DNA of 34,775 bases, from contig CAYNMI010000001.1 of the NCBI GenBank assembly GCA_964398095.1, forward strand, positions 1 through 34,775. The letters are read 5' to 3'. The notes under the pieces are model-generated. The model saw nothing but the letters and a program-made list of their open reading frames with translations, was not told the origin of the DNA and ran no database searches. Positions 1 to 34,775 of this stretch are shown here, piece after piece (within the stretch, counting starts at the first letter, position 1; the number at the start of each line of letters is the position of its first letter). The DNA is from an uncultured Desulfobacca sp. Its GTDB lineage: Bacteria > Desulfobacterota > Desulfobaccia > Desulfobaccales > 0-14-0-80-60-11. Both the position numbers and the translations under genes were made by a program.

Positions 1-643
1 CATAGACCACCACGGTTTGGGCCAGGGCCGCCACGTCTTCCGGGTCATGGGTGATCAGCATGACCGGGATGGTGAACCGCTCTTTAATCTTCAGGAGTTC
101 CCGGCGCATCTTGGCCCGCAGCAGGGCATCCAGGGCCGAAAAGGGCTCATCCAGGAGCAGCAGGCTGGGGCGGCGGATGAGGGCCCGGGCCAGGGCCACC
201 CGCTGGCGCTGACCCCCGGAAAGGTCCCGGGGCAGGCCGCCCTGCAAGGGCGTCAACTCAAAGATGTCCAGCACTTCCTCCAGGCGCAGGCGCTCCCCCC
301 GGGGCAGGTACCAGGGCCAGCCCCGTTTGAGCCCGAAGGCGACGTTCTGGGCCACCGTCAGGTGGGGAAAGAGGGCGAAATCCTGAAACACGTACCCCAC
401 ATCCCGGAGGCGGGCCGGCACCCGAATCCTGGCGGCGGCGTCGAAGAGCACCCGCTCTCCCACCACGATCCGCCCGGCATCCGGGGTGGTCAGGCCGGCG
501 ATGGCCTGCAGGGTGAGGGTCTTGCCGGCCCCCGAGGGGCCGAACAGAACGACGATATCCTGATCCGAGGCAAAGGCCACCTCCAGGTTAAAGACCCGCC
601 GTCCCGACCACAGGCGTTTCTTGATATCCACCAGGATGTTCAT
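1..643 (-). CDS. modC: ABC transporter ATP-binding subunit, molybdate/tungstate type (ModC-like); the 3' end of the gene lies beyond the window start
   Basis: My reverse-strand translation from the ATG (complement of 641-643) reads MNILVDIKKRLWSGRRVFNLEVAF... It contains GPSGAGKT (Walker A), LSGGQRQRVALARAL (ABC signature), LLLLDEPFSALD (Walker B) and ITHD (H-loop). In the track it is hidden under the spurious 17..1474 + ORF. It lies directly downstream of modB/modA on the same strand. Mo versus W specificity cannot be decided by eye. Confidence 0.8.
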   Translation of the reverse strand, partial: MNILVDIKKRLWSGRRVFNLEVAFASDQDIVVLFGPSGAGKTLTLQAIAGLTTPDAGRIVVGERVLFDAAARIRVPARLRDVGYVFQDFALFPHLTVAQNVAFGLKRGWPWYLPRGERLRLEEVLDIFELTPLQGGLPRDLSGGQRQRVALARALIRRPSLLLLDEPFSALDALLRAKMRRELLKIKERFTIPVMLITHDPEDVAALAQTVVVY

Positions 644-682
644 ATGGCACCGCTCCGGCGTCAACCCGCCGGCAGTCTCCGT

Positions 683-1444
683 CTAAGGCTTCCCAAAGCC
701 GAACTTGCTAAAAATCTCCTGGGCCGCCGGGCTCAGAACGAAATCCACGAATCTCTGGGCCAGGGCCTTTTTGCCCGTGGCCGCGGTCACCGCAATGGGA
801 TAGAGAATGGGGGCATGTTCGGTCACCGCCAGGATAACCTTGACCTTGCCCTTGGCAATGGCGGCGTCGGTGGAGTAGACAAAGCCCGTGTCCACTTCGC
901 CCCGTCTGACATAATCCAGCACCTGACGCACCGACTCGGCCAGAATAAACTTGGGCGCCAGCCTGCCCCACAGCCCCGCCTGCACCAGGGCCTCCTTGCT
1001 ATAGCGCCCCGCTGGCACCGTGGCCGGGTTGCCCACCGCCACCCGCTTCACCCCGGGCCGGGTGAGGTCCTTGAGACCGCTGACGGTGAGCTTGGAATCC
1101 AGAGGCACAATGAGGACCAGCCTGTTGCTCACAAAATTCTTCCGGGTGCCCGGCACGATGAGCTTTTTCGCCTGGGCCTGATTCATGGTCTTCTGGTCCG
1201 CGGCGGCAAAGACATCCACCGGCGCGCCTTGGTCCATCTGCTGCAACAGGGACCCGGAGGCCGCAAAATTACAGAGGATTTTGGCCCCGGGATGGGTTTT
1301 CTCGAATTGGGCGGCCACCTCGCGCATGGCGTTGGTGAGACTGGCCGCGGCGGAGACGATCAATTCCTGCTCGGCCGCGGCCGGCGTGCCCCAGAGAACC
1401 ACGGCGCCCAGCAGCAGCACGAAGAAAAGTTTAACCTTGGTCAC
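683..1444 (-). CDS. modA: molybdate/tungstate ABC transporter periplasmic substrate-binding protein (ModA-like)
   Basis: Track ORF 683..1444 (-). GTG start preceded by AAGGAGG. Signal peptide MTKVKLFFVLLLGAVVLWGTPAAA, followed by ModA-like blocks (SAAASL, NFAASG, QGAPVDVFAAAD, VAVGNPATVPAGRY). Confidence 0.85.
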   Translation of the reverse strand: MTKVKLFFVLLLGAVVLWGTPAAAEQELIVSAAASLTNAMREVAAQFEKTHPGAKILCNFAASGSLLQQMDQGAPVDVFAAADQKTMNQAQAKKLIVPGTRKNFVSNRLVLIVPLDSKLTVSGLKDLTRPGVKRVAVGNPATVPAGRYSKEALVQAGLWGRLAPKFILAESVRQVLDYVRRGEVDTGFVYSTDAAIAKGKVKVILAVTEHAPILYPIAVTAATGKKALAQRFVDFVLSPAAQEIFSKFGFGKP

Positions 1445-1460
1445 GACAACCTCCTTAAGT

Positions 1461-2132
1461 TCACATATATCTGATCTTCAAGGCCTTGCCGGAGACCAGG
1501 AGGATGGTGAGGCAGACGATGGAGATGATAATCACCAGGATCGTGGCCGTCTGGTCATTGCCGGCCTGGAAGGCGTCATACACCGCGGTGGACAGGGTTT
1601 GGGTCCGACCGGGGAGATTGCCGGCCACCATGAGGGTGGCGCCGAACTCGCCCATGGCCCGGGCGAAGGCCAACATGGCCCCGGCCAGAATCCCCCGCCA
1701 GGCCAGGGGCAGGGACACCCGGAAAAAGACCCCGGCCTCCGACAGCCCCAGGGTCCGGGCGGCATTTTCCAGATTGCCGTCCACCCCTTCAAACGCGGCC
1801 CGGGCCGTCTTGTAGATCAGGGGCAGGGAAACCACGGCCGCGGCCAGGACCGCGCCCTGCCAGGTAAAGATCAGGGAAATTCCCCAGGTTTCCTGGAGCC
1901 AATGACCCAGCCAGCCCTTGCGGCCGATCAAGACGATGAGGTAATACCCCAGGACCGTGGGCGGCATGACCAGGGGCAGGGTGCAGAGCGAATCCAACCC
2001 TTCCCGGCCCCAAAAGCGGCTCCGGGCCACCAGGAAGGCCAGGAGCACGCCGACGACAAAGGTCACCAGGGTCGCCACGGAGGCCACCTTTAAGGTCAAC
2101 CATAAGGGGGTCAGATTCACGGGGATATTCAT
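1461..2132 (-). CDS. modB: molybdate/tungstate ABC transporter permease (ModB-like)
   Basis: Track ORF 1461..2180 (-), trimmed to the ATG at 2132 (MNIPVNLTPLWLTLKVAS...). Multiple hydrophobic helices and the ABC-importer permease loop ENAARTLGLSEAGVFFRVSLPLA. The longer TTG start at 2180 would add a non-homologous-looking leader. Confidence 0.85.
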   Translation of the reverse strand: MNIPVNLTPLWLTLKVASVATLVTFVVGVLLAFLVARSRFWGREGLDSLCTLPLVMPPTVLGYYLIVLIGRKGWLGHWLQETWGISLIFTWQGAVLAAAVVSLPLIYKTARAAFEGVDGNLENAARTLGLSEAGVFFRVSLPLAWRGILAGAMLAFARAMGEFGATLMVAGNLPGRTQTLSTAVYDAFQAGNDQTATILVIIISIVCLTILLVSGKALKIRYM

Positions 2133-2292
2133 GCTATACCTTGCCTTGTCCAGCGAAATTCTGCCTTGGTAAAAAGGCAAGTTCCATACCAGCAGCGGGA
2201 TGCTAAAGAATAACTTGCTTTATTTATTGATAATATGTCCATCTTGACTGCAACTGATTGCGAACTCTGGCTAAAAATAATCATACAAAATC

Positions 2293-2345
2293 GTATAATT
2301 AACGAAACACCATGCTTACTAATTATGCATTTTTGTATAATTAAC
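2293..2345. repeat. two copies of an 11-nt direct repeat GTATAATTAAC (2293-2303 and 2335-2345) in the AT-rich region upstream of modB
   Basis: Read directly from the sequence. The copies are 42 bp apart start to start, inside the only strongly AT-rich stretch (about 2180-2345) between modB and the upstream gene. Candidate operator or promoter element; function not established. Confidence 0.35.
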
Positions 2346-2391
2346 CCGACATGACACCCCCCAGGACCTGCCGGCGGCCGCACCCCAGCCA

Positions 2392-4035
2392 TTATTTTCC
2401 GAAGGGGCACTTGGGGAAGGTGCAGACTTTGCACTCCAGGCAAAAGGCCCCATGGCCTAGCTTCGCCAGGTCGCGCCGGGTCGGGAACCGGCCCGCCAGC
2501 AGTCGCGGCAGGAGGAGGTCGAAGCTGGTGGTTTTGAAGTACAAGGCGCAGGCCGGCACCCCCATGACCTGGACCGGCCCGATCCGGGCCAACAGGGTCA
2601 TGGCCCCCGGCAGGATGGGCGTCCCGTAACTCAGGTCAGTGGCCCCGGCCTCCAGGAGCCCCTGGCGGGTGACGTCGTCCGGGTCCACGGACAGGCCCGC
2701 GGTGGTCACCAGGAGGTCGATCCCCGCGCTGAGGAGTTCCTGCACCCCCCGGCGGATGGCCCCCTGGTCGTCGGGCACGATCAGGGATTTGACCACCTCC
2801 CCCTGAAATTTTTCCACCTTGCCGGTGATGATGGGGATAAACCGATCCTCCACCAGCCCCAAAAAGACCTCGGTGCCGGTGACCAGAATCCCCGCCCGGG
2901 GCCGCCGCAGGGGCAGGACGGTAAACAGCGGTCCCCCCTCCAGGACCGCCAGGGCCTTGACGAAGTCGGCCCGGGGCAGAAACAGGGGAATGGCCCGGGT
3001 GGCGCCCAGAGACCGCCCCTGGGCCATGAGGGAGTAGCCGGCGCGGCTGGCGCACATGACCCCTGGCACCAGATTGAACCTCTCCAGGCGGGCCGCAGCC
3101 ACCGTCAGCAAGCCGTCCCGGGCCGCCAGCAGGTTGATCTTGCCTTCCCGGGGTTTATCCGTAAAGGTCACCCCCTCCCCTGCCATGGCCCGGGCAAAGG
3201 CCAGGGCGGCCTCGTCCTCATGCACCCACTCCGGGCCGGGGCCGTCGTCGCCGACCACGTAGAGGTGGCGACGGCCCATCTGCTGCAGGCGGCAGAGGTC
3301 GCCCACGCCGATCACCTGGCCCTTCTCGAAGGCCGGACCTTTGCTGACCCCCGGGACTATCCTGGTCATATCATGCCAGGCCCGGCGGCCCACGGCCTGC
3401 TCCAGGGGCACGGCCTCCAGGGGCGGGGCCTCGATCCCAGCCTCGGCCTCCAGATAAGGGGCCTCACCCTGACAGGCCCGGCAGATGCCCCCATCCTGGG
3501 CCGGGTAGGCCTCCCGGCACAGGGGACAGATGACCATGGGGCCCCGGCGCTTCTGGTTCAGCAACTGCGGGCGGATGTTCACGGGCCGCCAGCTCAGGAG
3601 GTCCGGCCCGGCTTCTCTGATCTGAGCCAGAATCAATTCCTTGTCTTGTTCCGTCTTGGGTTTGAGCTTGAGATACCAGGTGTGGACCTCGGGCCAGGCC
3701 GCGGTCTTGGCCGGGTCCAGCCAGACCCGCACCCCGGCCCCCTCGTACTTGTCGTAGAGGTTGAGCGCGAACCGGCCCAGGTTGATGACCTTGAGCCAGC
3801 CGTTGCCGATGGTGCAGGGGGTGAGGAGCTGCACCGCGTCCGGCAGACAGGCCCGGGTTTCGCAGATGGCGTCGAAGATCCGGCCGGCCGGGAGCCGCCG
3901 CAGGGCCAGGTCCACCATGAAACCGCCGATGACCAGTCCCGGGGCCACGTTGCCGTGAAAGGCCTGGACCAGGCCGAGATAATCGTCAACCGTATAGGGG
4001 CCGATATGCCGGGGGATGTCGTGCTGCGCCGTCAT
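2392..4035 (-). CDS. FmdE-domain protein fused to a molybdopterin-binding (MoCF-biosynthesis / MoeA-MogA-like) domain
   Basis: Track ORF 2392..4152 (-), trimmed to the ATG at 4035 (MTAQHDIP...). The N-terminal part has FmdE-like blocks (GNVAPGLVIGGFM, CLPDAVQLLTPCTIGNG) ending in a zinc ribbon CPLC-x11-CRAC. The C-terminal part has molybdopterin-binding blocks (GILVTGTEV, LLVTTAGLSVDPDDVT, GTPILPGAMTLLA, GVPACALY) and a Cys-rich tail CLECKVCTFPKCPFGK. Confidence 0.75.
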   Translation of the reverse strand: MTAQHDIPRHIGPYTVDDYLGLVQAFHGNVAPGLVIGGFMVDLALRRLPAGRIFDAICETRACLPDAVQLLTPCTIGNGWLKVINLGRFALNLYDKYEGAGVRVWLDPAKTAAWPEVHTWYLKLKPKTEQDKELILAQIREAGPDLLSWRPVNIRPQLLNQKRRGPMVICPLCREAYPAQDGGICRACQGEAPYLEAEAGIEAPPLEAVPLEQAVGRRAWHDMTRIVPGVSKGPAFEKGQVIGVGDLCRLQQMGRRHLYVVGDDGPGPEWVHEDEAALAFARAMAGEGVTFTDKPREGKINLLAARDGLLTVAAARLERFNLVPGVMCASRAGYSLMAQGRSLGATRAIPLFLPRADFVKALAVLEGGPLFTVLPLRRPRAGILVTGTEVFLGLVEDRFIPIITGKVEKFQGEVVKSLIVPDDQGAIRRGVQELLSAGIDLLVTTAGLSVDPDDVTRQGLLEAGATDLSYGTPILPGAMTLLARIGPVQVMGVPACALYFKTTSFDLLLPRLLAGRFPTRRDLAKLGHGAFCLECKVCTFPKCPFGK

Positions 4036-4062
4036 TTTCGCCTCAGGCCGCCTTTTCCAGGT

Positions 4063-4078
4063 TAAGGGCGCGCCCTTA
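4063..4078. repeat. perfect 16-bp palindrome TAAGGGCGCGCCCTTA about 30 nt upstream of the FmdE-fusion start codon
   Basis: Read directly from the sequence; TAAGGGCG and CGCCCTTA are exact reverse complements. Could be an operator or a 5'-UTR hairpin. No U-tract follows on the minus strand. Confidence 0.5.
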
Positions 4079-4324
4079 CCGTTATATTTTAAAAAGAATA
4101 GCGCTAAACCAATAAAATATGCCGAGCAGTGGTTTCCACCCCACCCTGACATTCCAGAGAGCTTATCTTATTTCGATATTTTATTGAGAAAATAGCGTAA
4201 TTCGCACCTGATGACAAGCATTTTTTCGCGCCGCCAAGGCTTAGGTTTCACCCAAAAGCACCAGGGGGGGGCCGCATCATCCGGCCAGGCTGCCCCCTCC
4301 GGCAGACTCAGGCATAACGGCGGC

Positions 4325-4651
4325 TTACTCCCCGGCTTCCCCCAGGATGCCATAGACCCAGCTCAGGGCCGCGGAGGTATGGGGGAAGCCGATGGTGCTG
4401 GTTAACAGGATAAGGGCGTGATAGATCTCTTCGGGACTGGCCCCGGCCTTTAGGGCCCTGCGGGTGTGGCTGTGCACCGCGCCCACGGACCGGCTGGCCG
4501 CGGCCCCCGCCAGTTGAATCAGGTGGGCGGTCTTGTCATCCAGAGGCCCCTCCTGGCGCACGGCCTCGCCCAACTGCTCCAGGGCCTGAATGAATTTCCC
4601 ATGCTTCTCCTTGATGAACGAGTACCATCCTGGATACATCTCTTCCGACAT
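4325..4651 (-). CDS. carboxymuconolactone decarboxylase (CMD / AhpD-like) family protein
   Basis: 108-aa ORF with a CMD-family-like core (KTAHLIQLAGAAASRSVGAVHSHTRRALKAGASPEEIYHALILL). The family call is from recognition of this block only. Confidence 0.65.
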   Translation of the reverse strand: MSEEMYPGWYSFIKEKHGKFIQALEQLGEAVRQEGPLDDKTAHLIQLAGAAASRSVGAVHSHTRRALKAGASPEEIYHALILLTSTIGFPHTSAALSWVYGILGEAGE

Positions 4652-4892
4652 GATTCTACCCTCCTGGTCTTTGCCGCATCATGCCCCGGTTCACCCCCAT
4701 GATTTCGGCGGAATTAACCTGATGATGGGTACCTGGCCCCTCAATGTCAAGCAACGCCTACCCCTCAGGCCTAATGCCCAGCCCGCCTTCCCCGGCGAGA
4801 ACCAGACCGCCTGGGGGGAATCCCTGGTTTTCTCCGGGTCTGAACCGGCGCCGGCCGGGTTTTTCTACCCAAGGTCGCTCAGATTATTTTTC

Positions 4893-4920
4893 TTGCTTCC
4901 TGGCCGGAAGCGATTATATT
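4893..4920 (+). promoter_or_regulatory. candidate sigma-70 promoter (TTGCTT - 16 nt - TATATT) upstream of the TPR lipoprotein gene
   Basis: The -35-like TTGCTT is at 4893-4898 and the -10-like TATATT at 4915-4920, with a 16-nt spacer. It lies about 150 nt upstream of the ATG at 5076. Pattern match only. Confidence 0.25.
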
Positions 4921-5075
4921 TTTTAAAAGTATTTTTGGTCAATTACCACGATCCCACCGGTGAAACCCCGACAGGGTTAGCAGTCCAGGCAGGGGCGCCG
5001 GTGGTGAGGCCCCCGGCGCTATCCTTCCGGCCCGGGTTGCAGCCCCCTGATTAACCGTCAAAGGCTGGAGGCGAA

Positions 5076-5519
5076 ATGTTCAGATTGATCCTCACCGCGG
5101 TGCTCCTGGCGGCCCTCATGGCTTGCAGCGGCGATAACGCCGACAAGTATATGCAGGAAGCATTTGTCGATTTCCAACAACAGAAGTATGACGAGGCCAT
5201 CGCCAGCTACGAAAAGGTCATCAAACTGCAACCCCGGGCCGCGGCCGCCTACAACATGATCGGCATGGCCTACCGATTCAAATACAATAGGCTGGGGGTC
5301 CCGGAGTTTCGCCAGAAAGAGATGGCGGCGTTTCGCAAGGCCGTGGAGATCGACCCCAAAAATTGGGTGGCCATGATCAACCTGGCCACCGACTACTATG
5401 CCGAAGGTCAGAGGGCCAAGGCGGCGCCCCTGTTTAAAAAGGCCCTGGAACTCAACCCCAATCACCCGGAAAGGGCCGAAATCCAAAAGATGATCGCCGC
5501 AGGTGAACCAAAGCCTTGA
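5076..5519 (+). CDS. TPR-repeat lipoprotein
   Basis: A GGAGG RBS precedes the ATG. Lipoprotein signal with lipobox LMA-C (MFRLILTAVLLAALMACSG). TPR-like repeats are present (YDEAIASYEKVIKLQP, AAAYNMIGMAY, AAPLFKKALELNPNHP). Confidence 0.8.
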   Translation: MFRLILTAVLLAALMACSGDNADKYMQEAFVDFQQQKYDEAIASYEKVIKLQPRAAAAYNMIGMAYRFKYNRLGVPEFRQKEMAAFRKAVEIDPKNWVAMINLATDYYAEGQRAKAAPLFKKALELNPNHPERAEIQKMIAAGEPKP

Positions 5520-5833
5520 GGATAGCGGCGATCACGGGGCTGGCCCTGGCCTGCCTCCTGGCCTCCGCTGCGCTTGGAGCCCAGACCCCGGGACCCCAAG
5601 GCGCAGAACTGGCCGGACGTTTGGGCTGCTTTGCCTGCCACTCCTTAAAAGGGCGGGGGGGAAAACTCGCCCGGCCGTTGGACGGGGCCGGGGCCCGCAT
5701 CGCCCCCCGGGAACTGCGCCTGGCCCTCACCTTTCCCCGCCAACTCCACCCCGGGGCCCGGATGCCCAGCTATGCCTACCTCCCCCCCGCGGAGCAGGAC
5801 GCCCTGGTAAAATATCTGGAGAGCCTCAAGTAA
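5516..5833 (+). CDS. monoheme c-type cytochrome (class I-like), secreted
   Basis: The TTG start overlaps the upstream stop codon (TTGA at 5516-5519). Signal peptide MRIAAITGLALACLLASAALGA. Single CxxCH motif (CFACH) and a candidate distal Met (GARMPSY). Confidence 0.8.
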   Translation: MRIAAITGLALACLLASAALGAQTPGPQGAELAGRLGCFACHSLKGRGGKLARPLDGAGARIAPRELRLALTFPRQLHPGARMPSYAYLPPAEQDALVKYLESLK

Positions 5834-5939
5834 TCCTTTGCAGATCAGTCGCCCCTGAGCCATGGGCCCAGCCGTAGAGCGTTTTCCACAGATTCAATTG
5901 AATTTAGCCAAGAACTCCAAACCGAACCCGCACACCGGA

Positions 5940-6677
5940 TTATTCGCTGTACCGCCGGATAATGATGATTCCCAAAACCAGGCAGAGGGCGGCATAGGCC
6001 CCCAGGATGGCCAGGGAGCCCAGGCTTGCCAGGTTCCAGGCCGGGAAGCGCAGGAGGTGATTGCTATGGGTCAGAGGCATGACCTTGATGATATCCCGGA
6101 GCAGCCAGGGCATCTCGTCCACCGGAAAGAAGGTGCCGCAGAAGAACGCCATGGGCATGATAAAAAAATTGGTGAAGGTGGCGGTATCTTCGTGGGACCG
6201 GGACTTCATCCCCACAATCACCCCAAAGGCGGCGAACACCAGGCAGTTGAGGAATAAGGCCAGGATGAACAGCAGATTGAAGTGAAAGCCGCTCCCCAGA
6301 AACAGCCCCAACCCGATAAGGATCACCGAGGCGAACAGCCCCCGGACCATGCCGGCCAGGATTTGGCCCACCACGATGTCGGCCGCGCTCACCGGGGACT
6401 GGATGTAGACCTGAAAGGTGCGGAAGTGGAGGCGCCCCACCGTCATGCTGGTGGCGATCCAGGTATAGGAATTGGTCATGGAGGTCATGGCGATGAGGCC
6501 GGGAAGCAGGTAATCCAGGTAGCTGCCCCCGGCAATGGACACGCGTTTTCCCAAACCCAGCCCAAAGGCCAGGAGATAGAGCAGGGGGGAAAACAGGGCG
6601 GAGACCACGTAGCCCAGCCGCAGCAGCCGCCGCCGAAACAGCAGGATTTCCCGGTAAAAGATGGGCAGCCAGTTCAA
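5940..6677 (-). CDS. ABC-2 type transporter permease
   Basis: 245-aa hydrophobic ORF with about 6 TM helices. Its start overlaps the upstream ATPase stop (ATGA at 6674-6677). General ABC-2 exporter permease appearance. Confidence 0.85.
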   Translation of the reverse strand: MNWLPIFYREILLFRRRLLRLGYVVSALFSPLLYLLAFGLGLGKRVSIAGGSYLDYLLPGLIAMTSMTNSYTWIATSMTVGRLHFRTFQVYIQSPVSAADIVVGQILAGMVRGLFASVILIGLGLFLGSGFHFNLLFILALFLNCLVFAAFGVIVGMKSRSHEDTATFTNFFIMPMAFFCGTFFPVDEMPWLLRDIIKVMPLTHSNHLLRFPAWNLASLGSLAILGAYAALCLVLGIIIIRRYSE

Positions 6678-7516
6678 TTGGTCAACCGCTCCCCGGTGAG
6701 TTGGATAAACACGTCCTCCAGGTTGGCCCGGCGGATGATGACCCCGGAGGGCTCGGTCTGGGCCCGGGCATAGGCCGCCTCTTTATCCCGGAACAGCAGA
6801 TACTGCCGCCGCCCGCCATCCAGGGCTTCCACCACGTACCCTCCCACCTTGGCCACCAAGGCCTGGGGGGTGTCCAGGGCGATGAGCCGGCCCCGGTTCA
6901 GGACCCCCACCCGGCCACACAGCATCTCCGCTTCCTCGATATAGTGGGTAGTCAGGATAATGGTGATGCCGGAAAGCCCGAGTTCCTGGATGAGGCTCCA
7001 GAGCTGACGCCGCACCTGGGGGTCCAGGCCCACGGTGGGCTCGTCTAAAAAGAGCACCCGGGGCCGGGACACCAGGGCCCGGAGGATGAGGAGCCGCCGC
7101 TGCATGCCGCCGGAGAAGTCCCGCACCAGGCTGGCGGCCCGGTCTGCTAAATTGCCGAACTCCAGGAGTTCCGCGATCCGGGCCTTAAGATCCGGCATCC
7201 GGTGCAGCCGCCCGTAAATCCACAAATTCTCAAACGCGGTCAGTTCCCGATCCAGGTTGATTTCCTGGGGGCAGACCCCGATGAGCCTTTTCACGTCCAT
7301 GGGCTGGCGCACCACATCAAAGCCGTGGATGCGGGCCATGCCCCGGCTGGGGCGGGCCAGGGTGGTCAGAATCTTGATGGTGGTGGTTTTGCCCGCGCCA
7401 TTGGGGCCCAGCAAGCCAAAGATTTCCCCCGCCGGAATCTGCAAAGATAAGCCGTCCAGGGCCACCAGGTCCTGGTATTGTTTACCCAGATTGTCGGTGA
7501 AGATCATGGCGTCCAT
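6674..7516 (-). CDS. ABC transporter ATP-binding protein (ABC-2 / DrrA-like exporter ATPase)
   Basis: Walker A GPNGAGKTT, signature FSGGMQRRLLILRAL, Walker B VLFLDEPTVGLD, H-loop TTHY. Confidence 0.9.
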   Translation of the reverse strand: MDAMIFTDNLGKQYQDLVALDGLSLQIPAGEIFGLLGPNGAGKTTTIKILTTLARPSRGMARIHGFDVVRQPMDVKRLIGVCPQEINLDRELTAFENLWIYGRLHRMPDLKARIAELLEFGNLADRAASLVRDFSGGMQRRLLILRALVSRPRVLFLDEPTVGLDPQVRRQLWSLIQELGLSGITIILTTHYIEEAEMLCGRVGVLNRGRLIALDTPQALVAKVGGYVVEALDGGRRQYLLFRDKEAAYARAQTEPSGVIIRRANLEDVFIQLTGERLTN

Positions 7517-7800
7517 AACTTTAGGGTGCGGGCCAGGGCCTGGCTTCTGCCGCCCGGTCTCGGTTTAAGTTAGTATCATAACCCGGTTTTGGCAAGAGAG
7601 GCGGGCCAGGGAGTGGCGCTGCCGCCAGGGCGCGCCCCGGCAAACCCCCGCCTCCATTCTAGAAGCGGGTGAAACCCGCCAGGATGGAGCAACATAAGAC
7701 GGTGAAGCACCCGGTGGCATCTCGCCGCCCGTGACCCGGGACACCCCGGACCCAGTGTCGCGTTTCGGGAAGACTTTAAAAAAGAAAAAACCTCATGTTT

Positions 7801-7834
7801 CCTCCCCCTTGATGGGGGAAGCTGAGAGAGGGAG
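7801..7834. repeat. small GC hairpin (CCTCCCCC ttgat GGGGGAAG) followed by a purine-rich tail; related in layout to the element at 29280-29320
   Basis: Read directly from the sequence. Intergenic, downstream of the cluster-1 operon. On the minus strand the hairpin is followed after about 10 nt by a T-rich run (complement of 7776-7795), so it may contribute to termination. Confidence 0.3.
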
Positions 7835-8149
7835 TGACAAAACCATGAACAGATACAAATCCTTAACCACTCCCACAGCAAGGGAGAGAGATTTTTAAGA
7901 CCATATCATAGATGGGATTGTTCCAACCAGGATTGAGGGCGCCCACCCGGGGGCGCGCCTGCGGGTGAGAAGCCTTTTGGCTTCCATAAGCGCAATTCGG
8001 TATTGGCCTCGGGGGAGTAATATACGGATGACCATGCCGGTCCCTTACGGCCGGGCCTCCGGAGACAAGAGCGGTTTCGCCTTTAACGCCTTACCGCTTG
8101 CCCGCATCGGTTCAGGGGCCGGGAAAAGAACTACCGGCTCATCATCGCC

Positions 8150-8389
8150 TCATTCCCCCTGCAACGCCGACTGGAGGCGCTGGTATTCCTCCCTGGCGTC
8201 CTGGGAAGATTTGGCCTCTGCCAACGCGGCCAGAATCCGGCGCAAATCCTCCCGCTTCACCGTGACGTGTTCGATCTCCGGCGGGCAGCCGTCCACTCTC
8301 TTGCCATCCAGATACCACCCATATTGGTGGTAACCCTCAGGCATCAGGACCGCGCCGCATTTTTGGCATTTTAAATATTCCGGACTCAT
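8150..8389 (-). CDS. small conserved Cys/His protein (79 aa), last gene of cluster 1; paralog of 28089..28319
   Basis: Strong RBS (AAGGAGGAGAA-ATG). Sequence MSPEYLKCQKCGAVLMPEGYHQYGWYLDGKRVDGCPPEIEHVTVKREDL... By hand alignment, 58 of about 79 columns are identical to the 76-aa ORF at 28089..28319. I recognise no family. Confidence 0.75.
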   Translation of the reverse strand: MSPEYLKCQKCGAVLMPEGYHQYGWYLDGKRVDGCPPEIEHVTVKREDLRRILAALAEAKSSQDAREEYQRLQSALQGE

Positions 8390-8531
8390 TTCTCCTCCTT
8401 GCCCCGCCCCGGGGCCAGGGCCGCGCCCTGGTGGCGGAGACCTGGTTTTGGAACCTCTTCGGTGCTGTCAGCCGTTACCCAACGGCCATTGAGGACCCAG
8501 ATCTTCATCCAAGAATCTCGGGGTTCCAGGT

Positions 8532-10964
8532 TTATACCGATTTGGTCAGGCCATACAAGGGATACCCCTCTTCCCAGCGTCGGCGAATTATCCGGTTATC
8601 CCGCAGTAATTCGTTCAAGACCGGGGCGACTTCATCCGACCGTTCCCCCAAGGCCCTGGCGATCGCCGGCGGATTGAGGGGACCGTCGGTCAAGGCCCCG
8701 ATGATCCTGGCGGCCAGATATTCCTCCCGCAGCACATCCTGCATGCTCTCGTCGAAATCCACGGCATTGCATTGATCGCCGGGAAATTCTTTCTCCGATG
8801 GCCTTCTCAAGCTCACTCCCAAAACCCAGCGGACCCGGGGCCGATGCATGGTGGCGTGGGCCGCCAGGAGCCTTTTCTTGGTGTCTTCGGAGCGATCCAC
8901 GGGCCCCACCTGGTCCAGGTGGTCCAGGAAAGAATCCGCCATGCGGATAAAGGCCTCGGGCTGGTTCACCTCCACGTATCCCAAGGCGATGCGTTTCCTC
9001 GACAATCCGGACATGGCCAGCAGCTTCTTCATCAGGTAAACCCGGTGCCAGGTATGGTCCACGCCATAGCCGTAATGGCAGGAGGCGGTGGGCGTACAGC
9101 CGGCCAGCAGAATGCCGTTGGCCCCGTTCAAGAAGGCCATGGACAAAACCGTGGGGTCGATGGAGCCCAGGCAGTTCACCGGGATCAGGTAAACCCGGCT
9201 GGAATAGGCGAGCCCCTTGACGGCAGCCTGCTCGGCCGCGCCCTGGCCGCCCCAACTGCACACCAAGCCCAATACCGCGTCTTGCGGCATCCGGGGGAGA
9301 ATGGCCCTGATCCGGGCTTCCAACTGCTGGGAGCTGTTGTTGAGCAGCTTCATGGCTTCATAGGGACAGGCCGCGGCGCAACTGCCGCCGCCGTCACAGG
9401 TATGGGGACTCACATGCCGGGGGACGGCGCCGTTACCGGCCGCCACACTTTCCACCCCGCCGCAAGTGCAGATCTCGTTGCAGAGTCCGCAGCCCTCGCA
9501 CAGGGACTGGTCCACGGTAACCACCACCAGGGGGCTGGCCAGGCCGCCTTTGCGGGCCTTATCGCGCAGGTGCAGGACTTCCCGGGCCGCGTTTTTCCCC
9601 TGGAGCAGAGCTTCGTCCAGATCGCAGAGTTTCAGGGCCGAACCGGTAAGAATCAGGGATTCCACCGGCTTTTGATCGGGCTTCAGGGCCATGGGACCCT
9701 TCTTCAGGCTGCCGCCGTTGTGCGAGAAGAGGGGCAGGCAGCGCATCAATTCCCGGGCCTTGGCCAGGGGCTCGCCGGGAATGGCTGAAACCACCAGGGT
9801 ATCCCAGCCGACCTCATGTTCCAGGTGATCGTGCGGGTTGACGTAATTCAGATATCCCGATTTGACCACCGGATGGATGTCAGGATTATAGGGATAAAGC
9901 CCGATGCCGCGCCGGCGGGCTTCCACCAGGTCGGGTCCGGTCAGAGGCAACCGAATGTCCGCGGGATACAACACCGTGGGCCTCACCTGGGGATAATTCT
10001 GCACCAACACCTGGCTGGTCCGCCAGGCCGCGGCGGCGGCGAGTTCCTGGGCCCGCCGGCCCTCTTCCCGGTGGTTGACCCAAAAGACCACGCTCCCGGG
10101 TGTTACCCGCTTCCGGGCTAAGCGCTCTTCCAGGTCCAACTGGTCAATGACCCGGTCCGCGCCCCCCATGGCCCAGCCCTCCTCACTGGCGAACTCCCGA
10201 TCCAGGGCCAGGATGATGGCCGAACCCCTCAGTTCACTGACGCCGCCGGGAGATTGCTGCAAACCCACGTGGTAATCCCCCACCTGCCCCATCACATATT
10301 CCACGGGCTGGTCCGGCGCCATCTTGACCCGGGGATTGGCAAAAACTTCCTGGAGCATGGCTTCCAGGTCCCGGAAGTTGAGGCGGTTGCCGGGATAGGT
10401 CCGTTGCAGTCCTGTCAAAACTTCGCCCGGGTCCCGGGCCCCGGGGAATATCAGGCTTTCCATGCCATGATGGGCCAGTTCCCGGGCCGCGGCGAAACCG
10501 GAAATTCCGCCGCCCAGGATCAGGGCCGGACCCTGAAAGTCCGCCAGCACCGGTGCATAGGGTTCCAGCGTTTCGAGGCTGGCCCGGGCGCCCTCCAGCA
10601 GGGCGAGGGCTTTGCGGGTCAGCTCCGGGGAGTCATCTTCATGCACGGCCGCCAGGTGATCTTTCAAATTGACCAGGTCCACCTGGGGCGCCATGATCCC
10701 CAACGGCTTCAGCTCGCGGGCAAACTTCTTTTTCATGATCCGGTCGGAACAGGCGCCGATGAGCACCCGGTTGAGGCCGTGGTCCCGGGCCAGACGGGTC
10801 AAGGCCGCCAGCCCCGGCGCCATGCATAAGTAGGGGTGGATACTGACGTGGCCCACCCCCGGTTCACGGCTCAATTGAGCCCCAACCTCCCCCAGATTCA
10901 TCCGGCCGCTGATTTTTTCCCCACACTCACAGAGAAAGATCCCCAGTTTCACGTCGTCTTGCAT
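8532..10964 (-). CDS. HdrA-like (C-terminal-half type) flavoprotein fused to a ferredoxin domain, an MvhD/FlpD domain and a winged-helix-like tail
   Basis: Track ORF 8532..11000 (-). I prefer the ATG at 10964 (GCGGAGG RBS 5 nt upstream); the alternative ATG at 11000 abuts the upstream stop. Motifs: LGIFLCECGEKISG (HdrA thioredoxin-like domain), ALILGGGISGFAAARELA (dinucleotide fold), CEGCGLCNEIC and CDGGGSCAAACP (ferredoxin-like), and VCSWGG...NCLGSIDP...LLAGCTPTASCHYGYG (MvhD block). Confidence 0.8.
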   Translation of the reverse strand: MQDDVKLGIFLCECGEKISGRMNLGEVGAQLSREPGVGHVSIHPYLCMAPGLAALTRLARDHGLNRVLIGACSDRIMKKKFARELKPLGIMAPQVDLVNLKDHLAAVHEDDSPELTRKALALLEGARASLETLEPYAPVLADFQGPALILGGGISGFAAARELAHHGMESLIFPGARDPGEVLTGLQRTYPGNRLNFRDLEAMLQEVFANPRVKMAPDQPVEYVMGQVGDYHVGLQQSPGGVSELRGSAIILALDREFASEEGWAMGGADRVIDQLDLEERLARKRVTPGSVVFWVNHREEGRRAQELAAAAAWRTSQVLVQNYPQVRPTVLYPADIRLPLTGPDLVEARRRGIGLYPYNPDIHPVVKSGYLNYVNPHDHLEHEVGWDTLVVSAIPGEPLAKARELMRCLPLFSHNGGSLKKGPMALKPDQKPVESLILTGSALKLCDLDEALLQGKNAAREVLHLRDKARKGGLASPLVVVTVDQSLCEGCGLCNEICTCGGVESVAAGNGAVPRHVSPHTCDGGGSCAAACPYEAMKLLNNSSQQLEARIRAILPRMPQDAVLGLVCSWGGQGAAEQAAVKGLAYSSRVYLIPVNCLGSIDPTVLSMAFLNGANGILLAGCTPTASCHYGYGVDHTWHRVYLMKKLLAMSGLSRKRIALGYVEVNQPEAFIRMADSFLDHLDQVGPVDRSEDTKKRLLAAHATMHRPRVRWVLGVSLRRPSEKEFPGDQCNAVDFDESMQDVLREEYLAARIIGALTDGPLNPPAIARALGERSDEVAPVLNELLRDNRIIRRRWEEGYPLYGLTKSV

Positions 10965-11000
10965 GGCCGCCTCCGCGTTGCCGCCCTTCGCCGGCGTCAT

Positions 11001-11579
11001 TCAGGCCACCGCCCGGACCCGGTTGAAGAATTGTTCCATGGCTCCGGTGGGACAGACGTACAGACAGGTCCCGCAGCCGATACACTCCGGACTGGGTAAG
11101 TGATAGGAGGTGGTCACTTCCTTGTGTACGCCCCGGTTGCCGAAGGATAAGCACCCCACCCCGGCCACCTCCTCACAGGCCCGGACGCAGAGGCCGCAGA
11201 GAATACAAACGTCCTCATAACGGCTGCTCTTGAACCTGGATGCTTTGACCCCATAGGTCTGGGCCAGAACTTGCAGCCGCTCCGAGCCGGGGTGCTCGTC
11301 CACCAACATCTGGAGGATCCACCGGCGCACGTTCTGAATGCGGTCGCTCTCGGTCCAGACCTTGAGGCCGGCCCGGATGGGATAGAGACACGATGCCACC
11401 ATCCGGCGCCGCCGGCCGTCGTCCACTTCCACCATGCACAGCCGACAGGCTCCGGACGGTTCCACCGCGCCATGCTGACAGAGGGTGGGGATATCGATGC
11501 CGTGCTCCCGGGCCACCTCCAGAATGGTCCAGCCGTCCTGGCCGCTGACTTCCCGGTCGTTGATGGTGAGATGAACCAT
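11001..11579 (-). CDS. [2Fe-2S] plus 2x[4Fe-4S] ferredoxin-type subunit (NuoG / HydA N-terminal-like)
   Basis: Track ORF 11001..11714 (-), trimmed to the ATG at 11579 (GGAGGA RBS). Starts MVHLTINDREV...; contains CRLCMVEV (2Fe-2S fold), CILCGLCVRAC and CIGCGTCLYVCP. Confidence 0.85.
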   Translation of the reverse strand: MVHLTINDREVSGQDGWTILEVAREHGIDIPTLCQHGAVEPSGACRLCMVEVDDGRRRRMVASCLYPIRAGLKVWTESDRIQNVRRWILQMLVDEHPGSERLQVLAQTYGVKASRFKSSRYEDVCILCGLCVRACEEVAGVGCLSFGNRGVHKEVTTSYHLPSPECIGCGTCLYVCPTGAMEQFFNRVRAVA

Positions 11580-11593
11580 GTCCCATCCTCCTT

Positions 11594-13507
11594 TTAGCAA
11601 ATCTCGATGGCGCCGAACTTGCACGCTTCCGCACAGGCGCCGCACTTGATGCACAGCGCCGGATTGATCCGGTGCGCCTCTTTTTTGGCGCCCGCAATGG
11701 CCCCGGCCGGGCATTCCCGGGCGCAGAGGGTGCAGCCGCTGCAGAGTTCCGGGTTAACGGTGAAAGTGATCAGGTCCCGGCAAACCTTGGCGGGGCACTG
11801 CTTTTTGAGGATGTGGGCCTCGTACTCCTCCCGGAAGTAGCGCAGGGTGGTGAGCACCGGGTTGGGGGCCGAACCGCCCAGGGCGCAGAGAGAGGCGTCC
11901 TGCACCGCCTGGGCCAGGGAGGTGAGTTCATCCAGGTCCTCCAGGGTGCCCTGGCCCCGGGAAAACTCCTCCAGCATGGCATGCATCCGCTTCAGTCCCA
12001 GGCGGCAGGGCGTGCATTTGCCGCAGGATTCGTCCATGAGGAAGTCCAGGAAATACTTGGCCACATCCACCATGCAGGTGGATTGGTCCATGACGATCAT
12101 ACCGCCGGAGCCCATGATGGACCCGGCCTCCCACAGGGAATCAAAGTCGATGGGCAGGTCCCACTTCTCTTTGGGGATGCAGCCGCCCGACGGGCCGCCG
12201 GTCTGCACGGCTTTGAACTCCCGGTCCCCCGGCACCCCGCCGCCGATGGCCATCACCATGTCCTTGATGGTGACCCCCATGGGCACTTCCACCAAACCCA
12301 CGTTCTTCACCTGGCCCACCAGGGAGAAGATCTTGGTGCCCGTACTGCCCGGGGTGCCGATGGACTTGTACCAGTCGGCGCCTTTGCCGATGATGACCGG
12401 CACGTTGGCCCAGGTCTCGACGTTGTTCAGGTTGGAGGGGCGGCCCCAGAGCCCCTTCTCCACCGTATGGACATACTTGGCCTTGGGTTCGCCGGGGTGG
12501 CCTTCAATGGAGGCCATGAGGGCCGTGGATTCGCCGCAGACAAAGGCCCCGCCTCCCAAATTGATTTTCAGGTCGAAATTGAAGCCGGTGCCGAAGAGGT
12601 TCTCTCCCAGGAAGCCGGCCTCCCGGGCCGCAAAAATGGCGTTTTGGAGCGTCTTCACCGCCAGGGGGTACTCGGCCCGCACATAGATGTAGCCTTCGCT
12701 GGCCCCGATGGCGTAGCCGCCGATGAGCATGCCCTCCAGGATGGAGTGGGGATCGCCCTCAATGAGGCTCCGATCCATGTAAGCCCCGGGGTCCCCTTCG
12801 TCGGCGTTGCACAGGACATACTTGGGCCACCCTTTGGCCTTCCGGCAGGATTGCCATTTGACCCCCGTGGGGAAACCGCCGCCGCCCCGCCCCCGCAATC
12901 CCGAGGCGATGATCTGTTCTATGACCTCCTCCGGGGTCATGGCGGTCAGGGCTTGATACAGGGCGGCATAGCCTCCCCGGGCGATATAGTGCTCCAGATT
13001 GTCCGGGTCGATGAAGCCGCAATTGCGCATGGCCAAGCGCCGCTGCATCTTGAAAAAATCCAGTTCCTCATAGAGCGGCACGGAGGCCAGGAAGCCCTTC
13101 AGTTGTTTCCGGCGGTATAGTCGCCGGGGACCGCCATCCAGGAGCATCTCATCCACGTCGATCCGGCCCAGGAGACGCTTTTCCGGATAGCGGATGGAGT
13201 TCATCTCCTCCCAAAATGATTCCACCGCTTTGGGGGTCATGAGCTCGTAGGTCAGGCGGGGGCTGGCCGGCCAGATGAGGTCCACCAGCGGTTCCTTGTA
13301 ACAGAAACCGATGCAGCCGGTCTTTTCCACCACCCCGTCCCACGCTTCGGCCTCGGCCTTCCGGCGCAACAGATCATAGACCTGCTGGGCTCCCGCGGCC
13401 AGGCCGCAGGTGGCCATGCCCACCAGAATCTTGGGCTTGGGGGGGTAAAGGGAGGCCAGGCCGGCGTCCTTCACCTTCTGCAAATCCTCGAGGTTGGTGA
13501 TCTTCAT
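11594..13507 (-). CDS. NuoF / HydB-like NAD(H)-binding FMN iron-sulfur flavoprotein
   Basis: Track ORF 11594..13624 (-), trimmed to the ATG at 13507 (MKITNLEDLQKV...). N-terminal thioredoxin-like 2Fe-2S domain (MATCGLAAG, GCIGFCYKEP). GRGGGGFPTGVKW (FMN site), CNADEGDPGAYMDR and ESCGKCTPCRLG (4Fe-4S). C-terminal CSGCTLCARECP / CIKCGACAEAC. Confidence 0.9.
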   Translation of the reverse strand: MKITNLEDLQKVKDAGLASLYPPKPKILVGMATCGLAAGAQQVYDLLRRKAEAEAWDGVVEKTGCIGFCYKEPLVDLIWPASPRLTYELMTPKAVESFWEEMNSIRYPEKRLLGRIDVDEMLLDGGPRRLYRRKQLKGFLASVPLYEELDFFKMQRRLAMRNCGFIDPDNLEHYIARGGYAALYQALTAMTPEEVIEQIIASGLRGRGGGGFPTGVKWQSCRKAKGWPKYVLCNADEGDPGAYMDRSLIEGDPHSILEGMLIGGYAIGASEGYIYVRAEYPLAVKTLQNAIFAAREAGFLGENLFGTGFNFDLKINLGGGAFVCGESTALMASIEGHPGEPKAKYVHTVEKGLWGRPSNLNNVETWANVPVIIGKGADWYKSIGTPGSTGTKIFSLVGQVKNVGLVEVPMGVTIKDMVMAIGGGVPGDREFKAVQTGGPSGGCIPKEKWDLPIDFDSLWEAGSIMGSGGMIVMDQSTCMVDVAKYFLDFLMDESCGKCTPCRLGLKRMHAMLEEFSRGQGTLEDLDELTSLAQAVQDASLCALGGSAPNPVLTTLRYFREEYEAHILKKQCPAKVCRDLITFTVNPELCSGCTLCARECPAGAIAGAKKEAHRINPALCIKCGACAEACKFGAIEIC

Positions 13508-13512
13508 GGTCC

Positions 13513-13980
13513 TCACCTCTTGCGGTAGTCTTTGACCAGTTGGCCGGCCTTCCTCTGGTTGAGGTTGCCATGAATCTCGTCGTCCACCCGGGCCACCGGC
13601 CCCATGGAACAGCATCCCAGACACCGGACCTTGTTCAGGGAGAACTTGAGATCCCCGGTGGTCCCCTCGGACCCCGGAATTTCCAGGTCGCGCCGCAGCT
13701 TGTCATAGACGTTGGTGGCGCCCTTCACGTGGCAGGCCGTACCCATGCAGACACAGACGTCGTGCTCGCCCTTGGGTTCCAGGCTGAAGGACTTGTAAAA
13801 CGTGGCCACCGCCCAGCCCCGGGCCACGGGCACCCCCAGATGGTTGCAGACCGCCGTCAAGGCCTCCGGCGGGATAAAATTGAATTCCGCCTGGACCTCC
13901 TGGAGGGCGCTGACCAGATGTTCCGGACTGGGCGGATACCGCTCCAGGATGGTTTCCATTCTGCCGAAAGATACGCTCAT
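13513..13980 (-). CDS. NuoE / HydC-like [2Fe-2S] thioredoxin-like ferredoxin subunit
   Basis: 155-aa ORF with the NuoE-type cysteine pattern CVCMGTACHVKG ... CLGCCSMGP. GGAGGG RBS. First gene of the operon. Confidence 0.9.
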   Translation of the reverse strand: MSVSFGRMETILERYPPSPEHLVSALQEVQAEFNFIPPEALTAVCNHLGVPVARGWAVATFYKSFSLEPKGEHDVCVCMGTACHVKGATNVYDKLRRDLEIPGSEGTTGDLKFSLNKVRCLGCCSMGPVARVDDEIHGNLNQRKAGQLVKDYRKR

Positions 13981-14022
13981 GGCCCTGCCCTCCGCCTTCT
14001 GGAGTATTTACCGCAATGCCAG

Positions 14023-14038
14023 AGCAAGCTTGAGGCCA
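14023..14038 (-). promoter_or_regulatory. sigma-54 (-24/-12) promoter of cluster 1: TGGCCTCAAGCTTGCT
   Basis: The reverse complement of 14023-14038 reads TGGCCTCAAGCTTGCT. GG and GC have the canonical spacing of TGGCAC-N5-TTGCW (positions 2-3 and 14-15). It lies about 40 nt upstream of the NuoE-like ATG and downstream of a sigma-54 activator gene. Confidence 0.6.
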
Positions 14039-14372
14039 CATAGCCTATCATAATGAAATTACTGGTAATTTAACGATGCAGGGAAAGGGGCGCGCTGGCC
14101 TTGGGAAGGTAAAATGAGCGAATGTGCAACAAAATTTGAGATAAATTATAGTATAGTTAGAATAATCAGCTAGTTATGATTTTTAAGCCTGATGTCGTAA
14201 AAATGGAACAAAGATGAGGGCCAGAGACATTTTCTCTCGGTTCGCAGGGGTCGATTATAAGACAGGAATGGGATGAAAATAGGACAGATTGCGGAGGTGC
14301 GGTTTCAATAAGATCATTCAAAAACCCGAAAACTCCCCAAAAACAAATTGTCGCAGAATTGCAACCCGCGTT

Positions 14373-15773
14373 TTAGAGATTAATTTCCGCCGCATTGATC
14401 TTATAGGCCTTCATCTTGCGCCAGAGCTTGCTGCGATGAATTTTCAGCAGGCGCGCTGCCTCCTGCTTGTGGCCGGAGGCCTGCTGCAGCGCCTTGACAA
14501 TGGTTTCCCGTTCCATGGCCTCCAGAGGGCTGATGGAGGGTTCTTCCCACAGGGCTTCGGTATGGAAGCGGGAGGCCTCCAGGGGCGGCAGGTGGCGCCG
14601 GGTGATAATCGGCCCTTTGGCAAACACGAAACAGTACTCCAGGACGTGCTGCAGCTCCCGGATATTGCCGGGCCACAGGTGGCGGCTGAAGGTCTTCATG
14701 ACCATGGGGTCCACCCCCCGGACCCGTTTGTTGAATTTGCGGTTGAGCTTTTCCAGAAAGTGCTTGACGAGAATCGGCAGATCCTCCCGTTTGTCCCGCA
14801 GCGGCGGCAGATGAATGGGCACGGTAAAGAGACGGTAGTACAGATCATCCCGGAATTTCCCCTGGCGCATGGCCTCCTTCAGGTCAACATTGGTGGCCGC
14901 GATGATCCTGGCCTCCAGGGGGATTTTGCGGTTGCCGCCCACCCGTTCGTAAGCCCGGTCTTCCAGGACCCTCAAAAGTTTTACCTGGATTTCCGGCCGG
15001 AGTTCGCCGATTTCATCCAGGAACAGCGTCCCGCCCCGGGCCGCCTCGAACCGGCCCGGTTTGGAGGCCACCGCCCCGGTAAAGGCCCCCCGTTCATGGC
15101 CAAAAAGCTCGGACTCCAGCAGGGTCTCGGGAATGGCGGAACAATTTACGGCCTGAAAGGGTCCCTGGCGCCGGGGACTGTGGGCGTGGATGGTCCGGGC
15201 CACCAGTTCCTTGCCGGTGCCTGACTCCCCCTGGATCAGCACATTGGACTCGGACGCGGCAATGATGGGCAGTCTCTGAATGAGCTCCTGTATCTGGGGG
15301 CTGATCCCCACAATCAGGGCCATGGCCTCCCGTTCCTTCTTCCCGGACGCCGGCAGGTGTAAGGCGTTCAGGTCATGAAAGGTTTCTATGCCCCCCAGGA
15401 TCAGGTTGCCGGCCTTCTTGATTTGGGAGGTATTAACCAGGATTAATCTTTTCTGTCCCCCTTTGGTGAGGATTTCCACCTCCCGGTCCAAGACGTATTC
15501 CCCGGTGGTCATGGAGATGCGCATGGGGCATCTTTTGTGGCACAACTCGCTCTGGAAGATTTCCCAGCAGAACTTGCCCAGGGCTTCCTCCCGGGAGAAC
15601 CCGGTGATTTCCTGGGCGGTTTGGTTAAAATAACTCAGTTGCCACCGGGTGTTCACCACGAACACCCCCTCGGGGAATTGGTCCAGGATCTCCGCATGAT
15701 TGAGGCCGAGGAATTTGAGGGCCCGGTCCATATTCTGATGGGCATTCTTTTCAAACGTCAGCACTGGGTCCAC
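14373..15773 (-). CDS. sigma-54-dependent transcriptional activator (PAS - AAA+ - Fis-type HTH), no receiver domain
   Basis: GTG start with a GGAGG RBS. PAS domain ([26 protein letters not shown]) carrying C-x8-C-x3-CP. Walker [15 protein letters not shown] loop (ERGAFTGA), Walker [12 protein letters not shown]-terminal [22 protein letters not shown]. Confidence 0.9.
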
Positions 15774-15949
15774 GTTTTCCTCCTGTGGATCAAGAGGCGG
15801 GAAAAGGCCGGCTCGGTTCAGTTCACGATCAGGCCAAGATGGCTGTATGGCTCCTCCTCATTTTGAGTCTTACCACGATGGGCGGCCAGGCCGGCATCGC
15901 CGGCGAGGCCCACAGGCTGGAGAACGAAGCCCTTTTGAAAATATTATAA

Positions 15950-15965
15950 AGCAATTTCTATGCCA
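15950..15965 (-). promoter_or_regulatory. sigma-54 promoter of the cluster-1 activator gene: TGGCATAGAAATTGCT
   Basis: The reverse complement of 15950-15965 reads TGGCATAGAAATTGCT, with canonical GG/GC spacing. The 16-mer is identical to 19988-20003, which lies upstream of the paralogous activator. Confidence 0.6.
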
Positions 15966-16081
15966 AAGCAAAATCCCCTGGCCTGCGGTCCAGCCGGAGA
16001 CATCCGGCCAGGGGAACGGTAGATGGGGCAGGGTTCAGGTGAATTCGCCGCTGACCATGACCACTCTGCCCCGCCGCGTTT

Positions 16082-17137
16082 TTATAGAGGACTCAGCCGG
16101 GGCAGGGTAAAAAAGAAGGTAGTGCCCCGGCTCGGATTGCTGGCCACCCAGATGCGGCCGCCGTGGGCGTCGATGATGCGCTTGACGATGGCCAGGCCCA
16201 GACCCAGGCCGCATTCCCTGGCGGAGCTATTCCCGCGATAGAGCAGTTCAAAGAGGTGGGCCTGGTCTTTCGGGGCAATTCCCGGACCCTGGTCTTGCAC
16301 CGAAAACTGCGCCTCGGTCCCCAAATCCCGGACCTCTAAGAAAATTAAACTCTGGGGCGGCGAATATTTAATGGCATTCTCCAACAGGTTGGCTAAAGCC
16401 CGCTGCAACAAGAGGGGATCGGCCTGGACCACCAAGGGGTCCGGGGGAAACTCGGTCTGCAAGGTTATCCCCTTGGCGTCGGCCAGAGGTTGAATCTGAC
16501 TGACCGCCTCCTGGCATTCCTCTTCCACCTGGACCGCGCTGGTGAGAGGCGTGATGAGGTGGAGATCCAGCCGGACATAATCGAGAAAGTTATTGATCAG
16601 CTTTTCCAACCGGCTGATTTCCTGGCTGATGGTCTGGATGTAAGCCGCCTGGGCTTCGGCCAGGGCGCCCACCTTGCCCTGGCCCAAACGCCTTAAGAGG
16701 CCGGCCGCCGCCACCACCGGGGTCTTCAGGTCGTGGGCGAACATGCCCACCAGTTGGCGGCGTTCATGCTCCAAACGCTTGAATAAGCCGATGTCCCTGA
16801 AGCTCTCCACTCCCCCCAGAAGGTTGCCCTGATCATCCCGTAAGGCCGACGCGGCCAGCATTACCTCGATCTTTTGGCCCTGGCGGTTTTGCAGGACCGC
16901 TTCCCGGCTCACCACCTCGCCGGAGTTCATGGCGGTTTTTAAGGGACATTCCTTGCCGCACAAACTGCTCCGCAGCACTTCGCCGCAATGTTTCCCCAGG
17001 GCCTTCTTCCGGACAAGCCCCGTGAGCTTTTCTCCGGCCCGATTGAGGTCGGTGACCTGCAAGCGCCCGTCCACGGTGATAATGCCGTCGGGCAGGCTCT
17101 GGATAATGAAATGCGGCCAATCACCGAGATCGCCCAT
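16082..17137 (-). CDS. cytoplasmic PAS sensor histidine kinase
   Basis: PAS domain (LPDGIITVDGRLQVTDLNRAGEKLTG) with the same C-x8-C-x3-CP motif (CGEVLRSSLCGKECP). H-box FAHDLKTP, N-box LLENAIKYS, G-boxes DQGPGI and GLGLGLAIV. No TM segment seen. Confidence 0.9.
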   Translation of the reverse strand: MGDLGDWPHFIIQSLPDGIITVDGRLQVTDLNRAGEKLTGLVRKKALGKHCGEVLRSSLCGKECPLKTAMNSGEVVSREAVLQNRQGQKIEVMLAASALRDDQGNLLGGVESFRDIGLFKRLEHERRQLVGMFAHDLKTPVVAAAGLLRRLGQGKVGALAEAQAAYIQTISQEISRLEKLINNFLDYVRLDLHLITPLTSAVQVEEECQEAVSQIQPLADAKGITLQTEFPPDPLVVQADPLLLQRALANLLENAIKYSPPQSLIFLEVRDLGTEAQFSVQDQGPGIAPKDQAHLFELLYRGNSSARECGLGLGLAIVKRIIDAHGGRIWVASNPSRGTTFFFTLPRLSPL

Positions 17138-17153
17138 GAGAAACCTGCTGCCG

Positions 17154-17184
17154 CCCCGTTCCCCGGTTTACCCGGGGAACGGGG
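17154..17184 (-). other. perfect 13-bp GC-rich stem-loop between the DUF5320-like gene and the kinase gene
   Basis: CCCCGTTCCCCGG (17154-17166), loop tttac, CCGGGGAACGGGG (17172-17184). It starts 9 nt after the upstream stop. No clear U-tract on the minus strand, so it is not a canonical intrinsic terminator. Confidence 0.5.
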
Positions 17185-17192
17185 CCTTGAGA

Positions 17193-17528
17193 TTACGGTT
17201 GGGTGCCTTCCATTTCTTGGAGACGTTTCTGGACTGCCTCCAGTTCACTCTTCAAAGCGGCTGCCTCGGCCCGGAGGGCCGCCGCGTCATCGGGGAGAGA
17301 GCCGGCCGCGGCAGGCCCAGGCCCGAAAGGGCCATAGCCTCCGGGACCATAGCCGCGCCGGAAACCGCCACCAAAACCATAACCGGGGCCCATACCCCAG
17401 ACACCGCGGCCCAAACCCCGGCCGCCGCCACGCATACCGCCACGGCGCATACCCGCGCCACAGGGACCCCGGCCCCAGCCGGTGCCCGGTCCCTGACCCC
17501 ACGGTCCGGTTGCATTGAAACCTGGCAT
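17193..17528 (-). CDS. DUF5320-like Gly/Arg-rich protein with a C-terminal coiled-coil
   Basis: Track ORF 17193..17597 (-), trimmed to the ATG at 17528 (GGAGG RBS 8 nt upstream). Sequence MPGFNATGPWGQGPGTGWGRGPCGAGMRRGG..., then AALRAEAAALKSELEAVQKRLQEME. This layout matches my recollection of the DUF5320 family. Confidence 0.7.
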   Translation of the reverse strand: MPGFNATGPWGQGPGTGWGRGPCGAGMRRGGMRGGGRGLGRGVWGMGPGYGFGGGFRRGYGPGGYGPFGPGPAAAGSLPDDAAALRAEAAALKSELEAVQKRLQEMEGTQP

Positions 17529-17647
17529 ATTCATTACCTCCTTGCCCTGAATTCTTGGGCTTTTCACAGACTCACTTCCCTGGCGTGCACGATGCAATCA
17601 AGCCAGTCCAACCATTCCAGGATTGGTTAAGCAAAGCCCCGGTGCTT

Positions 17648-18007
17648 TCACCAGTGACCCGAGACATTCGGGCCCGGGGCCGGGCTCAGTTTACCCCCGC
17701 GGTACTGCTGGACCGCCTCCCGCACTACCCCAACCACCCCCAGGACCACCGGGATGCCGGCCGCCTGCAGCGTCTGGTAGGCCTTGGGGCCGCAGTTCCC
17801 CGTCAGCACCACCTGCGGCCGGTGGCGGGCCACCAGGGCCGCGGCCTGAATGCCCGCGCCCCGGGCCATCTGGAGGCTTTGCTGGTTGGGCACCACCTCA
17901 AACTCCAGGTTGTCCGGGTTAATGAGAAGAAAGTAGGGGGCCCGCCCGAAACGGGGATCCACCTGGGCCTCCAGGTCAGGCCCGCCGGCGCTTACGGCAA
18001 TTTTCAT
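17648..18007 (-). CDS. NifX / NifB-C-terminal-like (dinitrogenase FeMo-cofactor-binding fold) protein
   Basis: 119-aa ORF MKIAVSAGGPDLEAQVDPRFGRAPYFLLINPD...VVLTGNCGPKAYQTLQAAGIPV. These are the typical blocks of this small alpha/beta family. AAGGAG RBS. Confidence 0.8.
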   Translation of the reverse strand: MKIAVSAGGPDLEAQVDPRFGRAPYFLLINPDNLEFEVVPNQQSLQMARGAGIQAAALVARHRPQVVLTGNCGPKAYQTLQAAGIPVVLGVVGVVREAVQQYRGGKLSPAPGPNVSGHW

Positions 18008-18377
18008 GGTTAACTCCTTATCTCCACTTGCAGGTCAAGATTGAGGCTTCCCCCGGGGCGGGAGGGAAAGAGGGAGGAGGTTATCCATGCCGAGTTGGAT
18101 TTTCAGATAACCACCCTCCCGCTAGCCGGGGGAAAGTTTAGGTCAGGACGGCGCCGCCATCTACGCCCAACGAAACCGCCTTAAGGGTCATGCGGCCCGG
18201 CGTGCAGGATGCCCACTCCTTGGCCACCGAATTCTCCACGACTCACCCCATGGCCTGGCAGGGGACCGTGGGGTTTGACAATGGCTGCGCATCTCACGAC
18301 TTCCCGTTGATTGCCGCGGCATCCCCGCAAGGGCTGATGCCGCTTTCAGGCCTCTTAATTATTCACTATAGGTTATA

Positions 18378-18393
18378 ATCAAAAATCGTGCCA
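18378..18393 (-). promoter_or_regulatory. weak sigma-54-like site TGGCACGATTTTTGAT (perfect -24, imperfect -12)
   Basis: The reverse complement of 18378-18393. The -24 box TGGCACG is consensus, but the -12 box has GA instead of GC. It lies about 370 nt upstream of the NifX-like gene. Low confidence. Confidence 0.2.
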
Positions 18394-18682
18394 GCCAAGC
18401 TGGAACCCGGCTGAACGGCTCGTATGATCCTGGGTGGGCCATTTATGGCTGATATTGGGGACAAATTGCACCCAAATCGATTTTCCAAGGCGTCAAAATA
18501 TTCCCATTGAGATGGCAAGATGGTGCGAAGGGAATAGTGAGGGATGGCGGGCTTGCCTTCCCGGGGGTCACCGGCGGCGCAGAGCCTAAATCTCTGGCTC
18601 CGGGCCGCCAAGGCCCCCATCGAGCTGGTCTGGCTGGTCCCGCCCTTGCCGCCCCCTGGTAATCGCAGGTAAGTCCTCCGGC

Positions 18683-19345
18683 TCAGCCCCGCACCATGGA
18701 TTGGCCGCACTGGGGACATTTCACCTGCATGCAGGGAATCCCGCGCTCATGGGGAGCGCTGGCGCCGCAAGCCGGACAGCGGCAGACATCCTGCACTCCC
18801 GCCCCCTGGCCCGTGCCTGGCGCCCTGGCCCCGCCGCCCTGAACCCGGCACTGGCCGCGCCCTCCGCCTTGCCCCTGGCCCCCGCCTTGCCTTTGGCCCT
18901 GGCCTCCGCCTTGTCCTCTACCGCCCCTTCCGCCTGGCATGGTATCTTTTCCTCCTGGTTGATTGTTTTGAGGTGAGTCATCCGGGTTCCGGCAACCCTG
19001 GCGGTAGCGCCTGGGCCCCCGGCATCCCGGCAGCCAAAACTCCGGTTCTCCCAGGCGGTCTTCCCGATAGGCCCTGAGAACCTCGTCCACTGCGCCCGCC
19101 ACCCCAGAGATCACCCTCAACCCCTGGTGCCTCGCGCCATACAGTAATTCGAGGCTCAAAGCGCCGCAGATCAGGGTGTCGACCCCTTTTTGCCGCAACA
19201 CTTTGAGACGGTCCAGGGCCTCCATATCCGGAAACCGCAGTTCCTCCTCCGGTCCCTCCCCCGAGTCGTCAGGGAAGATGAGAATCCGAGAACACCAGTT
19301 CAACACCGGCGCCACCCGAGTCCACATAACCGGTATGGCGATCAT
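18683..19345 (-). CDS. NifX-like domain fused to a Gly/Gln/Arg-rich linker and a C-terminal double CxxC zinc-ribbon-like tail
   Basis: Track ORF 18683..19381 (-). Start tentatively at the ATG at 19345 (MIAIPV...). N-terminal part has VDTLICGALS and GLRVISGVAG, consistent with a NifX-like fold. Then MPGGRGGRGQGGGQGQRQGGGQGQGGGRGQ, then CRCPACG...CMQVKCPQCG. Confidence 0.65.
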   Translation of the reverse strand: MIAIPVMWTRVAPVLNWCSRILIFPDDSGEGPEEELRFPDMEALDRLKVLRQKGVDTLICGALSLELLYGARHQGLRVISGVAGAVDEVLRAYREDRLGEPEFWLPGCRGPRRYRQGCRNPDDSPQNNQPGGKDTMPGGRGGRGQGGGQGQRQGGGQGQGGGRGQCRVQGGGARAPGTGQGAGVQDVCRCPACGASAPHERGIPCMQVKCPQCGQSMVRG

Positions 19346-19987
19346 GCCTGTCCCCAGCCATGGGGTTCTGGAAATCGGCAATATTTCCTCACAGGGTCAC
19401 TCCCGGAACAACCTGATGACCAACTTCATTCGCATCTTACCTAAGCAGGTTATGTGCCAACCCTGATGGTTGCTGGGAATCGCACCTGCCGGGAGACCAT
19501 CGCCGGGCCAACTGGGGACAAAATGTCCCCACTCCGTTGCCGGACCACGAGGAGAGCAGCCAGGGCCCGGACGCCCCGGCAGCTTGCCCAGCCCAACCCC
19601 TCAGGGGGCGCCGCCTGCCGGGATTCGGGGGCCTTGCCGGCCCCGCCACCAAGATGACGGATACTCTCGCAAAGAAAACCCGGGACCCCATCTGCAGGGC
19701 CGAATGAACCGCGCGGTTCACGTCCGGTTCCGGGACGGCGGGGGGGTCGGATTTCCCCCACCCCACTGGATGATGCAAGGGCAGAATTGCTCAGGATGGC
19801 TGTATCGGCTGGAGAAAAATCCGCGCTAAGCGGCGCCGATCCTCACGCTAGCCGGGGCCGCACCTGCCGGCGGGCCCCCACTCTGCGGGATCACGCCCGC
19901 CAACCCATCAAAATTTCCCCCGGCAAGTTATCGGGCGGGACCGCTTCACTGGACTTTTTCAGGCTGCCAGGCCTCGTGAGAATTTTC

Positions 19988-20003
19988 TGGCATAGAAATT
20001 GCT
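19988..20003 (+). promoter_or_regulatory. sigma-54 promoter of the cluster-2 activator gene: TGGCATAGAAATTGCT
   Basis: Canonical GG (19989-19990) and GC (20001-20002) spacing. About 120 nt upstream of the activator start. The 16-mer is identical to the minus-strand site at 15950-15965. Confidence 0.6.
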
Positions 20004-20122
20004 CATTAAAAATATCGTATTAAGATCAACATATTGTATCCTGTGGAGGGGAAAGCTTAAGGAAGTTAACCCCACGCCGACTAAGCCCTTCTTTCGTCCT
20101 GAGCCACTTGGGGGCAAGCGCC

Positions 20123-21799
20123 ATGGATGCCGATTGTGGAGTATTGGTGGTAAGCCGCCACGGCAGACTGTTGGCCGCCAATTCCCTGGCGGAGTCCCTT
20201 CTCGATTGCCCTCTGCCCTCCGGTAGTCACTTAGATGATAGCTTGCTGGCCCGTTCCCTCACCCGGCATGGCCATCCCATCTGGGAAATGCTGAGCTGCG
20301 GGGAGGAAGAACAGGGACTTTTGCAAGCCGACGACGCCGTGGGTACCGGCATTTTCTATAGGTGCATCCCCCTTTACAACGAAGACAATATGGTCACGGG
20401 CACGGTCATCACCCTGGAAAGAAGGACCGACGAAGCCCTGAGCCAGGCGTTGCAATTCTTGGGGCTGACGCACGATGAGATCATGGACCAGTTCCCGGAG
20501 GGGGTGTTCGTGATCAACACCCTGTGGCAGCTCAGTTATTTTAATAAGACCGCCCAGGAAATCACCGGGTATTCCCGAGACGAAGCCATGGGCAAGTTCT
20601 GCTGGGAAATCTTCCGGAGTGAGCTCTGCCACAAGAAATGCCCCATGAATGTCTCTATGAGCACCGGCCAAACCCTTTTGGATCAGGAGGTGGAAATCCT
20701 CACCAAGTCTGGTCAAAAACGCATGGTTCTGGTGAATAGCGCCCAGATCAAAAACCCGGGCCACAAAGTCCTGGGAGGGGTGGAAACCTTTCATGACCTG
20801 AGTTGCTTCCAGTATCCCGCGGAAATGAAGGACCGGGGGGTTTTTGCGGACATCGTCGGGGTCAGTCCCCAGATGCAGGAAATTATCCAGAGACTTCCCG
20901 TCATCGCCGCCTCGGATTCCAATGTGCTGATCCTGGGCGAGTCGGGCACCGGCAAGGAGCTCATCGCCCGGGCCATTCACCTGCTGAGTCCCAGGCGGAA
21001 AGCGCCCTTTCAGGTCGTCAATTGTTCGGCGATCCCGGAGACTTTATTGGAATCCGAGCTTTTTGGCTATGAGCGGGGGGCCTTCACCGGGGCCGTGGGC
21101 AGTAAGCCGGGGAAGTTCGAGTTGGCTCGGGGCGGCACGCTTTTCCTCGATGAAATCGGCGACCTCCGGTCGGAACTGCAGGTAAAGCTGCTGCGGGTGT
21201 TGGAGGATAGGGCCTTCGAGCGGGTGGGGGGCAACCGGAAAATTCCCCTGGAGGCCAGGATCATCGCGGCCACCAATGTGGAGTTGCTGGAAGCCATGCG
21301 CCAGGGCCGGTTCCGGGACGACCTTTACTACCGGCTGTTCACCGTACCCATCCACCTGCCGCCCCTCCGGGACAAGCGGGAAGATATTCCCATTCTGGTC
21401 AAGTACTTCCTGGAACAGCTCAACCACAAGTTTAACAAGAGAATCCGGGGGGTGGACCCCAAGGTGATGAAACTTTTCTGCCGTCACCCCTGGCCCGGCA
21501 ATGTGCGGGAACTGGAGCATGTCCTGGAATACTGCTTCGTCTTTGCCAAGGGTCCTTTAATTACCGAGCGTCATCTGCCGCACCTGGAAAGCGCCTGGCC
21601 CGGCCGGGAACTGGAGGGCGTCGATAGGTCCCTCAGCCCCTTGCAGGTGCTGGAACGGGAAACCATTATCAAGGCCCTGGAGCAGGCGTATGGGAGCAAG
21701 CAGGAGGCGGCTCGCCTGCTGCAAATCAGCCGCAGCAAATTATGGAGAAAGATCAAGGCTTATCAGATTGAGGCGGTTGATTTCAAAGTGAAACATTAA
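20123..21799 (+). CDS. sigma-54-dependent transcriptional activator (extra N-terminal PAS-like region - Cys-PAS - AAA+ - HTH), paralog of 14373..15773
   Basis: Track ORF 20108..21799, trimmed to the first ATG (20123). [67 protein letters not shown], and HTH QEAARLLQISRSKLWRKIK. Collinear with the other activator over its whole length. Confidence 0.9.
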   Translation: MDADCGVLVVSRHGRLLAANSLAESLLDCPLPSGSHLDDSLLARSLTRHGHPIWEMLSCGEEEQGLLQADDAVGTGIFYRCIPLYNEDNMVTGTVITLERRTDEALSQALQFLGLTHDEIMDQFPEGVFVINTLWQLSYFNKTAQEITGYSRDEAMGKFCWEIFRSELCHKKCPMNVSMSTGQTLLDQEVEILTKSGQKRMVLVNSAQIKNPGHKVLGGVETFHDLSCFQYPAEMKDRGVFADIVGVSPQMQEIIQRLPVIAASDSNVLILGESGTGKELIARAIHLLSPRRKAPFQVVNCSAIPETLLESELFGYERGAFTGAVGSKPGKFELARGGTLFLDEIGDLRSELQVKLLRVLEDRAFERVGGNRKIPLEARIIAATNVELLEAMRQGRFRDDLYYRLFTVPIHLPPLRDKREDIPILVKYFLEQLNHKFNKRIRGVDPKVMKLFCRHPWPGNVRELEHVLEYCFVFAKGPLITERHLPHLESAWPGRELEGVDRSLSPLQVLERETIIKALEQAYGSKQEAARLLQISRSKLWRKIKAYQIEAVDFKVKH

Positions 21800-21945
21800 G
21801 CTCGTTTTCGCGACATTCTTTAAAAAGATAATCATTGAATATTTCAAATAAAAATTAATGTGCGCATGAAATTGTTTTAATTCCGCTCATTTTCTCCTTT
21901 TCTCTCGGGCTGGCTTTTTTCTCTCTTTGAACCCTTTTTAAAATT

Positions 21946-22006
21946 TTGCGACATTTTTATATATTATAACTAATTGATATTTCGATTAATTATCAATATG
22001 TCGCAT
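21946..22006 (+). promoter_or_regulatory. candidate activator-binding (UAS) inverted pair TTGCGACAT ... ATGTCGCAT upstream of the cluster-2 sigma-54 promoter
   Basis: TTGCGACAT (21946-21954) and its inverted partner ATGTCGCAT (21998-22006) flank an AT-rich segment containing ATTGATA/TATCAAT. A third copy, TCGCGACAT, is at 21808-21816. Related copies occur upstream of cluster 1 (complement of 14348-14355 and 14192-14199). Confidence 0.3.
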
Positions 22007-22095
22007 AAAGTGTCTTAATTCCGACTATTTTTAGGCCAAATCAGGCTTTTGAGCCTATCAGATAAATTTCCATTATATCAATTAGTTAAGTTATT

Positions 22096-22111
22096 TGGTC
22101 TCTTCTTTGCA
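22096..22111 (+). promoter_or_regulatory. sigma-54 promoter of cluster 2: TGGTCTCTTCTTTGCA
   Basis: GG at 22097-22098 and GC at 22109-22110, with canonical spacing. About 160 nt upstream of the hdrL ATG. An IHF-like match TATCAATTAGTTA (22076-22088) lies just upstream. Confidence 0.55.
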
Positions 22112-22270
22112 CTGCTTGTGCGCATAAAGGCTCAAACCAGAGACAGAGGCCAGGATTATGAGCGGGATGGACCGTCCCTAGCAGGGCCCTGGAATCCGGA
22201 GCGCCGGGATCACCCCTCTTCCGGGTCAGGGGGCACCATAACAACCAGGCAAGGTTCTTCAGGGGGCGCT

Positions 22271-25200
22271 ATGGCAGAAAAAGTGCTGGGCTCGGTAATG
22301 GTGGTGGGGGGCGGCATCGCCGGGATGCAGGCCGCCTTGGATTTGGCCAATTCGGGCTATCTCGTCCACCTGGTGGAAAAGAAGCCGGCCATCGGCGGGG
22401 TGGTGGCGCAGCTGGACAAGACCTTCCCCAGCAACGACTGCGCCATGTGAATTGTCTCCCCCAAGCTGGTCGAGGTCGGCCGGCACCGCAACATCGAGAT
22501 CCATACCCTGGCGGAACTGCAAGGCATCAGCGGCGAGCCCGGTGATTTTACCGTCCGCCTGGCCAAGCAGCCCCGCTACGTCGATCCCGCCAAATGCACC
22601 GGTTGTGGGGACTGCGCCAAGGCCTGTCCCGTGACCATGCCGGATGAATTCAACCTGGGGCTGGCGGATTGGCGGGCCGCATACCGCCTCTACCCCCAGG
22701 CCATCCCCCCGGCCTTCGCGGTCAAGAAACTGGACCGGGCCCCCTGTGTGCGAGCCTGTCCCGCCAATCTGAGCGCCCAGGGTTATGTGCAATTGATTAA
22801 GGCCGGCAAGTTTCAGGAGGCCCTGGCCCTGATCATGGACCGCCTGCCCCTGCCCGGCACCATCAGCCGCGTCTGTCCCCACCCCTGTGAGACCGACTGC
22901 CGCCGCCAGGAGCTCGATGAGCCCCTGGCCATCTGCGCCCTGAAGCGCTTCGTGGCCGATGCCGCGGACTGGGAGGCCCTGCCGGTGCCGGAGGTGGAGC
23001 GCCGGGAGGAGCGGGTGGCCATCGTCGGGGGCGGGCCCTCCGGTTTGGGCTGCGCCTATCATCTGGCCCTCATGGGATACCGGCCGGTGATCTTTGAGGC
23101 CGCCCCGGAGGCCGGCGGCTGGCTGCGCTACGGCATCCCGGAATATCGTCTCCCCCGGGAGGTGCTCCAAAGGGAAATCGACTACATCCGGAAGCTGGGT
23201 GTGGAGATCCACGGCAACACCCCCATCGGGGCAGGGCGCACCATCTCCGACCTGCTGGCCCGGGAGGGTTTCCGGGCGGTCTATTTAGGGGTGGGCTGTC
23301 AGGAATCTCTGTACCTGGCGGCGCCCGGGGTCGAGGCCCGGGGGGTGTTCTGGGGGGGCGAGTTCCTGAAGGACGCGGCCTCAGGTCAGGCGCCTCACTC
23401 TAAGGACAAGCGGGTCATCGTTATCGGCGGCGGCAATGTGGCCCTGGATGTGGCCCGCACCGCCCGGCGCCGGGGCGCGGCCCAAGTTACCGTCGTCTGT
23501 CTGGAGAACGCCTTTGAGATGCCGGCCTTGCCCTGGGAGGTGGAGGAAGCCGAGCAGGAAGGCATTGAGATCATGTATCGCTGGGGCGTCAAGCAGGTCC
23601 TCACCGCCGGCGATCAGGTAACCGGCATTGAACTGAAAGGGGTGGAGCGGGTCTTTGACGAGCAGGGGCGCTTCGCGCCCGTCTATCTTGAAGAACAGCT
23701 CCTCACCCTTGACTGTGAGATGGTGGTCATGGCCATCGGCCAGAAGGCCGATCTGAAGTTCCTGACCGAAGCGGACGGCGTCGCACTTACCCCCCGGGGC
23801 CTCATCCAGACGGACCCGGAGACCCTGGCCACCAGCCGGGAGGGGGTCTTTGCCGGGGGCGATGTGGTCTCCGGCCCCTTCATCGCCATCGCGGCGCTGG
23901 CCGCGGGCCGCGAAGCCGCCATTTCCATAGATCGCTATCTCAAGGGGATGGATCTGAAAGAAGGGCGGGAACTGCCGCTGCGGCCCATCCAGGAGGGCAA
24001 CTGGAATCCGGTTCCCAAGGGCCAGGCCAGGCAACCCCGGGTTGCCACCCCGGTTCTGCCCACCCCCGAATGGGTCCAGGGATTTGAGGAAATCCACCGG
24101 GGCTTCACCCAGGAACAAGCCGTGCAGGAGGCGGAGCGCTGCCTGGCCTGCGGCGTGTGCTCGGAATGTATGCAGTGTGTCGCGGCCTGCCTCCCCAAGG
24201 CCCTGGACCACCGCCAGCAGCCTCAATCCGTGGACCTCGAGGTGGGCGCGGTGATCCTGGCCCCGGGCTTTGCATCATTTGATCCCGGTCAGTATGAGGC
24301 TTATCACTATGCCTCGCACCCCAACGTGGTCACCAGTCTGGAGTTTGAACGCATTCTGTCGGCCTCCGGACCGTATTTAGGCCATCTTGTCAGACTTTCG
24401 GACCAACAGGAGCCCAAAAAGATCGCCTGGCTGCAATGCGTCGGCTCCCGGGATCTGCATCACGGCGATAACCGCTATTGTTCGTCGGTGTGCTGCATGT
24501 ATGCCATCAAACAGGCGATGCTGGCCCAGGATCACACTCACGGCCCTCTGGATACGGCCATTTTCTATATGGACCTGCGCACCCACGGCAAGGACTTTGA
24601 GAAATATTATCACCGGGCCGCGGACCGCGGCGTCCGGTTTATCCGTTCCCGGGTGCACAGCGTCGATGCGGCCCCGGACTCCCAGGAGCTGACCCTGCGC
24701 TATCTCTCGGAAGACGGCCGGGTGCAGACGGAAAATTTTGATCTGGTGGTGCTTTCCACGGGGCTGACGGCCCCGCCGGACGCCATTAAATTGGCCGACA
24801 CTTTAGGGGTCCAGGTAAACCCGGACACGCGTTTTGCGGCCACGAATCCCTTTACGCCGGTAACCACCCATAAGCCGGGGGTCTTCGTGTGCGGGGCTTT
24901 TCAGGGTCCCAAAGACATCCCCCAATCGGTCATGGAGGCCTCCGCCGCCGCGGCCGCCGCCAGCGAACTGCTGGCCGGGGCGCGCCATACCTTAAGCCGG
25001 ACCAAGCCTGACTATTCCGAGCGTGACGTCTCCCAGGAAGATCCGCACATCGGCGTGTTCATCTGCCATTGCGGCACCAATATTGCCGGCGTCGTAGATG
25101 TCGCGGCGCTGCGGGACTACGCCGAAACCTTGCCCCAGGTGGAGAATGCGGAAACCTTCCTCTTCGCCTGCTCCCAGGATAGTCAGGCAACCCTGAAGGC

Positions 25201-26746
25201 CCGGGCCGCGGAACTTGGGCTCAACCGCGTGGTCGTGGCCTCGTGCAGCCCCCGCACCCACGAACCCGTGTTCCAGGAGGCCCTCAAGGAGGCCGGACTC
25301 AACCCTTATCTCTTTGATATGGCCAACATCCGGGACCACGACGCCTGGGTGCACATGGGTGATCCCGCGGCCGCCCTGGAAAAGGCCAAAGACCTGGTGC
25401 GCATGGCCGCGGCCCGGGCCGCCAACCTGGAATCTCTGCAAAGGCAGAAATTCCCGGTAACCCGGGCCGCCCTCATTGTCGGCGGCGGCGTGGCCGGCCT
25501 GGAAGCGGCCCGCTCCCTGGGCAACATGGGCTTTCAGAGCTACCTGGTGGAGAAAGGCGACCGTCTAGGAGGCAATGCCTGGAGCCTGCTCGTCAGCCAC
25601 CGCGGTTACCGTTACCGGGATTATCTGGAAGAACTGGTGCAAGCCGTGACCCATCACCCGCACATCGACATCATGTATGGCTCCCAGGTCAAAGAGGCCG
25701 GCGGTTTCATCGGCAATTTCCAGACCGTGATCGCCACTCCCGACGGCGACCGGGAACTGGAGCACGGCGTCACCATTCTGGCCACGGGCGGCGCCCCCCT
25801 GATCCCGCAAGAATATCTCTATGGCCAGCACCCTGATGTGCTGCTGTCCCTGGAACTGGATAAGGCCATTGCCGGGCAAGACCCCCGGGTGGCGAACGCC
25901 CGGCAGGCCGTGTTCATCCAATGTGTGGGGTCCCGGGAACCGGAGCGGCCTTATTGCAGCCGGCTGTGCTGCACCCACGCGGTGGAGCAGGCCCTGATCC
26001 TCAAAGAATCGAACCCCGGCCTGGATGTTTTCATCTTGTATCGGGATTTGCGCACCTATGGCGACAAGGAGCTGCTCTATCAAGAGGCCCGGGAGAAGGG
26101 GGTCGTGTTCATCCGCTACGACCTGGAAAACAAGCCCAAAGTGGCCCAGACCCCCGCAGGCGGCCTCAAGGTGACCGTCCAGGACCTCATCCTGGGGCGG
26201 CCGCTGGAGTTGCGGCCCGACTTCCTCACCCTGGCCAGCGCCATAGTGCCCAGCCCCGCGGCCGAGTTGGCGGAGATCTTTAAGGTGCCGCGCAACCAGG
26301 AGGGCTTCTTCAGCGAAGTGCATGCCAAGCTGCGCCCGGTGGACTGCGTGGCGGACGGCGTCTATCTGGCCGGCATGGCCCATTATCCCAAGCCCATGGA
26401 TGAATCCATCGCCCAGGCCAAGGCCGCGGCGGCCCGGGCCGCCACGGTCCTGGCCCAGGATGAGGTGGCCGTAGAACCGCTGGTGTCCATGGTGGACCCG
26501 GAGCTTTGCCTGGGCTGCGGCCTCTGCGAACTCACCTGCCCCTTCGGGGCCATGCGCCTTATCAAGGAGCCGGGGAAAAGATACCATGCCGAGAACCAGC
26601 CCGCCTACTGCAAGGGCTGCGGCATCTGCGCCGCGGGCTGCCCGGTCCAGGCCATTGACATGCTCCATTTCCGGAAACGGCAGATCCTGGCCGCCATCCA
26701 TGCCGGCGGGCAAAGGATTGCGGCGGTGGCGTCCGCCGGGAGATAG
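22271..26746 (+). CDS. hdrL: giant HdrA-like selenoprotein with an inserted GltD/NfnB-like NAD(P)H-FAD module (HdrL-type), 1491 aa with Sec at residue 60 (TGA 22448-22450)
   Basis: Track ORFs 22049..22450 and 22631..26746 are in the same frame and are separated only by one TGA. Joined, they read ...[23 protein letters not shown]..., which is the conserved HdrA block. Downstream come a GltD-like region ([38 protein letters not shown]), an HdrA core (WLQCVGSRD...[10 protein letters not shown]), a thioredoxin-like domain ([13 protein letters not shown]), a second HdrA-like half ([35 protein letters not shown]) and a terminal 2x[4Fe-4S] ([24 protein letters not shown]). Confidence 0.85.
22465..22484 (+). 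other. SECIS-like hairpin 15 nt downstream of the hdrL UGA
   Basis: GCUGGUC (22465-22471), loop GAGGUC, GGCCGGC (22478-22484): a 7-bp stem including two G-U pairs. The same 20-mer occurs at the same offset after the hdrA UGA (29648-29667). Caveat: it also encodes the conserved KLVEVGRH peptide. Confidence 0.45.
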
Positions 26747-26748
26747 CC

Positions 26749-26913
26749 ATGCAAGCGGAATTCCCGGCGTTTCTGGGTAAAGGATGCGCTTATGCCAGTA
26801 CTGCCTCGGACAGGATGTCCCGGTTTCCGTATCCCTCTCAAATCCGGGTCATTTTCAACCTGGGTGCCGGCAGGTGGTTCCGGTCTAAGAGCTGGAGGCA
26901 GGAGGGACCATGA
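26749..26913 (+). CDS. 54-aa ORF resembling only the N-terminal third of MvhD, with most Cys ligand positions substituted (possible remnant or adaptor)
   Basis: Below the track's size cut-off; my own translation gives MQAEFPAFLGKGCAYASTASDRMSRFPYPSQIRVIFNLGAGRWFRSKSWRQEGP. Compare MvhD at 28445: ILAFLCKWCSYASADLAGVSRFQYPPNIRVMLTMCSGRV. The ATG is 2 nt after the hdrL stop, and the stop overlaps the next start (ATGA at 26910-26913). Confidence 0.4.
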   Translation: MQAEFPAFLGKGCAYASTASDRMSRFPYPSQIRVIFNLGAGRWFRSKSWRQEGP

Positions 26914-28031
26914 AGACTTTTTCCCATCTGATCCAAGAGGTGCAGGAGAAGGGCCTCTGCCACCATTGCGGGGGCTGCGTGGCGTTTTGCAATGCCATCA
27001 ATTACGGGGCCCTGGAGTTGGGGGAGAACGGCAGGCCGCGCTACAGCAATATTGAAAAGTGCATCGAGTGCGGCATCTGCTATGCGATTTGCCCGGAGAT
27101 CGGGGAACTGGACGAGGAAATCAAGACCTTGGTGTCCTGGAGCCCCCCCATGGGCCACAATATGGGAATCGCCGTGGCCCGGGCCAAGGACCCGGAGGTG
27201 CGGACCCGGGCCACCGACGGCGGGGTGGTGACCGCCCTGTTGCTCCGCCTGTTTGACCGCGGCCACATCGATGCGGCCATCGTCAGCAAGAAGGTGGCGC
27301 CCTTCCAGCGCCACCCCAGTCTGGCGCACTCCCGGGAAGACATCATCGATGCCGCGGGGTTCCATTTCGACACCCTGGCCAGCATGCACCTGTTCTCCGA
27401 GGTCTACTCCACGTTTTCGCCCTCAATCGTGCGGCTGCGCGAGGTGGCCAAGATGACCTACCACCGGGTGGCCTTTGTGGGGACGCCCTGCCAGATTAAT
27501 ACCTTGCGGCGCATGGAGGTGCTGGGAGTGGTGCCGTCTGAGGCCATTAAGTTCCATTTCGGCCTGTTCTGCTCCGGGAACTTCCAATTCGGCCCGGAGC
27601 AGCGCCGGCGTCTGGAAAAGATCGGCGATTTTAACTGGGCCGATGTCTATAAAATTAACGTCAAAGAAGATCTGATGATCCACCTGCGCAATAAGAAGGT
27701 CCGTCACATCCCCCTGGACCAACTGGCCTTCATGAAACGGTACGCCTGCCAGTTCTGCGACGACTATGCCGCGGAATATGCCGACCTCTCCTTTGGGGGC
27801 ATCGGCGCGCCCGAAGGCTGGACCACGGTGATCGTTCGCTCCCCGTTGGGGCGGGGGCTCCTGGCTGACGCCATGGAGAAGTATGTCGAGCGCTACAATT
27901 ATCGGGAAAATCCCTTTTTAGTGTCCGAGGCCATGGCCAAGATCCTGGAGTGGTCCGACAAAAAGAAGCACAACGCCGCGGCGAAGCACCATGAACTCGA
28001 AATGAGTCATGGTGAGTTAGAAGTACAATAG
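26910..28031 (+). CDS. FrhB/FdhB-family (coenzyme F420 hydrogenase/dehydrogenase beta subunit-like) iron-sulfur flavoprotein
   Basis: N-terminal ferredoxin-like CHHCGGCVAFC / CIECGICYAICP. FrhB-type blocks DGGVVTALL, VAFVGTPCQINTL, FGLFCSGNF and CQFCDDYAAEYADLSFGGIG. GGAGG RBS. Confidence 0.85.
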   Translation: MKTFSHLIQEVQEKGLCHHCGGCVAFCNAINYGALELGENGRPRYSNIEKCIECGICYAICPEIGELDEEIKTLVSWSPPMGHNMGIAVARAKDPEVRTRATDGGVVTALLLRLFDRGHIDAAIVSKKVAPFQRHPSLAHSREDIIDAAGFHFDTLASMHLFSEVYSTFSPSIVRLREVAKMTYHRVAFVGTPCQINTLRRMEVLGVVPSEAIKFHFGLFCSGNFQFGPEQRRRLEKIGDFNWADVYKINVKEDLMIHLRNKKVRHIPLDQLAFMKRYACQFCDDYAAEYADLSFGGIGAPEGWTTVIVRSPLGRGLLADAMEKYVERYNYRENPFLVSEAMAKILEWSDKKKHNAAAKHHELEMSHGELEVQ

Positions 28032-28088
28032 ATAAGCCAGGTCGGGCCGGCGCCGAGGACTCGCGGCGCCGGGCAAGGAGGGAAAACC

Positions 28089-28319
28089 ATGTCGGAATAT
28101 TTAAAGTGCCAAAAATGCGGCGCCGTCCTGACGCCCGAGGGCTACCACCAATACGGCTGGTATCTCGACGGCAAAAAAGTGGACGGCTGCCCGCCGGAGA
28201 TCGACAACGTGACGGTGAAGCGGGAGGATTTGCAAAAGCTCCTGGCCGCGCTGGAGGGGGCTGAACCTTCCAAGAAGGATGAATACCAACGCCTCCGGGC
28301 GGCCCTGGAGGGCAAATGA
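28089..28319 (+). CDS. small conserved Cys/His protein (76 aa), paralog of 8150..8389
   Basis: RBS AAGGAGGGAAAACC-ATG. Sequence MSEYLKCQKCGAVLTPEGYHQYGWYLDGKKVDGCPPEIDNVTVKREDL... It includes an identical 26-nt stretch (GTGGACGGCTGCCCGCCGGAGATCGA) shared with the reverse complement of the cluster-1 copy. Confidence 0.75.
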   Translation: MSEYLKCQKCGAVLTPEGYHQYGWYLDGKKVDGCPPEIDNVTVKREDLQKLLAALEGAEPSKKDEYQRLRAALEGK

Positions 28320-28444
28320 GGACCTGGCTGCGGGGGTTTTGGGGGTTCACGGTGGCGCCGCCGTAAGCCGACTGCCGGGGTGGGGAGTTCACCGGCCTCA
28401 ACATGATTTTTTCTCAGGCGGAGACGCAAACCGAGGAGAGGGAC

Positions 28445-29203
28445 ATGGCAGGTAAGTTCGAACCAAAGATCCTGGCGTTTCTGTGCAAATGGTGTTCCTA
28501 TGCCAGCGCCGACCTGGCCGGGGTGTCCCGGTTTCAGTATCCCCCTAATATCCGGGTCATGCTCACCATGTGCTCCGGCCGGGTCGATCCGGTCTTTGTG
28601 ATGGAAGGGTTGAGCAGCGGGTTCGACGGGGTCTTCGTGTTTGGCTGACACTTCGGGGACTGTCATTACCTGGATGGTAATGTTTATGCCAACAAGCGGA
28701 TGCAGATCGTGAGCCAGTTGCTCGAGACCGCCGGCCTCGGCCGCGACCGGTTGCAACTCCGCTGGGTCAGTTCCGCGGAAGGCCAGGTCTTTGCCGAATA
28801 TGTCACCGAGTTGACCGAAGTGATCCGGGAGGTGGGCCCCCTGGACCGGGAGAAATACAGCCGTTCCCTGGCCGCGGCGGAAAGGGCTTTGGAAGCCGTG
28901 CCGGTCAGGTGGTTGATGGGTATGGAGAAGCAGCTTACGGAACAGGAAAATGTTTACCATGAAAAGTTGGATCCCGATCATTTCCAGATGGTTCTGAAGC
29001 AGATGGCCGAAGAAGAATATCAGAAAGCCCTGCTGTTTGAAGTCTTGAAAGAAGGACCCAAAACCGTGCGCCAGATGGCCGCGGGGACCGGCTTATCGGT
29101 ATACACCGTGTCCCTCCGCTTGAACGATCTGGAAAGGAGCGGCCAGGCGGACTTCTCCGGCCACGAGGGGACCACCCCCAGATTCAGATTGACGGCCGTC
29201 TAA
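28445..29203 (+). CDS. mvhD: MvhD/FlpD-like selenoprotein with a C-terminal winged-helix-like extension, 252 aa with Sec at residue 68 (TGA 28646-28648)
   Basis: Track ORFs 28403..28648 and 28700..29203 are in the same frame. Joined across the TGA they read ...GFDGVFVFG-U-HFGDCHYLDGNVYANKRMQIV..., i.e. the MvhD GCHxGDCHY block with U replacing the first Cys. ATG at 28445 with a GAGGAG RBS. The cluster-1 fusion has Cys at the aligned position (LLAGCTPTASCHY). Confidence 0.8.
28664..28682 (+). other. SECIS-like hairpin 16 nt downstream of the mvhD UGA
   Basis: CAUUACC (28664-28670), loop UGGAU, GGUAAUG (28676-28682): a perfect 7-bp stem. Confidence 0.45.
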
Positions 29204-29279
29204 GGAGGGGTGGCAAGGCCGCATACGTAGATCCCGGGGCGAAATCTATAGCATTTGCCGAAAGTCTTTTCCTCTTATT

Positions 29280-29320
29280 CCCTCTCCCCCCAGCGGGGGG
29301 AGGGTTAGGGTGAGGGGGGA
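29280..29320. repeat. REP-like GC hairpin element (CCCTCTCCCCCC agc GGGGGGAGGG TTAGGGTGAGGGGGG) in the mvhD-hdrA spacer
   Basis: Read directly from the sequence. It resembles the short intergenic 'GGGTTAGGGTGAGGGG' hairpin repeats I recall from many GC-rich bacterial genomes, which generate spurious small ORFs (track ORFs 29184..29378 and 29246..29470). A looser relative is at 7801-7834. Confidence 0.4.
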
Positions 29321-29444
29321 GAAGAAAAAACTTTTGGCAACGAATATAATTCCTGTCCCCTGATGCAGGCAAAGCCATGGGGACCCAGACGGGTGAGCCG
29401 GAGGTTTATTTCTGACCAGAGCAACTGCCGGGAGGTAAGGTTCT

Positions 29445-32400
29445 ATGCACCCTGGAGAAACGGGCAACATTGGCGCGGTGGTCGTCGTAGGGGGCGGTAT
29501 TGCCGGTATGCAGGCCTCGCTGGACCTGGCGAACTCAGGTTACTTTGTCTATCTGGTGGACCGGTCTCCCAGCATCGGCGGGACCATGGCGCAGATCGAC
29601 AAGACCTTTCCCACCAACGATTGCGCCATGTGAATTATCTCGCCCAAGCTGGTCGAGGTCGGCCGGCATATTAATATCGAAGTAATCACCTGCACCGAGT
29701 TGGAATCCTTAGAGGGTGAGGCCGGAAATTTTCGCGCCGTTCTAAAGAACCAGCCGCGCTACATTATGCCGGAAAGATGCACCGCCTGTGGAGACTGCCA
29801 GCGGGTCTGTCCCGCCAAAGCGGTGAATGAATTCAACCTGAGCCTGGACCGGCGGGAAGCCACGTATATCAAATACCCCCAGGCCGTCCCCCGGGCCTAC
29901 GCCATCGACCGGGATGCGTGTCTCGGTTGCGGCCTGTGCCAAAAGGTCTGTCTGGCCGAGGCGGTGAAATATGACGACCAGCCGCGCCTCCGGGACTTGG
30001 AGGTCGGCGCGGTGATCCTGGCGCCGGGTTTTGCGCCCTTTGATCCCTCCCATCTCACCTCCTACAACTATGGCAAGTCGCCCAATATCCTCACCAGCCT
30101 GGAATTTGAGCGCATCCTCAGTCCTTCCGGTCCCTATAAGGGCCATGTCATGCGCCCCTATGACCGGGAGGAACCCAAAAAGATCGCCTGGATCCACTGT
30201 GTCGGCATGCGGGGGGCCCGGGAGGGGCTGCACGCCTACTGTTCCAATTTTTGCTGCATGGCGGCCCTCAAGCAGGCCGTCATCGCCCGGGAGCACATCG
30301 GCCCCCATCTGGATATGGCCCTGTTCTACATGGATATGCGTACTCCCCGGAAGGATTTTGAAAAATACTGCGTCCGCCTCAAAGACCAGGGGGCCCGCTT
30401 AATCCGGTCCCGGGTGCATAGCGTCGACCCGCTGGGCGAGTCCGGGGATTTAAACATTCACTATATCACCGAGGCCGGGGAGATTCAGGATGAAATCTTC
30501 GACCTGGTGGTGCTGTCCATAGGCGGGGTGATCTCCCCCGGAACGATTGAACTGGCCGGCAAGTTGGGGGTCAATCTGAGCCCGAATCGGTTTATGGACA
30601 CCACCTGTTTTCAACCGGTGGCCACTTCCCGTCCGGGGGTATTTTCCTGCGGTTTCTTGAACGGGCCCAAGGATATCCCCCAGTCGGTGATGGAAGGCAG
30701 CGCCGCCGCGGGGGCGGCCGCCACGATGTTGGCCGCGGCCCGGGGCACCCTGGCCCAGGAGAAGGTGTTTCCGCCGGAGCAGGATGTGCTGCGTGCAGCG
30801 CCCCGGGTGGGGGTCTTTGTCTGCCATTGCGGTTTGAATATCGGCGGGATCGTCGATGTGCCCGCCATCATGGAAGCCGCCGAGGCCATTCCTCAGGTGG
30901 AATATGTGCAGGCCAATCTCTTCACCTGTTCCCAGGACGCCCAGAACCTGATGATGGAAAAGATCCTGGAGCATAAGCTGAACCGGGTGGTGGTGGCGTC
31001 CTGCAGCCCTTCCACCCACCAGGCGATCTTTCAGGATATGCTCAGAAATGCCGGCCTCAACAAGTATCTCTTCGAGATGGCCAATATTCGCAACCAGTGC
31101 AGTTGGGTCCACATGAAACAGCCGGAGGCGGCCACCGAAAAATGTAAGGACCTGGTCCGCATGGCGGTGGCCAAGGCCCGCCTGCTGGAGCCCCTGGATT
31201 ACATTTCCGTGCCGGTTAACAAAACCGCCCTGGTAGTCGGCGGGGGCGTTGCGGGGATGACCGCAGCCCTGGCCCTGGCCGATCAGGGTTTTGCCGTGCA
31301 CCTCGCCGAGAGAAAGGACCGGCTGGGGGGCAATGCCCTTAAATTGCACACCACCTGGCGGGGCGGCCTGGTGGCGCCCCGGGTGGCGGATTTAATCGCT
31401 AAAGTTGAAAATCACCCCCATATCACCATCCATTTCAACTCCACCGTAATGGACGTGTCCGGGGTGGTGGGCAACTTTAAAACCACCCTCTCCGGGGACC
31501 AGGTAATCGAACACGGCATCGTGATCTTAGCCATCGGCGCCGAGCCCTATCGGCCGATCGGCGAGTATCTCTACCAGGAAAATCCCAACGTCTTGCTCTC
31601 CCTGGATCTGGACGAGGAAATCGCCGCGGGGAGCGAGCGGCTGCAGCAAGTCCAGGCCGCGGCCTTCATCCAGTGCGTGGGCTCTCGGATTCCCGAAAGG
31701 CCATACTGCAGCAAGGTCTGTTGCAGCCATTCCGTGGAAAACGCCCTGAAGCTGAAAAAGCTGAACCCGGAGATGCAAGTCTACATCATTTTCCGGGATA
31801 TGCGCACCTACGGCGAACGGGAGATGCTCTACGAGGAGGCCCGGAACCAGGGAGTGATTTTTTTCCGCTATCACCAGGCCGACCCTCCCCGGGTGGAGGA
31901 GGCGGACGGCAGGCTCAAGATTACCGTTACGGACCTCACCCTCCAAAGACCGGTGGAGTTTTCGGTTGACCTCCTGTCCCTGGCCACCGCGATTATCCCC
32001 CACCGCAATGCTCCCCTGGCGGAGATCTACAAGATTCCCCTGAATGCGGAAGGTTTCTTCACCGAGGCCCACGCCAAGATCAGGCCCATCGACGCCTCCA
32101 CCGAAGGGATCTTCCTGGCCGGCCTCTGCCATTATCCCATACCCATCCAGGAATCGGTGGCCGAAGCCCTGGCCACCGCCGCCCGGGCCACCACCATCCT
32201 ATCCAAGGATTCCCTGCTGCTGGAATCGATTATCTCCCGGGTGATTGACGCCAACTGTGACGGCTGCGCCTTCTGTGTGGATGCCTGTACCTTTAAGGCC
32301 ATAACCCTCCTGGAGTATATGTCTGACGGGAAAATGAAAAAGACCGTGGAGGTCAACGAGGCCCTGTGCAAGGGTTGCGGCTCCTGTATGGCCACCTGCC

Positions 32401-32480
32401 CCAAAATGGGTATTGAAGTGGCGGGATTCACCCTGGACCAGTTGGGCGCCCAGGTGGAGGCGGCCTTGGGCCTGGCGTGA
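29445..32480 (+). CDS. hdrA: tandem HdrA-like selenoprotein, 1011 aa with Sec at residue 63 (TGA 29631-29633)
   Basis: Track ORFs 29445..29633 and 29700..32480 are in the same frame. Joined they read ...[23 protein letters not shown]... Also [26 protein letters not shown]...[23 protein letters not shown], a second half ([37 protein letters not shown]), and terminal [11 protein letters not shown] / [12 protein letters not shown]. Collinear with hdrL apart from hdrL's roughly 470-aa insertion. Confidence 0.85.
29648..29667 (+). other. SECIS-like hairpin 15 nt downstream of the hdrA UGA
   Basis: The 20-mer GCUGGUC-GAGGUC-GGCCGGC is identical to 22465-22484 and sits at the same offset from the UGA. 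Confidence 0.45.
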
Positions 32481-32620
32481 GCGCCGGGGCGAGGCTTGAC
32501 CGCGCGGCTGACCGCGCCTGCCGCAAGTTTTTGCCGTTATGGGGGAGGCTCTAAAGGCAAGTCACACCCAAATGGAATTTGGTTAACAACTGAACTATTT
32601 TTCTGGCTGAGATTTTTTTC

Positions 32621-32649
32621 TTGTCCATAGCCGCTATTTGCTATATAAG
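32621..32649 (+). promoter_or_regulatory. candidate sigma-70 promoter (TTGTCC - 17 nt - TATAAG) for the cbiM/nikM leader
   Basis: -35-like box at 32621-32626, -10-like box at 32644-32649, 17-nt spacer. Pattern match only. Confidence 0.3.
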
Positions 32650-32737
32650 AAAATTGATAGGGGCGCTGAAGCCCCAGGCGGGGCAGGGAGCCCCGGAACC
32701 CGTAATCACCTAATCACCGAATAATTAAATTACCGAG

Positions 32738-32790
32738 CCATGAAGGCTGACGGTCCTCCGGAGAGGACGCTGCCGTCATGGTTTTTTTTT
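32738..32790 (+). terminator. intrinsic terminator / attenuator in the leader upstream of cbiM/nikM
   Basis: Long imperfect hairpin at 32738-32781. The outer pairs are CCATGA/TCATGG, and the apical stem TCCTC-cgga-GAGGA is at 32754-32767. A run of nine T (32782-32790) follows immediately, 64 nt before the cbiM ATG. Confidence 0.6.
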
Positions 32791-32853
32791 GCGGTTTTTG
32801 GGGGAAAGCCTGCCTCCGGCGCTCAAAAATCAAAACATTTAGGAAGATAACCC

Positions 32854-33459
32854 ATGCATATTTCCGAAGGTGTGCTTTCCCCGGCGGTGTTGGCCGGGGG
32901 GGCCGCTTTGGCGGTGGTGGGCACCGCCATCGGCCTGAAAAAATTAGACTATGAGGCCATCCCCCGGGTGGCCATCCTGTCCGCGGCCTTCTTCGTGGCC
33001 TCCCTCATCCACGTGCCCATAGGTCCGGTGGCGGAGCACCTGGTGCTCAACGGCCTCATGGGGCTGCTGTTGGGTTGGCTGGCCGTACCCGCCATTCTCA
33101 TCGCCCTGTTCTTACAGGCCCTGCTCTTCCAATTCGGGGGCCTGACGGTGTTAGGGGTGAATACGGTCACCATGGCGGGGCCCGCGGTTATCTGTTTTTA
33201 TGCCTACCGCGGTTTCTTACGCCGCCCCGGGATGATCGCCGGAGTGGCTGCCTTTGCCTGTGGGGTGACGGGCATTTTGCTGAGCGGGCTGCTGGTGGCC
33301 GTGGCCCTCATAAGCACCGGGCAGGCTTTTCTCCAGGTGGCCGAACTGGTCCTGCTGGCCCATATCCCGGTGATGATCATCGAGGGCATCATTACCCTGT
33401 TTGTTTTCCTGTATCTCAAGAAGGTCCGCCCGGAAATGTTGGAGGGAATCTATGCTTAA
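32854..33459 (+). CDS. cbiM: ECF-type cobalt/nickel transporter substrate-capture component CbiM/NikM
   Basis: N-terminal MHISEGVLS (the family's conserved Met-His start). About 6-7 TM helices, with the typical blocks HVPIGP, LFQFGG and IEGIIT. Confidence 0.9.
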   Translation: MHISEGVLSPAVLAGGAALAVVGTAIGLKKLDYEAIPRVAILSAAFFVASLIHVPIGPVAEHLVLNGLMGLLLGWLAVPAILIALFLQALLFQFGGLTVLGVNTVTMAGPAVICFYAYRGFLRRPGMIAGVAAFACGVTGILLSGLLVAVALISTGQAFLQVAELVLLAHIPVMIIEGIITLFVFLYLKKVRPEMLEGIYA

Positions 33460-34108
33460 AAAATCTGCGCGCCGGCAACTATCCTGGCCGGCTCTCTTGT
33501 GCCAGGCGCTTTTGTCGATTCTGATCCTGGGCGCTTTTACGACCCCGGCCCTGGCCCACCGGGTCATCGTCTTCGCCTATGCCGAAGGCGGCACCATTTT
33601 CACGGAAAGCAAGTTTGTTCCCAACGACCCCGTCCGCCAGGGCAAGATCATGGTCATAGACCAGAAAACCGGCAAGCAACTCCTGACCGGCAAAACCGAT
33701 GACCACGGCAAATTCTCCTTTAAAATTCCCCCGGCTGCCATTGCCCAGAAGATGGACCTGGATATCGTGATGCAGGCGGCCATGGGCCACCGGGGTTCTT
33801 GGCTGCTCAAGGCCGCCAGTTATGTCCCCGGCGCGGCGCCGGCGAAAACCACCGCCCCGGCCCCGGCCCCGGCCTCGCCCACCGCTCCGGCAGCTCCGGG
33901 GATCAAAGCCGCCAATATCGACCAGCAAGCCTTGGAAGCAGCCCTGAATAAAGCCCTGGAACGCCAGTTGGGCCCCATTAAAGAGATGCTCACCGAATTG
34001 ACCATCCACCGGACGACGCCCACGGATATCATCGGCGGCATCGGCTATATCCTGGGGCTCTGCGGCCTGGCGGCTTATTTCCTGAGTAAAAGGAAGAATA
34101 ATCCTTGA
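33452..34108 (+). CDS. auxiliary membrane-anchored periplasmic component in the CbiN/NikN position (NikL/NikK-like, carboxypeptidase-regulatory-like beta-sandwich)
   Basis: Track ORF 33401..34108, trimmed to the ATG at 33452 (GGAGGG RBS; overlaps the cbiM stop). Signal/anchor sequence ending ALA-H. GKIMVIDQKTGKQLLTGKTDDHGKFSFKIP (CarboxypepD_reg-like). Pro/Ala-rich linker. C-terminal TM IIGGIGYILGLCGLAAYFL. About twice the size of a canonical CbiN. Confidence 0.6.
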   Translation: MLKKSARRQLSWPALLCQALLSILILGAFTTPALAHRVIVFAYAEGGTIFTESKFVPNDPVRQGKIMVIDQKTGKQLLTGKTDDHGKFSFKIPPAAIAQKMDLDIVMQAAMGHRGSWLLKAASYVPGAAPAKTTAPAPAPASPTAPAAPGIKAANIDQQALEAALNKALERQLGPIKEMLTELTIHRTTPTDIIGGIGYILGLCGLAAYFLSKRKNNP

Positions 34109-34775
34109 GCAGCATCGAAGAGCCTTTTGCCGAAGGGGCCTCCCTGGCGCACCGTCTGGACCCCCGGGGCAAGATCGTGGTGGCCAGCCTCTTTGCGGTC
34201 CTGATGGCCGTATCCAAGAGCTATGTCGCCACCCTGGCCGGGCTGGCCCTGGCTCTCATCTGGCTGGCCCTGGCGCGTCTGCCGGTGAAAAAAGTGGCCA
34301 TCCGCCTGGTGGTGGTGAACAGCTTCATTTTTTTCCTGTGGATCGTCTTGCCCCTGACTTATCCGGGAGACGCGGTGTACCATGTCGGTCCTCTGGCCGT
34401 CACCCGCCAGGGCCTGCTCTTCACCGGCTTGATCACCCTGAAATCCAACGCCATTATCATCGGTCTGATTGCCCTGGTGACCACCGTGCCCATCGTTACT
34501 TTGGGACAGGCCATGCATGATTTGCGGTTGCCCGACAAGCTGTGCCATTTGCTGCTGTTCACCTACCGCTACCTCTATGTCATTGAGCAGGAATACCGCC
34601 GCCTGGTGCAGGCCATGAAAATTCGGGGCTTTCAGCCGCGCACCAATCTCCACACCTATCGAAGCTACGCCAATCTGGCGGCGTTGCTGTTGGTGCGCAG
34701 CTTCGACCGGGCCGACCGGGTTTTCCAGGCCATGTTGTGCCGGGGCTTTCACGGGGTCTTTTACAGCCTGCGCTC
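34105..34775 (+). CDS. cbiQ: ECF transporter transmembrane (T) component CbiQ/NikQ, 3' end beyond the window
   Basis: Not in the track because it has no stop inside the window. My translation from the TTG at 34105 (TTGA overlap with the upstream stop) reads LSSIEEPFAEGASLAHRLDPRGKIVVASLFAVLMAV...LITLKSNAIIIGLIAL...EQEYRRLVQAMKIRGF...RADRVFQAMLCRGF, matching conserved CbiQ features. The start codon is uncertain. Confidence 0.8.
   Translation, partial: MSSIEEPFAEGASLAHRLDPRGKIVVASLFAVLMAVSKSYVATLAGLALALIWLALARLPVKKVAIRLVVVNSFIFFLWIVLPLTYPGDAVYHVGPLAVTRQGLLFTGLITLKSNAIIIGLIALVTTVPIVTLGQAMHDLRLPDKLCHLLLFTYRYLYVIEQEYRRLVQAMKIRGFQPRTNLHTYRSYANLAALLLVRSFDRADRVFQAMLCRGFHGVFYSLR

Follow-up and report, generated by a model that had tools for sequence, protein, structure and literature searches.

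The two gene modules found in the window (the whole stretch of DNA analysed, 34,775 nucleotides) probably encode a single soluble, multi-flavin iron-sulfur confurcation/bifurcation complex, whose ancestral single operon would have been split into two divergent units, with duplication of the activator and of a small gene. Judged from its protein sequences, module 1 represents a HydBC/Bfu-type NADH and ferredoxin module (NuoE-like, NuoF-like and BfuA/BamI-like FeS proteins), and module 2 an HdrA-type core consisting of two fused-dimer HdrA proteins, a long selenocysteine (Sec)-containing MvhD that bears a winged helix, and a FAD/FeS subunit of the FrhB/FdhB type (Table 1). An NADH/ferredoxin module wired to HdrA-type modules is a machine common in sulfate-reducer relatives, and it is the gene order in such relatives that suggests co-assembly of the proteins of both modules. 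The related loci comprised six operon loci (L013/L014, L015, L016, L017, L018 and L019) and two further HdrL loci (L020 and L021).

Table 1. Features of the two modules and of other elements in the window.
Feature	Position	Strand	Description
Mo/W-type ABC uptake operon	2-4152		With FmdE-MoCF fusion
Module 1		-	Activator, NuoE-like, NuoF-like, Fer2_4 + 2x Fer4 protein, 822-aa protein, 79-aa protein
Small protein 1, 79 aa	8150..8389	-	No Pfam or NCBIfam family
822-aa HdrA-like::MvhD fusion	8532..11000	-	Weak NAD_binding_8, two Fer4, FlpD/MvhD E = 1.7e-28 (Pfam)
BfuA/BamI/NuoG-N-terminal-like protein, 192 aa	11001..11579	-	[2Fe-2S] + 2x[4Fe-4S]; Fer2_4, Fer4_7, 2x Fer4
NuoF/HydB/BfuB-like FMN/NAD(H) subunit, 638 aa	11594..13510	-	Complex1_51K, NADH_4Fe-4S, two C-terminal Fer4 (Pfam)
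NuoE/HydC/BfuC-like [2Fe-2S] thioredoxin-like subunit, 155 aa	13513..13980	-	Pfam 2Fe-2S_thioredx, E = 3.5e-42
Sigma-54 box of module-1 operon	14023..14038	-	TGGCCTCAAGCTTGCT; 58 nt upstream of nuoE
Activator 1	14373..15773	-	PAS (C-x9-C-x3-CP motif), sigma-54 AAA+ (Sigma54_activat), HTH_8 (Pfam)
Sigma-54 -24/-12 box of activator 1	15951..15965	-	TGGCATAGAAATTGC
Module 2		+	Activator, HdrL, MvhD remnant, FrhB-like, 76-aa protein, MvhD, tandem HdrA
Sigma-54 box of activator 2	19988..20002	+	TGGCATAGAAATTGC
Activator 2, 563 aa	20108..21799	+	PAS with same Cys motif as activator 1, AAA+, HTH_8 (Pfam)
Candidate sigma-54 box of module-2 operon	22096..22111	+	TGGTCTCTTCTTTGCA; 175 nt upstream of hdrL
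HdrL, 1491 aa, Sec60	22271..26746	+	Fer4_20 + Pyr_redox_2 at residues 156-546 (Pfam)
Candidate SECIS hairpin, hdrL	22465..22484	+	17 nt past TGA; 8-bp stem, AGGU loop
MvhD N-terminus remnant, 53 codons	26749..26910	+	Two of three Cys gone; no Pfam match
FrhB/FdhB-family protein, 373 aa	26910..28031	+	2x[4Fe-4S] domain, FrhB_FdhB_N, FrhB_FdhB_C (Pfam)
Small protein 2, 76 aa	28089..28319	+	Paralogue of small protein 1
Long MvhD, 252 aa, Sec68	28445..29203	+	FlpD 2.8e-49, HTH_24 2.8e-4 (Pfam); C-terminal winged-helix domain, BamF style
Candidate SECIS hairpin, mvhD	28664..28682	+	18 nt past TGA; energy not significant
Tandem (fused-dimer) HdrA, 1011 aa, Sec63	29445..32480	+	Two GxGxxG, two CxxCC cluster motifs, four Fer4 motifs
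Candidate SECIS hairpin, hdrA	29648..29667	+	17 nt past TGA; stem identical to hdrL hairpin

The gene content listed in the first-pass annotation of this DNA was real, and this holds for the three in-frame Sec (TGA) codons and the sigma-54 boxes as well as for the short MvhD-like fragment, which corresponds to the 53-codon ORF in Table 1 and not to the 87-aa ORF at 26792. However, the modules had been described as co-oriented, and they are divergent; likewise, the small Cys/His gene said to end each module lies, in module 2, inside the operon and directly upstream of mvhD(Sec), as it does in L002-L008.

With regard to transcriptional control, the boxes of both activators are identical, and similar ones also precede the activator genes of L013, L015 and L017. 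Allowing up to one mismatch to the sigma-54 consensus, nine matches were counted compared to 2.96 expected, a number that was reached in none of 100 shuffles. The TGGC-N7-CTTGCT element of the module-1 operon is kept upstream of nuoE in L013, L015, L017 and L018; the box proposed for the module-2 operon is weaker than that of module 1. The Sec codons, located at 22448 (hdrL), 28646 (mvhD) and 29631 (hdrA), sit within the motifs NDCAM*I and VFG*HFGDCHY, and gene splits at such codons recur in relatives. The hairpin behind the Sec codon of hdrL is a candidate by position and shape, its folding energy being no better than that of shuffled sequence (z = 0.03).

The best solved relatives of the NuoF-like protein (9bov_B, StnB 8oh5_B, 9n5u_B, 7t2r_B and 7q4v_B; E about 1e-200 to 1e-213) are all of the bifurcating Bfu/HydB type and rank far above NuoF of complex I, and we assign the protein to the Bfu type. 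In particular, a BfuB-type NuoF core is extended by about 190 residues at the N-terminus and by a 2x[4Fe-4S] domain at the C-terminus, and is accompanied by a BfuC-type, NuoE-like [2Fe-2S] subunit, which scores under the NCBIfam equivalog cut-offs; in the NuoF-like orthologues of L016 and L018, Pfam detects an N-terminal 2Fe-2S_thioredx domain. The 192-aa FeS protein partially matched HoxU as well as the N-terminal portions of the A6 [FeFe] hydrogenase and NuoG models.

The 822-aa protein is an HdrA scaffold depleted of cofactors and fused to MvhD, in which the N- and C-terminal FeS domains of HdrA are kept. It aligns with HdrA residues 9-249 and 497-653 (22% identity) and with MvhD, in the order HdrA N-domain, degenerate TrxR-like domain, C-terminal 2x[4Fe-4S] domain, MvhD [2Fe-2S] domain and a conserved C-terminal extension. 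It does not show the HdrA combination of FAD domain, flavin-proximal 4-Cys motif and inserted ferredoxin domain, and the flavin-proximal cluster motifs DCxMC(U) and CxxCC are missing. The cysteines invariant across seven orthologues are located at positions 24, 26, 59 and 84, within 501-545, and at 581, 610, 635 and 641.

All three of these HdrA features are present in the tandem HdrA and in HdrL, which match HdrA structures (E about 1e-189), display GxGxxG, CxxCC and Fer4 motifs and carry Cys-x-x-Sec in the first flavin domain, with scores that miss the NCBIfam HdrA equivalog cut-off (925 bits vs 1100). HdrL is a fused-dimer HdrA with a GltD/NfnB-like 2x[4Fe-4S]-FAD-NAD(P)H module (residues ~160-623), placed between the Cys motifs 109-119 and 624-640, inside the inserted ferredoxin domain. 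Like the HdrL family (Strittmatter et al. 2009), it contains Sec and joins HdrA to an NAD(P)H module that resembles the small subunit of glutamate synthase; mvhD follows, here as a remnant immediately behind hdrL, with the intact mvhD 1.7 kb downstream. The 120 relatives listed are 56-77% identical, most of them 1,250-1,520 aa long, and come from Desulfobaccales and Thermodesulfobacteriota. The GltD insertion is missing in the L013 and L018 relatives, the L013 orthologue being 66-71% identical on both flanks, and is replaced by a Fer2 N-terminus in L015 and L016.

The FAD- and [4Fe-4S]-binding domains of the FrhB-like protein were recognised by FrhB_FdhB_N and FrhB_FdhB_C (E = 2.3e-17 and 5.3e-34), with scores below the NCBIfam cut-offs for FrhB (126 vs 331.5) and FpoF (93 vs 475). 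The protein has 1784 relatives at E <= 1e-10, and its best solved relatives are 8rja_E and 8riu_B, from work on an ethane-oxidising archaeon in which Fwd and CODH are coupled to F420 reduction.

The first-pass annotation had regarded every electron-wire and entry part as present twice. Within the window, however, only the activators and the small proteins form paralogous pairs (74% amino-acid identity each; 77% and 80% at the DNA level), while NuoE, NuoF, the 2Fe2S protein and the 822-aa protein are encoded in module 1 only, and FrhB-like, HdrL, free MvhD and HdrA in module 2 only. The redox genes of both modules are, by this comparison, complementary and not a duplicated system. Furthermore, a single sigma-54 operon holds these redox genes in six independent related loci, five of which (L013/L014, L015, L016, L018 and L019) follow the order activator-nuoE-nuoF-fdx-~810-aa HdrA*::MvhD-frhB-hdrA/hdrL-mvhD-hdrA; the L017 operon ends after frhB and contains the Bfu module, the adaptor and the FrhB-like gene, without the HdrA core. 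Orthologues in L013 were identified by tblastn for the genes of module 1 (NuoE 60%, NuoF 52%, Fdx 54%, 822-aa protein 59% identity) and of module 2 (FrhB 76%, HdrL 66-71%, MvhD 72%, HdrA 82%) alike, and activator 2 is 80% identical to the L013 activator. Over MvhD residues 11-46 the MvhD remnant shows 50% identity, and its DNA is 74.6% identical to 28470-28595. Since this 5' remnant lies directly behind hdrL, the ancestral order would have been hdrL-mvhD, as in L019, and frhB and the small gene would have been inserted later.

These observations bear on the earlier proposal of two parallel, functionally redundant Hdr-like complexes, each with an NAD(P)H entry module of its own and an acceptor of an unconventional kind, perhaps the small Cys protein. 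Each unit is indeed equipped with a separate activator, small gene and set of sigma-54 boxes, and NADH or NAD(P)H sites are found in both (NuoF in module 1, the GltD-like module of HdrL in module 2). However, with redox genes that are not paralogous, an 822-aa protein so distant from HdrA and devoid of its cluster motifs, and a single operon in six related loci, we consider this proposal very unlikely. The small protein fared no better as the acceptor: only five relatives were found in a database of 5.8 billion proteins, and the small gene was detected in none of the six related operons (tblastn, E = 1e-3), all of which contain the FrhB-like gene. Small protein 1 has three invariant cysteines only (C8, C11 and C35), and its AF2 model (pLDDT 70.6) gave no fold match. 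Being restricted to a very narrow lineage, the small protein is thus unlikely to be a general acceptor.

In line with the first-pass annotation, profile searches of all plausible genes of the window found no CCG/HdrBC domain (PF02754), no NiFe or FeFe hydrogenase large subunit and no molybdopterin enzyme. This absence of a CCG gene is not an artefact of the window, because none was encountered within about 10 kb in any of the eight related loci either. HdrB and HdrC encoded together with HdrA, as in HdrABC and Flx-Hdr systems, were likewise found neither in the window nor in these loci. The Flx module reportedly combines a FlxA-type NAD(P)H flavoprotein with FlxB and FlxC, which resemble sulfhydrogenase gamma/beta subunits; the NADH module here is NuoE/NuoF-like (Complex1_51K, 2Fe-2S_thioredx) and not Flx-like.

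HdrA-MvhD loci without HdrBC are not new and have been in print since 2009: loci of this kind, hdrA/hdrL-mvhD without hdrBC, are described for Desulfobacterium autotrophicum, an organism with many hdrA/hdrL-mvhD loci and separate hdrD genes (PMC2702500). In Syntrophobacter fumaroxidans, Sfum_0819-0824 encode HdrABC, an FeS protein, MvhD and HdrL, abundant with sulfate (PMC5947623), and since the HdrL/MvhD/FeS genes there adjoin hdrABC, a partner encoded elsewhere is possible. The region might be a fragment of a standard Hdr system, passing its high-potential electrons to HdrBC, HdrD or a DsrC-type thiol/disulfide partner elsewhere in the genome. Such a role has been proposed for HdrABC/HdrL of S. 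fumaroxidans (PMC5947623), the separate hdrD of D. autotrophicum (PMC2702500) would fit it, the HdrL paralogue of L020 adjoins a glutaredoxin and a ferredoxin-thioredoxin-reductase beta-chain gene, and the window is one whole 34.8-kb contig, with the remaining genome outside view. On the other hand, none of the eight related loci has a CCG gene nearby, and the L017 operon dispenses with the HdrA core altogether, and we therefore regard this explanation as unlikely.

For the single split complex that we favour, NADH and reduced ferredoxin would be confurcated at the Bfu module and the low-potential branch would exit via the inserted ferredoxin domain, both by analogy with class II benzoyl-CoA reductase (BCRII). 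In HdrL, this exit domain would bear the NfnB/GltD-like NADP(H) flavin module. For the high-potential exit, served elsewhere by HdrBC or BamD, no partner is encoded here. As the FAD of the FrhB-like protein is the only extra substrate site kept in all relatives, it is the best candidate for a third-substrate site. The most likely role would be the balancing of the NADH, ferredoxin and NADPH pools with one further carrier, controlled by the Cys-PAS redox sensor. A transhydrogenase role cannot be general, since L013 and L018, which lack the GltD insertion, and L015 and L016, with their Fer2 N-terminus, are unable to use NADP(H) at this position. In the literature covered, all characterised HdrA-type bifurcating enzymes, including BCRII, possess a CCG-type high-potential subunit, and a complex without one has no proven working precedent.

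A comparison of domain architecture with published descriptions identifies the BamEFGHI part of BCRII as the nearest characterised design. There, BamGH constitute a confurcating input of the HydBC type and BamI contributes an FeS subunit; BamF combines a long MvhD with wHTH and Sec, and BamE, a dimer of HdrA fused into one protein, has a Cys59-Cys62 pair (10.64898/2026.04.10.717634; PMC9304861). As in Bam[(BC)2DEFGHI]2 of Geobacter metallireducens, NuoE-like and NuoF-like subunits of the HydBC/Bfu type occur with a small 2Fe2S/4Fe4S (NuoG-N-like) subunit, a long MvhD adaptor with winged helix and Sec, and a fused-dimer HdrA whose first flavin domain has a redox-active Cys pair (here Cys-x-x-Sec), and here, too, two different types of bifurcation module would be coupled in series. 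In contrast to Bam, the region lacks the BamB/BamC tungsten catalytic unit and the BamD high-potential exit, contains in addition the FrhB-like subunit, a second fused-dimer HdrA (HdrL with its GltD-like module) and the 822-aa pseudo-HdrA::MvhD fusion, and is under sigma-54/PAS control. This correspondence to BamE, F, G, H and I, together with the Mo/W-type uptake operon in the window, would suit an electron supply for a class II aryl-CoA (benzoyl-CoA-type) reductase or another tungsten/molybdenum enzyme with catalytic subunits encoded elsewhere. However, neither a BamB tungsten-pterin/aldehyde-ferredoxin-oxidoreductase-type protein nor BamC was found in the window or in the six related operon loci, no CCG domain that could represent the HdrBC/HdrD-like BamD was present in the window or the related loci, and the FrhB-like subunit, conserved here, is outside the eight BCRII subunits BamB to BamI, which makes such a supply function most improbable.

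The Bfu family of HydABC-like enzymes (Schut et al. 2022), to which the archaeal F420-Bfu and the Nfn-Bfu/Stn types belong, has in common with module 1 a BfuB-type NuoF (StnB, NfnB-Bfu and HydB being the closest solved), a NuoE homologue of the BfuC type and a short BfuA carrying 2Fe2S and 2x4Fe4S clusters; its candidate site for a third substrate is likewise an FrhB-family flavoprotein or a GltD-like module. According to Schut et al. (2022), F420-Bfu does not occur in bacteria and has its FrhB-like domain fused to BfuA, whereas here the FrhB-like protein is separate and preceded by the pseudo-HdrA::MvhD subunit, and the GltD-like module belongs to HdrL and not to BfuA. The HdrL loci of D. autotrophicum (HdrL1-3) and S. 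fumaroxidans (Sfum_0819-0824) resemble module 2 in that MvhD follows a large HdrA that contains Sec and a GltD-like NAD(P)H module; another HdrA and an FdhB/FrhB-like FeS protein are encoded close by, and HdrBC is usually not adjacent. The S. fumaroxidans cluster, unlike the region here, includes hdrBC, and the papers covered describe no linkage to a NuoEF (Bfu) module or to the 822-aa adaptor. No HdrL is known to have an experimentally demonstrated function. Finally, while the methanogen Fdh-Hdr and Elp-Hdr complexes (FdhB/ElpB-MvhD-HdrABC) use F420H2 or formate, contain HdrBC, have an HdrA that is not a fused dimer and lack a NuoEF module, they share with this region an FrhB-family FAD/4Fe4S subunit beside MvhD, which there feeds the bifurcating FAD of HdrA.

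Pfam scans of both strands of the 34,775-bp contig, the G+C content of which ranged from 54 to 64% across 2-kb windows, bore out the gene list of the first-pass annotation, and its observation as such, i.e., the gene content together with an absent terminal partner, was confirmed. Profile searches for CCG domains (HdrBC), hydrogenase large subunits and molybdopterin (Mo/W) enzymes were negative for every plausible gene of the window, and a hidden gene of this kind is improbable, since the identified genes tile the contig too tightly. Similarly, an Rfam search at gathering thresholds and a tRNA scan of the whole window gave no matches. The assignment of the NADH module to the Flx type was ruled out, the module being of the NuoEF type.

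Genes assigned on the contig, with positions, strand and source of the assignment
Feature	Position	Strand	Source
ABC ATPase, broken by contig end	2-682	-	
ModA/TupA-like SBP_bac_11 binding protein	683-1444	-	
Permease of Mo/W-type uptake operon	1461-2180	-	
FmdE + zinc finger + MoCF_biosynth fusion	2392-4152	-	
Small protein 1, 79 aa, without family	8150-8389	-	Pfam
822-aa protein, Fer4 + FlpD/MvhD domains	8532-11000	-	Pfam
Fer2_4 + 2xFer4 protein	11001-11579	-	Pfam
NuoF-like	11594-13510	-	Pfam
NuoE-like	13513-13980	-	Pfam
Activator 1, PAS-AAA+-HTH_8, sigma-54 type	14373-15773	-	Pfam
Activator 2	20108-21799	+	Pfam
HdrL	22271-26746	+	Pfam
FrhB_FdhB protein	26910-28031	+	Pfam
Small protein 2, 76 aa	28089-28319	+	Pfam scan
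MvhD	28445-29203	+	Pfam
Tandem HdrA	29445-32480	+	Pfam

Three in-frame TGA codons were located at classical selenocysteine positions of HdrA and MvhD, and the gene callers applied to relatives break the same genes at the same places. Each TGA is followed, 17–18 nt downstream, by a small hairpin that by position and shape is a candidate SECIS element, its folding energy being no more favourable than that of shuffled sequence. The MvhD-like fragment noted earlier proved to be real, being a 53-codon ORF (26749–26910) with 50% identity to MvhD residues 11–46 and with two of the three cysteines lost. ORF87 (26792–27055, 87 aa), which belongs to no family and runs in a frame different from that of the MvhD-resembling stretch, was rejected as a gene.

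The description of the system as duplicated did not hold. Repeats inside the window were confined to three stretches, namely the activators (76.8% DNA identity over 1331 nt; 74% protein identity), the small genes (79.9% DNA identity over 264 nt; 74% protein identity) and the MvhD 5' remnant, and the redox genes of the minus-strand module 1 and the plus-strand module 2 encode different proteins. In particular, the 822-aa protein, an HdrA*::MvhD fusion, shared just 22% identity with the tandem HdrA's second half.

The FrhB-like protein had 1784 relatives at E ≤ 1e-10, the best 120 of which were 64–82% identical and carried Deltaproteobacteria, Syntrophobacterales or Thermodesulfobacteriota labels. 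The neighbourhood survey covered the contigs of six FrhB-like relatives and of the closest HdrL among the matches listed (loci L013–L019 carry the related operon). The order activator-nuoE-nuoF-fdx-HdrA*::MvhD (~810 aa)-frhB was present on every surveyed contig, with orthology to the window's genes shown by local tblastn; in five of the loci, genes for a fused-dimer HdrA or some variant of it and then for MvhD(Sec) and HdrA(Sec) come next, and the operon ends after frhB in L017. The HdrL form occurs within the unsplit operon in L019, the HdrL orthologue lacks the GltD-like insertion in L013 and L018, and it bears an N-terminal Fer2 domain instead in L015 and L016. Neither a CCG gene nor the small protein was found in the surveyed related operon loci. 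The absence of an HdrBC partner stands for the window and for these loci; as a novelty the claim does not, the question having been known and open before. Individual loci also showed irregularities: in L018, three tandem copies of an IS1595-family transposase gene (15326–18325) break the operon between mvhD and the last hdrA, and in L019 the nuoF orthologue (3015–4926) is called as two overlapping genes (235 and 407 aa), reflecting a frameshift or an assembly error.

Since the loci of relatives carry a single operon, the window is a rearranged copy of it. The ancestral operon was severed behind the 822-aa gene; frhB together with the small gene came to lie between hdrL and mvhD, where an mvhD remnant was left, and the activator and small gene underwent duplication in this lineage. 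The similar divergence of both duplicated pairs suggests a single event. The split, partly duplicated layout is a lineage-specific rearrangement, which matters less than the conserved operon.

HdrL is common, with identities of 56–77% among the relatives listed (at least 120), and at two other HdrL loci its neighbours were only MvhD or a 149-aa gene. In L020 (7992–14920), an HdrL paralogue (64% identical) adjoins divergent genes for a glutaredoxin, a ferredoxin-thioredoxin-reductase catalytic chain (FeThRed_B) and a DUF169 protein, a hint that some HdrL proteins might have a thiol/disulfide partner. In Desulfatibacillum alkenivorans DSM 16219 (L011, 5009–12942), the order hycI-hdrA(tandem)-mvhD-frhB-like-NiFe small-NiFe large, without hdrBC, predicts an Frh/Mvh-like hydrogenase joined to HdrA. 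Its FrhB-like gene is 55% identical to that of the window, and the FrhB-like family recurs as an MvhD-adjacent subunit.

With regard to the individual subunits, the best solved relatives of the NuoF-like protein, which has a C-terminal two-cluster domain and an N-terminal extension, were all of the bifurcating HydB/Bfu type (StnB, Bfu-type NfnB, NiFe-HydB, FeFe-HydB), at E about 1e-200 compared with about 1e-100 for complex I NuoF. The 822-aa protein aligned with the N-terminal domain and with the C-terminal ferredoxin domain of solved HdrA, as well as with MvhD, and had neither the inserted ferredoxin domain nor the DCxMC(U) and CxxCC cluster motifs. Invariant in seven orthologues were its remaining Cys, i.e., 24, 26, 59, 84; 501–545; 581, 610, 635 and 641, along with a motif at the C-terminus and the GGG dinucleotide motif. 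Solved Hdr structures show MvhD shifting together with both terminal domains of HdrA as a single mobile arm (PMC12350162), and by analogy the 822-aa protein looks like this arm made as one polypeptide. Both the tandem HdrA (HdrA2) and HdrL are fused HdrA dimers, each with two flavin motifs and two CxxCC motifs, and the Cys-x-x-Sec pairs C60/U63 and C57/U60 match by position Cys59–Cys62 of BamE. The inserted ferredoxin domain of HdrL has two CxxCxxCxxxC motifs, and the GltD-like module (residues about 160–623) lies between them; in the published description of BamE, this ferredoxin domain is the low-potential exit in HdrA and BamE. The FrhB-like protein is full length relative to 8rja_E and 8riu_B, entries from a study in which Fwd and CODH of an ethane-oxidising archaeon were shown to be coupled to F420 reduction (PMC11493965).

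The sigma-54 consensus, at no more than one mismatch, was matched nine times in the window against 2.96 expected, a count reached by none of 100 shuffles. The same 15-mer stands ahead of each of the two activator genes. For nuoE there is a TGGC-N7-CTTGCT box 58 nt upstream, at a position kept in L013, L015, L017 and L018, and for hdrL a weaker one at 175 nt upstream. Furthermore, GCGACAT/ATGTCGC recurs in the AT-rich activator-operon gaps (window 13981–14372 and 21800–22270) and in the operon-upstream regions of the same four loci, and is a candidate activator binding site. Both activators share a C-x9-C-x3-CP motif in their PAS domain with a histidine kinase encoded between the modules (16082–17137, minus strand), and the conserved cysteines suggest a redox or metal signal. 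This kinase is soluble (PAS-HisKA-HATPase), with a PAS domain 35% identical to those of the activators; the activators themselves lack a receiver domain.

Between the modules (17193–19381, minus strand) lie genes for a DUF5320 protein and two NifX-like (Nitro_FeMo-Co) proteins, with sigma-54-like boxes (18379–18393 and 19445–19459) ahead of each DUF5320/NifX-like group. The second NifX-like protein (18683–19381, minus strand) contains a long Gly/Gln/Arg-rich low-complexity stretch and ends in CxxC...CxxC. NifX-like, CbiA/ParA-Fer4 and TrmO genes are found beside the operon in L016–L020 too, which could place them in the same regulon or in cofactor assembly. Cobalt/nickel uptake genes follow the operon (32854–34108, plus strand), encoding CbiM and probably a CbiN-like membrane protein, and Rfam found no riboswitch in the 370-bp gap upstream of CbiM. 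At the other end, a molybdate/tungstate-type ABC uptake operon (2–4152, minus strand) is accompanied by no Mo/W enzyme on the contig. A carboxymuconolactone decarboxylase (CMD/AhpD-like) family gene (4325–4651, minus strand), adjoining genes for a TPR protein and an ABC-2 exporter, seems unrelated to the Hdr finding.

The small Cys/His protein had been put forward as a possible acceptor. It has three invariant cysteines (CxxC...C) in the N-terminal motif LKCxKCGAVMxxEGYxxYGWYLDGxRVEGCP and a tail that is helical in the closest relatives and basic in others, and its gene always either immediately precedes mvhD(Sec) or follows the MvhD fusion. No family was assigned in Pfam and NCBIfam scans, and an exhaustive HMMER search returned about 10 short relatives sharing the N-terminal motif only, besides weak repeat-like matches in very large proteins that were taken as uninformative. 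Its AF2 model was of moderate confidence (pLDDT 70.6), and Foldseek gave no match in the PDB with E < 0.9. A general acceptor role is unlikely because the protein is so rare; it may instead serve MvhD in some accessory or assembly function.

Building on the observed domain content and motifs, the orthology with related loci and the single-operon layout in relatives, we prefer, by analogy with class II benzoyl-CoA reductase (BCRII), a two-stage machine formed by the modules together. Bfu-type confurcation would feed a second stage of HdrA-type bifurcation, with outputs to NADP(H) at HdrL, to external ferredoxin via the inserted ferredoxin domains and to the FrhB-like flavin; we infer the assembly into one complex, the direction of electron flow and the substrates. 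This two-stage reading has a genuine gap in that the high-potential exit is missing, and each characterised HdrA bifurcator in the literature considered carries a CCG subunit. A serious rival is that the high-potential partner, i.e., HdrBC, HdrD, DsrC or a thioredoxin-like protein, is encoded elsewhere. Returning to the two-stage machine, it is a tentative and rather unlikely proposal that the five-gene core (NuoE, NuoF, FeS protein, pseudo-HdrA::MvhD and FrhB-like) with its HdrA/HdrL/MvhD extension constitutes an uncharacterised, CCG-free class of bacterial bifurcating enzyme, chaining up to three module types (Bfu, HdrA and NfnB-like) in one complex, with the FrhB-like flavin serving a third substrate as yet unrecorded in these bacteria. 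Candidates for this substrate are hydride carriers, deazaflavin-like or otherwise, and protein partners. If the complex does work CCG-free, the rule that HdrA-type bifurcation needs an HdrBC-like exit would need widening.

HdrL and hdrA-mvhD loci that lack hdrBC have been on record since 2009 (PMC2702500); from the first Desulfobacterium genome onwards, such loci have posed a puzzle for how sulfate reducers and syntrophs conserve energy. The present analysis ties one widespread set of them to a HydBC/Bfu-type NADH and ferredoxin module and an FrhB-like flavoprotein within a single conserved sigma-54 operon, and yields a defined set of 8–9 proteins with NADH, ferredoxin, NADPH and the ligand of the FrhB-like flavin as candidate substrates. 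New here are the linkage of the Bfu module and the FrhB-like subunit in one conserved operon, the site at which the GltD-like module is inserted, and the way the operon is split on this contig. Among related clusters, an HdrL/MvhD/FeS cluster of Syntrophobacter fumaroxidans adjoins hdrABC and is abundant with sulfate (PMC5947623), and for Desulfurivibrio dismutans induction in sulfur disproportionation is reported of "NuoEFG homologs next to hydrogenase subunits" (RS00815–00795; PMC12142623); the latter may be the same core as that of the window. In the Bfu survey of Schut et al. (2022), the "F420-Bfu" type, with an FrhB-like domain fused to BfuA, is found in archaea only, whereas the bacterial arrangement of the window is absent from its descriptions. 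The closest design is that of BCRII, in which BamGH, a HydBC-type module, confurcates NADH and reduced ferredoxin, BamI and BamF pass the electrons on to BamE, and bifurcation at BamE sends them to BamBC at low potential and to BamD at high potential, from where they go on to ETF (10.64898/2026.04.10.717634; PMC9304861). Judged by domain architecture against the published description, BamE, F, G, H and I each have a counterpart in the window, with the free MvhD (MvhD2, 252 aa) resembling BamF in its length and, by a weak match, in its winged helix, but BamB, C and D have none.

Follow-up and report, generated by a model that had tools for sequence, protein, structure and literature searches.

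A small cysteine-containing protein family encoded beside a selenocysteine-containing MvhD adaptor in multi-HdrA gene arrays

Two copies of a gene for a small cysteine-containing protein are present in the window, the whole stretch of 34,775 nt of DNA that was analysed. Purifying selection, a family of homologs, conserved synteny and the pattern of cysteines show that this gene is real. The best fit for its product is a metal-binding knuckle or small subunit. There is about an even chance that the protein is a small accessory subunit, stabilised by a metal, which attaches to the long MvhD adaptor/HdrA module of a multi-HdrA bifurcating complex.

Two copies of the small gene

The genes and their Shine-Dalgarno sequences are located as follows:

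8150..8389, minus strand: small Cys protein copy 1, 79 aa; final gene of operon 1, immediately following the HdrA'/MvhD/extension fusion
8394..8400, minus strand: Shine-Dalgarno AAGGAGG of copy 1, 4 nt before the ATG; inside repeat I3 common to copy 2
28075..28081, plus strand: Shine-Dalgarno AAGGAGG of copy 2, 7 nt before the ATG; read from the sequence
28089..28319, plus strand: small Cys protein copy 2, 76 aa; between the FrhB-like gene and the gene for the selenocysteine (Sec)-containing MvhD, MvhD(Sec)

A six-frame profile search found exactly two copies within the window, with copy 1 matching at E 3e-38. An earlier note on this DNA had picked out the 79-aa and 76-aa ORFs and strong Shine-Dalgarno sites, and all of these were recovered, with AAGGAGG ahead of both copies. 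The high identity that it described also held, though its hand count of 58 identical residues becomes 56 of 76 by BLASTP (74%, with 92% positives, E 8e-43). The identical DNA stretch it reported is present, with a longest run of 27 nt rather than 26. The two copies form an inverted repeat (I3) of 211 nt with 82% DNA identity, ribosome binding site (RBS) included. Apart from the small gene and its RBS, the only duplicated part of the window is the sigma-54 activator (77–79% identity).

The rate of non-synonymous relative to synonymous substitution between the copies (dN/dS, Nei-Gojobori) was 0.25 overall, with a dS of 0.56, which means that both proteins have been under purifying selection. The N-terminal 45 codons had a dN/dS of 0.11 and the C-terminal part 0.49.

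Extent of the family

The family consists of 55 clusters among 5.8 billion, all metagenomic, and its most distant members are about 33% identical to copy 1. Relatives were absent from 185,579 species genomes in two pattern scans, a result that depends on the patterns used. As the earlier note had supposed, this is an unrecognised and uncharacterised small Cys family, without assignment in Pfam, NCBIfam or the PDB. Neither protein had a match at E<=0.01 in Pfam or NCBIfam, and in the PDB no sequence match below E 0.17 was obtained, whether the query was the single protein or a profile. Nor did literature searches turn up any account of the small protein, DUF7479 or a zinc-ribbon subunit in HdrA complexes.

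A profile search of 1.84 billion representatives also returned about 30 large proteins with multiple matches; those scanned consisted of CCHC-knuckle, Ig, PKD, LRR or Lcl repeats and were set aside as repeat or low-complexity noise. The possibility that the small protein is a split-off domain of HdrA or MvhD was rejected: the profile matches included no fused form, and loci that lack the gene lack such a domain as well.

The hosts are uncultured bacteria, probably Thermodesulfobacteriota. An MvhD extension with 76% identity bears the NCBI name 'Thermodesulfobacteriota bacterium', which is a single named record. Searches of the window for Rfam families and for tRNA genes gave no match.

Gene neighborhood

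The genes around the two copies are as follows:

8532..11000, minus strand: HdrA'/MvhD/extension fusion, Cys form, 822 aa; Pfam FlpD at 576-699, NCBIfam HdrA2; adjoins copy 1
11001-11714, minus strand: HoxU/NuoG-N-terminal-like (Pfam, NCBIfam)
about 11594-13624, minus strand: NuoF-like (Pfam, NCBIfam)
13513-13980, minus strand: NuoE-like (Pfam, NCBIfam)
22271..26746, plus strand: HdrA(Sec)-GltD/NfnB-like-HdrA fusion; in-frame TGA at 22448-22450 (SNDCAM-U-IVSPKL); Pfam, NCBIfam
26910..28031, plus strand: FrhB/FdhB-like flavin/FeS protein; Pfam FrhB_FdhB_N and FrhB_FdhB_C
28445..29203, plus strand: MvhD-type [2Fe-2S] adaptor gene; in-frame TGA at 28646-28648, read as Sec (G-U-HFGDCHY); C-terminal winged-helix extension of about 115 aa
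29445..32480, plus strand: HdrA(Sec); in-frame TGA at 29631-29633 (TNDCAM-U-IISPKL); NCBIfam HdrA2, E 1.5e-240

In 14 of the 15 loci with downstream sequence, the next start after the small gene, at −17 to +222 nt, is that of an MvhD (M..FEPKILAFLCKWC). This MvhD neighbor contains Sec and carries the winged-helix extension of about 115 aa. In L017 there is a 17-nt overlap between the end of the small gene and the beginning of MvhD, suggestive of translational coupling. On the short contig of L001, no recognisable MvhD start was found within 213 nt downstream of the small gene. The link to Hdr-like genes, which the earlier note had set as a check, is tight in every informative locus.

The same note had placed both copies in equivalent positions after the flavoprotein genes. 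This is loosely true and inexact in detail: copy 1 follows the HdrA'/MvhD fusion, and copy 2 follows the FrhB-like gene. What the two positions really share is that each adjoins a coding region for MvhD plus the winged-helix extension, and the constant partner of the small gene is the Sec-containing MvhD with that extension, not "the flavoprotein". The slot of copy 2, between the FrhB-like gene and MvhD(Sec), is the ancestral position. Copy 2 is 82% identical to P0003, and its position relative to MvhD matches that in 14 of 15 other loci.

The MvhD(Sec) neighbor has 252 aa, compared with 130–140 aa for solved MvhDs. Residues 1–136 match the solved MvhD 7bkb_F (E 3e-42). Pfam FlpD matches both halves, and there are matches to HTH_24 (E 1.7e-4) and MarR_2 (E 5.6e-4). 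The extension belongs to a family of 141 clusters, and the fusion gene carries a homologous one (E 8e-9).

The small gene is part of a longer array, in the order NuoE-NuoF-HoxU-HdrA'/MvhD-FrhB-HdrA(Sec)-small-MvhD(Sec)-HdrA(Sec). This order, including that of the NuoE/NuoF/HoxU genes, recurs in L014, L015, L017, L018 and L020, with the HdrA'/MvhD fusion conserved at 54–57%. The same HdrA(Sec) gene also follows MvhD in L010, L011, L013-L017 and L019-L021, and in L016 the ortholog of the HdrA(Sec) fusion was called as a split gene (67 aa plus 1394 aa). In the window the array is split between two sigma-54 operons. Because the small gene is duplicated as well, each operon keeps a copy beside an MvhD-extension coding region.

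Two more distant MvhD(Sec)-wHTH/HdrA loci, L022 and L023 (52–56% identity), lack the small gene, which is therefore dispensable for the basic module. Genes for BamB/C/D, AOR and CCG-domain proteins (HdrB/HdrC/BamD) were found neither in the window nor in the 20-kb related loci.

Comparison with the Bam system

In the structure of class II benzoyl-CoA reductase (BCRII), BamF is an MvhD adaptor whose winged helix forms a protein-protein interface to BamI (bioRxiv 10.64898/2026.04.10.717634). Going by the description of BamF, the MvhD(Sec) neighbor is like it in having an MvhD domain, a winged-helix extension of more than 100 aa and a selenocysteine. As in the Bam system, it is encoded with BamGHI-like (NuoE/NuoF/HoxU-like) and BamE-like (HdrA-like) genes; the NuoE/NuoF/HoxU-like genes at 11001..13980 (minus strand) resemble a HydBC/BamGHI-type NADH/ferredoxin module. 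There are also differences. The Sec is at residue 68 in the MvhD(Sec) neighbor, while that of BamF is reported at position 19, and the window and the conserved array have none of the BamB/C/D genes of the Bam system.

Since the winged helix of BamF is a protein interface, the MvhD extension is plausibly a docking platform. No small zinc-ribbon subunit was reported in the solved BCRII complex, and the route between the BamF cluster and the bifurcating FAD, about 28 Å long, was not resolved in that structure (bioRxiv 10.64898/2026.04.10.717634).

Conserved residues and predicted fold

The spacing C8-x2-C11-x9-H21-x13-C35 given in the earlier note is correct, but the His it had proposed as a conserved ligand is not one, because Leu replaces His21 in 10 of the 55 members. 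The invariant set is Cys8 and Cys11 (50 of 50 full-length members) and Cys35 (55 of 55). In the second knuckle only Cys35 is invariant, with an extra Cys at 34, 36, 37 or 39 in about 12 members. A canonical Cys4 zinc site is absent, since this knuckle has a single Cys. Position 38 is Glu or Asp in 48 of 55 members, and five of the seven exceptions have an extra Cys34. Glu/Asp38, or else an additional Cys nearby, would probably serve as the fourth ligand.

Y20, Y23, W25 and Y26 are invariant or nearly so and make up an aromatic-rich core, and a W-Y-L-D-G hairpin signature is specific to the family. The aligned family has no Cys beyond position 39. The C-terminal charged helix described earlier is present in 31 of 55 members; the tails of the others are short and often basic. 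Tail charge spans −5 to +10, and the type of tail varies among members.

The conserved core (residues ~5–40) is predicted to be a three-stranded zinc-ribbon-like domain. AlphaFold2 (AF2) placed strands at 14–19, 22–27 and 30–32, after C8-x2-C11, with a pLDDT of 84–86 for residues 11–30; the AF2 secondary structure is a beta-ribbon followed by two C-terminal helices. Foldseek comparison of two AF2 models with the PDB gave nothing below E 1. A Pfam rescan of 48 family members at E<=1 gave only sub-threshold matches to zinc-ribbon and DUF7479 knuckles. Zn_ribbon_recom (PF13408) matched 22 of the 48 over residues 4–47, with a best score of 18.1 bits (E about 0.0033–0.0036) against a gathering cut-off of 25.3. 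DUF7479 (PF24292) matched 34 of the 48, over a 16-residue knuckle only (profile positions 27–44 of 60), with a best score of 20 bits against a cut-off of 27. These matches to zinc-ribbon models, weak but repeated, support the zinc-ribbon reading.

Zinc-ribbon mini-proteins (RPABC4/Rpo12, RPC10, LysW; Zn_ribbon_recom PF13408), which are usually small metal-stabilised docking subunits of larger complexes, were the top Foldseek matches, though non-significant. Like the small protein, they have ~35–40 residues with an N-terminal C-x-x-C knuckle, a short three-stranded antiparallel sheet and then a second Cys-containing turn. Unlike them, the small protein has G-C-P-x-E, with one invariant Cys, in place of C-x-x-C in the second knuckle. 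It also reaches the gathering score of no model (best 18–20 bits, cut-offs 25–27), and its W-Y-L-D-G hairpin and association with Hdr/MvhD operons are peculiar to its family.

Proposed role and alternatives

As an accessory subunit, the small protein would hold one metal ion by Cys8 and Cys11 in the C-x-K-C-G knuckle and by Cys35 in G-C-P. The fourth ligand would vary, usually Glu/Asp38 at C-P-x-E or a Cys beside Cys35, possibly helped by His21. The protein would be co-produced with the long Sec-containing MvhD adaptor of BamF-like architecture and would dock on this adaptor or on HdrA, within a multi-HdrA flavin-based electron-bifurcating complex. Its role there is probably structural rather than redox, and its C-terminal two-helix part is a lineage-specific addition.

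A rubredoxin-like one-electron carrier is fairly unlikely. It would have a mononuclear Fe on Cys8, Cys11, Cys35 and Glu38 (or Cys34) and would relay electrons from the MvhD [2Fe-2S] cluster to the cofactors of HdrA. The C-x-x-C-G and G-C-P-x-(E/C) motifs, the aromatic-rich mini-core, the size and the setting in an all-redox operon of anaerobes do recall rubredoxin, and with a gap of ~28 Å between the BamF cluster and FAD an extra center would make sense. However, the rubredoxin model matched none of the 48 members even at E<=1. The knuckle spacing is 23 residues, while that of rubredoxin is about 30, and the fourth Cys of rubredoxin is Glu or Asp in most members. A fourth ligand that differs by lineage (Glu, Asp, Cys) would be more natural in a structural site than in a tuned redox one, and related loci manage without the small protein.

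A broader proposal, that the protein is a redox-active subunit bridging the MvhD [2Fe-2S] cluster to the HdrA FAD, by way of Fe(Cys)3(Glu/Cys) or by exchanging thiol and selenol with the MvhD Sec, is unlikely. If true, such a subunit would be a natural solution to the ~28 Å electron-transfer gap of the BamF-BamE pair.

It is also improbable that the protein is a non-stoichiometric assembly or maturation factor, holding the long Sec MvhD during cluster insertion or docking to HdrA, a role put forward in the earlier note too. Small Cys-rich chaperones are common in metalloenzyme operons, and one would be well placed just ahead of MvhD(Sec), where the small gene lies in 14 of 15 loci, with stop and start overlapping in some of them. 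But copy 1 follows the Cys-type MvhD fusion rather than a Sec-type gene, the Sec-type MvhD-wHTH of L022 and L023 does without the small gene, and there is no similarity to known maturation families.

The earlier note had speculated that the protein is a thiol/disulfide redox partner that substitutes for the heterodisulfide. In such a role its CxxC would alternate between dithiol and disulfide, or form a selenenylsulfide with the Sec of MvhD, and serve as electron acceptor. In favor of this, no CCG-domain gene was found in the window or the conserved array, and for HdrA-type systems there is a published proposal of thiol/selenol chemistry beside the MvhD/BamF cluster (bioRxiv 10.64898/2026.04.10.717634). 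The analysis gave no positive evidence for the substitution, which is very unlikely: the fold and ligands look like those of a metal ribbon rather than a redox dithiol, with CxxC in a ribbon knuckle, a third Cys that never varies and a fourth position where substitutions are compensated. A thioredoxin fold, with CxxC at a helix N-terminus, was not predicted in the AF2 models and had no Pfam match. A protein substrate would need a route of re-oxidation, none is encoded nearby, and the MvhD-wHTH/HdrA loci L022 and L023 work without the small protein. DsrC/TusE proteins are likewise small Cys proteins encoded with Hdr-related genes, and serve HdrB/DsrK-like enzymes as disulfide substrates. The small protein differs from them in its predicted fold and in lacking the flexible C-terminal arm with two Cys, any sequence similarity or Pfam/NCBIfam match, and a CCG-domain (HdrB/DsrK) partner in its loci.

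A nucleic-acid-binding regulator, in which zinc ribbon and charged tail would act in operon autoregulation or in translational coupling to the selenoprotein gene, is just as doubtful. The weak likeness to the DNA-binding recombinase zinc beta-ribbon (best E 0.0033), the strongly basic tails of many members (up to +10) and the winged-helix motif of the neighbor are in its favor. Yet the type of tail is not conserved, the comparable winged helix of BamF is a protein interface and not a DNA binder, and sigma-54 activators and promoters of their own are already present for both operons. Finally, a non-functional ORF, arising by chance or decaying in GC-rich DNA with its many overlapping shadow ORFs, is effectively refuted by the 55 clusters with invariant residues, the dN/dS of 0.11–0.25 and the conserved position and RBS.

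Significance

Flavin-based electron bifurcation in methanogens, sulfate reducers, syntrophs and anaerobic aromatic degraders has HdrA/MvhD modules at its core. The subunits of these modules are usually listed from annotation, which misses proteins of 60–80 residues. The present finding has limited impact: the family is a narrow one, with 55 clusters and uncultured hosts only, and its role is inferred. The family marks an uncharacterised array of nine genes, with three HdrA and three selenoproteins, in bacteria of freshwater and wetland sediment, and it lends itself well to the definition of a new family of small proteins. The small protein is a candidate for an overlooked subunit on the long (BamF-type) MvhD adaptor.

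Two small genes in the Hdr-like operons

The two small Cys-rich ORFs of the earlier note (79 aa and 76 aa) were recovered with exactly the coordinates and lengths it had given, one in each Hdr-like operon.

Genes of the two operons; (Sec) marks an in-frame TGA
13513–13980, minus: NuoE-like (operon 1, gene 1)
about 11594–13624, minus: NuoF-like (operon 1, gene 2)
11001–11714, minus: HoxU-like 2Fe-2S/4Fe-4S protein (operon 1, gene 3)
8532–11000, minus: 822-aa fusion of an HdrA-like protein, an MvhD domain and a C-terminal extension, HdrA'/MvhD (operon 1, gene 4)
8150–8389, minus: small copy 1, 79 aa (last in operon 1)
22271–26746, plus: HdrA(Sec)-GltD-like-HdrA fusion, TGA at 22448–22450 (operon 2, gene 1)
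26910–28031, plus: FrhB-like (operon 2, gene 2), ahead of small copy 2
28089–28319, plus: small copy 2, 76 aa
28445–29203, plus: MvhD with ~115-aa extension, TGA at 28646–28648 in G-U-HFGDCHY
29445–32480, plus: HdrA, TGA at 29631–29633 (last in operon 2)

By BLASTP the copies share 56 of 76 residues (74%; 92% positives, E 8e-43). At the DNA level they form a 211-nt inverted repeat of 82% identity (8201–8411 versus 28064–28274) that takes in the ribosome-binding site of the small gene; the longest identical run is 27 nt, and AAGGAGG stands 4 nt (copy 1) or 7 nt (copy 2) ahead of the ATG. A family profile searched against the six-frame translation of the window matched these two copies only. Nei-Gojobori estimates for the pair were dS 0.56 and dN 0.14, with dN/dS at 0.25 overall, 0.11 in the first 45 codons and 0.49 in the remainder. 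From the repeat and its ribosome-binding site, the profile search and the substitution rates, it follows that both copies are kept as protein-coding genes; they are almost certainly not spurious ORFs. The antisense ORFs that overlap them are shadows of the kind that GC-rich DNA usually gives.

The in-frame TGAs fall at conserved Cys positions, twice in the HdrA motif (S/T)NDCAM-U-I(V/I)SPKL and once in MvhD, so a mechanical ORF list splits three predicted selenoprotein genes, with true spans of 22271–26746, 28445–29203 and 29445–32480. The first 136 residues of the stand-alone MvhD match solved MvhD chains (E 3e-42), which are only 129–141 aa long. Its ~115-aa extension matches winged-helix models and is homologous to that of the MvhD fusion in operon 1 (E 8e-9). 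No HdrB/C or other CCG-domain gene was found in the window.

Flanking the operons are an FmdE fusion to a molybdopterin-binding MoCF_biosynth domain (2392–4152, minus), an ABC permease (1461–2180, minus) and a protein like those binding the dinitrogenase FeMo-cofactor (18683–19381, minus) – neighbours that hint at a molybdenum or tungsten enzyme close by, which could be the missing catalytic partner of the array.

Regulatory regions

Upstream of each operon lie a PAS/sigma-54 activator gene and a promoter-like GG-N10-GC site.

Regulatory features
14390–15726, minus, and 20443–21776, plus: PAS/sigma-54 activator genes, recent inverted paralogs (77–79% DNA identity over ~1.3 kb)
15950–15965, minus, and 19988–20003, plus: identical 16-mer TGGCATAGAAATTGCT, a -24/-12-type motif, ahead of each activator gene
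~14022–14037, minus: sigma-54 promoter-like TGGCCTCAAGCTTGCT (GG-N10-GC), ~40 nt upstream of the first gene of operon 1
~22096–22111, plus: sigma-54 promoter-like TGGTCTCTTCTTTGCA (GG-N10-GC), ~160 nt upstream of the first gene of operon 2

The 16-mer shared upstream of the activator genes suggests that they are themselves expressed sigma-54-dependently. An AT-rich 330-bp region ahead of operon 2 (21800–22130) contains GCGACAT and TGCGCAT(A/G)AA motifs in repeated copies, possible binding sites for the activator; their count in the whole window is not above chance. Similar G/C-rich palindromes lie at ~7790–7840 (minus), downstream of small copy 1, and at ~29270–29330 (plus), between MvhD and HdrA in operon 2. 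One form reads …CTTCCCCC-ATCAA-GGGGGAGG… followed by a T run, and a similar element reads …CCCTCTCCCCCCAGCGGGGGGAGGG…; these may be terminators, attenuators or REP-like repeats.

Family size and distribution

Neither copy matched Pfam, NCBIfam or any PDB sequence. A word-indexed search of 5.8 billion clusters returned only five proteins from a single query, and 55 family clusters from a 15-sequence profile, all of 53–105 aa. Every source is a metagenome or run assembly (JGI, ENA, Logan, NCBI metagenome bins); wherever a name is given it is 'hypothetical protein', and no member carries a Pfam domain. Exhaustive HMMER searching of 1.84 billion 50%-representatives gave no further kind of member and, among its matches, no fused form of the domain. 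Those of its long multi-stretch matches that were scanned were CCHC-knuckle, Ig, PKD, LRR and Lcl repeat proteins, and were discarded as repeat or low-complexity noise. Pattern-based scans of one genome per species, covering 185,579 species, found no family member. The one pointer to taxonomy is the NCBI name 'Thermodesulfobacteriota bacterium', borne by a fragment of the neighbouring MvhD extension at 76% identity.

Conserved residues and predicted fold

In the 55-member alignment, Cys35, Glu18, Trp25 and Tyr26 are present in every member, and Cys8 and Cys11 in all 50 full-length sequences. Lys10, Ala13, Tyr20, Tyr23, Leu27 and Gly29 are nearly invariant. His21, proposed earlier as a ligand, cannot be an essential one, since Leu replaces it in 10 of the 55. 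Three residues beyond Cys35 (C-P-x-E), 48 of 55 members have Glu or Asp; five of the seven exceptions carry an extra Cys just before Cys35 (…E-C-C-S/A…), and other members have one at +1, +2 or +4. Such compensation is the pattern expected if a fourth metal ligand were needed close to Cys35 and more than one residue could provide it. The C-terminal half varies: the two-helix Y-Q-R-L-x-x-A-L type occurs in 31 members, both window copies among them, and 24 have short tails, often Pro/Arg/Lys-rich, of net charge -5 to +10.

AlphaFold2 gave a mean pLDDT of 68 from a 5-sequence alignment and 75 from 48 sequences (84–86 at residues 11–30). Both models have a knuckle, then strands 14–19, 22–27 and 30–32, then helices 46–58 and 63–77. 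Foldseek found no significant PDB match; LysW and zinc-ribbon subunits from RNA polymerases headed its weak matches. When 48 members were scanned against Pfam at E<=1, Zn_ribbon_recom appeared below threshold in 22 (best E 0.0033, residues 4–47) and DUF7479 in 34, over the knuckle only. We conclude that the core is probably a zinc-ribbon-like domain whose second knuckle is degenerate, and that it falls within no curated family.

Gene context and duplication

Twenty-three loci (L001–L023) were recovered. Five (L014, L015, L017, L018, L020) have a single array, NuoE-NuoF-HoxU-HdrA'/MvhD-FrhB-HdrA-small-MvhD+extension-HdrA, in which HdrA'/MvhD has 807–810 aa and both HdrAs and MvhD are split by TGA. 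In L016 the order is HdrA(Sec)/GltD fusion-small-MvhD(Sec)-HdrA(Sec), and the short contigs (L002–4, L005, L010–L013, L019, L021) likewise have the small-MvhD junction. In 14 of the 15 loci with downstream sequence, the MvhD start (M..FEPKILAFLCKWC) lies -17 to +222 nt from the small-gene stop. The earlier note had asked whether homologs always neighbour Hdr and MvhD genes, and they do, with the 1.7-kb contig L001 as the exception.

L001 (VFSW01271911.1, 1218–1454) is the sole member with no recognisable MvhD start in the 213 nt available downstream. Upstream it has no Hdr gene either, and its 3' flank is still like that of copy 2 in the window; rearrangement of the locus or a chimeric assembly may explain it.

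Because the ancestral array has no small gene after HdrA'/MvhD, window copy 1 is a lineage-specific duplicate. Copy 2 is nearer to its ortholog P0003 (82%) than to copy 1 (76%). Between the HdrA fusion and the FrhB-like gene, the spacer includes 113 nt (26762–26874) that are 74% identical to 28470–28582, the 5' part of the MvhD gene, and in the equivalent spacer of the near-identical contig L009 an ORF (2150–2404) resembles a degenerate MvhD N-terminus. The stretch looks like an MvhD gene remnant, which suggests that the FrhB gene was inserted into an older junction of the HdrA-(small)-MvhD kind that L016 shows.

The MvhD-extension family, at 141 clusters, is larger than that of the small protein. 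Two loci of its more distant members (L022 and L023, 52–56% identity) read GltD-HdrA-MvhD(Sec)-HdrA-MvhD, and nothing of the small protein turned up in 20 kb there. It thus belongs to one subclade as an accessory and is no universal part of the module. At L022 10549–14051 and L023 10617–14106, HdrA is an unsplit 1008-aa call without a mid-gene stop, followed by a second, short MvhD gene (122–126 aa). Possibly this second MvhD and, elsewhere, the small protein answer one and the same need.

Comparison with class II benzoyl-CoA reductase

A 2026 cryo-EM preprint on class II benzoyl-CoA reductase (BCRII; bioRxiv 10.64898/2026.04.10.717634) describes BamF, an MvhD-homologous adaptor more than 100 residues longer than other MvhDs, which contains a selenocysteine (Sec19). 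BamF joins the HydBC-type confurcating module BamGHI (NuoE/F/G-like) to the HdrA-type bifurcating BamE, its winged helix-turn-helix contacting BamI, the HoxU/NuoG-like subunit; no small zinc-ribbon subunit is reported in BCRII. Like that enzyme, the window encodes a NuoE/F/HoxU module, long Sec-containing winged-helix MvhD adaptors and HdrA units, but it lacks BamB/C/D and has FrhB- and GltD-like modules instead. The predicted Sec is residue 68 in the window MvhD versus 19 in BamF, and 'BamF-like' here describes architecture only. A gap of ~28 A separates the BamF cluster from the bifurcating FAD, and electron transfer across it is still a puzzle (bioRxiv 10.64898/2026.04.10.717634). It is quite improbable that the small protein is a redox-active bridge from the MvhD cluster to the HdrA flavin.

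Proposed role

When the array was split into two operons, the small gene with its ribosome-binding site (and the regulator) would have been duplicated and nothing else, leaving a small copy beside an MvhD-extension coding region in each. Conserved adjacency to MvhD, the occasional start/stop overlap and this duplication suggest that the small protein is co-produced with the long MvhD adaptor and acts together with it. Four features point to a metal-stabilised mini-domain: the three invariant Cys, the fourth position with its compensating residues, the predicted ribbon and a hairpin rich in aromatics. The variable tail may serve lineage-specific docking. From the MvhD linkage and the evidence for a metal domain, our preferred reading is a small subunit, structural or accessory, that would bind to the MvhD-extension/HdrA module; it has about an even chance of being right.

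The same Cys residues could instead form a rubredoxin-like iron relay, which is unlikely, and a maturation or assembly factor for the adjacent MvhD is a quite unlikely reading of the linkage. A thiol/disulfide partner and a nucleic-acid-binding regulator are both very doubtful.

The fold class is familiar, and so is the notion that a redox complex may have a small Cys-rich subunit. The family is undescribed, its predicted pattern of three Cys and a variable fourth ligand is unusual for a ribbon, and its strict link to long Sec-MvhD adaptors, within an uncharacterised array of three HdrAs, is new.

Follow-up and report, generated by a model that had tools for sequence, protein, structure and literature searches.

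A cysteine-triad PAS domain shared with OrpR in two sigma-54 activators and a histidine kinase at Hdr/Nuo- and orp-like operons of an uncultured Desulfobacca sp.

The closest characterised relative of the sensors described here is OrpR (DVU2106) of Desulfovibrio vulgaris Hildenborough (DvH), a sigma-54 activator with a PAS-AAA+-HTH architecture (PMC8359166). The PAS domain of OrpR carries three conserved cysteines, Cys52, Cys61 and Cys65 (C-x8-C-x3-C), together with a conserved Asp/Glu54 that is the candidate fourth ligand of a redox-sensitive [4Fe-4S]2+ cluster (PMC8359166). Anaerobically purified OrpR gave Fe-S signals by UV-vis and EPR, and mild oxidation produced a [3Fe-4S]1+ form (PMC8359166). 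In strains with a PAS deletion or with the three Cys-to-Ser substitutions, expression of the orp operons became blind to redox potential (PMC8359166). The sigma-54 contact loop of DVU2106 is reported as GAFTDA. A second described system is NreB, a cytoplasmic Fe-S PAS histidine kinase of Staphylococcus and Bacillus with the motif C63-x2-C66-x11-C78, or C-x2-C-x11-C(-x2-C) in general (PMC13478379). The NreB of Bacillus licheniformis holds a [2Fe-2S] cluster on three cysteines, and a labile sulfur ligand mediates sulfide sensing (PMC13478379).

The DNA analysed here, called the window, is a stretch of 34,775 nucleotides from an uncultured Desulfobacca sp. (contig CAYNMI010000001.1). It encodes two sigma-54 activators, Act1 and Act2, and a histidine kinase, and Pfam agrees with these protein types as named in a preliminary description of the sequence. 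That description had also reported a Cys-x8-Cys-x3-Cys-Pro motif in all three proteins, which the translations bear out. The triad reads C69-x8-C78-x3-C82-P83 in Act1, with Glu71 at Cys+2 (15525-15569, minus strand; translation and homologue alignment); CWEIFRSELCHKKCP in Act2 (20600-20644, plus strand); and CGEVLRSSLCGKECP in the kinase, that is, C51-x8-C60-x3-C64-P65 with Glu53 at Cys+2 (16943-16987, minus strand). These coordinates run from the first Cys through the Pro; on the coding strand, the 'GKF/GKH' quoted earlier lies 9 nt 5′ of this span. The motif was said to occupy equivalent positions in homologous PAS domains, and alignment of the three window domains, with one single-residue gap outside the motif, confirms it. 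Relative to the Act1 domain, that of Act2 is 71% identical and that of the kinase 33%; the three Cys, the Glu at Cys+2 and the Pro are invariant among the three, and the flanking strings FPEGV/LPDGI and LGG(V/I)E(T/S)F(H/R)D are found in these domains. The presence of three triads in one window reflects paralogy of the PAS domain, not independent origins.

Conservation of the cysteines in relatives had been named beforehand as a test of the motif. The triad is kept in 120/120 full-length Act1 homologues and in 119/120 kinase homologues, the single exception having a 3-residue insertion, and only three Cys are strictly conserved, as the preliminary description had held. A profile search with the PAS domain alone added 21/21 fragments that span the motif site; these were all short, and thus informative on the motif, not on architectures. 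Because the triad is invariant across these three sets of relatives, we regard it as a strongly selected feature and a chance pattern as ruled out. An acidic residue (D/E) occupies Cys+2 in 120/120 activator homologues, 104/119 kinase homologues and 36/43 diverse triad PAS domains, and this carboxylate is absent from ∼13% of the kinase homologues. Glu98 of Act1, invariant in one homologue alignment, was weighed as a fourth ligand common to all and rejected because the OrpR orthologue described below has Ala at that position.

Comparison with OrpR required an orthologue from the genome contig collection. An exact 27-mer of the DvH orp2 promoter (PMC3897727 Fig. S1) had no match there, and a tolerant pattern built from two OrpR palindromes returned five loci. 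One of them, L004, is from a Desulfovibrionaceae MAG, and its enhancer-binding protein (EBP) is the comparison sequence used throughout, not DvH DVU2106 itself. The L004 protein begins MAIPRDIP (MALPRDIP in DvH OrpR, decoded from PMC3897727 Fig. S1B), has Cys52, Glu54, Cys61 and Cys65 at the exact DvH numbering and a GAFTDA loop, is immediately preceded by paired OrpR boxes, and is flanked by the orp genes DUF5320, MinD-like/Fer4 and Nitro_FeMo-Co. Because N-terminus, Cys numbering, contact loop, boxes and neighbours all agree, we take it to be an OrpR orthologue. Over 427 aa, Act1 shares 42% identity with it (E 1e-121); between the PAS domains of the kinase and of the orthologue the figure is 40% (E 2e-27). 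Through the PAS region both alignments are gapless and bring the triad and the Glu onto their OrpR counterparts. The suggestion that the motif marks an Fe-S or redox input is supported because the domains are homologous, with matching spacing, to the characterised PAS of OrpR. The same match makes the motif less novel than the preliminary description implied: the triad is already known from the Fe-S PAS of OrpR, and since this was published in 2021, neither the motif nor its Fe-S/redox role is a discovery of the present analysis.

The PAS domain of Act1 spans about residues 28-137 (15363-15692, minus strand; Pfam PAS_9/PAS_4/PAS), and its AlphaFold2 model has canonical PAS topology with a pLDDT of 87.4. 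In this model the short E-alpha helix that follows the '…SREEALGK' turn starts with the first Cys, the loop after it has the second, and the third comes just before the F-alpha helix, so that the modelled triad occupies the part of the fold where PAS cofactors classically bind. A weak alignment sets the first triad Cys against the photoactive Cys of LOV2 (…SREE-LG-x-x-C). Foldseek matched the model to cofactor-binding PAS domains, namely LOV/FMN, the heme proteins DosP and FixL, and the FAD protein NifL, at probability 1.0 and TM 0.65-0.75; no Fe-S PAS structure was found among the top 50 of 572 PDB fold matches. A sequence profile search of the April 2026 PDB copy returned generic PAS domains and no member of the triad subfamily, and did not detect NreB as a relative at E <= 1e-3. 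Either an NreB PAS structure is absent from that copy or it is too dissimilar.

The triad extends beyond activators and kinases. An exhaustive PAS-profile search gave 575 clusters at E <= 1e-30, a number that is not a clean family size because giant multi-PAS proteins dominate through summed scores; we used the search only to show the triad in further architectures. The triad occurs in 35 of the best 147 representatives, often in two or three copies. Its carriers are sigma-54 EBPs, methyl-accepting chemotaxis proteins, histidine kinases and PAS-only proteins. By these sequence matches, the triad PAS appears to be a widespread module on which EBPs, chemoreceptors and kinases all draw, in many cases with tandem copies, and this breadth is new. 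The profile and neighbourhood search proposed for the subfamily yielded the triad in several architectures, together with the gene-order conservation described below. For the PAS domains of the three window proteins, the Pfam and NCBIfam matches were generic models without exception.

Act1 is a protein of 466 aa in the order PAS, sigma-54 AAA+, HTH_8 (14373-15773, minus strand; Pfam and OrpR-orthologue alignment). Act2 has a degenerate N-terminal PAS-like region ahead of the triad PAS, the sigma-54 AAA+ and the HTH_8 (20108-21799, plus strand); these coordinates are those of the longest ORF, and alternative starts lie at 20123 (ATG) and 20147 (GTG, a 550-aa gene call). Pfam finds PAS, Sigma54_activat, AAA_lid_14 and HTH_8 in both activators, Walker A and GAFTGA are intact, and a receiver domain is missing from each. 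The regulator genes themselves are apparently sigma-54-driven, as judged by promoter pattern: identical copies of a -24/-12 element, TGGCATAGAAATTGCT, stand 5′ of Act1 (15950-15965, minus strand) and of Act2 (19988-20003, plus strand). A terminator-like hairpin (15974-16015) follows the kinase gene just ahead of the Act1 element.

Both activators directly precede Nuo/Hdr operons. Downstream of Act1 lies a minus-strand operon (8532-13980; Pfam and synteny) of NuoE-like (13513-13980), NuoF-like (11594-13624) and 2Fe-2S/4Fe-4S ferredoxin-like (11001-11714) genes and an HdrA-like/MvhD (FlpD) fusion (8532-11000). Its -24/-12 sigma-54-type promoter, TGGCCTCAAGCTTGCT, lies 42 nt before the NuoE-like start (14023-14038, minus strand) and is recognised in the conserved leaders of orthologous loci. 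An Act-type EBP is directly upstream of NuoE-NuoF-Fd-HdrA/FlpD(-FrhB) in 5/5 genomes (the window, L006, L012, L013 and L014). In five orthologous leaders, that of the window included, TGGCC-N6-(C/T)TTGCT (-24/-12) is found 37-48 nt before nuoE. These five leaders share one or two upstream modules with GCGACATTTTT and GTTTTAATTCCGC(T)CATTTT. Elsewhere in the homologous neighbourhoods, TusA, DsrE and Hdr-like sulfur-trafficking genes adjoin the EBP at one locus, and CbiM, ZIP and cation-efflux genes lie near some clusters.

Downstream of Act2 lies a plus-strand operon (22271-28031) of a selenocysteine HdrA/GltD-like fusion (22271-26746) and an FrhB-like subunit (26910-28031). An in-frame TGA at 22448-22450 falls inside a canonical HdrA motif and explains the apparent three-way split of the HdrA/GltD gene; the fusion is therefore a selenoprotein. 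Selenium had been raised as a possible signal for the PAS domains, a suggestion that finds no support beyond this selenocysteine in a regulated HdrA gene. The leader between Act2 and Sec-hdrA is AT-rich and contains candidate enhancer modules (21806-22030, plus strand), filled by the GCGACATTTTT/GTTTTAATTCCGC motifs that are common to the orthologous nuoE leaders. It holds GCGACAT at 21810 and 21948, GTTTTAATTCCGCTCATTTT-type motifs, and an 18-nt inverted repeat (21944-21961/21991-22008). A weaker -24/-12 candidate, TGGTCTCTTCTTTGCA, lies 5′ of the Sec-HdrA gene (22096-22111, plus strand), with an alternative candidate at 22168-22183. Co-conservation is the ground on which we assign these putative enhancer motifs to Act-type EBPs.

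The kinase is a soluble protein of 351 aa in the order PAS, HisKA (HDLKTP), HATPase_c (16082-17137, minus strand; Pfam). It has no membrane segment; the few residues ahead of the PAS domain, which begins at residue ∼10, include no hydrophobic stretch, and the H-box and HATPase domain are intact. Its gene is the last of a minus-strand orp-like operon, in which it is preceded by orp-like genes (17193-19381; Pfam): a Nitro_FeMo-Co gene with a Cys-rich tail (18683-19381), a second Nitro_FeMo-Co gene (17648-18007) and DUF5320 (17193-17597). A MinD-like ATPase gene is absent from this operon in the window. Another -24/-12 element, TGGCACATAACCTGCT, stands 5′ of the operon and divergent from Act2 (19444-19459, minus strand). 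None of the genes in the window codes for a receiver domain. A 117-aa ORF (18366-18719) was considered as the receiver partner and set aside; it has no Pfam match, is unlike the receivers of L008 and L011, and overlaps a terminator-like hairpin.

Orp-like gene families (Nitro_FeMo-Co, DUF5320) flank OrpR in L004 and kinase homologues in L007-L011, and the kinase homologues are 66-89% identical among the 119 matches listed. The homologues end orp-type clusters in L007, L008, L010 and L011; in L009, what precedes the kinase is reduced to a Nitro_FeMo-Co gene and one for a truncated sigma-54 AAA+ protein. In L008, L010 and L011 the cluster comprises MinD/ParA-Fer4 ATPases, Nitro_FeMo-Co genes and a shorter, more OrpR-like-looking EBP with a triad (GRPCCEVFRANVCESACVL); some of the three also have DUF5320 or NifU_N. 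Two of the orp clusters include a stand-alone 125-aa receiver (L008 8658-9035; L011 7883-8260). A triad PAS fused to a soluble histidine kinase whose gene stands last in orp-like clusters is a new finding.

From these data we consider it probable that, in the activators, an OrpR-type [4Fe-4S] PAS gates the AAA+ module and thereby the adjoining sigma-54 promoters and that, in the kinase, it gates the autokinase. The triad and the acidic residue at Cys+2 would form the cluster-binding site, and a redox-sensitive [4Fe-4S] cluster would most likely occupy the canonical cofactor pocket of the PAS fold. The PAS domain is predicted to restrain the sigma-54 AAA+ module of Act1 and Act2. With a reduced, intact cluster the activator would be active, bind upstream enhancer sites, and open the -24/-12 promoters of the adjoining operons; oxidation of the cluster or loss of iron would turn it off. 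The products of the presumed targets, NuoEF-ferredoxin-HdrA/MvhD and Sec-HdrA/GltD-FrhB, resemble flavin-based electron-bifurcation-type enzymes. In the kinase, the state of the PAS cluster most likely governs the autokinase, a mode of action shared with cytoplasmic Fe-S kinases of the NreB type, and the signal would pass to a receiver encoded elsewhere. The preliminary description had proposed direct gating of sigma-54 activation at Hdr-like operons by the shared PAS input. That proposal is supported for the activators by the synteny and the conserved -24/-12 elements, and fails for the kinase, which cannot directly gate sigma-54 because neither activator has a receiver domain. A broader conjecture, which we hold only tentatively and think more apt to be wrong than right, is that a Desulfobaccales-like clade of triad PAS proteins reads the cytoplasmic ferredoxin/NADH redox poise, or sulfur species via an open fourth site, to set expression of the flavin-based electron-bifurcating NuoEF-HdrA/MvhD complexes, the PAS being a modular sensor and the kinase of the orp (metallocluster-handling) operon a second output branch of one circuit.

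Other chemistries could be built on the same cysteines. An Fe-S cluster on the triad might have an open or exchangeable fourth ligand site and sense sulfide, persulfide, a thiol or NO in place of bulk redox potential, after the model of sulfide sensing by NreB. The invariant Cys number only three, Cys+2 is A/K/S in 13/119 kinase homologues, D/E is missing from 7/43 diverse triad PAS domains, and sulfur-trafficking genes (TusA, DsrE, Hdr-like) stand beside the EBP at one homologous locus, all of which would suit such a sensor. The three-Cys PAS cluster of NreB shows that sensing through a labile ligand can occur (PMC13478379), but the NreB motif differs and NreB was not detected in the profile search, and OrpR, the closest characterised relative, carries a [4Fe-4S] cluster and responds to redox potential (PMC8359166). 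We judge this reading unlikely for the window proteins.

Binding of zinc or another non-redox metal by the three Cys and a Glu/His or partner-subunit residue, in a structural or metal-sensing role, is quite improbable. Cys3-X sites often bind Zn, the cytoplasmic PAS of WalK, which was among the weak matches of the PDB sequence search, binds Zn (10.1101/405365), and some homologous clusters have CbiM, ZIP and cation-efflux genes nearby. The WalK site, however, lacks a Cys triad, and the suppressor residue reported there is a His (10.1101/405365); the UV-vis and EPR signals of OrpR are those of Fe-S, and its redox response depends on the triad Cys (PMC8359166). The regulated genes, moreover, encode redox enzymes, not metal homeostasis. 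A metal-free switch, in which a reversible disulfide between two triad Cys alters PAS conformation, has precedent in the redox-active Cys pairs that control some PAS kinases, such as ArcB, and a C-x3-C can pair across one helical turn. But a disulfide switch needs less than the three invariant Cys, the acidic position and the Pro or Ala seen here, and these strictly anaerobic lineages have a very reducing cytoplasm. The OrpR data likewise favour a cluster (PMC8359166), and we hold such a switch to be highly improbable. The OrpR-type [4Fe-4S] PAS remains our preferred reading.

To our knowledge, the regulation of electron-bifurcating Hdr/Nuo-type complexes in strict anaerobes is largely undescribed. 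The locus offers a concrete regulator-promoter pair, in which a putative Fe-S PAS activator is matched, clade-wide, with a conserved -24/-12 promoter and upstream motifs. It would also extend OrpR, the only characterised Fe-S PAS enhancer-binding protein, to a kinase output and a wider sensor family. What the window adds is a new regulon association, a new output domain and candidate cis-elements, through which Hdr/Nuo regulation is made directly testable. In a literature search whose coverage excluded most subscription papers, no report was found of the kinase version or of a link between the EBP and NuoEF/Hdr. The pattern C-x8-C-x3-C with D/E at Cys+2 can serve as an annotation signature, useful because no dedicated Pfam/NCBIfam model matched the triad PAS subtype in our scans.

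Among described kinases, NreB is likely a working analogue of the window kinase, with cluster state setting autokinase activity. Both are soluble PAS-HisKA-HATPase proteins, and in both the E-alpha/F-alpha part of the PAS, where cofactors bind, has conserved Cys. As an example for the motif, which is how it had been cited beforehand, NreB serves poorly because its Cys spacing differs: C-x2-C-x11-C(-x2-C) in NreB against C-x8-C-x3-C in the window kinase. No significant sequence relation between the two was found past the PAS fold that they have in common. The partner of NreB is NreC; for the window kinase none is seen within the window, and the gene context is one of nitrate or sulfide genes for NreB and of orp-like genes for the window kinase. 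With LOV/FMN, FixL and DosP/heme, and NifL/FAD, the PAS of Act1 shares the fold; in contrast to those proteins, the window PAS domains are without flavin- or heme-binding residues, and their ligand set is the Cys triad.

OrpR shares with Act1 and Act2 the PAS-AAA+-HTH_8 order, the lack of a receiver and the C-x8-C-x3-C with D/E at Cys+2. Act2 is divergent from the orp-like operon, as orpR is from the orp genes in Desulfovibrio. The orp clusters of other genomes are headed by the shorter, more OrpR-like-looking EBPs. The Act clade differs from OrpR in several respects. Its contact loop is the canonical GAFTGA, whereas DVU2106 and L004 have GAFTDA; Pro-Met-Arg follows the third Cys in place of the Val-Leu-Lys of OrpR; and Act2 has the extra degenerate PAS. 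Sigma-54-type promoters precede the Act regulator genes; orpR, by contrast, depends on sigma-70 and is repressed by its own product. The OrpR box (GGGCGYRTTTTGCGCCC) is absent from the window, where its only two 3-mismatch matches lie inside unrelated ORFs, at chance level, and the Act clade has the GCGACATTTTT and GTTTTAATTCCGC upstream motifs in its place. Because the Act clade is ∼40% identical to OrpR and differs in GAFTGA, the Pro and the promoters, its cluster type or switch logic could differ as well. The DvH OrpR regulon consists of two orp operons only, whereas the Act clade adjoins NuoEF-HdrA/MvhD and Sec-HdrA operons. The clade-specific combination of canonical GAFTGA, no OrpR box, own upstream motifs and Nuo/Hdr operon link is new. 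With its own upstream sites and its own target operons, the Act clade is thus, on sequence criteria, best regarded as a paralogous subfamily with DNA sites and a regulon of its own, and not as OrpR orthologues.

The HdrA/GltD-like gene downstream of Act2, the second of the window's two sigma-54 activators (EBPs) with a C-x8-C-x3-C triad in a PAS domain, spans 22271-26746 on the plus strand and carries an in-frame TGA within a canonical HdrA motif (22448-22450). It appears as three ORFs (22049-22450, 22452-22634 and 22631-26746), which are one selenocysteine-containing HdrA/GltD-like fusion of ~1,490 aa. Gene callers likewise break up its homologue in L014, a comparison locus with an Act-type EBP upstream of a NuoE-NuoF-Fd-HdrA/MvhD operon. 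AT-rich modules of the form GCGACATTTTT … ATAACT..TGA.ATT … GTTTTAATTCCGC(T)CATTTT are conserved, in one or two copies per leader, upstream of a conserved -24/-12 element. They occur in the window (21806-22030 and 14100-14372), in L014 (10648-11013) and in three similar loci (L006 11405-11821, L012 10441-10801 and L013 10405-10776). These modules are candidate enhancer sites of the Act-type EBPs, and possibly IHF-type sites too.

Act2 has an additional N-terminal PAS-like region (20108-20470, plus strand; Pfam PAS_4, E 0.046) that lacks the Cys triad and recurs in many 548-568-aa homologues. It may provide a second input of another kind or serve in dimerisation. In L007, a locus with a kinase homologue, an EBP similar in length to Act1 (12877-14280, minus strand) adjoins a MetF-HdrA-MvhD (MTHFR/FlpD) operon. 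This EBP lacks the C-x8-C-x3-C triad and has a different Cys-rich PAS, GQKCSILNCSIFNLAREKCDGHWC (C-x4-C-x9-C-x4-C); it may represent another Cys/metal-cluster PAS variant tied to Hdr-type genes.

Close to the cluster of orp-like genes and the triad-PAS kinase, both the window (2392-4152 and 1461-2180, minus strand) and L011 (17147-20605) encode an FmdE - zinc finger - MoCF_biosynth fusion and ABC transporters, hinting at a molybdenum/tungsten cofactor theme around the Nitro_FeMo-Co (orange-protein-like) genes. A stand-alone receiver-like protein of 125 aa is encoded within orp-type clusters that end with a triad-PAS kinase in L008 (8658-9035) and L011 (7883-8260). The two proteins are 62% identical and are candidate kinase partners; the window has no counterpart. 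MAGs of Christensenellales, Bacillota and Oscillibacter, and one of Desulfobacterales, contain paired palindromes resembling the DNA site of D. vulgaris OrpR (L001 1303-1350, L002 3821-3869, L005 5027-5071 and L003 628-675), a pattern with a very low chance expectation by rough estimate. A simple motif screen of those loci (triad, GAFTGA, Walker A) detected no EBP near the palindromes.

On the minus strand, two GC-rich hairpins are followed by T runs: one (15974-16015) directly behind the stop codon of the kinase gene, ahead of the Act1 promoter, the other (18391-18414) within the doubtful 117-aa ORF 18366-18719. They suggest separate transcription of the orp-like genes, the kinase and Act1, and that this ORF is no gene. 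The -24/-12 element TGGCATAGAAATTGCT lies upstream of the Act1 gene (15950-15965, minus strand) and, in identical form, of the Act2 gene (19988-20003, plus strand); it is the most conserved block between two otherwise diverged leaders. Because of this shared element, both activator genes look sigma-54-dependent, with auto- or cross-activation. In this they would differ from D. vulgaris orpR, which is sigma-70-driven and self-repressed.
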